A stretch of DNA of 64,000 nt from the NCBI GenBank assembly GCA_964199315.1, contig OZ116704.1:15128001-15192000 (forward strand), written 5' to 3'. The translations under genes and the position numbers were made by a program. Under the pieces are notes generated by a model. That model worked only from the letters and a program-made list of their open reading frames with translations. It was not told the origin of the DNA and ran no database searches. Of the stretch, positions 1-64,000 are shown piece after piece; positions within the stretch are counted from its first letter, which is position 1, and the number at the start of each line of letters is the position of its first letter. Origin of the DNA: Orbicella franksi. Its lineage: Eukaryota.

Positions 1-107
1 GAAAGAGTAGCAGTTGTTAATCTGAAGTAACAGGATCCCTCAAGAAGTCACTGGAAATGTCAATATAGTCACAGTATTCCTAATCTTCTTGGTAATGCAC
101 TTTCTAG

Positions 108-3100
108 GCCAGTTGGACTGCAAGGATTGTCCACCAGGCTATTACTGTCCAGCAGGAGATCTTGAACCTGTGGCCTGTCCAAAGGGTACATATAACCCCA
201 TATCTCTTAGGGGATCATTAGGAGAGTGCCGCTCATGTATCTCAGGCATGGCTTGCCCTCGGCCTGGTCTTACTTGGCCACCAGTGAAGTGCGACGCAGG
301 TTATTACTGTCCTGCTGGGTCATCACTACCAAATGAGACCATCCATGCTTGTCCAGCAGGGACATACACTGACTACCATAACTTGACTCATGCTAGAGAA
401 TGCACTGACTGTCCAGGAAGACAGTCATGTGAGGCAGGGACTGGAGGAATACAAAAGCCACCTCAGGAATGTGCTAAAGGTATACATTGTAAATTCCTGA
501 TTTCCTTTCTTTCAAATTAAGTCGTTCCTGACCAACAATTGTAATTTCTTTCTTGTATACAGTATTTGGCAAGAGTCCAGGGGGAGGGGATACTTTACAA
601 AGTTCTATATTGGGAGGCTCTGCCCCGAAGTCCAACCTCATACCCCTTTGTCTACCATTTTGACAGAATAGGTACCCCTTTCATATACCTTTAATTTCAT
701 ACTTTCATAGCTGGCTCATATTATGAATAAACTGCCAAAGGGAGTATTCTTATCTGTAGTGCCTAGTAATTGAAATGATACAGCCATAAGGTGTGTTTGT
801 TCAAAATAAATTATTTTAACCAAAGGCCCTTTGAAATAACAAAATGACAGATTTCCCCACCCTGTCATATACCGGAGCCTGAAAAGAGTTACCCCTTTTG
901 GGCAGAGCCTCCCTGTATAGGCCATTATAGGAAGTACCCCCTCCCCCCGGGGGCAGGGGGTGGGGCAAAAGTCTCTTCGCTACACAGTACAAGGACACTC
1001 AGTAGACTTAAACCACAACCTCCTGATCTGTGCTGCAGTGTTTATTTATACGATACACCTGTCTTCCACAAGCTCAGGTTGAAGTCAGGGTCATTGCTTC
1101 AGATGTAATTTTACTATAAGCTGTAAGAAGTAGTACCAAATTTAGTCAATGCAGGGGATATAAGCAGGGTCTTAGACAGGACAACTGACTGATTGGCCTA
1201 TTAGCCAGGCAAATATGGCTGCGTCTGTTTGTTAGCCTTAGTGGATATTTATATATCTGGCTAATAGTATAAGATAAGAATTTACACCTTTCGATGATAT
1301 TTTTGTTACAAAAAGTTGTGATGTATTTTGATTTTGTAGGTCATTACTGTCCCAGGGGGACCATGAGTCCTACACAGTTCCCATGTGTAGAAGGATCTTG
1401 GACAAACCTCACAAACTTGATTTCACAAGAAGAGTGCTACATATGTCCAAAGGGCTATTTCTGTCTCCGAGGTGTCTCCACACCATCTGGTCTGTGTTTC
1501 ACAGGACATTACTGCCCACGAGGTATGTTCAGAATTCAAAAATTCACCAATCTGCGTACTTGTCGTTGGGTTCTTTAGTAATACCCTTTCTAGAACCAAA
1601 GCAGCTTTCATTTAATCACAGTAACATAGATTGACGTCTTCACTATTGGCTACAACACTTTATTAAGCATTGCAGAAAAGAGTTTTTGAGCATCAATATT
1701 AAAATACAAAAAATAAATAACAGAGATAACTAGAAAAACTATGTACAATTACAATTACAATGACTGTATAACTATGTACAAATTAACTCATTAATTAAAT
1801 GTTTCTTTTAAACTTAAGGATCAAATCCTCGTTTAGATTTTTCCATATTTTTACACCATGAAAATAAAAGGCGTGCTGGCTAGAAGCAATTCTACAAGAT
1901 GGAAGGCTGCCCCTATGTCTTGTTTGTCTGTTGTAGGTAGTAGACTGGGTACAAAATTTGTCTAGTTGCCGTTCTAGTATAGTTATAGTAGTCTGGCCAT
2001 GGATTCCTACATCTGTTAGTTTAGCTATGCAGCAAATTTTCCCTTAATAGAGGTTATCAGGTTCTTTTGATGTTGGTTTTGCTTGTCTAAAAGGTACCAA
2101 ACGAGGCACTGAATTTCCCTGTCCTGCTGGCACATACAACAACAGAACAGGTCTGGAACGAAAAGAAGACTGCGTACCCTGTACAACTGGTCACTATTGT
2201 CCACAGGGCACAACAAATCCAATAGAATGCCCGCGAGGTACTTTCAATGACGAGCTTTCAGCTAAGGTATGAAACACAACTCCCACATGTCTTGTAAATA
2301 CACGAAACATTACCTTGAGGTTTAAGAGTTACTTTGTGAAAAGAATCAAGTTTTGCACTTGAATCAAACATTAAATAGTGTAATCACTGATGTGTCTGAC
2401 TGTGTTGTAATGTTGAACAAGGATATTTTTCCTTTAGAAGAAGAGATACTTCATTCTCTTTAAAAATGCAAGGTAATTTATCTTGCCTTCTGCCATGTAC
2501 AAATGCCTTTAATCTTTAAGTGCGAGTGTTGCAGCTATCATCCTAAGAAAATCAAACCGTGATGTAATTGTCTATTACATCATCTAGTGCTAAAGTGACG
2601 ATACTGTATTTTTACTACCAACCTATCTGAAGAAACATCGTGACTATCTTGAGCTTAGTAGAACATGCTGTTTACAACATCGTGTATTTCAATTTTTTTG
2701 CAGAACCTTGATGGCTGTAAGCAATGTGTTGCTGGGTACTATTGCCCCAATTTGGCAAACTTCGAGCTCCTTGCTTGTGAACTGGCAAATTACTCGGTAA
2801 TGTGTATCTTCAGCTTTGAATTTAACATAGTCATATAATCTTTATGCTTTGAAAACAAGAAAAATCCCAGCATTTCATCAATATAATTTGTGTAATAAAA
2901 CATAGTTCTCTGCCAAAAAAAAGTCTGTATGCTTTGATCAACAAAATACAATTGATTTTCACGTGCTCTTTCTTAGGATTGCACATTTTTCTTTAGACAA
3001 ACTAGGGAGGTGAAGAAGGATTTATTTTATTACTTTTTGCTTACTTTCACAGGGTCCTGGTGCCTCTGAATGCACAACATGTGAGGCAGGGCACTATTGC

Positions 3101-6100
3101 GACAGTAGAACAACGAGCAAGGCAGAGATGATAGGTACTAAAATTTGCCCAGCTGGAACACACTGCCCACCAGGCACTCTGGAAAAACCGGACTTGCACG
3201 ATAGTACTTATGCCTGTTGGAAAGGTCACTACTGCCTCAGGGGTGATGAGGTACAGCTTGTTGGTTGTCATAAGCCTCTAACCAGTCTTAATGAAATGTC
3301 CTGACAATCGTATAATCTTAGGGAACATTTCCTAGACAAAGCAAAAATGCAGTTGGCAATACTGTTGTCAGAATGTTGTTTTTTTTGTACAGCCAATATT
3401 ATTTGAATCTATCCAGGTAACCTTTAGTGTTAATGCGTGGATCCCCCATCACTGCATCATGTCTGTTATGCCCTGCCAATGGCCTTTTGAGATGCTTTGT
3501 CAAATGTACAGCGGCTTACAGAATATTACAGAATGGAACATGCCAAATGTGACTAGTTCATTGATCATGAGTCATCACTTGAAACACACTCAGGCAAAAA
3601 AAAATGTCATACACAAAGAGTAATGAAAGGGCATTTTGTTGTGTGATTAATTTGTTTTTTATTTGTTTGTTGAAAGGTTTGGACATGTGGTCAATTGGTA
3701 TTTAACTAGACAACTTTCTTTCCAACAGAATGCTTATCCTATCAAATGCCCAAATGGAACCTTCAACCCTCACGAAGGTCGGAAACATGTCAGTGAATGT
3801 GTTAAATGCACAGAAGGCTTCTATTGTGAGCCAGAAGGCTTGGAAAAAGAGGTGAATTCCTTGTTTTTTTGTAACAGACATGGTATTCATTACCTTCTAG
3901 AGGTGTAGAAGTACTTTGCTGACATCATTTACTTAAACCATAGTTAGTGGAGGGGTCCCCTCCACTAACTATGCTTAAACAGATGATCAAAATACTGAGC
4001 TTTAAATGGTTTGTCTTATTTGTTTACTGGGCACAACGTGACCCAATTAATTTTGTGTTTAAGTTTAAGAGGACTCGATACTGTAATGGATAGTTTAATT
4101 AAGATTCTCAGTATTTATTTGCTCAAGGTTATTGAAATAGTTATTTGAACTCTGATCCAATGATAGTGACTCAGTCTTTGAGGTAAATAAATTTACTACA
4201 GTGGAATCCCGATTTTTCAAACCTCCAAGGGAAACGAAAATTGGTTCGAAAAATCGGAGAGTTCGAGAAATTGGGAGTAAAATTACAGTGTTTGACTAAG
4301 GAGGGGAAGCGACTTTTGTTTCGAGTTATCGGGAGGTTCGAAAAATTGAGAGTTCAAGAAATCGGGATTCTACTGTATATGAACAGAATACAAAATTTTA
4401 ACCAAACGTAATACAGGTTTAACTCACCCTCAAAAAGTGCCACCATAATGGCTATAACTGTAGATGTGTAACATACTAATGAGTATCAGAAGACTTAATA
4501 TGTTTAACGTTAAGGTTAGAGAAGCAGCCTGGTTGTGTAGGGGATCCCTTTCATGAATGACAAAAGAAATTGTCATCTATTGTTACTGTACGGTAAAGGT
4601 AAAGTCTGCATGTAAGCCAAGTGGTCCATCAGGCCGGCACTTACCTTTGGTTTCTGTAGCATGAAGCGACTAGGAGTATTTCTACTCCCCCCTTGATGTG
4701 ATGCTAGTCGATCGCAGGGTTACTCCCAGCATTAAATTCACTAGTACCTATTTTATACACCATGAGGCACCATGAGGCACCATGAGAGTAAAGTGTCTTG
4801 TCCACAACAGTGTCCCTGGCTAGGGCTTGAACCCAGACTGCTCAATCCAGAGTTCAGCGCACTGACCATGTGGCCACCACGCGTCCCAAAATTGTAACAT
4901 ATTTCTTTTTTCAGGCTGATGTTTGCCCTCCTGGGTACTTTTGTCCAGAGGGAACAGGATACAGATTTTCCCAGCCATGTCCAGTGGGATTTTACAGAAA
5001 ACTGTCTGCTGCAGTTTCTGTACAGGATTGCAGTGTTTGCTTCTCTGGTCACTTCTGTGATGTCCTTGGCCTGGAAGATCCTGAAGTATGTCCAGAGGTA
5101 AGTCAAGATAACTTGAATAACTAAGTACTACTTTGTATGCAGCCCGGCTTTGTCATTATCGCTATGCCTCCGACATTGTTTCCTTAAAACCTGCTGGAAC
5201 GGTCTGTTGACTGGATCGATTGATCAATTTATCACTGCGAAAATGTGGGAGGAGGTTGACCTCCATATCCAAGCCAGATGCTCATGTATAAAACACTTGA
5301 CAATTAATAAAAAATTACAATGAACTAATGTGAGTAAATATGAATTAAATACGGTGAAATCTGTATTAAGCAGACACCTTTGGGACACTCACTAGTGTCC
5401 GCTTAATACAGGGTGTCTGCTCTAAACAGGTTCTGATATACAGTTGAACCCCACTAATGAAAAATAATTCGAAATAGCAGGAGTTTGAAGTAGCTGATAG
5501 TGAATGACTGAAGAAAAAATCCAAGGAAAATGGTTTTGAGTTCGAAATAACGGGGAATTCGAAATAACAGAGTTCAAATTACCTGGGTCCGACTGTATTG
5601 TGCAACAATAGTGAATTATTAAACCTTTTGTAACACAGTGCAACACAGTGCAAGATCAAAGACTGCTCATATCACAGTGTTCAGTCAGTCAATGCATCAA
5701 TCTGGAATAATCTGCTTAGCTTTAAAAGGACATTTCTGAACAATGTTAAAGGACTCTGAGCTGAGCTGAGCTTTCAGAAGCAAAAAGCCTTTAAAGTGTC
5801 CACTTATTACAGGCATAGTTAGTAGCTATGTTACAGGTTTTGTGTAACAAAATGGCTTAATATCGGTGTCTGCACCGGCTTAACAGAGGTGTCTGCTGAA
5901 TGCAAGTTTATTTTACAGTAAATGTGGGAAGGAAATTTAGGGACTAGATCGAGGGTGTCTGCTACGAAAAATTGTCTAAGTCAATTTCTAGAACAATCTA
6001 GAACCGGACGTCATTCAGCCGTGACCAATTTGTATAAGAACATTCCAGAACATTCTAATCCTTATGTAATTACTCAGATTAGAAACTGTGTCAAACTACT

Positions 6101-9100
6101 TAATTTAGCTTGTAGTAGAAGTTTCTAGAACTTTAAGCCTCATGTATATTAGAGCGAGCATTTCTTCTGTGAGAGAGATTGATTCAAATTTGAAGAAGCT
6201 TAGTGCTGTAAATTCGCGAAGTTACCTTACGGAAATCAATTAGTTTGTTGCTGTTACCAGCGATCGTAAGTTCTGTCTGGAAACAACCCTACTCTTCAAC
6301 GATACTCGTAACAGTGTCCACTTAATATGGGGTCTACTTAAGACAGGTTTTGCTGTATAGAATATATTGAAAATATTGAAATATAAATATCAGTGAAATA
6401 TACATACTAAATGCTTTGCCCACGAACAGTAGTAGAAAAAAAAGTGAGTAGACATACATCTCCAGTTAATATTAGAAACTATTGATGATACCACCCCAAA
6501 AATTAAGAATGCGAGGTTAAAATTCATGTGAAGTCTGCATGCGAGCCAAGTGGCCCATCAGGCCGGAGCTTATCCTGGTTTCTGTAGCATGAAGCAACTA
6601 GGAGTATTTCTACTCCCCCCTGGATGGGATGCTAGTCCATCGCAGGGTTACCCCCAGCATTAAGTTCGCCAGTACCCATTTATACACCTGGGTGGAGAGA
6701 GGCATTGTGCGAGTAAAGTGTCTTGCCCAAGAACACAACACAATGTCTCCGGTCAGGGCTTGAACCCGGACTGCTCGATCCGGAGACATATAAGTTGTCA
6801 GTGTGTAATGAATAATTTTTTTGCAACCCCAGGGCTTCTTTTGCCCCACTGGTACTACTATTCCTCAGCCATGCCCATGTGGTTACTATGGCAACTCGTC
6901 TGGTGTGAAAAGAAGTGAAGAGTGTGCACCATGCCCCGCAGGTGAGTACTGCGCTGGTTATGGTCTGAAAGAGCCTACCGGACCTTGTGATGCTGGATTC
7001 TACTGCAGTGGAAGGGCCTGCACCTCTGTGAGTATTAAAACTGGAATATCTTGGGTTGTGTTAAATTTGAAAATTAACAATTATTCCATGCATGCGTTGT
7101 ATATGAGATGGTACGTCCAACGAGATGCGGAGTGCCAAGTTGGCTGTAACCATCTCATATCCAACAAGCACCATTGGTAGATTTGTTTCATTAAAAATGC
7201 CCCCCACAATTACGCAAATACTTACCATATTTGTGGAGCATGGTATAATGGCTCATAAAACATGATGGCTAAGCCAGTGAAAACTCTTCCAGTGCATTAT
7301 TCAATGATCCAGTTTTTAATAATATTGTTTAGTTTGGTACATTACTGCATCTAAGTTAATTTTTCTTTTTCTGTCACCTTCATTTACAACGCGCTACCTT
7401 GGTATTAATTTGAATAATTTGTTATAAAATTATTTAGGAACCTAAGTGGATTTATCATTTTGCTAGGTTTATAGTTGCTAGGTAAAGAACCTTGCAAAAA
7501 AAAAGACATTCTATGTAGATTTACTGTGATTCAAATACTGTACTCTCCCTGTTGTTAGAACTTATTTCTTTTTTTTCTCAAAGGCCCCCCCTGAAGGAAG
7601 CCCAACAGGAGGTCTTTGTCCCAAAGGGGGCTACTGTCCACAAGGTGCAAAAACTCCAGAGCCCTGCCCTGTGGGGAAATACAGTGGAACCAAAGGAAAC
7701 AAAGAACCAGATGACTGTGTCACATGTGACCCTGGGTATGTTATGTCATTGACACTATGCACTACCAAAGAGTAACAGCATTAATTACCATAAGATTGGC
7801 AGTACTGCATGTGTTTGCCAGCATACTCAACAGATTTTGTTTTTTTTTCCTCATTAACAGACAGCTTTGCACATAGAAGGCATCATGCTAGACACAAATT
7901 GACTGTAATCATTTAAAGAGCTTGTGAAACTTAGTAATTGGTGAAATGTTTAGCTCTTTGGGTGTAATAGTCGAGGAGAAATAGGCTTTCAAAAACTACA
8001 AAATTTCTGGGTGCTGAAAGTGTTAATGAGCTCATACATTCTTTGTAAAAGTTTGAGTTTTCAAACCCGTACCACACAAAAAGTATTCAATACTTCCAGC
8101 TTAAATTCCTTGGGACAGTTGATCGTACTATTCCATTTCCATATTCAGAACTTATGTTTTTGTAGCTCCATCAGAAACTGTATTGCTTATACTAATGAGG
8201 CAAATATTTTAAACAAAGTTTTTCCTATATGAGTTAGCTTAAGTGCATTGTCTCATTCAGATATTACTGTGCTGGAGACACCAACCCTGAACCCACAGGT
8301 CCATGTTCACCAGGACATTACTGCACAGGAGGGGCATCTGTACCAACCCAGTTTGTCACAGAAAAGGGCCACTTCTCAGGAGAGGCTGCTGTTTTTCCAC
8401 AACCGTGTCCAGTTGGAACTTATCAAGAGGTACCTACCACCATCTCGAGTAGAGTTTAACATGCCCACTTGTTTGAGTGTTCTTCTCAAGGGATTTTTCC
8501 CCAGTCAGTTGTGTCTGTGTACTCTAGTGGGACCATTTCAACCACAAAGCAGGATGAAAAACCATTGTTTGGGTGTTGCTCCAATAAGTATAATTTTGTA
8601 ATGGATGACTCTGAACAAAGAACATGTTTTTTTTCTTCTTTGCAGACTGATCGAGCAGAGCGTTGTACAAATTGTACGGAGAAAAACTTCTGTGATAGAA
8701 TGGGACTTGATTTTCCAACACCGTGTATAACAGGGCACTACTGTCCTCCAAACAGCATCAAGCCAACTGCTTGTCCACCGGTGAGTATAATGATTGTTCA
8801 TTGCTACCGCTGTAAGTGAAAAGGGTGAATGACAATGTGCTGAAAATTTGGCATAATCCTTGCTTTCTTTGTCTTATTGTGCCCAAATTCGCAATTATCC
8901 AATCAGGAGCCATGTCTACTGTCCTGATATCCTGCGATATCAAGTCACTGACCTGATATGGCTCTGATATCATGGTCACTTGGCCAAATTTGAGTATGAC
9001 CAAAGTTGTCTGATATACTGCAGAAGCGTGCCAAAAGTGTACGATCAGGTATACTAACATTCAAACTCATTTACTAGACATATTGCTGCATTTAGCCTAT

Positions 9101-10234
9101 TTTACTCTGCGCAGAGTAGTCTGCTGTCAAATAAATGCGAATTCAAAAGACTGTTTTGCTCCTCAGTGAGTAACTTTCGTGGCTGCCTTTGTTGTTTACA
9201 CCGTGTCATACACACGAGGTTGCTTTTATTTGAAAGTTTGTGACACTTGCCCTTTTGCTGGTATTTTTTGTTTTATTTTTCTTGAGTTCTTCAGGTGAAT
9301 GCACACATTGATATGTTATTGCCAGTTTATGGACTGGCAATAACAGCAAACAGTCCCTTCGCAATCGCTTTCTGTGTGTACAGGGTATAGCAGTTAGTCC
9401 ATAAATATGCTTAGATATAATTTTATAATAGTTATTTGTTACTTTTTAATTTTTCAAGAATTTTTTCACTGATTTCATCTAATGGCATACAGGTGTTTTT
9501 GGTCATAGATCTGTACAGCTAACATGAGGTTATTTTTCCCAGGGAACTTACAACCCAAACGGTGCAACGGCCACAATTGCATCTTGCATACCCTGTGATG
9601 CAGGATCGTACTGTAGACAACCTGGCTTGAACGCTACTGAAGGAAAATGCTCTGCAGGGTATTACTGTATAGAGGGTTCTCCAAGCCCAACTCCAGTAAG
9701 TTAACTCCACAGTTTAGCACATGCTTTTGTAAGCAGACTCGAAGATAAGATACCATGTGGCATGAAATTTTTGCAGGTTTTAATTTTTGCGATTTTTTTC
9801 ACAATCTGCAAAAATAATTCCCGCAAAAAAATTTACTCCACTGCGAAAATTATACTTCCAATCATCTCATGAAAAATCTTGATGCCATTTATTTAAAACG
9901 TCTTTTTTGTTCAGAAACAAAACTTGAGGCCTATGCATGAAGTGGTAGCGTAGTTTTTTCTGATCCATTGCTGGGCCAATCAACCACAATAAGGCAAGAT
10001 GTCATTGCAATAGATTGACACTGATTACCATGTTTCATATTTCTGCATGTTGTTTCACTTGTCGATTGCATTTAGTTTAAGCAATTGGAAAGAAGAAGCC
10101 TGAAAAAATCAGGGCTTTAATGGGAATCGAACCTGTGACCTCTGCGATACCAGTGCGATGCTCTACCAACTGAGCTATGAAGCCACACATTGGGAGCGAG
10201 GCCAATTGCTTAAATTGGAATTGCTTAAATTGGA

Positions 10235-10265
<31 letters not shown>

Positions 10266-13200
10266 ATCTACAACCGCTGTTCAAATATGAATTATTTCAT
10301 ATATACTTCACATAGCCTGGTAAGTTAAGTTTTCTAATTTTGTTTCTAAAAGTAGTTAGATAGGGCATCTCTTATAGAACGTTTTCACATGACGTCACGG
10401 CAGCCATATTCCAAAACAATGAAACGGGAGCCATGTTGGTGTACCATACCAATCCTGTGGGAGTTCAACTCTTTCCTTATGTAAACACTTCCTTTCATTT
10501 CAATAAATTTGCATGGCTGCTGGCCACATGAGTGAAAACGCTCTTATATCTTCACTTAGTTTAGACCATTATAAAGGCCTCGCATATCCTCGTACACTCC
10601 ACTGATGCCTCGCCGTCTCCCAATAGTACCGGTTCATTGCCCTGCCGACGGACTCGATGCCAGACGTGCAAGCACATAACTTCTCAGACTTTTCTACAAG
10701 GCCCAAAGAGCGCACATAACATCCGTGACCACTTCACCTGTCAGTCTGAGAATGTTGTGTATTGCATTTCTTGTCGTCGCTGCAATTGCCTGTACATCGG
10801 AGAGACTGGAAGGCGACTACGGGAACGTTTCAGCGAGCACCTCCGCAGCATTCGAAACCGATCGCGCAGGTTTCCCGTAGCTGAACATTTCAACTTTGCC
10901 TCCCACTCTCTGGATGACCTCATGGTCTGTGGCTTGAAACAGTGCTCTGGCAGTAACATCAGCTGCAAGCAGCATGAAATGAAATTAATCTTCAAGCTGG
11001 GCACGCTTAGAGCGAACAGACTGAACATTGACTTTAATTTTTTGTGCCTGTGGGGCGTGTATCACACATACGCGCGCTAAAACAATGGTTTTCCTATTTG
11101 TTTACTGTGTACTTCATGCGCGCCCTAACCGTGTATGCCTATGCGTACAGTTTTTGTATGGCGTGGCTCACAGGAATCATTCCACCTACTGAAGAAGGGC
11201 TTAGCCTGAAACATTTAGACTAGAAGAAAAAATTTGACACTTTTAGAGCCTTTTGAGCATTATTTCTAATTGTCAGATTGAATGTTTGCCATAAGATATG
11301 GTATTGAAATGTGGTTTCACAAAATCGCCATTCCTATCAAGTGCATAGAATCTTTACGGACGAATAGGGCGCAGATGTTGTCTGGTACAAGACTGTTGTT
11401 GACCTTATACATGAGCACTGTGGGATTGTTTGGTTTACTGTTTGTAGCCCTGGTGATTTGCAATGGTCATTAGAAAATCATTAGAAATCCGAAGGTCAGA
11501 CGAATGTTTGCGAACACTTTCCGCACATTTTCTGAACATTTTCCGAAGATTGCCGGAGATGACCAAAGAAGATCCGAAGATGTTTCGATCATGCACCAAC
11601 AAATTTAAGTGTAGGTAAAGGGACAAAAGAAAAATGTTATCAAAAATGATATCTTCACATGTGAGAATATCATATCTTCACATGTGATGATATCATATCG
11701 TTTTTATCAATTTGATACCACTCGGTATTTCGCTGGTGTTTATATAATGAAGACATTTATTTTTGTTTTCAGAACAATGGCTCCCTTTCAAACATTACAT
11801 ATGGAGGCATTTGCCTGCCTGGCTACTATTGTCCGGTAGGCACAGAAAGACCACATGAATTTCCCTGTCCAAATGGAACGTACAGTGACACACCCGGTCT
11901 TGAGAGAGAGGAGCAGTGCATTCCATGCGATCCTGGGAGATCATGCACAGGGGAAGGTCTGACAGCACCTAATGGAGTTTGCCGTCCTGGGTGGTACTGT
12001 GTTGGCAGGGCTACCACACCCATGCCTCTTGATGGTGTCACTGGTAACATATGCCCTGCTGGTTATGAGTGTCCAAATGGGACAGACACCTTCATTGATT
12101 GTAAACCTGGAACTTACAGGTATCTACACAGTTTTCAGTTTGTGGATTTGAATTGAAAAAATGATTTTTTTTTGTAGTTTGTTTTTTTTCTAAATTCTGC
12201 TAAAACTATATTACAATTCCATACCTAAAGGTAAGTTAACTACAGTAAACTACTACAATACACTACTTGCCTAAGAACACAATTACAATGCACACTTACA
12301 ATACAATACCTACAATAGCTTACCTACAATATGCTAATTATAATGAACTACTTACAATACATTACAAAGTTACATTAAACTAATTACGGTACACATGTAA
12401 TACTTAAGAGTGTTACATTACCTACAATGAACTACTGACAGTACAAGCCTTACAAAAAATCTAATTAAAATCTTGCGACAAACTAATTTCAAAGTCTGCT
12501 TACTTTACAGCGCATCAAAATGAAAGTATAATTTAAAATAATTAGTGTCAAAGTTAAGCAATTTAATAGGACAAACAGCTGTCTGTGCCACTGCTACTGC
12601 CACCTCAAAAATGTAGTTTGCCTAAAATTGCACTTGCTCTGCAAAACTGTACTTCCATTACAATGGCCACCCCAAACTTTCAGTTTTTAACAATTGTGGA
12701 TTTGAATTGAAAAGGATGAAAATGGCAATCCCAATTGACCCACGTGGGGTGCTTGTCTTCTCCAAGTTGTCGCAAGCATATTTTCACCTAACTACACCTA
12801 CTAAATAGAACTCAAATTTAAAACTGAATTTGGCAAAGCATTCGTTAATTTCTCTTTTGTTGTTGTTTCCCTTCTTCAGCAATGTTACTGGTCTCGCTGC
12901 ATGCTTGATTTGCCCAGAGCGTTTCTACTGCGAGGGTGCAGAAGGAGACAGCAAGACACCCATTCCTTGTCCTAGAGGCCGTTATTGCCCTGCTGGTACT
13001 GGAAAATCGCCAGAAAAGTGCCCAGCAGGAACATACAATCCACAGGTGAGTTTTATCAACTCCCTCGGAGATTTTATCAATGGCAAAATAAAGTTTCAAC
13101 ATTGTCTTGGCGTCATTATGTGTATAAGAGATTTTGACGATGCTGGAATAATTATTTTAATCCCCATTTCTATCGCTTTTTACTGTTACCCACCAACATT

Positions 13201-16200
13201 ACAATGTTAGAATTTCGGTCATGAGAATCAGGTATATACCTTGTTCCAAATTTAATGCTATTAACCAGTTCTTGTATGGATCTACATTTGGTTTTTGACT
13301 TGACATTTTTTTTCTTTAAACTAGAATACCCAATTTTTTATCCCCGTATGGGTCTAATGATGGTATTAATTGTCCCTAATTGTTAAAGGCCTATTACACA
13401 AAGCCCCCAAACAACTAAGTTTCACGACTCAAAATAGTTGCTTAAAGTAGCCCAGTCATGGTATTTGGCAATGTACAAGGTTACATTTAAACTGAAGGAA
13501 ACCTGAAAATAGTAGTTTACTAAGAGAGAAATAACACCAAAGAGATAATAATAAACCATACCGAAACAAGGATGGTTAAGGATGGGGAAGATTAACATTG
13601 ATAACAAATGATGAACTTTCACAAATTTAGGCAAAACTTTTTAAGATGGGCGACACATGATCTATCTCCTTTAAGAATCTGTTTGAAGCTATAAATGCCC
13701 GCAATGCTGCTAGTCATTCCCAGAATTCACCAACCTTGTAATTCTTTTAGCTGGGCCTTGCTCGTGAAGATGAATGTCAGCCCTGTCCTGCTGGGAAGTT
13801 CTGTGGTGGAGCAGCAGTTGAATCATTTCCAAGTAACATTTCTGGAAACTGTGACCCTGGATACTTCTGTTTGCTGGGTGTGAACACACCACGCCCCAGT
13901 CGGAATTTCACAGGAGTGGGTGGTGTTTGTCCTCCTGGTGCTTATTGTCCTGAGGGAACCTCAGATCCCATTGGCTGTCCCAGTGGCACATTTTCAAATG
14001 TGACTCTGTTAGAGAGTGCTAGCAACTGTACACTTTGTTCTGATGGCCACTACTGTGAGGAAACTAACCTCACTGAAGCAACAGGTGAGATAGCAGTGTT
14101 TTGTGTCTGTATAGAATGGCAGGTGCACAGTATGTCGAGTTCATTAAAGGACAGTGATGAACCAAAAGTCTTTAATAACACTCACTTTCTCTTAATGTAA
14201 TGAAGACCAATGAATAGTTGTCACCATGAGTAGTTTCAACTAAGAAAGATCAGTTTCGTAAACACCAGAAATGTGTAGCGTGATCTTGTTGAGGATTGCT
14301 CTTTCAAAGATATTTTGAAGTTAGAGTCATGCGCAACCGAACTAATTACCTGGTAGTGTTACTATTTGACTGCTGCTAGTCAGGTTATCATACTGTGAGT
14401 ATCTGATTAGTATGGGTACTCAAATGGTGACAAATGAAATTACGCGTTTAGTCAAAATAGGTCATTTTACAGTTGTCTGCTCGGTGACCTGGCCTTTGAA
14501 TGGCAGCGAGGCTTGAGTTGGCCTTGTTTTGATACAGACCTCACTGCTTTTGGCATGTAAATACACCTAGTTAGCATAAGAACAGCTTGATTTACACAAC
14601 AAAAGCAGTGAGGTCTGTATCAAAACAAGGTCACCTCCAGCCTCGCTGCCATTCAAAGACCAGGTCACTGAGCAGACAACTGTAAAATGGTCTATTCCTG
14701 AGCCTTTAGGCAAGGAAAATTTTTAGAATTGTGACAAAATGTAAGTGAAATTATTACACTTACAGTCGTGGGTGTTTGACTTGTTTATGGCATCAAGAAA
14801 TTTCGCACCAAACTTTGTCATGGCAGTTTTGTAAATTCTCATGTGAAATTGCATTAAAAAATGCTGATATTTTGCACTAAAATTAAGGAGTAATTTTTAA
14901 CATATCAAATAATTGGGCTTTTGTTGCGATGTTATTTGTTGTTAAGACTCTAAAAGATGATTGGTCAGCTTTATTGGGTTTGTTGAGGTTGTGAATAGGT
15001 TTTCATGAGCTTGAGAGTACATTGTCAGAAGTATTAGAGGTGATTTCTGACGTTTTGACTTACAACAATGATAAATGCTTTTGCTTGCTGTTAGCAAATA
15101 ATATAAGTCGTACCATGGTAAGATTACTCAGCTCTCCGTGTGTAAACGTTTGTTTTTTTGTTACATAGGCAAATGTGCCCCAGGCTTCTATTGTAGGAGA
15201 GGCTCTGATACAGCAACACCTGCCAATGTGTCAGCCATTGGAGGACCTTGTCCAAAGGGCCACTTTTGTGAACTTGGCACTGCATTCCCACTGGGTTGTA
15301 GAAGAGGAACGTACAATCCTAACGAAGGAGAGGCTGCTTGCTTTACGTGCCCTGCTGGGTATTTTTGTCCCGAGAATTCCACTGACTTCAACCCCTACCC
15401 CTGCCCCACAGGTCATTTTTGCCCAAATGGGACAGAGTATGCAACACAGCATCCATGCCCTAAAGGTTACTTTAATGGGGCGACAAAGGGTGTAAGTTTA
15501 TCAAACTGTACTGCCTGTCCCGGTGGAAAGTACTGTAATGAATCAGGACTCTCAGCACCTACTGGACTATGCGCACCAGGGTATTTCTGTGTCAATGCTG
15601 CCTTTACAGACAGACCTTTAGATTATGACAACTTTACATCTGGTGACTGTCTTTGCCCAGCAAACTCTACTGGAGGAGAGTGTCAGGAGGGATTTTTCTG
15701 TCCTGAAGGATCCCATGAACCCACTTCCTGTACTGGGGGATATTTCTGTGAAGGTAAAGGGAAGGCTACTGTCACTGCACAGTGTGACCCTGGCTGGTTT
15801 TGTACCAGTGGTGCTCAGGTCTCTCAGCCATCTGATGGGATCACTGGAGACATTTGTCCACAGGGAAAGTATTGTCCAAGGGGTACTGAAGTTCCTGAGC
15901 TCTGCCCCCAGGGAACATTTTCAAATAACACTGGAAACAGTCATGAAACGAATTGTGCTAACTGCACTGAGGGATCGTATTGTGAAACCAAAGGATTAAC
16001 AAAACCAACTGCGCTTTGTTCTGCAAAGTTCTACTGTCCTCCTGGCGAACGTTTGGACAAGCAGAATTCATGCACCAAGGGACATTTCTGTGAAGAAGGC
16101 AGTCCAGCTCCTGTCAAGTGTCCCTCAGGAACTTACCAGGATGAGATTCAACAGGACTCTTGTAAACTTTGCCCTGCTGGTTATTTCTGTGACAGTAGCA

Positions 16201-19200
16201 ACGATCTTAGCGATTTCTCAAGCTATAACTGTCCAAATGGGTTTTATTGTCCCAATGGAACAAGATATGCCACTGAGTTTGGCTGTCCAAATGGAACACA
16301 TGGTAATGGTACCAACCTTTTCCATCCTGATCAGTGTGTCAAGTGCCCACCTGGAAGATTCTGTTATGGTAAGGGTGGATATTAATTTCTAGAACTAGCA
16401 TAAAATAATGGTAGCTTATGTGTTTGTGTTAAAGTAAAAGTTCTTTATGAACACTTAGTTAATTTTTGAATTGGTCCTTCATATTGTTCTTTATATGGCC
16501 TTGCTTTGTTCTGGGTAACTCTCTCTGGCTGGCCAATTTTTAGACGATCCCCCTTTATTTCCACCCTCATGCCTCTTTGTTTACTGGTCCTTGATCTTAC
16601 ACTTGTCTGTTGTCTTCTTTTCCTGCCCCTTCCTTGAGCTCACATCACCAAAGTTCAGAACTTCAATTGGTTCTCAAAATTGATATCTCAGTCAGCAGTA
16701 AGAGAATGCCACTGGCATTACAACCAGAAATTCTTAGAGCCTTACGTTTTTAAAGCCAAACACCAAAACCCAGGGCCTCGTGAACAAATGCGAACTTGAG
16801 TTTCCTTATCATTGCAGGTGCATCACCCACTTTCACCGGAAACTGTCAGGAAGGATACCATTGCAGACTTGGTTCTTTCACTCCTACACCTACTGATGGA
16901 TTCACTGGAGAGGAATGCCCGGAAGGACATTATTGTGTCAGCGGCACTCCTGCACCGGAAAGTTGTCCACCTGGAACATTTGCGAACGCATCAGGACTAA
17001 GAAGTATTCAGGAATGTACAAACTGTACACCAGGCCTCTTCTGTAATGGAACGGCTCTCACAGCTCCTAGTGGAGACTGCTGGCCACGGTATTATTGTAG
17101 CGGGAAGGCAGAACATCCAGCACCACAAGATGGCGTCACTGGAGGGAATTGCACTCCAGGGCATTTTTGTCCTGGGAGGACACCAAATCCTATCCCGTGC
17201 GTGGTAAGTGAAGAGGATGATTTCAATAGACATTTCAATGGTTTCTGGTGCCATCTTCTTTTTTGGGGGGAGGGTCAAACCCAGAAATTACAGTAAATGC
17301 ATAGGGAAAATCGAGAATCTAGTGTCTAACAACTCACAGATGAATTAAAAAGCTAAAGATACTAGCTAAAAGAATTTAAAAATCACATTTGAGGGAAATG
17401 GCCTCGCTAGAAAAGCCACAGTTAAGGTTTTAATTTTTCCATACATTTGTCTGTGAAACCTAGTCACAATTCGCAGGAAAATGCAGAGACATTTGTACTA
17501 AATATTAAAAGTGTAATTCCTCGCCTGACGGCAAGTCTATGTTCTTCAAATTTTACCAAAAACACCCTCTGTCAATCACGCTCAACTTATTGGGCATCGA
17601 ACTTTTAACTTTTCCCATACATTTACTGCAATTTTTGCTGTGTTTGCACCCAGACAAGACGGCTTCAGAAATCGTGGAAAGGTCTGTTCGTTCCATGACA
17701 TATTGAGTGGCATATCCGATTTGGTGTCAGATGATTGATCTCCTCATTTTTCAAGCCTATTTAATCTCTTAACAACTTTGACATTCAACGATTTTTACTC
17801 TTGATAATGATGTTAGATACAATGAAACGTCGAATTATGTTACTCCTTATATTTTCTGGTTAAATGCTTTAACAAGCAAGTGACCATTCAATCTATTTAA
17901 TTTTGTTAGGTCAAGTGTATCATTAGTTTAGGTTGGCTGATGTTATGAGCAAAAAATCCACACAACTCTGGAGGCTTGAATATCAGTAGATGTCATTGGA
18001 AGATCAAACAAATAGCTCCCAGTTAGGATTGTAATTATTTTCAGTACCTGTCTTTTCTCCAACGTATTAATACTGTGTTTGATCACTCTAAGAAGTTCAA
18101 AGGTTAATCGTATCTACATGATTTCACTAGGATGGAACGTTTATGAAGGACCCTCTCGCAGATGCATGTTTGGACTGTCCAGCTGGATTTTTTTGTGTGA
18201 ATGACAAGAGTCAGGACCCAGAGCCTTGTCCCCGAGGATTCTACTGCCCGGCAAAAACAGGCTTTGATTGGAAACCCTGTCCGAAGGGAACGTACGGTGA
18301 TTCGCCTGGTCTGGCTAACGTGACCAGTAAGTGTCCTTTCATAGCATTACGTGGTGGATCAACATCGTTTGTGCTTAGATGCTGGCATATTTGTTATATT
18401 CTTGAATGCCTTCTATACTTAATACATTCTATACTTTCTCACGAGAATAGGATCATAATCTCTTGACTAAATACTTTCTAATACTTACACTTGGTATATC
18501 AAGGTCGTTTGTGCTAAAATGCAAGCATCATTGTTATGTTTTTGAATACTTTCTATGTTAAGCAAGTGGATTATAGTAAACGTACATTTGAATGGCGGGA
18601 TAAATAGAGGTCTTCGCAGTTATGCACGCAACTTAGGTAGTTGCGAGTATAAGGCCTGAATAAAATTAGACATAAATGGGATTTGAACCCATGACCTCTG
18701 TAGTACCGATGCATTTCTCTGACAACAAAGCTATCGAGCAGCTTAGAGCTGATCTTGGTGTGAGTTAGACACTCGTAGATAGTGTACAAATGCAAGAGAA
18801 CGTATGTTGTGTCAAGAACTGGGAAATTATGGCATGCTTTAACTAACCTAAAATAGCAGGCCTAAAATAATAGTTGCTTGTTCCAGGTTGTCGTCCCTGT
18901 GACTCTGGCAGGTTCTGTGCTCATGAAAATGCAACAACTGTAAGTGGGGTGTGTGATGCTGGCTTCTTCTGCCGTCGTAATGCTGAATCAGCCACACCTA
19001 GTGCAAGTCAAGATTCAGGACCATGTCCAGAGGGCTTCTACTGTCCTGCTGGCACAGGAGAACCAGACGAATGTCCCAGGGGCACTTTCTCTAATGTGCA
19101 ATTCCTGAAAAATGAAAGTGAGTGTCAGAAATGCACAGAAGGTCATTATTGTGGAGAGCTTGGCCGCAGGAATGTCTCTGGACCCTGTGATCCTGGATTC

Positions 19201-22200
19201 TATTGTCTAAAGGGATCCAAGATCCCTAACCCACCGAATGTAACAGAGTCTGGAGGACCTTGCCCCATTGGCCATTATTGCCCAGAAGGAACATCCTATC
19301 CATTGGGCTGTCAAGCTGGAACATACAACGACCGCACGGGGCAGTTTGAATGTGAGCAATGTTGCGCTGGTTTTTATTGTCCTTCCAACTCAACAACATG
19401 CAACCTGGAGTGTCCCAAAGGATATTACTGTCCTCCAGGAACTGAAGCACAGTTTGATAACCCATGCCCCAAAGGATATTTTAACAATGAGACACAACAG
19501 CAGAGCTTGAGGTTAGCACATGTCCTAGATGTATGATTGAAGCATGAAAAGTTACTTTAAAAGTCATTTAAAAATAAATTAATACGTTAGTGAACAGCAC
19601 TTATGGCCTGTACCCAACGCAACCAGCAGTAATTGTTGATGTGAAGGGGTTTATTCATGTATGACTCGAACTCTTAACTATACATATCATTGCCAGTAGT
19701 TTCTACAAGAAAATGATACAAATTCGTTACATGAAGAACAGAAATACCTACAGACAGCATTTGAAATACGAGTCAAAAATGATTAAAGGTAACGTTTACC
19801 TGACGATTTGGATACGGTGACAAATGGCAAGAATGAACGTAACGTTGCTTGTTCAAACGTGAACAAACCATTTAAATCTACATACCCCACACAAAAGTAA
19901 AAGTTTTCAAACATTGCCGAGGTAGACTTGGCAACCGTAATAAAAAATAACAGGGGATTGGCTTCTACATGACCAGTTACAAAGGGACAATCGTTCTCAT
20001 TTGTTGTATCTTTGGGCATGTTTTTGGAATGAGATCAAGAATCTGACTAGCAAGTTCAATAGTAAACGTTTCAAACGTTGTTTCATTGTAGTGGCTGTAC
20101 TCCATGTCTGCCTGGCAAGTTTTGTGGTAGAGCTGGCCTTGAGCAACCAAGTGGTGATTGTGTAGGGGGCTGGTACTGCATACGAGCGGCCTGGTCTGAC
20201 AAACCGGTTGATGTGGGCGTCCTTGGATACTGTAATGCTACAAATACGAGTGGATGTTTCTGCCCCAATACAACTACAGGGGGTGTCTGTCAGCCTGGGT
20301 TTTTGTGCCCTAACGGGTCACGAGAACCAATTCCGTGCTTGAAAGGTACGACAAATACATTCAAATCAAGTTCTTTGTTTCATTGGGTTCACTAACTTAA
20401 TTTGGGAAGTTGTTAGATTGATTGAACACAGACGCAGATTATATAAATGAGTTATTAATCGTGGTGGCATAACTATCAGCTGAGATAATAAGATGACGTT
20501 GCGAATCACAAGAAATGTTTGCTTGATTTAGAGAATGAAGACGTAAATTACTAGTAACATTTAGACCTGACATGTCTCTAAGTGTCTCAGATTAGAAGTA
20601 CTACACTTCAATGTGTTCGGATGCCTTTTAAGTGACTCTTAGAAAGTGACCGTTCCCTTTACCCACTGGCTCCCTATTTTTCATTTCCGATTGTCATCTA
20701 AAACAATGTTATCCGCATGCATCATTCTTGTCTTACTTATTTCAGGGCATTTCTGTGATGTGGCGGAACTGTCTAATGTCACTGGTCCATGTGATGCTGG
20801 TTATTTCTGTACGGAGGGGGCCAAAGTTTCAGATCCGACCGACAATGTCACCGGTGGAATTTGTCCCAAAGGCCACTTTTGTCCTGTCGGAACATATGAT
20901 CCAGAAAAATGTCCAGAAGGAACTTATTCCAATTCTACCTTCAACCAAAATATAACTGGCTGCCAGCCATGCCTGCCTGGGCATTATTGTGATGCTAAAG
21001 GTCTTGAGGAGCCATCTGGGGAGTGCGATCCTGGATTCTTCTGCCCGGGTGGACAGAAAACAAAACGACCTACAGAATATGTCTGCACACCTGGCCATAG
21101 TTGTCCCACTGGAAGTGTTGATCAAGAAGCTTGCGACTCTGGTACCTACCAAGATGAACACCAGCAGGCGACATGCAAAACTTGCCCTGCAGGTTATTTC
21201 TGTGATGGAACTATTCTCAATGCTACTCACTGTACCCATGGTGTTCAGTTCCCAGAGCCTTGTGTCACAGGACACTATTGTCCAAATGGAACTAAATTTG
21301 CCCAGGAGCACAAGTGTCCACCGGGTAAGATTCAAGCTTAATGTATTCCTGCATACCAAAACTGAATATCACTAAGCCCTGACATACCTGTTTGCATGGA
21401 CCGCAATCCAGAGTCAACCCATGGGACACATCTATAGTTTGACGAACAAAAAGTAACTTTGTACTTCCAATATAGGCATGCAAATTTATGAACTAAGTAG
21501 TAAATCGAGAGTGGTATATTTTGTCCTTACGTGTTTCAAATGGCATTCTTGCAGGAACGTTCAATGACAAGACACAGAGAAGAAGTGTTGATGAATGTAC
21601 TGATTGTCCTGCTGGCAAGTTCTGTCAAGGTGAAGGGAATGACTACTGGACAGATGACTGCTCCGCTGGCTTTTACTGCATTGGTGGAGCTGATAACATG
21701 TCTCCTAATGATGGTGTCACTGGAATAATTTGTCCCAAAGGGTGAGACTGTTGTAAATTACTACTCTGTAAATATCTCACAACCTTTCACTTTCAAGCTT
21801 GTGTTAAATTCAGGACAGCTTGACAGTTCAATTCACCATGTTCCTCAGTAAATCACAAAGAGGAATCAATCAACACTTTACTTAAGAATGGAAAAGGATA
21901 CTCGAATACTCAAACTTTTACAGTAAACAGGCAATAGTCTATCCCAGAAGGGTTTGCCAACAATTAAGACGTAGGTGGAAAATGATAATTTATAATTTCT
22001 CCTGCAGTCATTTGTGGGCACCTTGTTCTTTGTAAAAGAAAAAAGGCTGAATCCTTGTAAACAGCATTGCGTTATTGGTGGAATAATGGTTTATTTTACC
22101 TCCTACAGTTATTACTGTCCACAAGGCACAAACGTGACTATCCCGTGTAAAAAAGGAACATATGGACCCACTGAACAGCTTGGCTCTCAAGCTGAGTGCA

Positions 22201-25200
22201 AGGGTTGCGAACCAGGAGAATACTGTGCAAAGGATGGACTCAACCAGACGTCTGGCAACTGTTCAGCAGGCTTCTTTTGCCGATTCAATGCCTCTGTTAA
22301 TGAACCTACAGATGGTGTTACTGGTTAGTAATTCGTGTATATAATTAAAGTTTGTTTCAAAATTGTTTTTTTAACTGTAATAGGCCATTTCCGAGTTACC
22401 TTGTGCCTCTGTTTCAAAACGAGTCTTTGTGCGAAACCTTCATATGAAAGTGAGTTTGATTTGCATGAAAATGAACCTGTAAGGAGGAACTCGTTTTCAT
22501 ATGGATGGTTTCGCCCGAAGACTCATTTTGACATAGAGGTAAAAGGCTACTATGAAGTGGCCTATTAATTAGGACTGATAATACTCCGCAGTTCAAATAT
22601 TCTTGTGCCAGGGCATGAGTACAAATGAATTTAGGCGAGAGTGATAGCTAGTGAATTGAATTAAAATTGTACTGTTTATCACTGAAATATTTTTCTTTGC
22701 TTTTACAGTCACATCGAAAATGCAGGGTAAAACCCACATTGTTGTGTTAAGAAAATGAAAAGTTCGTTTTCCTGCCTCGGGGACCCACAGGATTTCAGTT
22801 GCTGATCATTTCATTTATTTCGTCTGTATTCTTCCATTCCAGCCCTTTGAAACTTTCTTCCTGCGTCTTTGACCTTATCCTCATGCAGCTTGGTCTATGC
22901 CTTGCACCAATACAGCTGACTTACTTCTGTGCGTCGTTTAAAAGGAAGCGACTTAACAGGATGGAGTCGACTCATTATGGCTCCAACGTCTAAAGTATAA
23001 TGGTTTTTTTTTTCAGGTGATGTTTGTTGGATTGGGCATCACTGCCCCTCTGGTACAGCCATACCAATACCTTGTTCACCTGGAACATACATGAACCACA
23101 CACAAGCCGACGAGTGTTACACCTGTCCTGCAGGTCATTACTGCGTTAACAGAGTGACTCCAGAACCTTGCCCTGCTGGTAAGGACCATTTACATGTCTT
23201 CATGGTCATTGTTCCAATCAGTGAATGTTTTCCTTCTCACATGATAGTTTTTTCTGTGTACATAGGTTGGTACTGCCCCGAAGGTACTGGACATGACTGG
23301 CAACCCTGTCCCAGAGGAACGTATAGCCCAGTTGAATTCTTATCCAGAGAGGAGCAATGCAAACCATGTGACCCTGGCGACTTCTGTGCTTTCCTGAATG
23401 CTACATCAACTTCAGGGCAGTGTGATGCAGGGTTTTTCTGCCATAATGGTTCTGACCAACAGCAGCCTTCTGGAGGCAACCGAGGCTATGCAGGCATCTG
23501 TCCTAGTGGACATTATTGCCGACAGGGTGATCCACTGGCACCAATAGCTTGCCCTGCTGGCCACTACAATAACAGAACACATGCTGACACTCTTGGAGAT
23601 TGCAGGAAGTGTCCTGGTGGACTGTACTGTGAAGAGGATGGTCTTACTTGGCCAAGTGGCCCTTGTGATGCGGGATACTATTGTATAGAAGGGGCAGTGT
23701 TTCGAAATCCTGACAACATCTCAGACACTGGGGGTCCTTGTCCTCCTGGTCACTTCTGTCCAGAGGGATCGCCATCCCCATTTACCTGCCCTGGTGGCAC
23801 GTACACCTCCCAGTGGAAACAGAGTCAATGCCGTGTTTGTCCTCCTGGTTATTTCTGTCCAAATGCTTCAACCAACTTCACTGAATGCCCTCAAGGTTCC
23901 TTTTGCCCCAATGGTTCTACATCAGCTACTCCATGTCCGAAGGGAAGCTATAAGAACTACACCTTGGGTGATAAGCTTGACGATTGCAAATTGTGCCCAG
24001 TTGGAATGTACTGTGAGTTTAATGGCATGCCTAAGCCCTCAGGCTTGTGTGCAGGTGGCTGGTATTGCACTGGTGGATCTTGGGAAAGGATGCCACTCAA
24101 CATCAGCGATATAGCAAATGGTTCTGCTGTCTGTCCCCTGATTGGTGAAATTGGTGGGTTTTGTAAGAAAGGCAGCTTCTGCCCAGCAGGATCCCATGAA
24201 CCATTGCCATGCACACCGGGCTACTACTGTGAAGAAGATAAATTGGCCATGGAATCTGGGCTTTGTGCAGCAGGCTACTTTTGCAATGGAAGCACGATCT
24301 ATAGTCATCCTGTCAATCAAACTAATGGTGATCGATGTCCAAAGGGTAATTATTGCCCTACTAAGAGTTCCTATCCAACCCCATGCCCTCCAGGTACTTA
24401 TGCTGACACTGATTACAACCAGTTCAGGAACAACTGCAAACCTTGCATTGCTGGTAAGTTCTGCCCAACTTATGGACTGGACTTTCCTGCTGGAAATTGC
24501 TCTGAAGGATTTTACTGTCCTGCTGGGGAGACACAGGCAAGCCCACCAGACAAGGAATGCCAGCCTGGTCACTTCTGCCCGGAGGGTAGCGGACTTCACA
24601 ATCCATGTCCTGCTGGGACATACCAGCCATATGCCAGTAAAGGTTTTTGTTATATCTGTCCTGCTGGAAGTTATTGTGATCCTAATGAGGCAAGACAAAA
24701 CATGTCATGTGAAGGGAATGTCTCTTGTGGGGTAATCGCTCCATCAAACTGTCCTGCTGGATATTACTGCCCCAATGGGACCAAATGGGCCCAGCAGTAT
24801 CCATGCCCCGTGGGAACATTTGGAAATGTCACTAATCTCATGGAAGAGGACCAATGTACACAGTGCACAAAAGGATTCTACTGTGGTACGTCAGGTATTA
24901 CACGGCCAACTGAGGAATGTCATGCAGGGTACTACTGCATTGAAGGTGCAAGTGTACCAACTCCCAATGATACTGTAACAGGTGCCCCTTGTCCAGCAGG
25001 GTCGTTTTGCATCAGAGGATCTCATAGACCAGAGCCATGCCCTGTTGGCACCTATGGACCAAGCCAGAGACTGCAAAGCCGTTCAGGTTGTGTTGATTGT
25101 GATGGAGGGAAGTACTGCAACTATGAAGGATTGGCAGCTCCAAATGGTTCCTGCGATCCTGGATATTTCTGCGAGATCCGTGCTGTCAGACCCAACCCTG

Positions 25201-28200
25201 TCACTGAATCTCAGGGTGGAGGAGTGTGTCCCAGGGGACATTACTGCACAAGAGAAACAACTACTCCATTCAAATGTCCTCCTGGCACGTTTAACAATCA
25301 GACCCGTGCAACAGAGCCTTCAGACTGCACTCCATGTACACCAGGGCGGTTCTGTGAGGGCTATGGTAACACTAATCCAGATGGACTGTGTGATGAGGGC
25401 TGGTACTGTGAAAAAGCTGCATACTCGAGGAGACCTGTTCCTGAAGTCAATATAACCTTTAACAATGCCTTGGACTTTACATGCCCACTCTACTCGGTGA
25501 ACTTCACTGGAGGCATTTGCCCTCTTGGTCACTTTTGCCCTCAAGGTTCTTCTGAACCGAAACAGTGCCCTAGAGGTAGCTATTGTGGTCAGCTGGGGCT
25601 TGCCAGTCCAGAAGGAAACTGCACAGCTGGTTACTATTGTGATGGCGGTGACATAATTTCCAATCCTAGGAACTGTACTGCAGGATTTTATTGTCCAGAA
25701 GGAACAGAAATAGAGGTTCCTTGCCCCGTAGGAACATTTTCCCCTTATGAAGGCAAATCAAAAGAACAAGACTGCCTAAACTGTACAGCTGGGTATTACT
25801 GTCCATTGCCTGGGAAAACAGAGGTGTTGTTCCAATGCATGCAAGGCTATTACTGTCCAAGCGGGTCGAAACATAATGCCACCGTGATATGTCCTAGAGG
25901 AAGTAGTTGTCCTACTGGAAGTGGACAACCTCAGAATTGTGTTCCAGGGAAATATCAAGACCAAGAAGGACAATTCCAGTGTCGTGTTTGTTTAGCTGGA
26001 TATTACTGTGACCCAGCTACGAATCTTACTGGTGTTATCTTTCCAACTAAGTGCACAGCTGGCAATTACTGTCCCAGTGGAACAAAGACTGAGAAACAAT
26101 TCCCCTGTCCTGCTGGTACATACAGTAATGAGACTGGCCTTGAAAGGTCGTCAGACTGTAAGCCTTGTCCACCTAAGATGTTCTGTGGCTCCCCTGGCTT
26201 GACCAAACCTTCTGGAGCTTGCGCAGCAGGTATCTGATACTTTATTTTGTTTAGCGAAAGGAACATATTTAGCTACAGGGCGTGTCTCTGCTAAATGGCA
26301 GAGAGGCAAATGATTATGTCAAGCTTGTTAGGGTTGATCAAACCTCGCCAGAGGTTTTTTTTTTTTTTTACCTCACCACAGGTTACAAGTGTAACATGTG
26401 ACAGTTGTTACAATTCTAGCTTGGCTAATAAATTATTTATTTATTTTTCAATCTCGGTGCGATTTCCTTTGTTTTATCAAAGCTTTGGTGCCCAGTTAGA
26501 TTTCAAGGATACTGAAATCGGCTTGTTGAGCATATTCTCCGCATGTTTTAACAGTCAGTCACCGTTTGTTAGTTAAGTCGAGGGGTTTAGTCTCTTAATA
26601 AAGATGTTTATAATTTGGTTTGTTGCTGATTGATTTTAGAATGATATGTAAACGTAAAGTTTAAAGTTTTTATATATACTCTTAAACGACCTTTTCCCTC
26701 AGCACACATTATTATTAACAACAGGAAAATACTTGTACCTATTGTCGTACCTTTTTGGTACACTTCGGGGGCATAGTAGGCAAGTTTGGTCGAGCTATGG
26801 TTCGTGGTTTGGTCAAGATACGAAGACAATACAAGCCACAGCATCCATAGCGAGGCCAAACGGGTCTGATATGCCGTCGAAGCGTACCAAAAAAGGTACG
26901 ATATTGGTATTTACTGTACTGACTTGTGATTGGCTAATTGTGAATTTGGGTACAGTAAAACTTAATGCAAGGTCACTGTTGCCTAATAATGTTTAAATCC
27001 TTGTCCTTAATCCATTCCATAATTGAAACATTTTTATTGTGCAGGAGAGCTCGATGCATAATAATAATAACATCTTTATAGGTTACTATTGTGTACTGAA
27101 TGCTTCAACGTCAACACCAACCGATGGAGTGACTGGCAATGAGTGCAAATTGGGTGAATATTGCCCAGAGGGCTCATCAGAAGGAATCGGATGCCCAGCT
27201 GGTAAGGATATTGTTATTGTATGAGTCACTTAAGGCTCTTCAGTTACATATAGTTAAAGGCCTGTAAGAGGCAAGCATTACTCCTTTTTGTTGTCTTGGA
27301 AAAATTGAATGGTAGAAAAATTGTTTTATTCTGTTTTAAACGTGAAATTTCTAACAAGACTTAGGTGAGCTCTGAGCATTTAATAGAGAAAGCGAGTTGT
27401 TCTTTGGCCTTGGGGGAACGTGCAGCTCACAATTAATGTTTTGATCTTTCTTTTACAGGGACATTTTACAACCAAACTGGGCTACAAAATGAAACAGGAT
27501 GCTTACCCTGTTCAGCAGGCTACTACTGTGATGGAACAGGGAACATAGTTCCCACCAAGAAGTGCCGGGAAGGGTTCTGGTGCAGGGGGGGTTCACCCGA
27601 AGAAATGCCCCTCAATCAACCTTATGGCACAGAATGTCCAAATGGCAGTTACTGCCCCACAGGCATTCCATCCCCAGTTCAGTGCCCTAAGGGAACATAC
27701 CAGCCTAACAAGCGTAAAACAAGAGTGGAGGACTGTGTTGGTTGTGACCCTGGCAAGTTCTGTAGTGAAACGGGCTTGAGTGCTGTGAGCGGCGATTGTA
27801 AGGCAGGTTACTTCTGCAGGGGTAGTGCAAACAAAAGTAATCCAGAGGATGGGGTAACAGGTGACGTCTGTCCTGTGGGCAGCTTCTGTGTTAGAGGCTC
27901 AATACAACCGCAAAGATGCTTCAATGGAACGTACATGAACCATACAGGTAACCATTGCTGATATGTGTGACCTACAGCACTCTTGAAACTTGAAACTTTT
28001 CGTGGAAGCTAACTATGCAAGTCTTCCAGCTGAGTTTTCAGATTTCTTTTTGTGTTAGTTTGACGAATCTGATGGCAAGTCAAAACAATTCCTTGTAGCT
28101 GACAATCAATTTTCCTTAAAGGAATTACGTCACGGTTTGCACATTTTTGAAAAGTTTAGCCTAAATTTTCAAGTTCGCCGTTTGTAATGTAATCCGTTTT

Positions 28201-31200
28201 AATATTCTCCATCCTTAGCCATCCTTGTTCCTTTATGGTTTATTATTATCTCTTTGGTGTTTTTCTATCTTAGTAAACTTTTATTTTCAGGTTTCCTACA
28301 ATCTAAAGGTAATTTTGAACGTGGCCAAAATAACTCAGAATAACGTGACTGATCTCCATCAGTTATTGGGCAAATTTTCATGCAGTGTTGCATGTTTTTG
28401 AAAGTTTTAATTTTGGAAACTTTGTAATGAAATCGATATTTTGACACTGTGTTTTTAAGGTTTCACTTTGTGTTTTAGGTGCTTCTTCCTGCTATAACTG
28501 CCCCGCGGGATACCAGTGTATCAAAGCTGTCTTACCTGACCCATGCCCTGCAGGATTTTACTGTCCCGAAGGAACTGGATATGATACACAACCCTGTCCT
28601 GTGGGCACTATTGGTAACAGAACAGGTTTGGCCAATGAGAGTGAGTGTACACAATGTCCTGGTGGATTTTACTGTGAGACGGCTGGTCGTTACACTGTCA
28701 CTGGCAAATGTCAGGGAGGTACGTCAAATCATTATGTCAAACATTGTAGGTAAGATGACTTGTCCAAACCAGCCCAAACCACAGTTAATAGAGGGAAATG
28801 GTTAAGAAACCTGGCAAAATGCAAAAGGTGGTTATTTGTGCTCATACAACTAACCGATGGAAACATTGCGATTATGTAATTCATACATAGTCTATGAGCA
28901 TAGAACAAAAGATGTGCAGGGTTAAGGACCTATCATAAATCTTAGTCTGTTTGTTTGCTTCTTTGATCTTTACCGGGCTTCTTAACCATTTCCCCCCATT
29001 AACTATGCCCAAACAGAGGGGGTGTTGTTCCAGGAATAACAATTGCACGAAAGAGGGTAAATGGAGTGTGAAAGTTGACGTTGATGTTTATTAAACGTTT
29101 TTAATTTCAGGTTTTTACTGTACATCTGGCGTGAATGTCAGTGCCCCTGATCAGCATTTCACTGGAATAGGAGGCAAGTGTCCAGTAGGGCACGAGTGCC
29201 CAGAAGGTAGCAGCACGTCTCATCCATGTGACCCTGGATATTATGCGGCTGTAGAAGGAATGTCAGCTTGTGATGTGTGTCCTGCAGGTGGGTAAACTGT
29301 CATCACTACCATTAGAGCGGTTTTCTAGTGAAAGTCGTAAAGCTAAAACCAAAGTTATCACTCTAGCCAATCACAAAGGACAGAGACAATACAATGAACC
29401 AATCAAAGCTCGAAGGAACTCCATGTAGCTGGCGTAAAGCGCGGGAAAACGCGTGCGAGTGAGTCGTGGTCTATTTTGGTTTTACTTCTGATTGGATGAA
29501 AAAGTGGCGCGAGTTTTTTAAGCAAATCCCGTGGCGTAGTTGATGCAAAACCAATCACGTTTTGACACTCAAATGAAAACCGCTCTATCATAATATGCAC
29601 TTAATGCTAATTGATGTGAGGACGTTTGTAATTTTTTCAGTCATGTAGTAAACAACAACAACAACAAAAAGCTTTATTCCCCTTGATCTCAGACATATTT
29701 GACAAAGTTATATATTAATAGAGTTATGGGACTGGCTGCCTAAAATAACTAGAGAGTTAACAAGGGCAAATAAACAGGTCTACAGGTAAATGAGTAATCA
29801 TATGTAAGCTCGAACAATTAAGAATTTACTTCACTCCTATTAGTTGACTTTGCACTCGTTTAAAGGCTCGTGCAAGTTCAAGAATATTTTTAAATAGCAG
29901 TCGTCGTTTAAATCCTAAAATAATCGCACTCACATTTATACCATTACCTATACTTACAGCCGTCTTTGTCGCAACCGTATCAGTTCATATTTTAGAATTC
30001 TTCCACATGACGTCGCGGTGATGTTTTTGTTCACGATAAGTTATCAAGATGTGATATATCTTTGTCTCCAGGTAAATACTGCGATGGGACTACAGTCACC
30101 CCAGCGTCCTGTCCTAATGGACATTTTTGTCCGAATGGCACGGAATTTGCCACCCAGTATCCATGCAGACCAGGAACTTACAACAATGTCACTGACCAAA
30201 CCTCTGAGGCTGCCTGTAAGCTATGTGATCCTGGGAAGTACTGCGAGGGTTATGCACGAGTGTGGCCTAATGACTATTGCGATGAAGGTTTTTTCTGCTC
30301 TGGTGGATCGTGGTCCAAGCGTCCTGGAGACATTGGTGTGGCCAATTACGATAATGCAACAAGCCCCGCTGACAGTTGTTACACAGTGTTCGAATGTGTG
30401 TGCCCAGCATGGAACAAAACAACAGGTGGAACAAAAATGCTCAGTCAAAATTATCGTCTTCCTGCTTTTGAATCATAATTAAAATTGAAAATAATTTTCC
30501 GTACTCGGACCGCAATAAAAATGTTTTATGCTGGTGAAAGTTCTAGTTTATTAGAAACTAAAGGAACATCTTTTTAGGAATTAATCAGCTGTTGGTGAAC
30601 ATTGCCAGCTTACGGAACATTCAGTGGATTGCAGCGATACAAAATTTCTTGCCACAGAAAGCAGCACGTTCAAACGTCGCATAAGACAGGCAATTGAGAT
30701 CCTGCTACGAAAGTCCTCTTTGAATAGAGACAGTGGCTTCGCATTAGCTAAAATGTGACACTATTTTAGCCCCCTCAAGAACCTAATGAACATAATATAA
30801 CCCTTCTCAGCATTCACATTTTTGTAGCTGATGAAGTTCGGTTGAGCCGATCAAAATATTCCACTTTTTTAAATGTTTCATTGCACCCTAAGTACAGAAA
30901 ATTATTTTGTATTTTAATTCATTATTCTCAAAGTGTGTAGTGCTAACCCAAGGGAGCTTATTAATCACGTTTTCTAATTTTCTTGCAGGTGACATATGTC
31001 CAGCTGGTTATTATTGTCCCAGGGGCTCGTCTCGTCCTCTTCCTTGTAAACTTGGTCAGTACTGTCCACACACGGCGTTAGCTGAACCCGTAGGGAATTG
31101 TACCGCTGGATATTACTGCAATGACAGTTCAACTGTGCCAGATCAGTTTGATTGTCCAATCGGTCATTATTGTCCATCAGGAACGGGAATTCCAGTTCCT

Positions 31201-34200
31201 TGCCCCCAGGGAAAATTCTCTAACACAATAAAGAACACGGAACTTGCGGATTGTAGGGATTGTACAGCTGGGAGCTACTGTGCTGGTACGGGAAATTTTG
31301 CACCAACAAAGGAATGCGCTGCTAATTATTACTGTCCTGGTGGACAAAGCACAGCCACACCTGGAGAGTACCTCTGTACAGCAGGTCACTTCTGCAAAGT
31401 TGGAACACCACAGCCAGTCAGATGTGAAAATGGTACCTTCCAAAATGAACCTGGCAAAAGCTCTTGTAAGACTTGTCCGGAAGGCTATTCTTGTGATGCT
31501 ACCAATGCGGCTGTTGTTAATGCAACATTATGTCCGCCTGGTCATTATTGCCCCAATGGCACTGGCGATTATCGTGACTTCCCTTGCCCAGAACGTAAGT
31601 AGTCTTCCTATTCTAACACGAACAGCTAGCCTTTTGGGGTCTTTGATCCTTTGAAGCGATCAATGAGCATTTAAAGTAAGTTCGTGAGAATAACTCGATT
31701 GGAGGGAAGTTACCTTCAGGTGACCCATCAAACCTCTTCTAGCTGGTAATACAGTAAATGAAGACACCAAGCTGGCAACATTGTATTTTAAAATGTAATG
31801 CTAAGCTACTTTTCATCAGTTTAGGAAAGCTCTGTGCTTAGGTGCTGTCAGCTTAGCTGCTGTCTTTTAAGTGTCTTTAAAAGAGCTTCCCCTTTCCCTT
31901 CGTGGCTGCTACTGCAGTGTTCATTGGGACACTACCAATGACAAGCGTTTGTGCCAGTGATAAATAGAAAATTAAGTGATAAAACAACCTACACATGACT
32001 TCAAAGCGGTTGTTAAGGTCAGTTTTTACATGCCCTGTTTGTTAACTTGATTAACTGGATTAACTTGATTAACCGGCTCGGACTCTATTAGGTGTGACTC
32101 TTCAGCTGCTTTCTCTCCTATTCCAGGTACTTACAATGACAGATTAGGTTTGATGGCAATTGGAAACTGCACGGATTGTCCACGAGGAAAGTTCTGTGGC
32201 AGAGACGGCTTGACTCGGCCATCCGGCGACTGTTATGGCGGCCACTACTGCACGGAGCGATCAAAGTCTCCTGCGCCAGAAAAAGACCTTCTGGCCGTGA
32301 ACTACCCAGACCATGTGAACTTCCCATTCCCATACCTGAATGATGCCTGCCCTCCTGGACATTTTTGCCCTAATGGTACCGATCCTGAACCCTGCCCGTC
32401 TGGTACCTTTCATAATGAGGGTGGCATTTCCAACAGAACGCAGTGTCACCCATGCCCTGTAGGAAGGTATTGTAATGGCTCGGGAACACTGAACGGCACT
32501 GCTCCTCCATGTGATGCTGGATATGTATGCACTGGGGGGTCTAGCCAGCCAAAGCCTACCCACCCATCCATGGGTTACATCTGTCCTCGTGGCTTTCACT
32601 GCCCGGCTGGTAAGTAAATAACCAAAGTTCTGCTTGGTTTTTATTTTCAGACTGCTTTTCAGTGAAATAGGAGAACACGCTTTAAGTGTTATTTTGCCTA
32701 TATTTTTGCAAGAATCCTGATCGACTTTGTGAAAGTGTTTATAGTAAAAATAAACCACTTCTTTTTCATTTGAATAAATCTTTATTGCGTTACTTAGGTA
32801 CCCATACGGAGCTAAGCTGTCTTCCTGGTACCTATCAGCCCAATTTGGGACAAGGAGAGTGTATCTCATGTGGTCCTGGCAACATGTGTCCATACCAGAA
32901 CATGTCATCAGTCCAACCCTGTATAGCTGGCTATTATTGTCCCAATGGAACACTGGAGGCGTGTCCTGCAGGAACCTATGGCAATCGTAGTGGACTCTCT
33001 TCTATTGATATGTGCACTGACTGCCCTTCAGGGGTATTCTGTCAGGTAATGCTGAACTTGTCTGAGGCGCTAGGATTGATAGACTGTCTCCGTTCCACAC
33101 CTTGTTCCCTCTAGCTTCCAGAGGAGATGAGTATTTAATGGTTAATGGAATTTTTTCTTAGAACAGTATGCTAGTGTCCTTAACTTAGATGTGTCTCTAG
33201 CTTCCAAACAGCTCGGTAGGTGATATTCCAGAGAAGATGAGAAGAAATCCTTTTGGGAAATGGAATTTGTCTTGGAACAGTATGCTGGTATCCTTAACCT
33301 TGAACACGAGAACACAAGGACACGAGTATTTCTCCATACGCACAGTCGAAACTTAAAGAGAACTGGGGAATTAATAACTAGCATGGGATACTTAATAATT
33401 ATGCCACGAGCGCGCGTTGAATATGAGATGCTACGTACCTCGTTGGCTGTAAACATCTCATATCCAACAAGCGCAAGTGGAATAACTGTTTCATTAAAAT
33501 CGCCCCCAAAACATAGAAAACTAAAATAAAATAAAAATAAAAACGCCCCCACAAATTACGTGTACGCTCACCATATTTTTAGAGCATGCTATAATGGCTC
33601 ATATACCATGATGGCTAAGCCAATGAAAACTCTTGAACTGCGTTATTCAATGATCCAGTTTTTGATGCTCTTGTTACCGATCTTGTCCAACCTCAGGACT
33701 ATGCACAAACTGCTCCTAAAGGCCCATGTACGGCAGGTTGGTTCTGTGAAGGCAAAGCTAGTACCTCTACACCCACGTCAATACCAGAATACCCAAGAAA
33801 TGGCCTCTGCCCTACTGGTCACTTTTGTATCCAAGGCACCCGGGCACCTGCTCCGTGCCCCCCAGGCACATTCCGAAACAGCACTGGAGCACGGTCTGTG
33901 GATGACTGCCTTGACTGCTCCCCCGGTTTCTACTGTGAAGGCTATAATAACTCATATCCCACCGGACCATGTGCACCCGGCTTTTATTGCCCCCAGGGGT
34001 CAAGAGCTAACGTGTCCAAACCCACAGGATTTTTGTGCCCTGTTGGCCATTTCTGTCCGGGACAAACTGCAGAACCAATGGAATGTGATGCAGGTTTGTT
34101 AACGGCTTATTTACGTGATGAGAATAATTTTAAATTTGATTGTTTCAGTTTAAACTATATTTCGCTAGACTAAATTTTCACACTCGATTTTATACAACCT

Positions 34201-37200
34201 TTTGGAACTACAGTCAACTCCCGATAACTCGAACCTTCAAGGGAAATTGAAAAAGATTCGAGTTATCGGGAATTGATAACAAATGTCAGGAGATAAGGAA
34301 ATACGGTGTTTACGGTCTTTCTATTCATACAGTGTACATGTTAATCAAATTTAATTATGGAGAAGTCAAGTGAAAATGGAACAATACATTTCTAAGTTAC
34401 TGTATAAATCAGAGCGTATAAACGTAATGGCCTATTGCCCTGCTGGGTCAGCAATGGTGCAGCCTTGTTCTCCGGCATTTTTAAAGTTTCCGCAATTTTA
34501 AAAATACAGCGTAAAGCTCAGGAGAATTAAACTTCGGGACATTTGCGTTACTAAAGCACGTAACATAACGTAACGGACGTAACGTTTGTAACACGGTATA
34601 AATCACTTCAGTTTCATTGTACTGTACCGAGCAAAGATAATTACCTTTATGTAATAAATTTCCAGGTAATCCAGGTAAAGATCTTTAATTTACTTTTGAC
34701 AGGTTCTAATCAGCACAATAAAGGTCAGCCAGAATGCGACCTTTGCCCTGCAGGCTATTACTGTCCGATCAAGACCTCCATTCTAGAGAAGTGTCCCCCA
34801 AGGCACTACTGTCCAGCCGGTACCACTGTACCTCTTACCTGTCCTAATGGGACCTTCACACATGACAACATGACTGGCTTAGCAAACGCTTCTCAGTGTC
34901 TGCCTTGTATTACGGGTTTTTACTGCCGCATCGGCCAGGTGGTGGCACCTTGTGACGGTGGCTATTACTGCAAGTCTGGCAGTCCCGACCCAAACCCATC
35001 CGGCTATTGGTTTCCTGTTGAGGCCGCTCCATGTGCCGAAGGATATTATTGTCCTAATGGTACACTGCTGCCTATCCCGTGCCCTGCTAACACCATGAAG
35101 AATTACACTGGTGGCTATGGCATACTCAGTGACTGTACTCCTTGCCTAGCTGGAAGATACTGCCTAAATGGTAAAGTTGATGATGATAATGATGACTATG
35201 TTGATGATTAAATTAATTTTTTATTGATTTAACTTATAATATTACTTCTGAGTTCAATTGAGGTACAGTTTAACCTCCATCCCGCAGAGAAAAAAGTGTG
35301 TTACATTACTTGCTAAAAATTTCGAACGTTTAATTTTCGGACACTTTTTATCGTATTTCGGACAAATTTCGGAGAAAAAATTCGGACACTCTGCTGAAAC
35401 ATAACTAAAGTAAATTTAGACGTAAATAACTGAAACACGAATGAGGCTGAAACAACATCGAAAATGATCGCTTTACTGCACCCGCAAGGTTTTACAGATA
35501 TACCGACGAAAAAAATATCACAAATTGCATCGAGCCGATAGGTTTCTCAAGCAGTGTCTCGATTAGAGTTCGCACCATAAATGAATAAAGATCTTAGGAG
35601 CTACTTTAAAGTTTTTTATTGTACTATAAATATTTCGGACGCTTAAAAATTTCGGACGGTTTTATTTTCGGACTCTTTGTTCTGTCCGAAATTAAACTCG
35701 TGCGACCTTTTTTACAAGTTATGTGTAAGTGTCAACTTGATTTTTGCATGTTTCCTTCAGGAACCGCTAATGGTGTGTCTTGTCCGCGTGGAAAGTATTG
35801 CCCCCGTGGAGAGCCTCCGATAGACTGTCCCATTCACAGATACCGCGACATTGTTGGTGGCAAAGACTTGAACGACTGCTTCCCTTGTCCTGCTGGTTAC
35901 TGGTGTAATCTTACAGGCATGGTCAACTTCAACAACAGCAAATGTCCTGTTGGGAAATTTTGTCCAAGCCAACTTGGGCCCGTTCTCTGTGGGGCAGGAC
36001 GTCGGCGAGTCACCCCTGGGGCTGGAAGCAGGAGTGAATGTGATTTATGTCCCGGAGGCTACTACTGTCCTAATGATACAATAAACGTGCAGGGAATACC
36101 TTGTGATGCCAGGTATTACTGTCCAGTGGGTTCGTCACTGCAGCAACTTTGCCCAGGAGGAGCATATTGCACCGGTACAACTGCCACACCTATACCCTGC
36201 CCAGGTATGTGCTTATACGAGAATCTTTGCTGACGTCATTGTTTACATTTTTCCGTATTAACGTACGACTTTGCCTAGAAAAGTCATCACGCTAGATACG
36301 AATTGACTACAAACATTTAAAGAGCTTGTGAAACGTAGGAATTGGTGAAAGTTTTGGCTTATTGGGTGAAACATTCGAGGAGAAATTGGCTTTCAAAGAC
36401 TACAAAATGTTTGGGTGGGAAAAGCGCTAATGAGCTCATACATTCTTTGTAAAATGCTGAGTTCTTAACCCCGCGTCACACAAAAAATATTCAATACATC
36501 GGGCTCAAGTACCTCGGGACAGTTAATCGTGCTGTGCCCTTTCATTATTCAGAAGTAATGTTTTTGTAGCTCTATCAGAAACTGTATCGCGTATGCTAAT
36601 GAGGCAAATATTATGAACAAAGATTCCCCTATTACTATATTACTAGTGGTGTACCAAGACACTGTTCACATATGTGTACATAAGCAGTTTACAGTTGTGA
36701 TTATTCTGTGTTTCTCAGGTGGATCTTACTGTCCTAATGGATCATCCGTGGATTTTCTGTGTGAGTATCCTTACTACTGTCCACCAAACAGCACCCAAGA
36801 GTTAGAGTGCCAGCTTGGCTACCAGGCGTTAAATTCCTCTGGATTGCGAGACTCTCATGAAACAGACTGCGAGATTTGTCGAGGAGGGACATACGGCAAT
36901 CATCCTCAGCGGCTGGTGTGTGATACCTGCCCAGCGGGTTTCTTCTGCCCTAATGGCACTAAAGGACCTTTCGACAACCCCTGTCCAGAGGGGGCTTATT
37001 GTCCTGCTGGGTCAGCAGTGGCGCAGCCTTGTTCTCCTGGTTCCTATGGTAACCGTTCCGAAGCAACAGCGCCTTCTGATTGCTACCCCTGTCCGAGAAA
37101 CACGTACACTAATTTAGGCAATCAAACAGCTTGTCGACCATGTGGAAGCAGCTCTTTCTCAGAGGAAGGTCAGGCGGAGTGCACCTGTCGCGGTAAGAAC

Positions 37201-37314
37201 AGATATTTTCAGGTATCAGATGGTTCGTGTGACTGCCTGGCTGGATATGTGTTTTATGGCACGGCAGATAAGAAGATAGAAGAGGGCAATAGTGACCTGG
37301 ATTGTCAGCCTGAG
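108..37314 (+). CDS. Exons 1-37: extracellular Cys-rich repeat array (C-x-x-G-x-Y/F-C-P-x-G, G-T-Y/F-N) with dense N-glycosylation sequons
   Basis: Every exon in this span translates to CPxGxYCPxG / CxxCPAGxYC units, e.g. ORFs 15138-16385 and 23091-26237, typical of the GCC2_GCC3/Ephrin_rec_like repeat family. Many NxS/T sites. Confidence 0.9.
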
Positions 37315-40300
37315 GTTTGGAAACATTTCATTGATTCCAGTTGCTTTATCATTGTTGTGTTCCTATCACATCATTGTGCTATTGTTGTGTCTTTGGGAAA
37401 GATGCTTCACTTTCACAGTGTATTTTTTGATCCATGAAAACAACTTACAATGTTAGTAAATGTTAAATGTTTATAGTGGTCGATGCGCTTAGCTATAACT
37501 AGCTAGTTCTTAGGCGTGCCACTTAAACTGAAAGAAAGGAATATTTCAAGTAAGCATAACAGGCTTAAAATCCTAATTGGCGGGAGGCAGACCAGTTGGC
37601 TATTTACAAGCATGACCGGTGAGCTGAACTAGGGTCGACTGAGAAACAACTCCAGCTTAGTGGTCAGAGCAGGACTTGAACCTGCGACCCCACTCGGCCA
37701 CGCCGCCTCCTTACTTATTAGCATCCAATTAATTTAGAGTATAAGTAGTCCATTGTGAACCAATCACTGAAGCTCTTACTTTCAATAATCACCGGGCTTG
37801 TTACTCACGTCATTCACTAACAATGTTACAAATACTTAATCCGTAGGAGGATCCTCGATGTAGCAACAGCGAAGTTCGCAGAGCATCAGATCGACAGTGT
37901 GTCGACCCAGAAGAGGAAAATCAAAAATGCATTGAACGGTGTGGCAGTGAAAGGGCAACATTTGCTACTGATACAGGTGTCTGTTATTGTCCGTACACTG
38001 AGGACTGTAACGCTACCTGTGAGAGGGACAGACCCAAGTGTTCGTTACAGAGGCTTGCGGAGGGGACGCTAGTGATTCGTTACCTTGACGGCAGTGGAAA
38101 TTCACGGTCTTTTAATATCACACTGGAATTAGGAGTTAACGACCACGACAATGACGAACATGAATGTCAATTCGTCTTCGTTGATTCTCAGCAACCTGTG
38201 TTTGCGTGGGTACCAAAATCTCTGGACGAAGTGTCCGAGCAATTCGAGCCGTCCTCTACGCCGTCGGCGCGTAGACGTCGAAGGGCCGTTGGCGATAACA
38301 CGACAAGTGCGCCGACTACTAACAATGCGATCGCTAACCCAACATTGTGTCTGGCGTACGGTCAAGCATTAACCTTCAAAATCGAAATCAACCCTCTAAA
38401 CCGCACCGCAAGTCACTATCCACGATACCGCAAGAATCACCTATTAAACAAAAACAACGCGTTTGATTACGGCAACTTCAGGCAACTGCATTCTCTTGTA
38501 CTCGACTCGAACAAGACCCTGGATTTCTTCATGCATGTGTTCACGCAAAATGGAACCTTCGTGTTTTACGATAATGCCGACCCCTTCCGAGAGACAATTG
38601 TGACTGTTGTCGAGCGAGGTTCCAGTTGTCCAACTAGCAGCGTTTCACCCACAACTCAGCAAACTTTGGTGACACTTGGAGTCAGTCGCCAAAACGTAAG
38701 TGGTTGTCGCTAGCAGGTCATTGATTAAAGATTGGCAAGATATTACGTGTCTGGAAACATGAATTCAGTACATTCGAAAAGGTCATGGACTTTTGGTGAA
38801 AACAATTTTTTTTCAGGTTTCATTCCCCCGTGTTAAAGGAGCCACGTCACGGTTTTCACATCTTGAAAAGTTTAACCTAAATATTTCACGTTCGTTTTTA
38901 ATACGTGTTAATCTTCTCCATCCTTAGCTTTTATGCTTCATTATCATCTCTTTGGTGTTTTTCTATCTTAGTAAACTATTATTTTCAGGTTTTCTTTAAT
39001 TTAAAGGTAATTTTGTACGTGGCCAAAATGACTCAAAATGCCTTGACTGAGCTCCTTTAAGTAGATCAGTTGTTAAAATACTACACAAGTATTTGATTCT
39101 CGGCTCTGACAAAAGCCAGACTTAATACGACGAAAAGAGTAGGGCACGTAGTTCCCGGTGTTGTGGTCTGGCCTTGTCTGAGCGTATTCACTCACCTGTC
39201 CAGCTGTCATGCAAATTTATTGAAACAAAAGAAAGTGCTTACATAAGAAAAGAGTTGAACTCCCACAGGATTGGTTTGGTACACCAACATGGCCGCCGTT
39301 TCATTGTTTTGGAACACCAATATGGCTGCCATAACGACATGTGCATACGCTCCACAGGGTTAACCTCACTGCACATGTCTTCTTCCCCCCCCCCCCCCCC
39401 CTTGGACAGAATTGTCCAAGGAAAAAATTACTATGACTATGAAACACGCAACTCACGTGAACTCTGTTTTGTAATTCTAGCCAACTAACCTGTCTCCAGA
39501 CTGGCCAGTAATCTGGGGTATGATTGTGTTCATGCTGATATGTATTATTATGCTGGTGATCGCTGTCATCATATGGCGCCCAAAGAGCATTGGACGATAT
39601 CCTATCCGAACACTCAGACCCAAATACAAAGCTCTTGGTGCACCTGTTCCTGTTGTCCCTATACCAGGTACATATTTTGTAACCTCTGGTTTGTCACACA
39701 AGTCAGTTTGATGATAATGGATAATAATGAAACTTTCAACGTTTTGATTGTTACCTGATTATTAATGATGGTAATAGGACTGAGTGGAGTCCAATTCGGT
39801 CTGTAATCATGCGAGTGATTGACAAAATCGAACGACCGCGAAGCGGGAGTCCGATTTGTTAATCACGAGTATGATTACAGACTGAATTGGACGACACGAT
39901 GTACTGTTACCTATAAATCAATCATAACCACGATTACAATTTCCCAAAAAAGTAAAAGTCATTTGAAAAATTGCTTTTAACTGTCATTCTTAAATATGAT
40001 AATTACAAATATGGAGAATAGCTTGAAAAATGGCTGTTAAGTTTCTTTGAAAACAGGCAACGGAGATAAACCTTGACAATTTTACAAAGTCACTCATTTG
40101 AATTGGTTACTATAGTGACTGTAATCAGTGTTGTGATTGGTAGATTTAGTCGAGAAGACTTAGAATGATTGGCTAATGTCCGATTACAGATGTCCGATTA
40201 TAGCCAACTTCCCGATTACACTGTCGGATTTCAGCTTTGCAGATGAATATTAGTGCAAAATACAGTATATGTACCAATCACACCAAAGAAAATTGCAATT

Positions 40301-43300
40301 GTTATGATTAATTGTACACTAGGAATTGATGATCACGTGTATGACCTTGGCCCTCGTGGTGCGCCTGAAGGCTCGTCGTTTGAGTCCCCCAGCGTGAGAT
40401 TTGAGCTGGAGAACTTCAACGTGCGGACATTTTATGACAAACTGGAAGATCAAACGCTGCACGTATCATCGCAGTTGGCCCGTCACCAAGCAGACCTCAG
40501 AGCATTCTACGACAGAATTAGCCAGCAAGCCGAGAAACTGAAAGGAATGCTGGACAGTATGGACGTGTCTGCTCTTATCAAAGCCACGAAAGAAGCGGGA
40601 AGAGCCCGGGAAGGCGAGGTATGAAGTCAAACGTCCTCACTGTAGGTTAATAAGGAATTTACGTAAGCAGGACGGTGACGCCGAGGACAACGTCGATAAA
40701 AACATGAATTTATATTTTACCTACGAATCTTGCAATACTCTAAAGTCATTTACTTTGTTTATCACCGTCAAAACTAACACGAAACTAAATCTGGAACACA
40801 GCGATAAATTTCGAAAAGAAATTTAGCAAATTAGTTGTTGTAGTTCACATTCTCCAGGCAACGCAGAATTTCGTCATTTCACGTTTAGTTTTTTTAGAGG
40901 ACGGCAAAGTAACGTACCAAGAATTATAACGCACGTGCACAGCGATTGTAGTGCTCATTAAGCCGTTTGTTTAGCAACGTTCCCGTTACCGTTGCCTCTA
41001 TGGTGTTTTTTAACTCCTTTATAAGAATTCGCATTTGTTTAGTGCTTCGTTGTCATGATCGACTGTCCGTTTAAATTGTAGGATGCTACTGAAGAGCAGC
41101 CGCAGTCAAGTGGTGTTGGTGAAGCTAGCAAGAGGTATGGCATGACAGCAGGAGGTCAGGTCCGAGAGGAAGAGTTAATGGCAGCTCTTCAGATGCTGCT
41201 TGAGAGAGTGGAAAAGGGACAGTTTGCTATGCCAGGTTAGGCAGTTCATAGCCAAGTGCTTAGAATTAAATTTACTTTAACAACAACAACGAAAACTTTA
41301 TTTCACACCAGAGTTAGAAATTACAATATTGTAAAAGTAAAAACAAAAATGATAGGGGTGCTGGCTACCCGAAATAACCTAAGAATTAATGCTAGGAAGC
41401 CAGTTAAAAGAAATGATATTATACATGTTTAGGTCAGAAACACAAAACAAACAAATAGACACACATCAAAAATAGAAATAAACAAAGTTAAGCTAACTAC
41501 CTGTAGACTAAAGTTCTTACATTACAAAACAGTATTTTTATCCAGGAAGAGCGGTGTACAGATATCCAATAATCTTTAATAAAGTGGTGTGCCATTTTAT
41601 TTTCAAACAAAGACAACGAAGATGATTTTATATCTTCATCAATGGAATTCCATCGTAAGTTTTCGTAAGTAATTGAATGACTTTGGTTTCCTCTTTTGGT
41701 TTTTGTAGCCATAGTGTCAGGCACCAGCGTGTCTGTGCCAGGTGCCGGGATGGTTGTTATGGGAGGGGACAGTACTACAGCCACCACGACTTTCACTCAA
41801 CAAACAGCTGGGTACCCTGTGGTGGAGGTGCACGCAGGCGAGGCTGCTGGGGCACAGTGGCACATCAAAGGAACGAGTGACGTCAGCGAGTTCTTGCGTA
41901 AGATGAATGCAGAGCGCATGCACCTTGAGCAACAGATTGGACGGGAAGAGGAGACCGCTGTACACAAACTACTTAAAGAACAGGTAATGCTTAAACAGAC
42001 AAAGTAGGTTTTCTTCAAAATTTGAATTCTGAGCGTGCGTTCTTTACCTACACACGAATCTGAAGGCTTTATTTTGCCTAAACTTTACCACTTTTGATTG
42101 ACCTAGATTTAGCTTAGCACTGGGACGTAGAAGTGCTCACAGTATTGGTATTGGGCACACGTTAAGGATTGACGAAATTATGCCATTTCTGGTTCAGAAA
42201 TCCGTGTTACGTTAATCGCGTGAGTCATCAAAGGAGCACAGATTATTCCTTGCAAAATTCATATTGTTTGGTTTAAGTTATCTTGCGAGACTCGGTGTGA
42301 ATCTTTGCAAAGGAAAGAATTTTCTCAGCTATAATATTATACCATGTGTAGCTTCCAGTAAAACAGTCACGACTAAATGAACTCCCTGACATTTTATTAC
42401 AAGTGACTTTTGAACTTGGATGGTATTGTTATGAAACACTGGTTAAGATGCTGATATCAAGCGTGTTTGAATTTGCAGGAAGAGAAGCGGTCAGAGGAGA
42501 TGAAGAGATTAGCCGAGAACTTAGCGGACAAACTCTCAGGTGATCTGAGCGAGGATGAAACGAGAGCAGTCATGGAAGACCATGAAAGACAAGTGGCGCA
42601 ATTAGAAGGCCTGTTAGCATCCGAAAAAGAGAAACAAATGGCAGCACTGAGAGATAAACTGAGACGACGAAGAGAAGAAAAAGAAGCCGCCATGTTAAGG
42701 AAACAGAAAGAAGAGGTACAGACATGATATGAGTGAATCCCCGTCCACACTACGTCGGAGGAATTTCAAAACGCAGCTTTATTTCTACGGTTAGGCCTAC
42801 CGTCCACACTAATCCGTCACGAAAACGGAGCTTTTCGAAAACGCTCTTCAAACCCGAGAAAACTGAAAACGCCTGCTTTGCGTTTTAATGTGGACAGAAG
42901 ACATTTTGAAATCGTTGAGGTTATCAGAAATGACCGGATATTGTTGCGTTCTCAAATTTCTCCGGCGTAATTTGGACGGGAAACATTTGGTACGTTTTCG
43001 GAGTGAAACCCCCGTTTTGAAATTCCTCCAGCGTAGTTTGGACGCTGCCTTAATGTTCTCAAGAATAATGATGATATGCACCAAATTGCAAATCTTGGAA
43101 CAATTTATCCACTCATTGTTCAACAGACAACACACAATAAGTCATCAATTCGAATTAAAAAGGAGTGCAAAACTTACAGTAAAGAGAATGCATGATCTTC
43201 TTAATTCTGTGTACTTTTTCAACAGGCCGAAAAGTCCAATATCCGTCTGGACGATGTTGAACCGCTGGCCAGCATAGATACAGTACTGAAGACTCAAGAA

Positions 43301-46300
43301 AGTGTCCAAGATGTTATTGTTCAGGAAGAGTCTATTGGGCATGCGCGAGCAGAGGAGCAGCAGTCCAATGAACAGGCAGAAGTGTATCGTCGCCAGCTTG
43401 GCGACAAGTTCTGTGCTATGGTGGTAAGAGTCATTGCAAAGAAATCCCCGGGGTGGGGTTACTCCCAGAAAAATCGGGTGAGGGTGAGGGGTGTGTGGCC
43501 TGCTTCCCAAAACCCTTACCCTATTTAAGACCAAAGTCTGCGATTTTCCCTGCCCTATTTATGACCTGACCCTTAAATCAATATCCTGTTTTAGATCTGC
43601 CTTATAATAATTCCTTAGTTTAGACCAATATTAAAGGTAATGTTTATGTGCTTTTATTAAGTAGGATAGCTTCTTCTAAAAAAAACATACCCAATTCAAG
43701 ACTAGAGTACAACAACCATACCCTATTCGAGACCAAAATGGCTAAAATCGATACCCTGTTTAGGACCAAACGGCTTACAAACCATACCCGCCTTGGGGGC
43801 AACACATGCCTATATAGCCCATATGAGGGATTACCCTTCCGGGATCAAATCAAATGCTAAGTTTATGATCGTCCAAAACGTCCTTTAGAGTTAGATTTTA
43901 AATGGTTGTTGACATGACTGTCTTGTCAGTTGCCAAATGTAAAATTCTTATTTCTGATGCAGGTTGTTTACATTATTTTAAAACAGTCACAATAACGAAT
44001 AACTGATCTGATAAAAGACCTGTTTTTCACCAGGATGACCTTGTCACTTCCGGGTCTCTGTATGCTGATCAAGCAGAACAAATCAAACGCGAACAAATGG
44101 AATTGGAAGAAAAGATGTCACGCGATCTAGCACAACAGCGTGCGCAACAGACAGCACTTATTAAGGAAAAGCTCGCGCAGAGAAAGAGAGAACAAATGAA
44201 GAAACTGAGAGAACAACAGGAGATGGAGAAAGCTAAGGTAAACCTGTGAATTTCGCCATGCGTCACGCACATTTCACGCACAGCAGCGGCTTGTGTTACT
44301 TACCTTGTCACACAACTCTTGATTTAGGTCACTGGTGAGAGCGGTGACGTAACAGCACTAAACCTGTGAAATCCACCACATGTCACGCATCTCACGCATC
44401 TCACGCACACCAGCGGTTACTTACCTTGTCACGTAACTCTTGATTTAGGTCATTAGTGAGGGCGGTGACGTCACAGCACTAATAAAGCAGCATAAACAGG
44501 AAGTTACTGCGCTGGAAGCAAGTTTTGAGGCGGAAGAGACGCGTCACACTGCAGAGATTAACAAGAAACTTGACGAGACGCACATGGAGAACGTGCAACA
44601 AGCCCACAGAGCCCTGCTTGAAAAGGTGAGCTGGAAACGAAACGCTTTGACTCCACCATTATGTCTCTTATATTCCGGGCTAAGCGAAATGCCAATGTCA
44701 GCTTTAAATTATTCCTGCGATATTACGCTTGATGAAACCGTTATGTAAAGGTTTTTAAAAGTCACGGTTTGCGCATCTGGAAACGTTTATCCTAGATTTG
44801 TAATCCGTGTTAATCTTCTCCATCGATAACCATCCTTGTTCCTTCATGGTTTATTATTTTCTCTTTGACATTTTTCTATCTTTGTAAACTACTATTTTCA
44901 GGTTTCCTTGAATTTAAAGGTAATTTTGTCTGTGGTCATAATAACTCAAAGTACCGTGATTGGACTCCTCTAACTTTTCTGTATTGTCTATTGAAGGTTA
45001 CAAGAGACAATTTGGACGCGGTACTTCAACAGCAGATTATGGATCAGTTCAGGAAAGATAACGAGGCGCTGCTCGGACACCTTGAAGAACGAAAACTGAA
45101 GTCTCTTGAAGACACCAAGGTAACAAAAAATGTATAATAGTCGATAAAAAATAAAATTGAATTCTCTTGTGCAAACAAGCTCTGACAAGCTAGGATACAC
45201 TACTTTAAGCTGCAGTGAACTTTCGTTACTTGAATAACAGCAGCCGCGTAGCAGGCATTCATTTCCAAAAGCACGCGAAGGAAACGAATTAAAATGCGAG
45301 CGAGTTCGAAAAAAATAACGAGTAAGGCAAAACATAAATGCCCTTCCTCCCCAACCCCTCCCCCTTCACCTCCTTTTTTTGCTCACCCCCTCCCCACTTC
45401 TCCCTTTTTTTGCTAACCCCAGGTGCGCTCATTTCCTCGATCTTCCCGCCTGGAAAATGGAAAGGAAACGTCTGCTGCGCAAGCTAAAAACAACATTTCT
45501 CTTTGTTTTAGTTGTTATAAGTAAAGCGGGGTGCAATATATGTCCTCTTTGTTGGATTTTCCAGAACACGGCATATCAATGCTAGGCTTCATAACAGCAT
45601 TATTAAATGACATACTTCTCTCACTAACCGACGAGAATTCGCTGATTTAAGTCTGGTTGTTTTTCTCTTCCTTACAGGCCAAACTTGCTGCTCGTCGCGC
45701 TCGTCGTCAAGAAGAGGCGCGCCGTCAAGCAGAGGAGACAGCTGCCCAGCGGATATTGGAAGAACAGAGCCAGGCCATCGCGGCCAACAAACCAGTGGAC
45801 GCAGATCACGTCATAGTACCTGAGGTCATTTTACCTCGTGAAACATCAGAAGAGCAGGTTCGAATAAACTTGTAATTTACGTCTGGTTATAGGAAAATCG
45901 TTGCCCACGTCATTGTTAACATTTTTCCTCATTAACATACGCGCATAGAAAGCATCATGCAAGACACGAATTGACTACAAACATTTAAAGAGCTGCTGAA
46001 ACTTAGTTATTGGTGAATTTTTGACTCTTTGGGTGTAACCTTCGAGGAGAAACTGGCTTTCAAAAACTGCAAAATTTCTGAGTGGCAAAATCGCTAATCC
46101 TCATACATTTTTTGTGAAATTTTGAGTTTTTAAACTCGCATAGCACAAGAAGTATTCAATACATCGGGCTCAAATTCCTTGGGACAGTTAATCCTGTTGT
46201 GTCCTTTCAACATTCATAATTTATGTTTTTGTAGCTCCATCAGAAACTGTATCGCTTAGGCAAGTATTGAAAACAAAGAGTCTCTCAGGCTAACTGGTTT

Positions 46301-49300
46301 TCTACAAGCTGGTTATAACAACTAACTTGACTTGACCTGTATTGACATTTTGCAAAATGTTTTCTGATGTTTTCTAGTGTTTGTTTGTTTGTTTTTCTTT
46401 CCATCTTCAGGCATTGCGAAACGAACAGGAACGCACATTGGCTGACATGCGTGACAGACACGAACAAGACACTCACAAGATGGACGAAAAACTTGAAAGA
46501 GAAGCGGTGGCGGAAGAAGCGCAAGCCACGGAACTGCTCGAAGCTGACAAAGAACGGAAACTAAGAGAATTGAAGGACAGGCATGCTGCGGAATTAGCTG
46601 CTCGCTCGAAAGATATGTCACCTGAGGAAGTACAACAGGTATTTGAGGAACGTTGACTTTTGTTTTCTACAAAAATTTTCAAATGTTGTTGTTTATAGTG
46701 GTCAATGCGCTTAGCTACACCTAGCTAGTTCACGAGTATGCCGCTTAAACTGAAAGGAACATATATATCAACTTAACATAATAGGCTTAAAAATCCCAAC
46801 TGGCGGGAGGCAGACCAGTTGGCTATTTGCAAGCATGACCGAGGAGTTGAACTAGGGTCTACGGAGAAACAACTCCAGCTAAGTGGTCAGAGCTGGACTT
46901 GAACCCGCGACCTCCAGTGGCGCACTAACTACTCGGCCACGCTGCCGCCCTATAAAGTGGTGATAGGGAAATGACTGTCGGTTTTTCGGAACAATACCTA
47001 GACTTCCCCTAGTCAGTAGAGCATTGCGTATTCGCATAGAATTCCAGGTATTAACGTGGAATAAAACATCAAAAGCTAGCAGTTTGTGTTCCAGAGAGTC
47101 AGTCAGTCAGCATCTTAGGCTGATATTGTCGAGATCATTTGTGATGTTTGATATGGTCTGCAGCTTTTGGCAGCCCACCAACAAGAACTGGACGAAATAA
47201 TGGAAAAGATGGACGTAGAAAAGCAACGGCAACAGGCTAATTTACACCAGAAACTGCTGGAAAGAAAGAAACGAAGACAAGAGGCGCAACAACGAAAACA
47301 AGAACGAGAGATGGCCAAGGAACTGCTGGAGCAAAAGAAAGAACTTGCTGAAGTGCGCACACAACATGTAAGTAACTTTATGATTAGTAACTGAGAACTG
47401 GAACAAGTACGAGTAGTCGTTTTTTTATAAATAGGGAGTATAAGAAAACCAAGACGGCAACGGGAACGTCGCTAAACAAAAGGTTTAACGAGCAGAACAA
47501 TGGCTGTGCACGTGCGTGCCGTTATAATTCTTGGTACATTTCTTTGCCGTCCTCTGCACAACAACGCCATGAAATGACCAAGTTCTAAGTTTTCTGGAGA
47601 ACGTGAACGACGACGGCTAATTTTTCAAGTTTCTATTTCAAATTTATCGCTGTGTTCCAGATGCAGTTTCGTGATAGTTTTGACAGTGACAGTGAAACAA
47701 AATGACTATAGAGTATCGCGAGATTCATAGGTAAAATATAAATTGATTTTGTAATCGACGTTGTCCTCGGCGTCGCCATCTTGCTTACTTAAACTTCCTA
47801 TTTGGTTATACCTCATTTGGTTAACAATTTCTAAACTCATAAGAAGTTGAAGCTGTTCGTCTCTTCTTGTAGTTATGGTATGGTAGCAGTGTATTTACTA
47901 TAGGTTAGCGCGCATTTATACTGAACGAGAACTGAAGGCACTATATGGCACTGCTATTTGGTACAACCTCATTCACGCAATCTATCTTTACGGAAGAAAT
48001 AAGATCAAACGGAAGGACGTATTCCTTATATGTACCTACATATTTGATTCACAGGTGAAGGAAGCTGAAAAGCAAGCCATGATTGAAGGAATTCGGGAAA
48101 ATGGCTCGGAAGCTGCAGAGTTTGTTATTCGAAAGGTAACAGTCTGACGTAATCACTTTCTTGTTATTGTGGACAGCGTCGCTTTGTACATGGCGAAATA
48201 TTGCTAGTTTTTTGTAGAATTAGTGTTTCTTAAAAGATAATTCTTGTTTCGAGAGCAAGTTAGTTGGTGCAACAACGACATATTAATTTTCCTAGTAAAG
48301 GAGACGGCCAATTTATCAGCGTCTTACCTTTAGTCTCCCTCAAAAACAACAACAACAAACCTTTGTTTAGAAATTACATAAACACACAAGGACATTTATG
48401 TATACTTGCCACATATAACGCTGAGACGCTTTTCGAACTGGGAGCGAGCTGAAAAATTAGATTAATAAAAGATAACAAAGAGGATGCAATGAAAAGTAGA
48501 TATCAAAAACTAACAAATTACAACACAATACGCGCAGTACTTACTTGGTCTTCAATAGGTCTGTAGGTCTAGGAACAGATCGAACATTCATCCCGGTTTA
48601 AACCCGTTTCAATCTCCTTTTCGGGTGATGGTTGACCTCTTCCTGGCCTTCGAGAATTGTCAGTGTTTTTCTTAATTAACTTCCACATCGCTCTTAGGAA
48701 GTAAGACACGCGAGGATTAGGCTGTTGAAAAGCTCATCTTGCTACGTTTGAATTACCTATAAAATCAATAAAGTAAATCTTGTTCTACACGAGACTTTTC
48801 TGAGATTAAAATGTTTATAAAATGCAACGTTTTGGGCAGTTTTACTACTTTTCTTCAGGCACCGTAGTTCCAGCTCAATATGGCCGACTTTGTTGAGACT
48901 TTGAAAACTCCCGAGTAGAACAGGATTTCCTTTATTTATTTTATATGTAAACATGAGAGGTTCTGAAAGTTTCAGAAAAACTATTTAAATTAGCGTTTTG
49001 CACTTTAATCAGCTCAAAGGACAGCTAACTCTGTAGCTTTTGATAAGATCAGCAAACCAAAAAATTTTTTTTTGTTTGTTTGTTTGTTTTTCGGCGATAG
49101 GTTCTCGAAAAACGACACAGTCAAGAGCTGAAAGACTTAGAGCGCATGTTCCAGGAAGAACGTAAGGTGGCAGTTGACGAAGCACTGGCCAAGATGGAAG
49201 AAAGACACGCTCAAGAAAGCGATGAACTGCGTGCTCAAAACGAAAAAGAGTTGAAAGAACTTGAAAAGCAACGGCTTAGTCCTGAAGAGTTGCAGCAAAG

Positions 49301-52300
49301 ACGAGCGCAGTTACTGAATCAACAACAGTTACGGCAAAGTGCGCTGGACAGGAAACACGCTGAACAACGAAAACAGATCGAACATGGCGTCCAGTCCGAT
49401 TGGGAAGTGCGTTTTGCTCGCGCTAAGTTGGAACTCAAGGAAAAGCATTATCAGGTTCGTTTATTGGTATTGATAATTATAGTTTCTATCACACTTCAGG
49501 GCCGAGTTGTTCAAAGCCCGATTAAGCTAACCCAGGATTAGCGCCGGACAATTTTAATTTCAGTTTTATAACTTTTCGGTGAGGTTTTCTGTTTATATTG
49601 TTTGTCCTTCAGTTTTGAGCTTGGGTAATCTCAAAATACACAAAGCACCAAAAAATTAGCGTTAACCGGCTCTCGAACAACCAGCCCCAGATGTTTAATT
49701 GCAGCCGTATTTTAGGTTGATGTTTGATTTGGAGGAAATCCTATCTGAGGATGTCTATCTGATGTCTATTTGTCATTCTTTTCCTCTCCCTCCCGTCCCC
49801 TCCGGTAGGAGTATGCAGATGCCTTAAATGAGTTGACTCCAGAGCAAGCAGAAGAACACAGGCGATCAGTTGAAAAGGCTCTGGCAGCCGCCAGGGAACT
49901 GGAAATAGTCAAGCAGAAATTAGATGAACAGCGACTGGAGAACGAGCAAAAACTCAAACAAGAAAATGAAGGTTTGTTGGTTTCACTAAAGTTCACGATG
50001 TTACGGTATAATAATAACGTAATACTATCCTAAAGATTTCATGTCAACAATATTCATTAATGGTGTGGGCTGGGTAGAACCATTTTGTCAGTGTATTCAA
50101 TTGGTAGTCTTAAAAGTTAAAGTCCCTTAAATCTAGTCTAACCACAGACCTTCTGTTTTTTCTTGAGGTCGTCGAGATCACAAGTTATATTAACCGCAGG
50201 GAATTAGAAAAAGCCTGAACGCAAGAGGGGTGGCGCTGGGGAATGCGGACAAAGACCCGTTTCGCGGCCGCTCTCGCGCTCTGTACTCGCTCTCGATCTC
50301 ACGCCTTCGCATCGCTCGCGCGCTCAAAAAAAATTAATCGTGGCAACAAATAAACGTCTGTAAACAGACTATATATGAAACAGTAGAAACGTTTAAAACT
50401 GTTCTAACCCATGTATCATTTTCACTTCAGCATTTGAAGCAGAACAGCAACAAAAGTTGGAGGAAGAACTTCGGGCGTTCGACAAACAACTGGAACAAGA
50501 AGCAGAGGAAGAACAGAAAAAGAACGAGAAGGCAATCTTGGCTTTGAATGCTCGAAAAGAAGCACTGCTGAAGGAAAAGAAAACTAAAGTCAAACAAGAA
50601 ATTGATAAAATGAGCAAGCAAGGCGCTTCTAAGGAAGATCAAGAAGCCATCTTGAAAGAGCACAGCAAAGACCTGGCGAAACTCATGAACAAGATGGATG
50701 CAGACAGAATGAGAATGCAGAGCTCGCTAGAAGAGCGTCTGAAGAAGAGACGCGATGCGAAGCGGCAGAGCAAAGTTGATGAGCTGAAGAATCGAAATGA
50801 AGAAGAGAAAAGAGAATTTGAAGAAAAAGTACAGTCGGAGCGTGATCGAGTGCAAGCTGAAGAGGTCATCGCTTTGAAAGAGAGCATCCATGTTGATAAC
50901 CTCGTCGCCGCTACGATCGAATCCGAAGCTACTCCACCACCTGTGCCCCAGGCCCGATTGATGCCGGACAGTTATCGATTAGCAGCGCCATTGAGCGAGG
51001 GTGAATTGGCGTCCTTGCTGCTATCGTCACCGCTGTACCAGAAGATCGAAGGCATCAAATCTTTGTTGAGTGGTGGAGCTGGGAAGGGAGGCCAGTTCAA
51101 TGCTCCAGGTAAGGATGACGGGTGCAAAGCTAATGAAAGCTTGGCTGGGACTGTTGTCAGTTAAACAGTCATGACACAGCATTACGTATGGAGAAGTATG
51201 GATTGCTTAAATTAATAGGGGTGCAGAGGGCGGAGAGGAGGTATTGTTCATTGAGATTGGTGTTTAAAAAACACCTCCTTGAAAAGTCTTAGTAAGTTTG
51301 AAAACGAGTCCTCATGCAAAAACTTTCGTATGAAAATGAGTTTGATTCGCAAGAAAATGAACCTGTCGGGGGAACAACTCGGAGAAGGCCCACGGTAAGA
51401 ATCATTATTTTGGTTACAGCGATGAGCTTTTTAGCACATTTAATTTATTATGGTAACGTTTGTCTAATAATTCGTTCTTGTTTCTCAGCACCTGGTGAAG
51501 GCTACATTGACATCAAAGACGACACGCTGTGGGGAAGAGACGACGAACTCGTCCCAGTTGACCTGAACACGCTGCCTGCTCGGTCGTTCGTCACATACAA
51601 GTTTGGTTCGTTCATTGTCGACCTGCTCGCTGTTCATTGCCACCACTTACCAGTCACGTTGCTACTCGCTGACAAACTGCCACCCAACACTCACCTGGAG
51701 AGGAACGCTTACCGCAACTCCTTCTTCTATGATGCTAACAACCGCATCTTGTACGTACGCGCCGAGCGAATGGACAACGTTGGAGAGTTTGTCTTGGTTC
51801 TTGTCCACTGCCTGTCACACATCGCTTGTGGAGACTTGCGTGACGACTCACATCCGGGCTTTTTAAAAGAGTTCCATCACGCCCTAGCCGTGATGTGCGA
51901 TGACTTGTTCTTTGCGCGTTACAGGCGTTCTTCTGCGCTTGCGCGTACGCTGTCGTCACTTCCGGCGAAGGATGATTTGGAGAGCGCCAGTCGAATGCTG
52001 CTGGAGTCAGTGTTTGGTGATGCGCATACGGAGGCTGACAAGTCCAACGTGGTAGAAGGACTCTTAGACGCCAAGCTTTTACGCGGTGCAAACAAAGATG
52101 GCGTACATTTTACACATGAGGGAATTGTGGAGCGCTTATCCAAGTACAGTAACTTTGCCGTGGAGTCCAAGCTGCGATCTTTCTTGGGTGATGTGGAAGA
52201 CAAGGCTTCTCACGCTCGACTACAAGGCACCGAGGAGTTTATTGATAAACGACTTACTGAACTGCAAGGACCACAAGCTAAGGACAGACCGGTGTCACGT

Positions 52301-53316
52301 TACGCTCAGTCACGCGGTAACCTGATGTCGCGTGGTGTGTCACGTCAAGTGTCCCGTGCCCAAGCTTCGTCACGCACTGCCACTAGTTTGCCAATCTCTG
52401 GAAAAGCTGCTAGCCAGCCTAAAGAAGACGAAGACCTCTACTTCACTTTCTTGCAGGTATGTTCACGTTTTTTTTTTTGGTCGATTCAGTCTTATTAAAA
52501 CATAGGTGAGCTATCCCTTAGTGTGTTTTTTTTTTCACCGTAGGTGAGTTTACGCTCATACTTTCGGTAAGGGACGGACCATCTTTTGGGGGGGGGTTGG
52601 GGGGGGGGAGGGTTATTGGGCAATTTTCTCGGGGAATGAAATATTTTTCTCATCTTTAGGTTGTGCATGAGTTTTTTTTTTCGGTGGGCAATGGCTTGTG
52701 CAATAATTTTTTTAAAGTCAAACAGAGAACCTAGATAGTAGTAAGCACTTGTTGTTTTTGTTTTTTGGCTTCCCTTACACGATTATATTTTCAGCAGTGT
52801 TTGTTGTGCAAGGATTTTTTTGGAAATTGCCCAATCCCCTACCCCACCCCCCTCAAAAAGATTTGGTACTTGTATTAACTTATTTTACGATCTCTAATCC
52901 AGGTTCAAGTTGATGACATGCAAGACACTGTGGACAGCTTAAATCAGGAGTTTGCTCAGCTTTCCAGGCAATCTTTAGATGTCACCACTAACCTGCGAGA
53001 ACTGGAACAGGAACTGCTGGCTCAAACTGACCTCTTCAGGGAGTCAGCGGAGGGCAGCACGGAGCATGCACAGCACAAGAATGCCGTTCGACAGACCACT
53101 ACCAAAATAACGACCGCAAAGGCTTCGCTGGAATCCATCAACTTACAGAAGAGCAACTGTTTGGAGCGACTAAATTTGTTCAAGAAAAGACTGGAAGAAA
53201 AACAAGCACAGCTGGAACAACATGCCAGCAAGCCAGAGAGTGAACGAAAACAGCAAGCAGAGAGAAAATTACAGTCTGCCATGGGAAAAACACAGAAGAA
53301 GAAAACAAAGAAATGA
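108..53316 (+). CDS. Giant Cys-rich (GCC2/GCC3, ephrin-receptor-like repeat) single-pass membrane protein with long coiled-coil cytoplasmic tail; 5'-incomplete; 56 exons, about 6,780 aa in window
   Basis: Hand-spliced GT-AG exons, all phases compatible: 108-479,1340-1522,2094-2266,2704-2796,3053-3250,3729-3851,4915-5097,6833-7027,7584-7735,8261-8429,8646-8780,9543-9695,11773-12119,12880-13045,13751-14084,15169-16368,16818-17203,18131-18326,18887-19511,20092-20345,20746-21324,21555-21741,22109-22323,23017-23178,23266-26229,27082-27201,27459-27947,28479-28718,29111-29287,30072-30425,30989-31594,32127-32609,32798-33045,33697-34093,34703-35170,35761-36204,36719-37314,37847-38695,39481-39667,40323-40618,41082-41235,41709-41983,42479-42715,43226-43423,44034-44237,44449-44625,44997-45119,45678-45857,46411-46638,47164-47367,48055-48135,49101-49454,49809-49971,50431-51108,51489-52456,52903-53316 (TGA). 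Total 20,336 nt = 2 + 6,778 codons. The donor at 30425/30426 (gtggaa) is the weakest boundary. Confidence 0.88.
577..950. mobile_element. Non-autonomous DNA element (MITE) with G-run/C-run termini; related copy at about 43445-43845
   Basis: Starts ccagggggaggggatact and ends agtaccccctccccccgg; non-coding. Confidence 0.5.
3939..3973. repeat. 35 bp perfect palindrome flanked by 7 bp direct repeat CTTAAAC
   Basis: catagttagtggagggg-t-cccctccactaactatg; cttaaac at 3932-3938 and 3974-3980. Confidence 0.85.
4199..4375. mobile_element. Tc1/mariner (pogo-like) MITE
   Basis: TA|CAGTGGAATCCCGA ... TCGGGATTCTACTG|TA: terminal inverted repeats and TA duplication. Confidence 0.8.
4600..4885 (-). mobile_element. 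tRNA-derived CORE-like SINE, copy 1
   Basis: Near-identical to 6530-6790; the minus strand has a tRNA-like head (GGTTCAAG B-box). Confidence 0.7.
5440..5597. mobile_element. Nested TA-flanked MITE
   Basis: tacagttgaacc ... ggtccgactgta; internal ttcgaaataac repeats resemble the 4199 element. Confidence 0.65.
5960..6313. mobile_element. Solo LTR (Gypsy or BEL/Pao type)
   Basis: Termini TGCTACGA ... TCGTAACA (TG..CA inverted); 5 bp target duplication GTGTC at 5955-5959 and 6314-6318. Confidence 0.75.
6530..6790 (-). mobile_element. tRNA-derived CORE-like SINE, copy 2
   Basis: Minus strand reads gtgttcttgggcaagacactttactcgcacaatgcctctctccacccaggtgtataaatggg, resembling the CORE domain. Confidence 0.75.
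7085..7320 (+). repeat. Interspersed repeat family A (second copy at about 33385-33665)
   Basis: Shared catctcatatccaacaagc ... atgatggctaagcca.tgaaaactctt ... ttattcaatgatccagttttt. Confidence 0.75.
7895..8220 (+). repeat. Interspersed repeat family B (copies at about 36298-36620 and 45965-46262)
   Basis: Three aligned copies: aattgact..a..catttaaagagc ... cttgggacagtt.atc ... gtagctc.atcagaaactgtat. Confidence 0.8.
10078..10315. mobile_element. tRNA-derived SINE-like element with inverted tRNA head (10113-10184, minus)
   Basis: Minus strand GGCTTCATAGCTCAGTTGGTAGAGC...GGTTCGATTCCCATTAAAGCC (A and B boxes); anticodon stem unpaired. Confidence 0.7.
10372..10545. mobile_element. MITE (reverse copy at about 39180-39352)
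   Basis: TIR tagaacgttttcac ... gtgaaaacgctct; second copy in opposite orientation. Confidence 0.7.
10575..11260 (+). mobile_element. Penelope-like retroelement 3' fragment: GIY-YIG endonuclease with Cys-rich linker, plus hammerhead-like motif
   Basis: ORF 10637-11080 (CRRTRCQTC...VVYCISC..C..LYIGETGRRLRERFSEHLRSI...VAEHFN); CTGAAGA-agggc-tta-gcct-GAAAC at 11189-11212. Confidence 0.85.
14456..14696. mobile_element. Foldback MITE with long inverted arms
   Basis: aataggtcattttacagttgtctgctcggtgacctggcctttgaatggcagcgaggc...gatacagacctcactgctttt is mirrored by aaaagcagtgaggtctgtatc...ctgtaaaatggtctatt. Confidence 0.85.
15169..16368 (+). CDS. Exon 16 (1,200 nt), Cys-rich repeats
   Basis: Acceptor ttacatag|GC and donor TATG|gtaag; lies within ORF 15138-16385; phase 1-1. 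Confidence 0.9.
18595..18790 (-). mobile_element. Degenerate tRNA-derived SINE
   Basis: Plus strand gggatttgaacccatgacctc is the reverse complement of a B-box-containing tRNA 3' half. Confidence 0.45.
22379..22565. mobile_element. MITE family (copies at 54002-54190 and truncated at about 51300-51375)
   Basis: TIR aataggcca ... tggcctatt; internal tatgaaa.tgagtttgatttgcatga.aat is shared by all copies. Confidence 0.8.
23266..26229 (+). CDS. Exon 25 (2,964 nt), largest exon, Cys-rich repeats
   Basis: Within ORF 23091-26237; acceptor gtacatag|GT and donor GCAG|gtatct. Confidence 0.9.
26740..26910. mobile_element. Palindromic MITE-like element
   Basis: tcgtacctttttggtacacttcg ... cgaagcgtaccaaaaaaggtacga. 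Confidence 0.6.
29312..29588. mobile_element. MITE
   Basis: TIR tagagcggttttc ... gaaaaccgctcta. Confidence 0.75.
30575..30865 (+). mobile_element. Penelope-like 3' remnant (GIY-YIG C-terminus plus mutated hammerhead)
   Basis: Translates SAVGEHCQLTEHSVD...KFLATESSTFKRRIRQAIEI...SLNRDSGF; CTGATGA-agt-tcgg-ttgag-ccga-tc-AAAA at 30828-30856. Confidence 0.7.
37465..37715 (-). mobile_element. tRNA-derived SINE family C (copies at about 46690-46950 and 61037-61130)
   Basis: Shared aggcttaaaa.tcc.aa.tggcgg.aggcagaccagttggct.ttt.caagcatgacc...gaactagggtc; minus-strand tRNA-like head with GGTTCAAGT. Confidence 0.8.
37847..38695 (+). CDS. Exon 38: end of Cys-rich region, RRRRR furin-type site, and non-repetitive juxtamembrane domain (NPTLCL...SHYPRYRKNHLLN...FDYGNFRQL...GTFVFYD)
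   Basis: In frame with ORF 38072-38713; acceptor ccgtag|GAG and donor AAC|gtaag. Confidence 0.85.
38834..39060. mobile_element. TTAA-flanked non-autonomous DNA element (Kolobok/piggyBac-like); copies at about 28118-28340 and 44755-44975
   Basis: TTAA|AGGAGC ... GCTCCT|TTAA; three aligned copies. Confidence 0.7.
39481..39667 (+). CDS. Exon 39: transmembrane helix VIWGMIVFMLICIIMLVIAVIIW (39508-39576) followed by basic RPKSIGRY
   Basis: 23 hydrophobic residues followed by positive charges (positive-inside rule); acceptor aattctag|CCA and donor CCAG|gtacat. Confidence 0.9.
39770..40240. repeat. Probable interspersed repeat rich in ccgatt/aatcgg motifs
   Basis: Starts taataggactgagtggagtccaattcggtctgtaatcat with an internal inverted copy atgattacagactgaattggac; single copy in window. 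Confidence 0.45.
40323..51108 (+). CDS. Exons 40-54: cytoplasmic tail, E/K/Q/R-rich coiled coil
   Basis: Spliced ORFs such as 42467-42727, 47167-47394, 49146-49541 and 50457-51164 show heptad-like charged helices; phases compatible. Confidence 0.85.
40646..41010. mobile_element. PIF/Harbinger-like MITE (inverse copy at about 47433-47800)
   Basis: Two copies in opposite orientation sharing gacaacgtcga, cacagcgataaattt and ccaagaattataacg; termini tagggagt ... aacttccta. Confidence 0.7.
41275..41695 (-). mobile_element. LINE (CR1/L2-like) 3' tail fragment
   Basis: Minus strand encodes WNSIDEDIKSSSLSLFENK...HFIKDY (RT C-terminus-like) followed by a (TTG)n tail; similar tails at about 1690-2010 and 29645-29790. 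Confidence 0.55.
42740..43052. mobile_element. Harbinger-like MITE (second copy at about 55225-55505, inside Shox intron 2)
   Basis: ccgtccacactacg ... cgtagtttggacg termini; shared gctttatttctacggtt.ggcct..cgtccacactaatc.gtcacgaaaacg. Confidence 0.75.
44240..44481 (+). repeat. Tandem duplication (about 121 bp) of an intron plus the first 33 nt of exon 46
   Basis: aaacctgtgaa...cttaccttgtcac..aactcttgatttag|gtca.t.gtgag.gcggtgacgt.acagcacta occurs twice. Confidence 0.9.
49498..49690. mobile_element. MITE
   Basis: cagggccgagttgttcaaag ... ctctcgaacaaccagccc, degenerate TIRs. Confidence 0.6.
51489..52456 (+). CDS. Exon 55: globular cytoplasmic domain with HCLSH (degenerate HExxH-like) motif, then an S/R-rich linker
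   Basis: Within ORF 51314-52498; acceptor tttctcag|CA and donor CAG|gtatg. Confidence 0.85.
52903..53316 (+). CDS. Terminal exon 56: coiled coil ending in polybasic KTQKKKTKK*
   Basis: Acceptor ctaatccag|GTT, in frame with ORF 52918-53316; TGA stop; AATAAA downstream. Confidence 0.85.
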   Translation, partial: VQVDDMQDTVDSLNQEFAQLSRQSLDVTTNLRELEQELLAQTDLFRESAEGSTEHAQHKNAVRQTTTKITTAKASLESINLQKSNCLERLNLFKKRLEEKQAQLEQHASKPESERKQQAERKLQSAMGKTQKKKTKK

Positions 53317-53493
53317 ACATAGAATCGTACTTTCTACTTTTGTAATTTTGTAGTTTAACGTGTTCATATTTATTTTGCATCGATTGCACAAAAGTACTTA
53401 TTTAAGTTATGTAGGCGGAACATAAGGTAACTCATCACAGAATATGATCATGCCGTCGAAAGGAACTATTTTTTTCTAATATTTTTGTACGCC

Positions 53494-53499
53494 AATAAA
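53494..53499 (+). terminator. Candidate polyadenylation signal of the giant receptor gene
   Basis: AATAAA about 180 nt after the stop codon; a second AATAAA near 53550. Confidence 0.4.
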
Positions 53500-54775
53500 G
53501 CGTAGATATAGTTATTTTATAATTGATGCCGGATGCAGTTTGTGTCTACAATAAATTGGTCTGGCTCGAAATCTTCGTGTTTCAGACATCGAGAAAAATG
53601 CAGATTATTTGAGTCACTTTAACACGAAGAAAACTTTCTTTCTGATTTAACACTTGGCCAAAGAAACGCTCTTTCGGGTTAAACTGATTAGTTCCTATTA
53701 CGTTAATTTTTTTTTTCATTCAATGATATTATAGAAGAATACATCGCGCTATTTTGTAATGATTGTTAGAAAAATATTCAGTGTAACATTTATTAATTGT
53801 ATGGAGCTTGAATTAAAAGTAGTTTTGTAAAGAAATGACTGTTTTCTGCTGCTGAGAGTTTGAGTTTTTTAATTTATTTTATTCAGTCACTTAAACACTC
53901 TTACCAGTCGACAGGCTGTTTACATTTCTTATAGATACTTCCACACAAAATCAAAATATTGAAACTGCTGCGAGCGTTGGGAGCCGTTACGATACCTTTT
54001 GCAATAGGCCATATCCGAGTTACCTTGTGCCTCTCTTTAAAAACGAGTCCTCGAGCAAAACCTTTTATATGAGAATGAGTTTGATTTGCATGAGAATAAT
54101 CCTGTAGGTGGAACTCATTTTCATATGAATGGTTTCGCACGAAGACTCGTTCTGACACAGAGACACAAAGCAACTCTAAAAAGGCCAATTCATGACAAAT
54201 GTTGGTTCGCACATGGTTTAGGACGACCGAAGTCTCGTGACAAAATGTGTCGGTATAGGACCGAAGTTCAAAACCACGGTCTCGATTGAGAATTTGGGCC
54301 TGGCACGATTTCAATGGCCTCGCTTATCCTTCTCCTGTAGCCCTCTCTTGTAACCGATCTCCGCCTACAAAGCGCGGCCTGTCTCTTTCAAGTCCAGTTG
54401 TTTGTCTTGTGGTGTTGTGTTCCTTGATCCTGGTGTTGAATGCTCTATGCAGCTGTTTCATCGATGTATTTTCCACGACTGGGCATTCTAATTTGTAAAG
54501 TACGCCGCACGTCTTTGCATAGTCTATAAACGTTTTGATAAAGAACACATCGTCATTTACAAACAAACAAATGTTACTAAATTTTACAGAACTTTTTTCA
54601 CATCGGATTCTCACACAAACACTGTTTAGACATCGTGCTTTAGGCACCCTTAAAATATATCATAGATTAGCTGGGTCCTTTGAGGAAAGCGTTCGATGGA
54701 ATCAGTCCTCGGAACATCTTGTTACCCTGGTAAACCAACCGACCCAAGGAGAAATGAAGCGGCGTTGACTGTGCA

Positions 54776-55090
54776 TTAGTTTGGACCTCCCCAGCTGTGG
54801 TATCGCGCTTTACGTCTCAAGTCTTCGATGCTTGTTTGTTGCTGAAACTGACGAGTATAGTCGCCATGACCGACATTGCCCAGAAAACTGGCGTGGTTGT
54901 ATAGGCACAGGTGTTCGAAGCATCCAGCCCCATACGGACCATGGGATAGTGGCGCCAATGACGACGTTTCCTGTCGTAATGGAGTCACGTGAGTTGGAGG
55001 TTTGTATGTCTGCGTTGCTGCAACAACAAACCCTCTCTGACTTGAGCCGTCTTGCCGACGGCACTTAGCACGTCTGTTTTGGAACCAAAT
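54776..55090 (-). CDS. Shox: Shox-like exon 3 ([13 protein letters not shown] ... OAR motif, stop)
   Basis: Acceptor ttatccacag|ATT TGG TTC CAA AAC AGA; 315 nt open to TAA. Confidence 0.9.
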   Translation of the reverse strand: MWFQNRRAKCRRQDGSSQRGFVVAATQTYKPPTHVTPLRQETSSLAPLSHGPYGAGCFEHLCLYNHASFLGNVGHGDYTRQFQQQTSIEDLRRKARYHSWGGPN

Positions 55091-57827
55091 CTGTGGATAA
55101 AACAGATACTATGGGTAGAAATTGAATAATTGTATTCCCTGCTGTAAAATTTAAAAATATTAAAAGATAAAAATAGTAAACCTGATCTACAATAATCTCG
55201 TACCCGAGCACATGACAACTAAGGCAGCATCCACACCACACCGGAAAAATTTGAAACCGCGGCTTTATTTCTACGGTTTGGCCTATCGTCCACACTAATC
55301 TGTCACGAAAACGAAGCTCTTCGAAACCTGCGAACTCACTTCACCATAATCGTGCGGTTTCCCTAACCGAGTTTTTCTCAAATACAAATCCAACGTAACC
55401 GGTGATTGTTGCGCTTTAAAATTCCTCCGCCCCACTGTGGACAGAAAACATTTGATGCCTTTTCAGAGTGAAACGTCCGTTTTCAAATTCCCCCGGCGTA
55501 GCTTGGCGCTATGTTCACCTACACAATCCCAGAAGCCCTCGCGCGTGTGTCCTACCTGAACTCTTGCCTCTGATAGGCCCATTCTCTTGGCCAGTGTTTC
55601 GCGCGTCAAGGCGTCTGGGTAGTGGGTCTGATCAAAGAGTTTCTCCAGCTCTCGCAGTTGTTCTCTTGTGAAATTTTTCCTGTTTCGCGGTGGTTTACAT
55701 CGATGAGAACGTTTGGGTGACTCATCTAGGAGAAAAAATAAGTAGAAACAGATAAAATACCGAAGAATTCTAACGAAGCCAACAAAAGCCGCTGTCAATG
55801 ACACGTAGTGCGATAACACTGGTCTCTGTCTCGTCGACACTGACTTGCATGCCCCATTAATAATTTATGTAAGACTAGGACTAATCCGATCCTTTAGTGT
55901 GCTAAAGATTTTATAACTTTGTAAAACAACGTTAAGTTCATCTGAACCAGATTTCGAAGGACTCAAACATATATATGCAGGAGAAAAACCAACAGAAAAG
56001 TGAGTCGTTGAATTGCTTGTACAGAGTATAAACACCATTTTTAGTCATGTTTCATTTTTCTACCACTACAGTTTGACTTTTTCATAGTAAATCTTCCATT
56101 TCCTGTATCAACGTCTGCACCGCTATTTCTTTACACCCAGCTCAAGTTCGAAAACTTTTTTTTCATCTCAAGTGGGGAACAAAAGTTAAAGCTCAATCCA
56201 CATCGCATGAGCTTACCGCGGAAAGCGTTCAACACATACACAGAGAAACGCAAAAACAGCGCAAAACAACACATACATTTACGGTGCATGGGAAATCTTT
56301 TTTTCACATTTCTCATTTCTCATAATTAAGTGCAGCAAAAGGGATCAGCTAGCTAACAGTTTGAAAAACTAATCACTACAACTAAGCCTACTGAATTAGA
56401 AAAGAAAAGATTCTGAAACTTGCGTTTGCGTCAATGTTAACTGCAAGGGTTTTTTTTTGTATCTTGATGTTTAATTACATAATCTTAGTGTTGCACGTTT
56501 ATAGAAGTCCATTACCATGCTTAGAGACTGAAAATTTTAATTTAGTAGAATTGAGTGGCTTCAACGGATGTTCTTTCTGCCTGGAATTCGTATCAATATA
56601 ATCTATTCAATACATCTTGTTATCAAATGCGTATTTTTCTACCATGAGATAAATTACAATTTATCAGGTCTTAAGTGCAAAGTCGGACCAAAGAAGACAA
56701 AGTATAGCTTGTTCAATAAGCCTTTTCATGCTTTTATAGAGACATGCACACTATTTTTTCTCTCACTTACCATGCATTTCTCTCACTGAATATCAAATCC
56801 GGAGTTAAAATGATATTCTCCAGTTGAAGATTTTATTTCTGGTCTCATGTCTGTTTATCAATATACGCTACTTTTTAAAATGCCGATCGCATATTGAATC
56901 CTGACGCCATTTTATACTTTTGCTTTGTTACAAAAAAGAGGAAACTGTCATTTCCAACTTTTTCTGTTCTCATCCAAAGCAAATCGTGTCACTCAAACTG
57001 CAGAGAAATTAAGACTTGATTTAATAAAGAAACTTCTGTTTTTCTCCTTGTGGTCAACCGTTGTCAAATTTGCGATGAACTCATAATTTCGATGACTTGC
57101 TATGACTGTTCATACTAACAGTGATATCTTGGATGACGTCTTGGGTCTATGGCTCGCTTGATAAAGGAAACTTCATTAACAATTCTAGCCATCAGCCTTT
57201 ATTTGAAAATCGCTTTTGGTAAATTTAAGGGACGCTTGTGTCACTGGCGCACTTTTTTCAAATTTCAACCACGACTACACAAAGCACAGTTGAAGGTCCT
57301 GTTTTAAAGAAAGGAGTCTGAAATTTCAAAGAAATAGAATTGATAAACAGACATATAGCGATAAAAAAGTATATTAAGACTATTAAGTTAATCAGTCATG
57401 TTAAATTTGTAAGTTCACGAAACACGATGTATTGAAACGGCTAAATCTATTTTAAGTTGAAACTATCGTTTAAACTCTTGTGTTGCAGTTTACTAACAAC
57501 TTGTTTGACCTTGAATGGCTTACAACGAGGGGAGAGATAACAAACTCTAACATGCATTTCTAAAGGATTTAAATATGAATAGTTTTCTTTCTTACCTTGA
57601 ACATTATAACTTCTTATCTCGTTTTGTGGATCATCAGTTTGATTAACGCGTGGACCAGTTCGTTTGTCGCTTAAAATTTCTGCAATGCTGAATGGTAGAG
57701 ACACTAAATTCGAAGAAGCAGAAGGCATATTGTTGTGGTCTCTCTCGGCTTTAGGGTCAGTCTGTGTTCTTCTGTTTTCCCGCTTTCCTTTGTCAAACCT
57801 CGAAACGAAAGCGGTCAGACCCTCCAT
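54776..57827 (-). CDS. Shox: PRD-class Q50 homeobox gene, Shox-like, 3 exons (57827-57596, 55725-55556, 55090-54776), about 238 aa
   Basis: Spliced homeodomain [46 protein letters not shown]|[13 protein letters not shown]. It matches SHOX ([59 protein letters not shown]), including NFT, LFD.THYPDA and AKCR. C-terminal OAR motif [13 protein letters not shown]; N-terminal eh1-like FSIAEIL; classic PRD intron between homeodomain codons 46 and 47. Confidence 0.85.
55556..55725 (-). CDS. Shox: Shox-like exon 2 (homeodomain helices 1-2 and start of helix 3)
   Basis: Within ORF 55463-55840; acceptor ttctcctag|AT and donor CAG|gtagg. Confidence 0.9.
57596..57827 (-). CDS. Shox: Shox-like exon 1 (eh1/octapeptide PFSIAEILS); start may alternatively be the internal Met of MPSASS
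   Basis: ORF 57447-57827; donor CAAG|gtaag, phase 1, joins exon 2 as GAT (Asp). Confidence 0.75.
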
Positions 57828-60129
57828 TTAACATCAAATGGTCACTTACACAACCAATTGCGGTATATTTGTTTTCAGTTCAGTTTAGAAATGAATGTTT
57901 GGCGAACATATTGCTCTCTTCAGCTTTACGCAGTTGTCGGACACGCACCGATATTCACACTGGCGGATTTTGACACGGTTAATAAAACACACAAGCAAAA
58001 CAATGATATTAGTTCTTAAGGATTGTTAATTAAGAGCTCATCGCTGATTAATCAATTTTATTATTTTCGTTATTAGTGACAGTTTATTAAGCTAAACTTT
58101 CGCCCCCTACTATTTGTTTCTTTGTGTTCTTATGGAACCACACCGCGTCCCACAAAACGCGACGGAAAATAATTTCAAACATTATTAAACTTAAATTTCA
58201 AGCTGCGACTTCCACAGTCAAGATGAAAATACCGTGTGCGTCCATTTTACAACAGGAAAACATCACCCTGGCACTTTCCCGCTGTGAAATTATTTCCTTA
58301 TTAATTAAGTTCTTTCAGAGCTGTCAATGGTTTTGATAAATGCGTCACGCTTTTGATGGTAAAGATAAGAGACAACCGCCCGCATATTTTGGAATTCTAT
58401 TTTAAAATCATACAAGCAATTCATTGTAATCACGGCTAGCTGCCTTGAGCAGGAGAAACAAAATTAAAATCACTTTCTCAGGCGCGCGTTTGGGCGGTTT
58501 CAGTACAAAACACGTTGTCATAATTTACAGTGCGGCGTTTCGCGTTCCCGCAGAGTAAAGAGTAAATTGACTCCCGCTATATTTCGCCAGCTTGCTCCTG
58601 TAACCAACTGTTCCTTTGTACGATAAAAATTCTAAATTATAAAGCCACTTAGGAGTTCCTGTAAACAGAATTTTTTTTGCAATGATAATAGTTTGGCTCG
58701 TTTCTTTGCGCTTAAACCTAAAATTATGTTGAAATGTGCGAGGGTAGATATCTATCTATGATGTCCCACCTTGTTTCTCCCGTGGTGGTGTTTGACTTAA
58801 AATTAATCTCCACAACATTCTAACCACAAGCAATTAAAGAGATTTACCAGTTGACAGACATTCAAGAAACTCAGTGTTTTGAAAAAAATTCAAACTGTTG
58901 ATACGAATTGTGGTTTAAGTAACTTGCCAGAAATAAGAGATTTATTTTAAAAGGATAATTTTCTAACTGTACTTGAGTGATTTCAATGTTTGGGTGAAAC
59001 TAGTATAAGCGATCAACGTTGTTTGTCAAAATATCACGGGGTAATGGTACCCCCTGTTAGGTGACTTCTGTGTTTAGTTTAATATATACGTGCTTATTGT
59101 GGATACCTCAGTTTGAACTCTTAAACTTGCTGCTTTATATACCAATGGGAAATTTTTTTTCACTTTATATTTTCCTGCGACTTTCCTTGGGAACGCGCGA
59201 AACCAGTGTTAGCGTTCGCCATGTTTGCCTCACAATATTCACCAGATGAAAGTCTGTTTCGTTAATTTTTGTGGCATAGTGTTTTCTAAAACACCTTGTA
59301 TTTCCCTTAGATCGAAATATCTCGTAATTAAGTTCTTGCGGTCGTGAAAGGATAACCTATAAAACAGTTATTAGCTTTTTTAATCAGATAATTGAGATAT
59401 CTTTCATGCAGTCAAAGTGGAAGACGTTAAGTGTGACAGATGTTGACAAAGAAATTGACCTTGGCAACGAGAGCAAGAAACGATGATGGTAAAGGTTGTT
59501 ACAAATAGAAAGAAATACCTTCAAATCTTATCTTCATTTTGATTAACGTAATATCGATGACAAAAAATAGTTGAATTTTAAGGGAGAAAAATACTTCCAG
59601 GGCAAAAAAGAGAGAAAATAGTCTAGGACTTTATTCACACCGAAGCTATGAAAATCCGACCACACAGGAAGCTAAATTGTCACGGGACTGCAAGAGAGAT
59701 GCCATTTGTTAACCTTGATGGTTTTTTAATATTTTTGCAGGGACACCTAAAAGCATTCTGATCAGTGTATGATCAAACTCCGATAAAAAATAGGGAGCGA
59801 GGGTAAAACCAACAAAACCACTTTTTACCACCGCATCATGATTTTCTATTTATCAGATCTATTTGACTCTGTGAGAGAGAGATTCCCTCGGGAAGGGAGA
59901 GGGAAAGGAGACGCTAATTTGCCATTTGACTAGCGTTCTCGCTGTGGCTTCTTTCATGCCTTCCTAGGGCTGTTAACCTGTGAATTTTAGCCCACTGTGC
60001 GATTCACCCGCCTAGCATTGCGTATTCTTTTTTTCAGCGTTTTCTAGGTTATACTGTAAGTTTAAAAATAGAAGAACCGTAGCCAGGACAAAACATATTA
60101 AAAATTTATAAAAAACGTTCACTGGCTAT

Positions 60130-61017
60130 ATTAAGTTGAAACTTTCAGCGCTTTCGGCTGTCAGACTACAGCCTTCGATGGATAAAAATGGAAAAGATAA
60201 CAACCACAAATATATACAAAAATAGGTGGAACTATAAAAAGAATATATTGAAATGGAAAAATATAAGTGTTAATAAACTAATTGTTCTTTTTTAAAAGAA
60301 TAGAGTATTGATTGGGGAGCGGCCTAGAATTGTTATCTGCATGATCTATCGAAGCGGTGTGCCATGATTCTAGCATCTTGCGAATACGTGAAGAACCCTT
60401 GTCAATTACTTGGAAATTTTTAAAGTCAATAGAGTGATTTGAAGACCAAGCGTGTTTAGCGATGTTGGAACCTCTTGCGTAAGACATCACATTCCTCATG
60501 TGTTCTTTTTTTTCTCGTTTCAAAGCATCTGCCAGTCTCGCCTACATAACTCCATGGGCAGTCGGCATAAGATACTTTATAAACCACATTTGGTTGAAGT
60601 TCAATCGGAGGTCGAGATTTAGGAGAAGGAAACTCCTGTTGTAATGTCTTGACTGGCTTGCTGACAACTCGAATATCATGTTTTTGAAGAAGTCTATTTA
60701 GAGGCTGAGGAATTCCATTAATGTAGGGGAGGACTGCATAACGAGAGGAATCGGAGGGTGTGGCCCATTTGAAAAACATACAAACAAGTTCCTCGGGTGC
60801 TGGGATGGAGTTTGTGCGCCGAGTAGAAGATTTCCTCTTTAGAATGTTAGAGATGACATTTTGGGGGTAATTGTTAGAACGCCACCATGACAAACGACAC
60901 AAGATCAGTGCAGCTGAGACTTAATTACATCGTGCAACTAAACTGCCGAGCACGAAACAAGGAAAAGAGGCTGAACTTAATCATGTCACCGATGCTCTGC
61001 GTTCTAACAATTACCCC
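60130..61017 (-). mobile_element. Penelope-like retroelement fragment (RT C-terminus plus GIY-YIG), frameshifted, 5' part inverted
   Basis: ORFs 60456-60902 (VVYKVSYADCPWSYVGETGRCFETR) and 60278-60523 (SNIAKHAWSSNHSIDF...LESWHT); the plus strand 60883-61017 encodes the upstream RT segment HHDKRHKIS...LPSTKQGK...RSNNYP. Confidence 0.85.
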
Positions 61018-61253
61018 GTAATTGGCTTAAACGTAATAGGCTTAAAAATCCCAAATGGCGGAAGGCAGACCAGTTGGCTGTTTACAAGCATGACCGAGAA
61101 GTTGAACTAGGGTCTACCAAGAAACAACTCCTCCTTTTTCTTTCCCAAGTGCGTTTCTATGAGTATTTCTTCATATTTACAAAGTTCTTTCCATTCAGAG
61201 TCAGCGTCATAATGATGGAGGGACAGCAGTATTGACCATATTAGTTTTAGCAT

Positions 61254-61408
61254 CAGTGGCGGATCCAGACCTTGAGCTAAGGAGAGTGGCTTTTTTTTGG
61301 CTTGCCCTGCCGGCTTTTCTGCTTCTGCGATTTTTTTGGTTTCACCCAAAATAGGGGGCGGGGGGGGGGGAGCTTTTTCCCCGGGCTCATCCCCTAGATC
61401 CGCCACTG
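61254..61408. mobile_element. MITE with 12 bp TIRs (hAT-like termini)
   Basis: CAGTGGCGGATC ... GATCCGCCACTG; no 8 bp target duplication evident. Confidence 0.75.
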
Positions 61409-61939
61409 CATTATGAACGTACTACTGCCAAGTCTTAATTTATGTCTAAGAGCTTACTAACTGAGAGCAGGGTCTGAATTTGGAGTGTTCTACGGTAACA
61501 GCCACTCTAAGTGTGAATAGCAAAGCAACAAGCAATTTACATATGTGTAACGTAGTTTATTCTTTGCAGTGTCTAGGGAATGCAAAGGGTGATCCCTCCT
61601 TAGGGAGCCCAGCACTTTGCCTACTTGCTGCCGCTGTGAGTGAGCGTGAAGCAAACGAACAAGGCAGCTTTCTAATCGGGAAAAGGTCACATTGTGGGGG
61701 CCTTAAACACGTTTTTGCTAAACGCAAGGAATTGTGGTAAGATCAAAGGCGCAAGGAATTGTGGTCATGCGCGAATGGCAGAATTAAGATGCGCAGTCTG
61801 ATCTTATGCCCTCTCTCTCATGCATCGTTGGTCGCAGTGTACGAAGGTGAGTGACAGTTTTCTGCTAAAGCAGAGTTCTCTCTCATTAAGTGTTATTTGC
61901 GATCTGTTGAAGTTAATATCATTTTAAAAATCACAGATT

Positions 61940-64000
61940 TTAGCGGCACCGTTTATATTTTTGAGTTATTTTTTTGTAAAAAAAAAATACCTCTTAGTCG
62001 GCGCGTCGGGTATGTTATGGACGGGTCAATGGGTGAGTGAGTGAGTGAGTGAGTGAGTGAGTGAGTGAGTGAGTGAGTGAGTGAGTGAGTGAGTGAGTGA
62101 GTGAGAGATGTATGTATGTCACACCAATCAGATTGGATCTACTATGAAGAGCCAATCAAATTTCTTGTTGTAAAGGGAAATGGTATGTGAGAAACTGACA
62201 AGGTGTGTATAAACACAAGGACTATGGTAATTGAAAAATAAAGAGTGACGTGTATGTTACCGGTTTGCGATTTTCAGTCCGGTTTGGAGGGAAGTGTGAC
62301 AGTTAGATACCTACATTGGGTTGTTTTATAGTGCATAATTTTCAGTGTAATGGTGGCTAGTTATGAACGAGATGAGTCTTGAGTTTTGAAGCAGTTCATG
62401 AGTTAGTAGTAGGCAAATGGCACGAGATATTTTTATTTTTGATTACAAAGGGTAACTTGATACTTTTGTTTTCCACAAGGAGTTAATTCAATTAGAGGTC
62501 ACGAATCGTCGGTTCTAGTTCTTAGGACATGTTTTAGAGGAGACGAGACTATTTAGATTTGAAGCATTTCTAACGTTTACAATAGTAAGTGCAGGTAACG
62601 ATTGTTTTGTTCGTATTGCATGCAAATGTAACGAGATATTTTTATTTTTTAGTTACAATGGGTAATTTGACACTCTTGTTTTTCACAAGGTAGTAAATTC
62701 AATTAGAGCTGACGAATCGTCACCACTTGTTCCCACGAGATGTTTGCTATTTTTAGTTACAAATGGTAACTCGACAATTCTGTTTTTCATATGGAAGTAA
62801 ATTCAATTAAAGCTTACAAGTTATCAGCTATTGTTCCCAAGATATTAAACAAAATAGAAGCTTTCATTTCTAGAGTGTTTTTACGTCTCTGCAGTAGCAG
62901 TTTAATAGTTTTATTTGATGATATTCATTTTAGTCCGATATTTTTTAAGGTAAAAAGTATGAAAACTGTTCAAACGTTCTTTGTAGACTGCGTGGCGTCA
63001 AGTTAAAGTGCATTTAATTAAATCAGACTTTCAACGTGTCAGAGAGGTTTTTTTCTTTCTTTCTATTTTTGAGTTATTTTTTTTGTAAAAACGATACCTC
63101 TTAGTCGGCGCGTCGGGTATGTTATGGACGGGTCAATGGATGAGTGAGTGAGTGAGTGAGTGAGTGAGTGAGTGAGTGAGTGAGTGAGTGAGAGATGTAT
63201 GTATGTCACACCAATCAGATTGGATCTACTGTAAACAGCCAATCAAATTTCTTGTTGTAAAGGTAAACGGTATGTGAGAAGATTTGATCCCGATGCAGTT
63301 TAGAACGGCCATATTTATTCTTCTATAAAAGAGGAGGAAGTATTCATATATTGGGTTTACTTCGACATTTTCTGTGGGTTAGGCTGAGGATTTTAGTTAA
63401 ATGAACGAGATGAGCCTTCGGTTCGTGAGTTAGAAGTATGCAAATGCAACGAGATATTTTTATTTTTAGTTACAAAGGTAACTTGATGCTTTTGTTTTTC
63501 ACAAGGAGTAAATTCAATTAGAGGTCACGAATCGTCGCTTTTAGTTCTTAGGACATATTTTAGAGGAGACGAGACTATTTAGATTTGAAACAGTTCTAAC
63601 GTTTACAATAGTAAGTGCAGGTGACGATTGTTTTGTTCTTGTTGCGTGCAAATACGAGATATTTTTATTTTTTAGTTACAAAGTGTAATTTGACACTCTT
63701 GTTTTTCACAAGAGAGTAAATTCAATTAGAGCTGACGAATCGTCACCGCTCTTTCCCATGAGATGTTTGCTATCTTTAGTAACAAATGGTAACTTAACAC
63801 GTTTGTTTTTTATATGGGAGTAAATTCAATTAGAGCTGACAAGTTATCGGCTATCGTTCCCAGGATATTAAACAAAAAAAAGCTTTCATTTCTGGACGGT
63901 TTTTACGTCTCTGCAGTAGCAGTTTATTTTTATTTGATGGGCATTTTATGACATTCTCTTCAGTCCGATATTTTTAAAGGTAAAAAGTATCAAAACTCTC
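61940..64000. repeat. Tandem array, two copies of a unit of about 1.1 kb, each with a (GAGT)n microsatellite and about 100 bp subrepeats
   Basis: acctcttagtcggcgcgtcgggtatgttatggacgggtcaatgg at about 61990 and 63096; (GAGT)n at 62033-62105 and 63141-63192; repeated aacgagatatttttatttttagttacaa...aattcaattagag..acgaatcgtc. Confidence 0.9.

Follow-up and report, generated by a model that had tools for sequence, protein, structure and literature searches.

Gene structure and layout

The window analysed here, a 64,000-nucleotide stretch of coral DNA, holds on its plus strand part of one very large gene, which encodes a single-pass type I membrane protein no shorter than 6,800 residues. Open reading frames are strongly biased towards this strand from 26 to 53316. 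A splice model of 108-53316, built by our own dynamic programming, gave 59 exons and 6,932 aa; removal of five doubtful pieces left 54 exons and 6,816 aa, with GT-AG at all 53 introns, an unbroken frame and a sole stop codon at 53314-53316. The version with two compositions was adopted because the tail exons differ in codon composition and were lost by a self-retrained model. The preliminary description of this DNA had proposed one unbroken spliced frame of 56 exons and about 6,780 aa, lacking its N-terminus and ending in a 1,670-aa tail. Our models (54-59 exons, 6,816-6,932 aa) agree with it: the N-terminus indeed lies outside the window, and 1,674 aa follow the transmembrane (TM) helix in the splice model.

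108..53316, plus strand: gene part inside the window, conservative 54-exon splice model, 6,816 aa
Exons 1-9, plus strand: 108-488, 1340-1522, 2061-2266, 3053-3250, 3729-3851, 4915-5097, 6833-7027, 7584-7735, 8261-8429
Exons 10-18, plus strand: 8646-8780, 9543-9695, 11773-12119, 12880-13045, 13751-14084, 15169-16368, 16818-17203, 18131-18326, 18887-19511
Exons 19-27, plus strand: 20092-20345, 20746-21324, 21555-21741, 22109-22323, 23017-26229, 27082-27201, 27459-27947, 28479-28718, 29111-29287
Exons 28-36, plus strand: 30072-30425, 30989-31594, 32106-32609, 32798-33045, 33697-34093, 34703-35199, 35730-36204, 36719-37314, 37847-38695
Exons 37-45, plus strand: 39481-39667, 40323-40618, 41082-41235, 41709-41983, 42479-42715, 43226-43423, 44034-44237, 44449-44625, 44997-45119
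Exons 46-54, plus strand: 45678-45857, 46411-46638, 47164-47367, 48055-48135, 49101-49454, 49809-49971, 50431-51108, 51489-52456, 52903-53316
2704-2796, 10688-10924, 18704-18757, 31657-31675, plus strand: doubtful optional pieces of the splice model, left out
23179-23247, plus strand: doubtful 69-nt "intron" within an open frame, left out

Exon by exon, the coral model is 22-63% identical to four homologues, with few gaps. In the window part of the protein, about 4,900 aa of GCC2/GCC3 repeats come first, then a 283-aa juxtamembrane (JM) domain and the TM helix; beyond the membrane lie the conserved segment LE-FNVRTFYDKLEDQ, a charged helix of about 900 aa, a 340-aa tail domain (TD) and a helical C-terminus, laid out as follows.

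108..37314, plus strand: Cys-rich Ephrin_rec_like (GCC2/GCC3) repeat array, about 4,830-4,940 aa in the window (Pfam PF07699, composition, tblastn)
37847..38695, plus strand: JM domain exon, 283 aa, a small 8-Cys module followed by predicted beta-sandwich(es), the membrane-proximal part cupredoxin-like (homologues, AF2 model)
38279..38293, plus strand: furin-type (proprotein-convertase) site RRRRR/AVG, read from the sequence, in a predicted disordered loop
39481..39667, plus strand: TM exon, with TM helix VIWGMIVFMLICIIMLVIAVIIW at 39508-39576, then basic stretch RPKSIGRYPIRTLRPKYK, type I topology (frame translation, both RNA junctions)
40323..40618, plus strand: conserved cytoplasmic segment with LENFNVRTFYDKLEDQ / FNVRTFYDKLEDQ at 40412-40453, predicted long helices (RNA junctions, homologues)
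41082-41235, 41709-41983, 42479-42715, 43226-43423, plus strand: RNA-verified tail exons (GT..AG joints, 17-36 raw reads each, RNA contigs of two further runs)
42479..50940, plus strand: charged, Pro/Gly-poor helical spacer, about 870-900 aa, model aa 5531-6400 (composition, homologues)
50941..52350, plus strand: TD, about 340 aa, spanning intron 51109-51488, predicted zincin-like fold (homologues, predicted model)
52903..53316, plus strand: last exon, helical C-terminal segment, stop TGA at 53314-53316 (ORF)

Past the stop codon, AATAAA occurs at 53494 and 53550. The coral locus also displays a recent expansion of the exon array and a nearby paralogue.

RNA evidence for one transcript

Ectodomain, TM helix and tail are parts of one expressed gene. 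Six consecutive junctions (38695/39481, 39667/40323, 40618/41082, 41235/41709, 41983/42479 and 42715/43226) are all read in RNA, each by 15-36 raw reads in the polyA run X23 and by contigs of two other runs. A 5,828-nt contig carries 4,648 nt of upstream ectodomain sequence through the TM exon, another of 1,488 nt bridges 37845 to beyond 41080, and a third of 3,092 nt starts at 41080 and reaches 2,084 nt past 43424. Together with the colinear homologues, these junctions and bridging contigs bear out the single gene of the preliminary description; separate ectodomain and tail transcripts, which it had named as the finding that would speak against this, were checked for, and the reads and contigs show the opposite. 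That two neighbouring genes were fused by a gene-model artefact is hardly credible: there is an abrupt shift in composition near aa 5,000 and the TM region was mis-spliced in the first automatic model, but the junctions are consecutive, the contigs bridge ectodomain to tail, and independently annotated proteins of many phyla have the identical domain order.

Expression was unequal between two polyA coral samples, at about 8-19x depth in X23 and none in X21. Of the words sampled from window positions 1-10000, a share of 0.30-0.46 occurs in the RNA runs, more than the 0.22 that predicted exons make up; since a homology search found no missed coding exons in that interval, intronic repeats or unspliced RNA are the probable source of the surplus.

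The repeat array and its possible upstream extension

Of seven large ectodomain exons searched with Pfam PF07699 (Ephrin_rec_like, formerly GCC2_GCC3), six gave a match: 15138-16382 at 25.3 bits and 36613-37434 at 24.1 bits pass the gathering cut-off of 23.1 bits, and four more score 17.7-18.9 bits, in line with the GCC2/GCC3 repeat type first read from the sequence. The repeat exons are covered by tblastn with the repeats of homologues, in which PF07699 is present too. Cysteine makes up 10-11% of the first ~5,000 aa and then falls to near zero (527 Cys in total), and the coral model contains 62 CxxCxxG motifs and 137 N-x-S/T sites. Such an array would form a long, glycosylated, disulfide-stiffened extracellular rod.

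Chlamydomonas MST1, the apicomplexan CRMPs and Babesia BboGDP are described as GCC2/GCC3 surface proteins (PMC9815656, PMC9843837) and share with the coral protein this repeat type in a large extracellular array. According to Pfam and literature searches, they differ from it in having no JM domain, no LEDFxVRT segment and no zincin-like tail. Apicomplexan CRMPs are multi-pass membrane proteins, whereas a search for a multi-pass region after the repeats of the in-window coral model, RNA-confirmed TM exon included, returned one hydrophobic helix only, which sets the coral protein apart from the CRMPs.

Similar repeat exons continue uninterrupted on the plus strand from -43.6 kb up to the window, so the full coral protein may be about 10,300 aa long. 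We put at a little under even the chance that the upstream Cys-rich exons instead form a separate secreted GCC2/GCC3 gene, the window gene starting within a few kb and encoding about 7,000-7,500 aa. The Clavelina homologue P0178, which has a plausible signal peptide, has an ectodomain of about 5,350 aa, nearer the in-window length, and the exons from -17.9 kb to -5.6 kb resemble homologues less. Two genes on this side are harder to reconcile with an unbroken run of same-strand repeat exons among which there is no JM, TM, tail or opposite-strand gene. A frame-consistent 114-exon chain can also be built, itself weak evidence, and the extra length is accounted for by about ten exon units that were recently duplicated in tandem.

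A juxtamembrane domain with a polybasic loop

A search with the JM exon recovered 460 homologue clusters at E<=1e-3, and positions C46, C48, C54, C58, C168, P192, Y194, D207, F211, F228, G236 and C261 are invariant. Pfam searches of the JM exon, the tail exons and eight homologues returned PF07699 only, and PDB sequence searches with the JM domain, the TD and a TD profile returned nothing meaningful. An AF2 model of the lungfish homologue, not of the coral protein, reached pLDDT >90 in the JM domain. Its structural matches include pseudoazurin (1pmy_A, Z 8.6, rmsd 2.7 over 97 aa) and plastocyanin (7zqe_M, Z 7.9); Foldseek gave plastocyanins a probability of 0.9, but at E>0.05, and fold matches were middling overall (Z 7-8.6, Foldseek PDB E 0.03-0.2). 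The JM domain thus models as a cupredoxin-like sandwich interrupted by a disordered loop with the polybasic site. It would have the Greek-key beta-sandwich in common with pseudoazurin and plastocyanin, from which it differs in an inserted helix, the disordered cleavage loop and the absence of a copper loop and of sequence similarity. Type 1 copper ligands (a His, then a Cys-x-His-x-Met loop) appear to be missing, as the family consensus has no conserved His or Met after C261. Weak Foldseek matches also include ephrin-A5 and ephrin-A2.

The furin-type site of the preliminary description is present as RRRRR/AVG, and 60 of 108 aligned homologues, protists included, have R-x-[KR]-R at the equivalent place, with RRRLL in others. 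In the lungfish model the polybasic loop corresponds to residues 138-156 (pLDDT <50). The first two strands of the sandwich (109-122) precede it and cupredoxin alignments begin at 108-109; some alignments place the cupredoxin core wholly after the loop (amicyanin, 164-257). Co-folding of the two coral JM halves (1-149 and 150-283), run with no alignment, gave a score of 0.00 and low pLDDT and carries no weight for or against the two-chain reading. To judge by their conservation, the cysteines after the site, C168 and C261, would pair in a disulfide; both would lie on the C-terminal fragment, leaving no obvious inter-chain disulfide.

Taken at face value, the models place the disordered loop between strands of the membrane-proximal sandwich and suggest that it is cut there by a proprotein convertase, and that the mature protein would consist of two chains held together non-covalently. 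With the cleavage site inside a folded domain, the fragments would stay joined and yet be separable by force, and a pull on the rod, or a ligand binding to it, could release the rod and alter the state of the stub. From the modelled fold we infer cleavage, two-chain association and force sensitivity alike. A comparable two-chain logic would be shared with Notch S1/HD, SEA-domain mucins and the GAIN domains of adhesion GPCRs, whose folds differ from the cupredoxin-like JM domain; the predicted cut is made by a convertase at a polybasic loop and not by autoproteolysis, and resembles Notch S1 in that respect only.

From the membrane to the charged helix

The TM helix claimed earlier lies at 39508-39576, in an RNA-confirmed exon 42-53% identical to homologues. 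The cytoplasmic segment that follows is 45-53% identical to deuterostome homologues; its consensus is LExFxVxxxxDKLxDQ, and it is modelled as helices at 394-456 (pLDDT 81-91).

The spacer is rich in E, K, R, Q and L (0.53-0.63 of residues, 0.58 overall), poor in P and G (0.02) and 35-53% charged. It is colinear, without gaps, with invertebrate homologues at 23-70% identity per exon, and self-comparison detected no internal repeats. The preliminary description had called the tail a coiled coil, which our analysis does not establish: across aa 5531-6400 there was no dominant 3.5-residue peak, and the best a/d occupancy of 0.41-0.60 resembled non-coil controls. If fully helical, the charged helix would hold the TD far from the membrane, at a distance of the order of 100 nm. 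The last exon is 25-34% identical to homologues and has a weak 3.5-residue peak.

A zincin-like tail domain

Across its exon junction the TD is 47-53% identical to crinoid and hemichordate proteins, and in the coral it carries HCLSH at 51806-51820, followed by GDLRDD and FLKEFH. For structure modelling the row of one homologue, P0177, was left out of the alignment; an AlphaFold run on the tail exon from single sequence (pLDDT 36) was not used. The TD model reached pLDDT >90 and matched selecase (Z 7.8), Wss1 (7.7), abylysin (7.6), YbeY-type proteins (7.4) and SPRTN (7.0), with aminopeptidase N catalytic domains at Z of about 6. More than 20 zincin chains match at Z 5.1-7.8, all on model residues 627-807 and most within 628-762, a middling but coherent result. 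In AlphaFold DB the matches were MPN_634/MPN_635 (E<1e-3), HtpX and GCNA-1, and an ESM Atlas feature search gave weak leads only (<0.85).

On this basis the TD models as a minimal zincin fold. With selecase and the minigluzincins, Wss1/SPRTN (SprT-like), YbeY and HtpX it shares a predicted topology in which a helix and three strands come before the HxxxH helix and one further helix, the best structural matches to minimal zincins having Z 5.9-7.8 over about 80-110 residues. It differs from HExxH zincins in that the catalytic Glu after the first His is present in 0 of 67 aligned sequences, which have A, C, T, V or S there, and in having no Pfam or PDB zincin sequence match. The "pseudo-enzyme" of the preliminary description therefore stands as a zincin-like fold without the catalytic Glu, but the Glu-less state is ancient and family-wide and not a coral loss.

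Both His are found in 12 of 12 invertebrates and, taken singly, in 20 and 19 of 21 protists. Candidate third ligands are a conserved DD pair, which comes 8-9 residues beyond the second His, and an E-F-H/Y in the helix that follows. With two His and the DD pair conserved outside vertebrates, metal binding may persist. The His pair decays in vertebrates and no TD was detected among 22 mammalian sequences, so TD function is not universal.

An old eukaryotic family

The coral gene belongs to an old, uncharacterised family of eukaryotes. A 6,496-aa protein of the hemichordate Glandiceps aligns with it from end to end (q83-6496 against s7-6892, 37% identity). All five tail pieces occur in eight invertebrate homologues, and the invertebrate homologues as a whole span seven phyla or subphyla. 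The TD was found in the coral and in 12 invertebrate, 21 protist and 33 fish, amphibian or reptile rows. Relatives among the matches listed include the rodent "predicted gene 9195" (Gm9195), many invertebrate LOC genes, oomycetes, the labyrinthulid Hondaea, Cantina and the heterolobosean Percolomonas. Automatic names such as "zonadhesin-like", "SCO-spondin" and "MEGF6" are misnomers due to the Cys-rich repeats.

The "predicted gene 9195" proteins, found from a bat homologue, match the JM profile at E of about 1e-96 to 1e-104, and in the Betta si:ch211-286b4.4 protein (P0182) identity is 32% in the JM domain and 41% in the TM helix and cytoplasmic segment. The coral protein shares with si:ch211-286b4.4 and Gm9195, and in the same order, the GCC2/GCC3 array, the JM domain (E ~1e-100), the TM helix and the LEDFxVRTxYDKLEDQ segment; fish, amphibian and reptile homologues have the TD in common with it as well. 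Vertebrate homologues differ from the coral protein in lacking the ~900-aa charged helix and in a decayed HxxxH. Fish si:ch211-286b4.4 proteins, which according to the preliminary description end soon after the LEDFNVRT segment, are true homologues but do not end there: fish homologues, which are without the charged helix, keep the C-terminal TD at 22-31% identity. As read from the sequences, the conserved core comprises the GCC2/GCC3 array, the JM domain with its polybasic site, the TM helix, LEDFxVRTxYDKLEDQ and the zincin-like TD, with the charged helix in invertebrates and protists.

Literature searches (GCC2/GCC3, Ephrin_rec_like with coral, LOC identifiers, fold terms) yielded no description of this family, and Gm9195 and si:ch211-286b4.4 appeared in gene lists only. 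The statement that no characterised animal protein has the whole architecture agrees with these searches, which found none.

Possible functions and significance

We suggest, at slightly better than even confidence, that the protein is a surface filament for adhesion or mechanosensing set on a cytoplasmic scaffold, with a cleaved two-chain JM domain and the TD as a scaffold module. The TD keeps H-x-x-x-H and the DD pair, probably as a metal site, and without the catalytic Glu would most likely be a module for binding or scaffolding, not a peptidase.

The preliminary description had suggested cilia, sperm flagella or the secretory/cnidocyte apparatus as the site of the protein, a placement that is so far unsupported beyond the hints of testis-biased zebrafish expression and flagellated protist members. 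A mastigoneme-like filament or anchor on the surface of cilia or sperm flagella, its tail tied to axonemal or periciliary structures, is in our judgement unlikely. The named protist members (Phytophthora, Hondaea, Cantina, Percolomonas) are flagellated, the named matches listed include no fungal or plant member, and zebrafish si:ch211-286b4.4 is listed as higher in testis than in ovary, beside ift74 (bioRxiv 10.1101/650218). Testis bias has many causes, however, and the taxon sampling consists of the matches listed, which is not a proper phylogenetic profile. Expression differs strongly between X23 and X21, but their sample types are coded and the difference points neither way; literature searches found no localisation or proteomic data for a ciliary role.

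Somewhat less probable again is a receptor-enzyme whose TD is an active metal-dependent enzyme, either a YbeY-like hydrolase or a peptidase with another general base. The HxxxH site of YbeY also lacks the Glu and can be catalytic; YbeY-type chains are among the best structural matches (Z 6.4-7.4), and H-x-x-x-H with the DD pair is conserved from protists to invertebrates. Against activity, all 67 sequences have a small or apolar residue behind the first His, the domain persists in vertebrates despite the loss of one His or of both, and a third ligand is not assignable with confidence.

Whichever function applies, this is a family of 5,000-10,000-residue proteins extending from protists to corals, echinoderms, fish and rodents, whose two signature domains are not covered by any Pfam model. 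Its history is lineage-specific, the long helix and then the site having been lost in vertebrates, and the zebrafish si:ch211-286b4.4 and mouse Gm9195 orthologues open it to genetics. At the boldest, and we consider this doubtful, it would be a class of giant two-chain receptors of LECA age, with a convertase-split JM switch tripped by force or ligand, a Glu-less metal-binding zincin for signalling or anchoring, carried about 100 nm into the cell by a charged single helix or coiled coil, and, in the coral, possibly a 10,000-aa polypeptide encoded over about 98 kb. In the coral it is a very large surface protein expressed in a sample-specific manner, and array expansion and a paralogue would fit a molecule that meets the outside world.

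One transcript and one reading frame

Ectodomain, transmembrane (TM) helix and tail are carried on a single mRNA. Over the stretch 37700-43690, covered with two RNA contig sets (X1 and X3) and two polyA raw-read runs (X21 and X23), RNA contains GT..AG joints at 38695/39481, 39667/40323, 40618/41082, 41235/41709, 41983/42479 and 42715/43226, each crossed by 15-36 raw reads in X23. Contigs bridge the same region: one from X3 (5,828 nt) includes 4,648 nt of ectodomain further upstream and continues through the TM exon, one from X1 (1,488 nt) joins 37845 to beyond 41080, and a second from X3 (3,092 nt) starts at 41080 and reaches 2,084 nt past 43424. The claim in the preliminary description that ectodomain and tail form one transcript is therefore borne out. 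Reads ruled out a TM exon composed of 39204-39340 and 39618-39667, the first part of which is repeat-derived (the exon is 39481-39667), as well as an acceptor at 41715 (it is 41709).

Coral RNA runs contain 0.45-0.50 of sampled words from 36559-40700, in line with the predicted exon share there. Exon depth over 37700-43690 is about 8-19x in X23 versus none in X21, both polyA and under one species label, so expression is sample-, tissue- or stage-specific. Within introns, the stretches 38900-39300, 39700-39900 and 42700-42900 show RNA word depth in the thousands, together with inverted or back-joined reads and numerous loose ends; they resemble transcribed repeat elements of high copy number.

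The window consists of eukaryotic, AT-rich sequence free of Ns; of its ORFs of at least 100 aa, nearly all are + strand frames located from 89 to 53316. An exon chainer (dynamic programming over GT/AG sites with consensus scores and two codon-composition models, for ectodomain and tail) produced one chain, whose last codon is the TGA at 53314-53316. Once adjusted to the RNA joints, this chain comprises 59 exons coding for 6,932 aa. Five pieces are without homologue support (2704-2796, 10688-10924, 18704-18757, 31657-31675 and a 69-nt “intron” within an open frame); stripped of them, the model keeps its frame over 54 exons (6,816 aa), and all 53 introns are GT-AG, their median length 553 nt. 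The spliced frame previously seen over 108-53316, an estimate of 56 exons and ~6,780 aa in keeping with these two models, is confirmed by the chain, the RNA joints and end-to-end homologues. Up to residue ~5,000, Cys accounts for 10-11% of the sequence, and for about none of it beyond; in the ectodomain, Cys number 527, CxxCxxG motifs 62 and N-glycosylation sequons 137.

Possible upstream continuation and a paralogue

Searches by tblastn with homologues found further GCC2/GCC3 exons upstream on the + strand, to window -43,629. A second gene of similar layout lies downstream:

Window -43,629 to -377 (contig ~15,084,370-15,127,600, loci L003-L007), + strand: GCC2/GCC3-type coding exons
Contig 15305224-15343848 (loci L012-L015), 177-216 kb after the window start, + strand: paralogue with a layout like the window gene

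The upstream exons would contribute at least 3,289 aa. No such exons were found by tblastn from -90,000 to -43,630 or on the minus strand, and between -43,629 and -377 there is no juxtamembrane (JM) domain, TM helix or tail and no intervening minus-strand gene. A candidate frame-consistent chain including them has 114 exons and 10,340 aa, though the chainer always finds some chain; on this sequence evidence the gene may span ~98 kb and encode ~10,300 aa, or the upstream exons may form a second gene. At about -32,600 to -21,100 (L005-L006) lie some ten nearly identical copies of a ~1-kb unit made up of a Cys-rich exon of ~290-350 nt (FLPCDFSCPNKTQPVECSAGSYAATGS...CQPCPKGAFCP...) and its intron, a recent tandem exon-array expansion. 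The paralogue has Cys-rich repeats and a charged helix; its C-terminal JM subdomain shows 30-37% identity and its tail domain (TD) 49%.

An ancient family

The family is real, ancient and unstudied. A search of 1.84 billion representatives with the JM exon (283 aa, 37847-38695) gave 460 matching clusters at E<=1e-3, and every named homologue is “uncharacterized” or bears a misleading automatic name. Members occur in invertebrates (the hemichordate Glandiceps with 6,496 aa, crinoids, Asterias, Diadema, Branchiostoma, the tunicate Clavelina with 7,082 aa, Owenia and Dreissena), non-mammalian vertebrates (many fish, as “si:ch211-286b4.4” or “SCO-spondin”; sharks, lungfish, frogs, reptiles, birds), mammals (bats, carnivores, sheep, lemur; Peromyscus and Cricetulus “predicted gene 9195”) and protists (Phytophthora, up to 7,529 aa; Hondaea, Cantina, Percolomonas). 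No human or ape member is among 90 matches. The Glandiceps protein aligns from residue 83 to its end with coral residues 7-6892 at 37% identity, and the Asterias, Branchiostoma and Antedon proteins also align over their full length; identity per exon is 22-63%, nearly gap-free from 11773 on, all tail exons included.

In the coral and all invertebrate homologues, JM is followed by the TM helix and cytoplasmic segment, a charged helix of ~870-930 aa, TD and a C-terminal helix. Fish homologues have JM, the TM helix and cytoplasmic segment, a ~100-aa linker and TD (22-31% identity). The earlier interpretation therefore stands on the single mRNA and on the homology of fish si:ch211-286b4.4-like proteins, and fails on their supposed end soon after the cytoplasmic LEDFNVRT segment, since TD is retained. 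A TD profile found no match in 22 mammalian sequences, although their JM domains match at ~1e-100. Some mammalian gene models (P0241, P0243) fuse the family gene to ATP12A, which suggests that the mammalian orthologue adjoins ATP12A; one adds Tudor/Agenet domains (RNF17-like).

A related coral transcript (Logan P0161, 2,397 aa) is 82-91% identical to 37847-53316 in the TM/cytoplasmic segment, helix and TD versus only 47-48% in the extracellular JM domain; judged from these sequences, the extracellular part seems to evolve much faster than the intracellular part.

Predicted folds of the juxtamembrane and tail domains

Pfam recognized only PF07699 (Ephrin_rec_like) in the coral exons and homologues, and PDB sequence searches were empty. 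A structure was modeled from a 143-row alignment headed by a compact lungfish homologue (P0036:88-905), with mean pLDDT 75 and >90 for JM and TD. VIA-align Z values against 48,161 PDB representatives are middling on the tool's own calibration for both domains, and the fold assignments rest instead on coherent match lists and HxxxH on the aligned helix. Model residues 108-282 matched cupredoxins (pseudoazurin, Z 8.6, rmsd 2.7, 97 aa; plastocyanin, Z 7.9), in weak agreement with Foldseek (cupredoxins, ephrins, multicopper oxidases). In the JM model, beta structure flanks a disordered loop, model residues 138-156, on either side; the loop holds a polybasic site:

38279-38293, + strand: RRRRR/AVG, 20-odd residues before the invariant NPxxCL

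Strict R-x-[KR]-R occurs at the equivalent place in 60/108 homologue rows, protists among them; ambulacrarians have RRRLL instead. Because model strands 109-122 come ahead of the loop and alignments with cupredoxins already start at 108-109, cleavage there would split a single cupredoxin-like sandwich. With both conserved Cys downstream of the site (C168, C261) on the C-terminal fragment, the split product would be a non-covalent two-chain receptor.

For TD, model residues 632-751 matched zincin-fold chains only: selecase (Z 7.8), Wss1 (7.7 and 6.5), abylysin (7.6), AQ_1354/YbeY (7.4/6.6/6.4), jannalysin and SPRTN (7.0 each), aminopeptidase N catalytic domains (~6) and HtpX (5.9). Foldseek gave MPN_634/635 at E<1e-3, plus HtpX and GCNA-1. 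The coral motif is VHCLSHIACGDLRDDSHPGFLKEFH, its HCLSH lying at 51806-51820. All 12 invertebrate rows have the two His, and for the 21 protist or metagenome rows the counts are 20 and 19; a DD pair is equally conserved, and Glu follows the first His in 0/67 rows; vertebrates have mostly lost the His pair (10/33 and 13/33). The Glu-less site is ancestral to the family, not a coral change.

Residues 5531-6400 of the coral model are 35-53% charged with 2% Pro+Gly. A 3.5-residue periodicity is not dominant, a/d occupancy is that of controls, and no internal repeats were found; we call this stretch a charged helical spacer, which might be coiled-coil, ER/K single-helix or mixed in structure.

Possible function

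We prefer to read the protein as a processed filament, used in adhesion or mechanosensing, whose tail acts as a scaffold; a ciliary version of this filament, though possible, is unsupported. Zebrafish si:ch211-286b4.4 is testis-biased in one preprint (bioRxiv 10.1101/650218), and Gm9195 appears in the literature only in lists. The domain-level anatomy of this family appears new.

Neighboring loci

Two further features lie in the window:

60456-60902, - strand: ORF of 148 aa with NVVYKVSYADCPWSYVGETGRCFETRKK, resembling the GIY-YIG nuclease motif of a Penelope-like element
55463-55840 and 57447-57827, - strand: homeobox gene (Pfam Homeodomain, 8.8e-15)

Pfam gave no match to the first at E<=0.01. 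The homeobox ORF ends in ...RVQV, a position where homeodomain introns often sit, and its upstream ORF has an eh1-like FSIAEIL motif.
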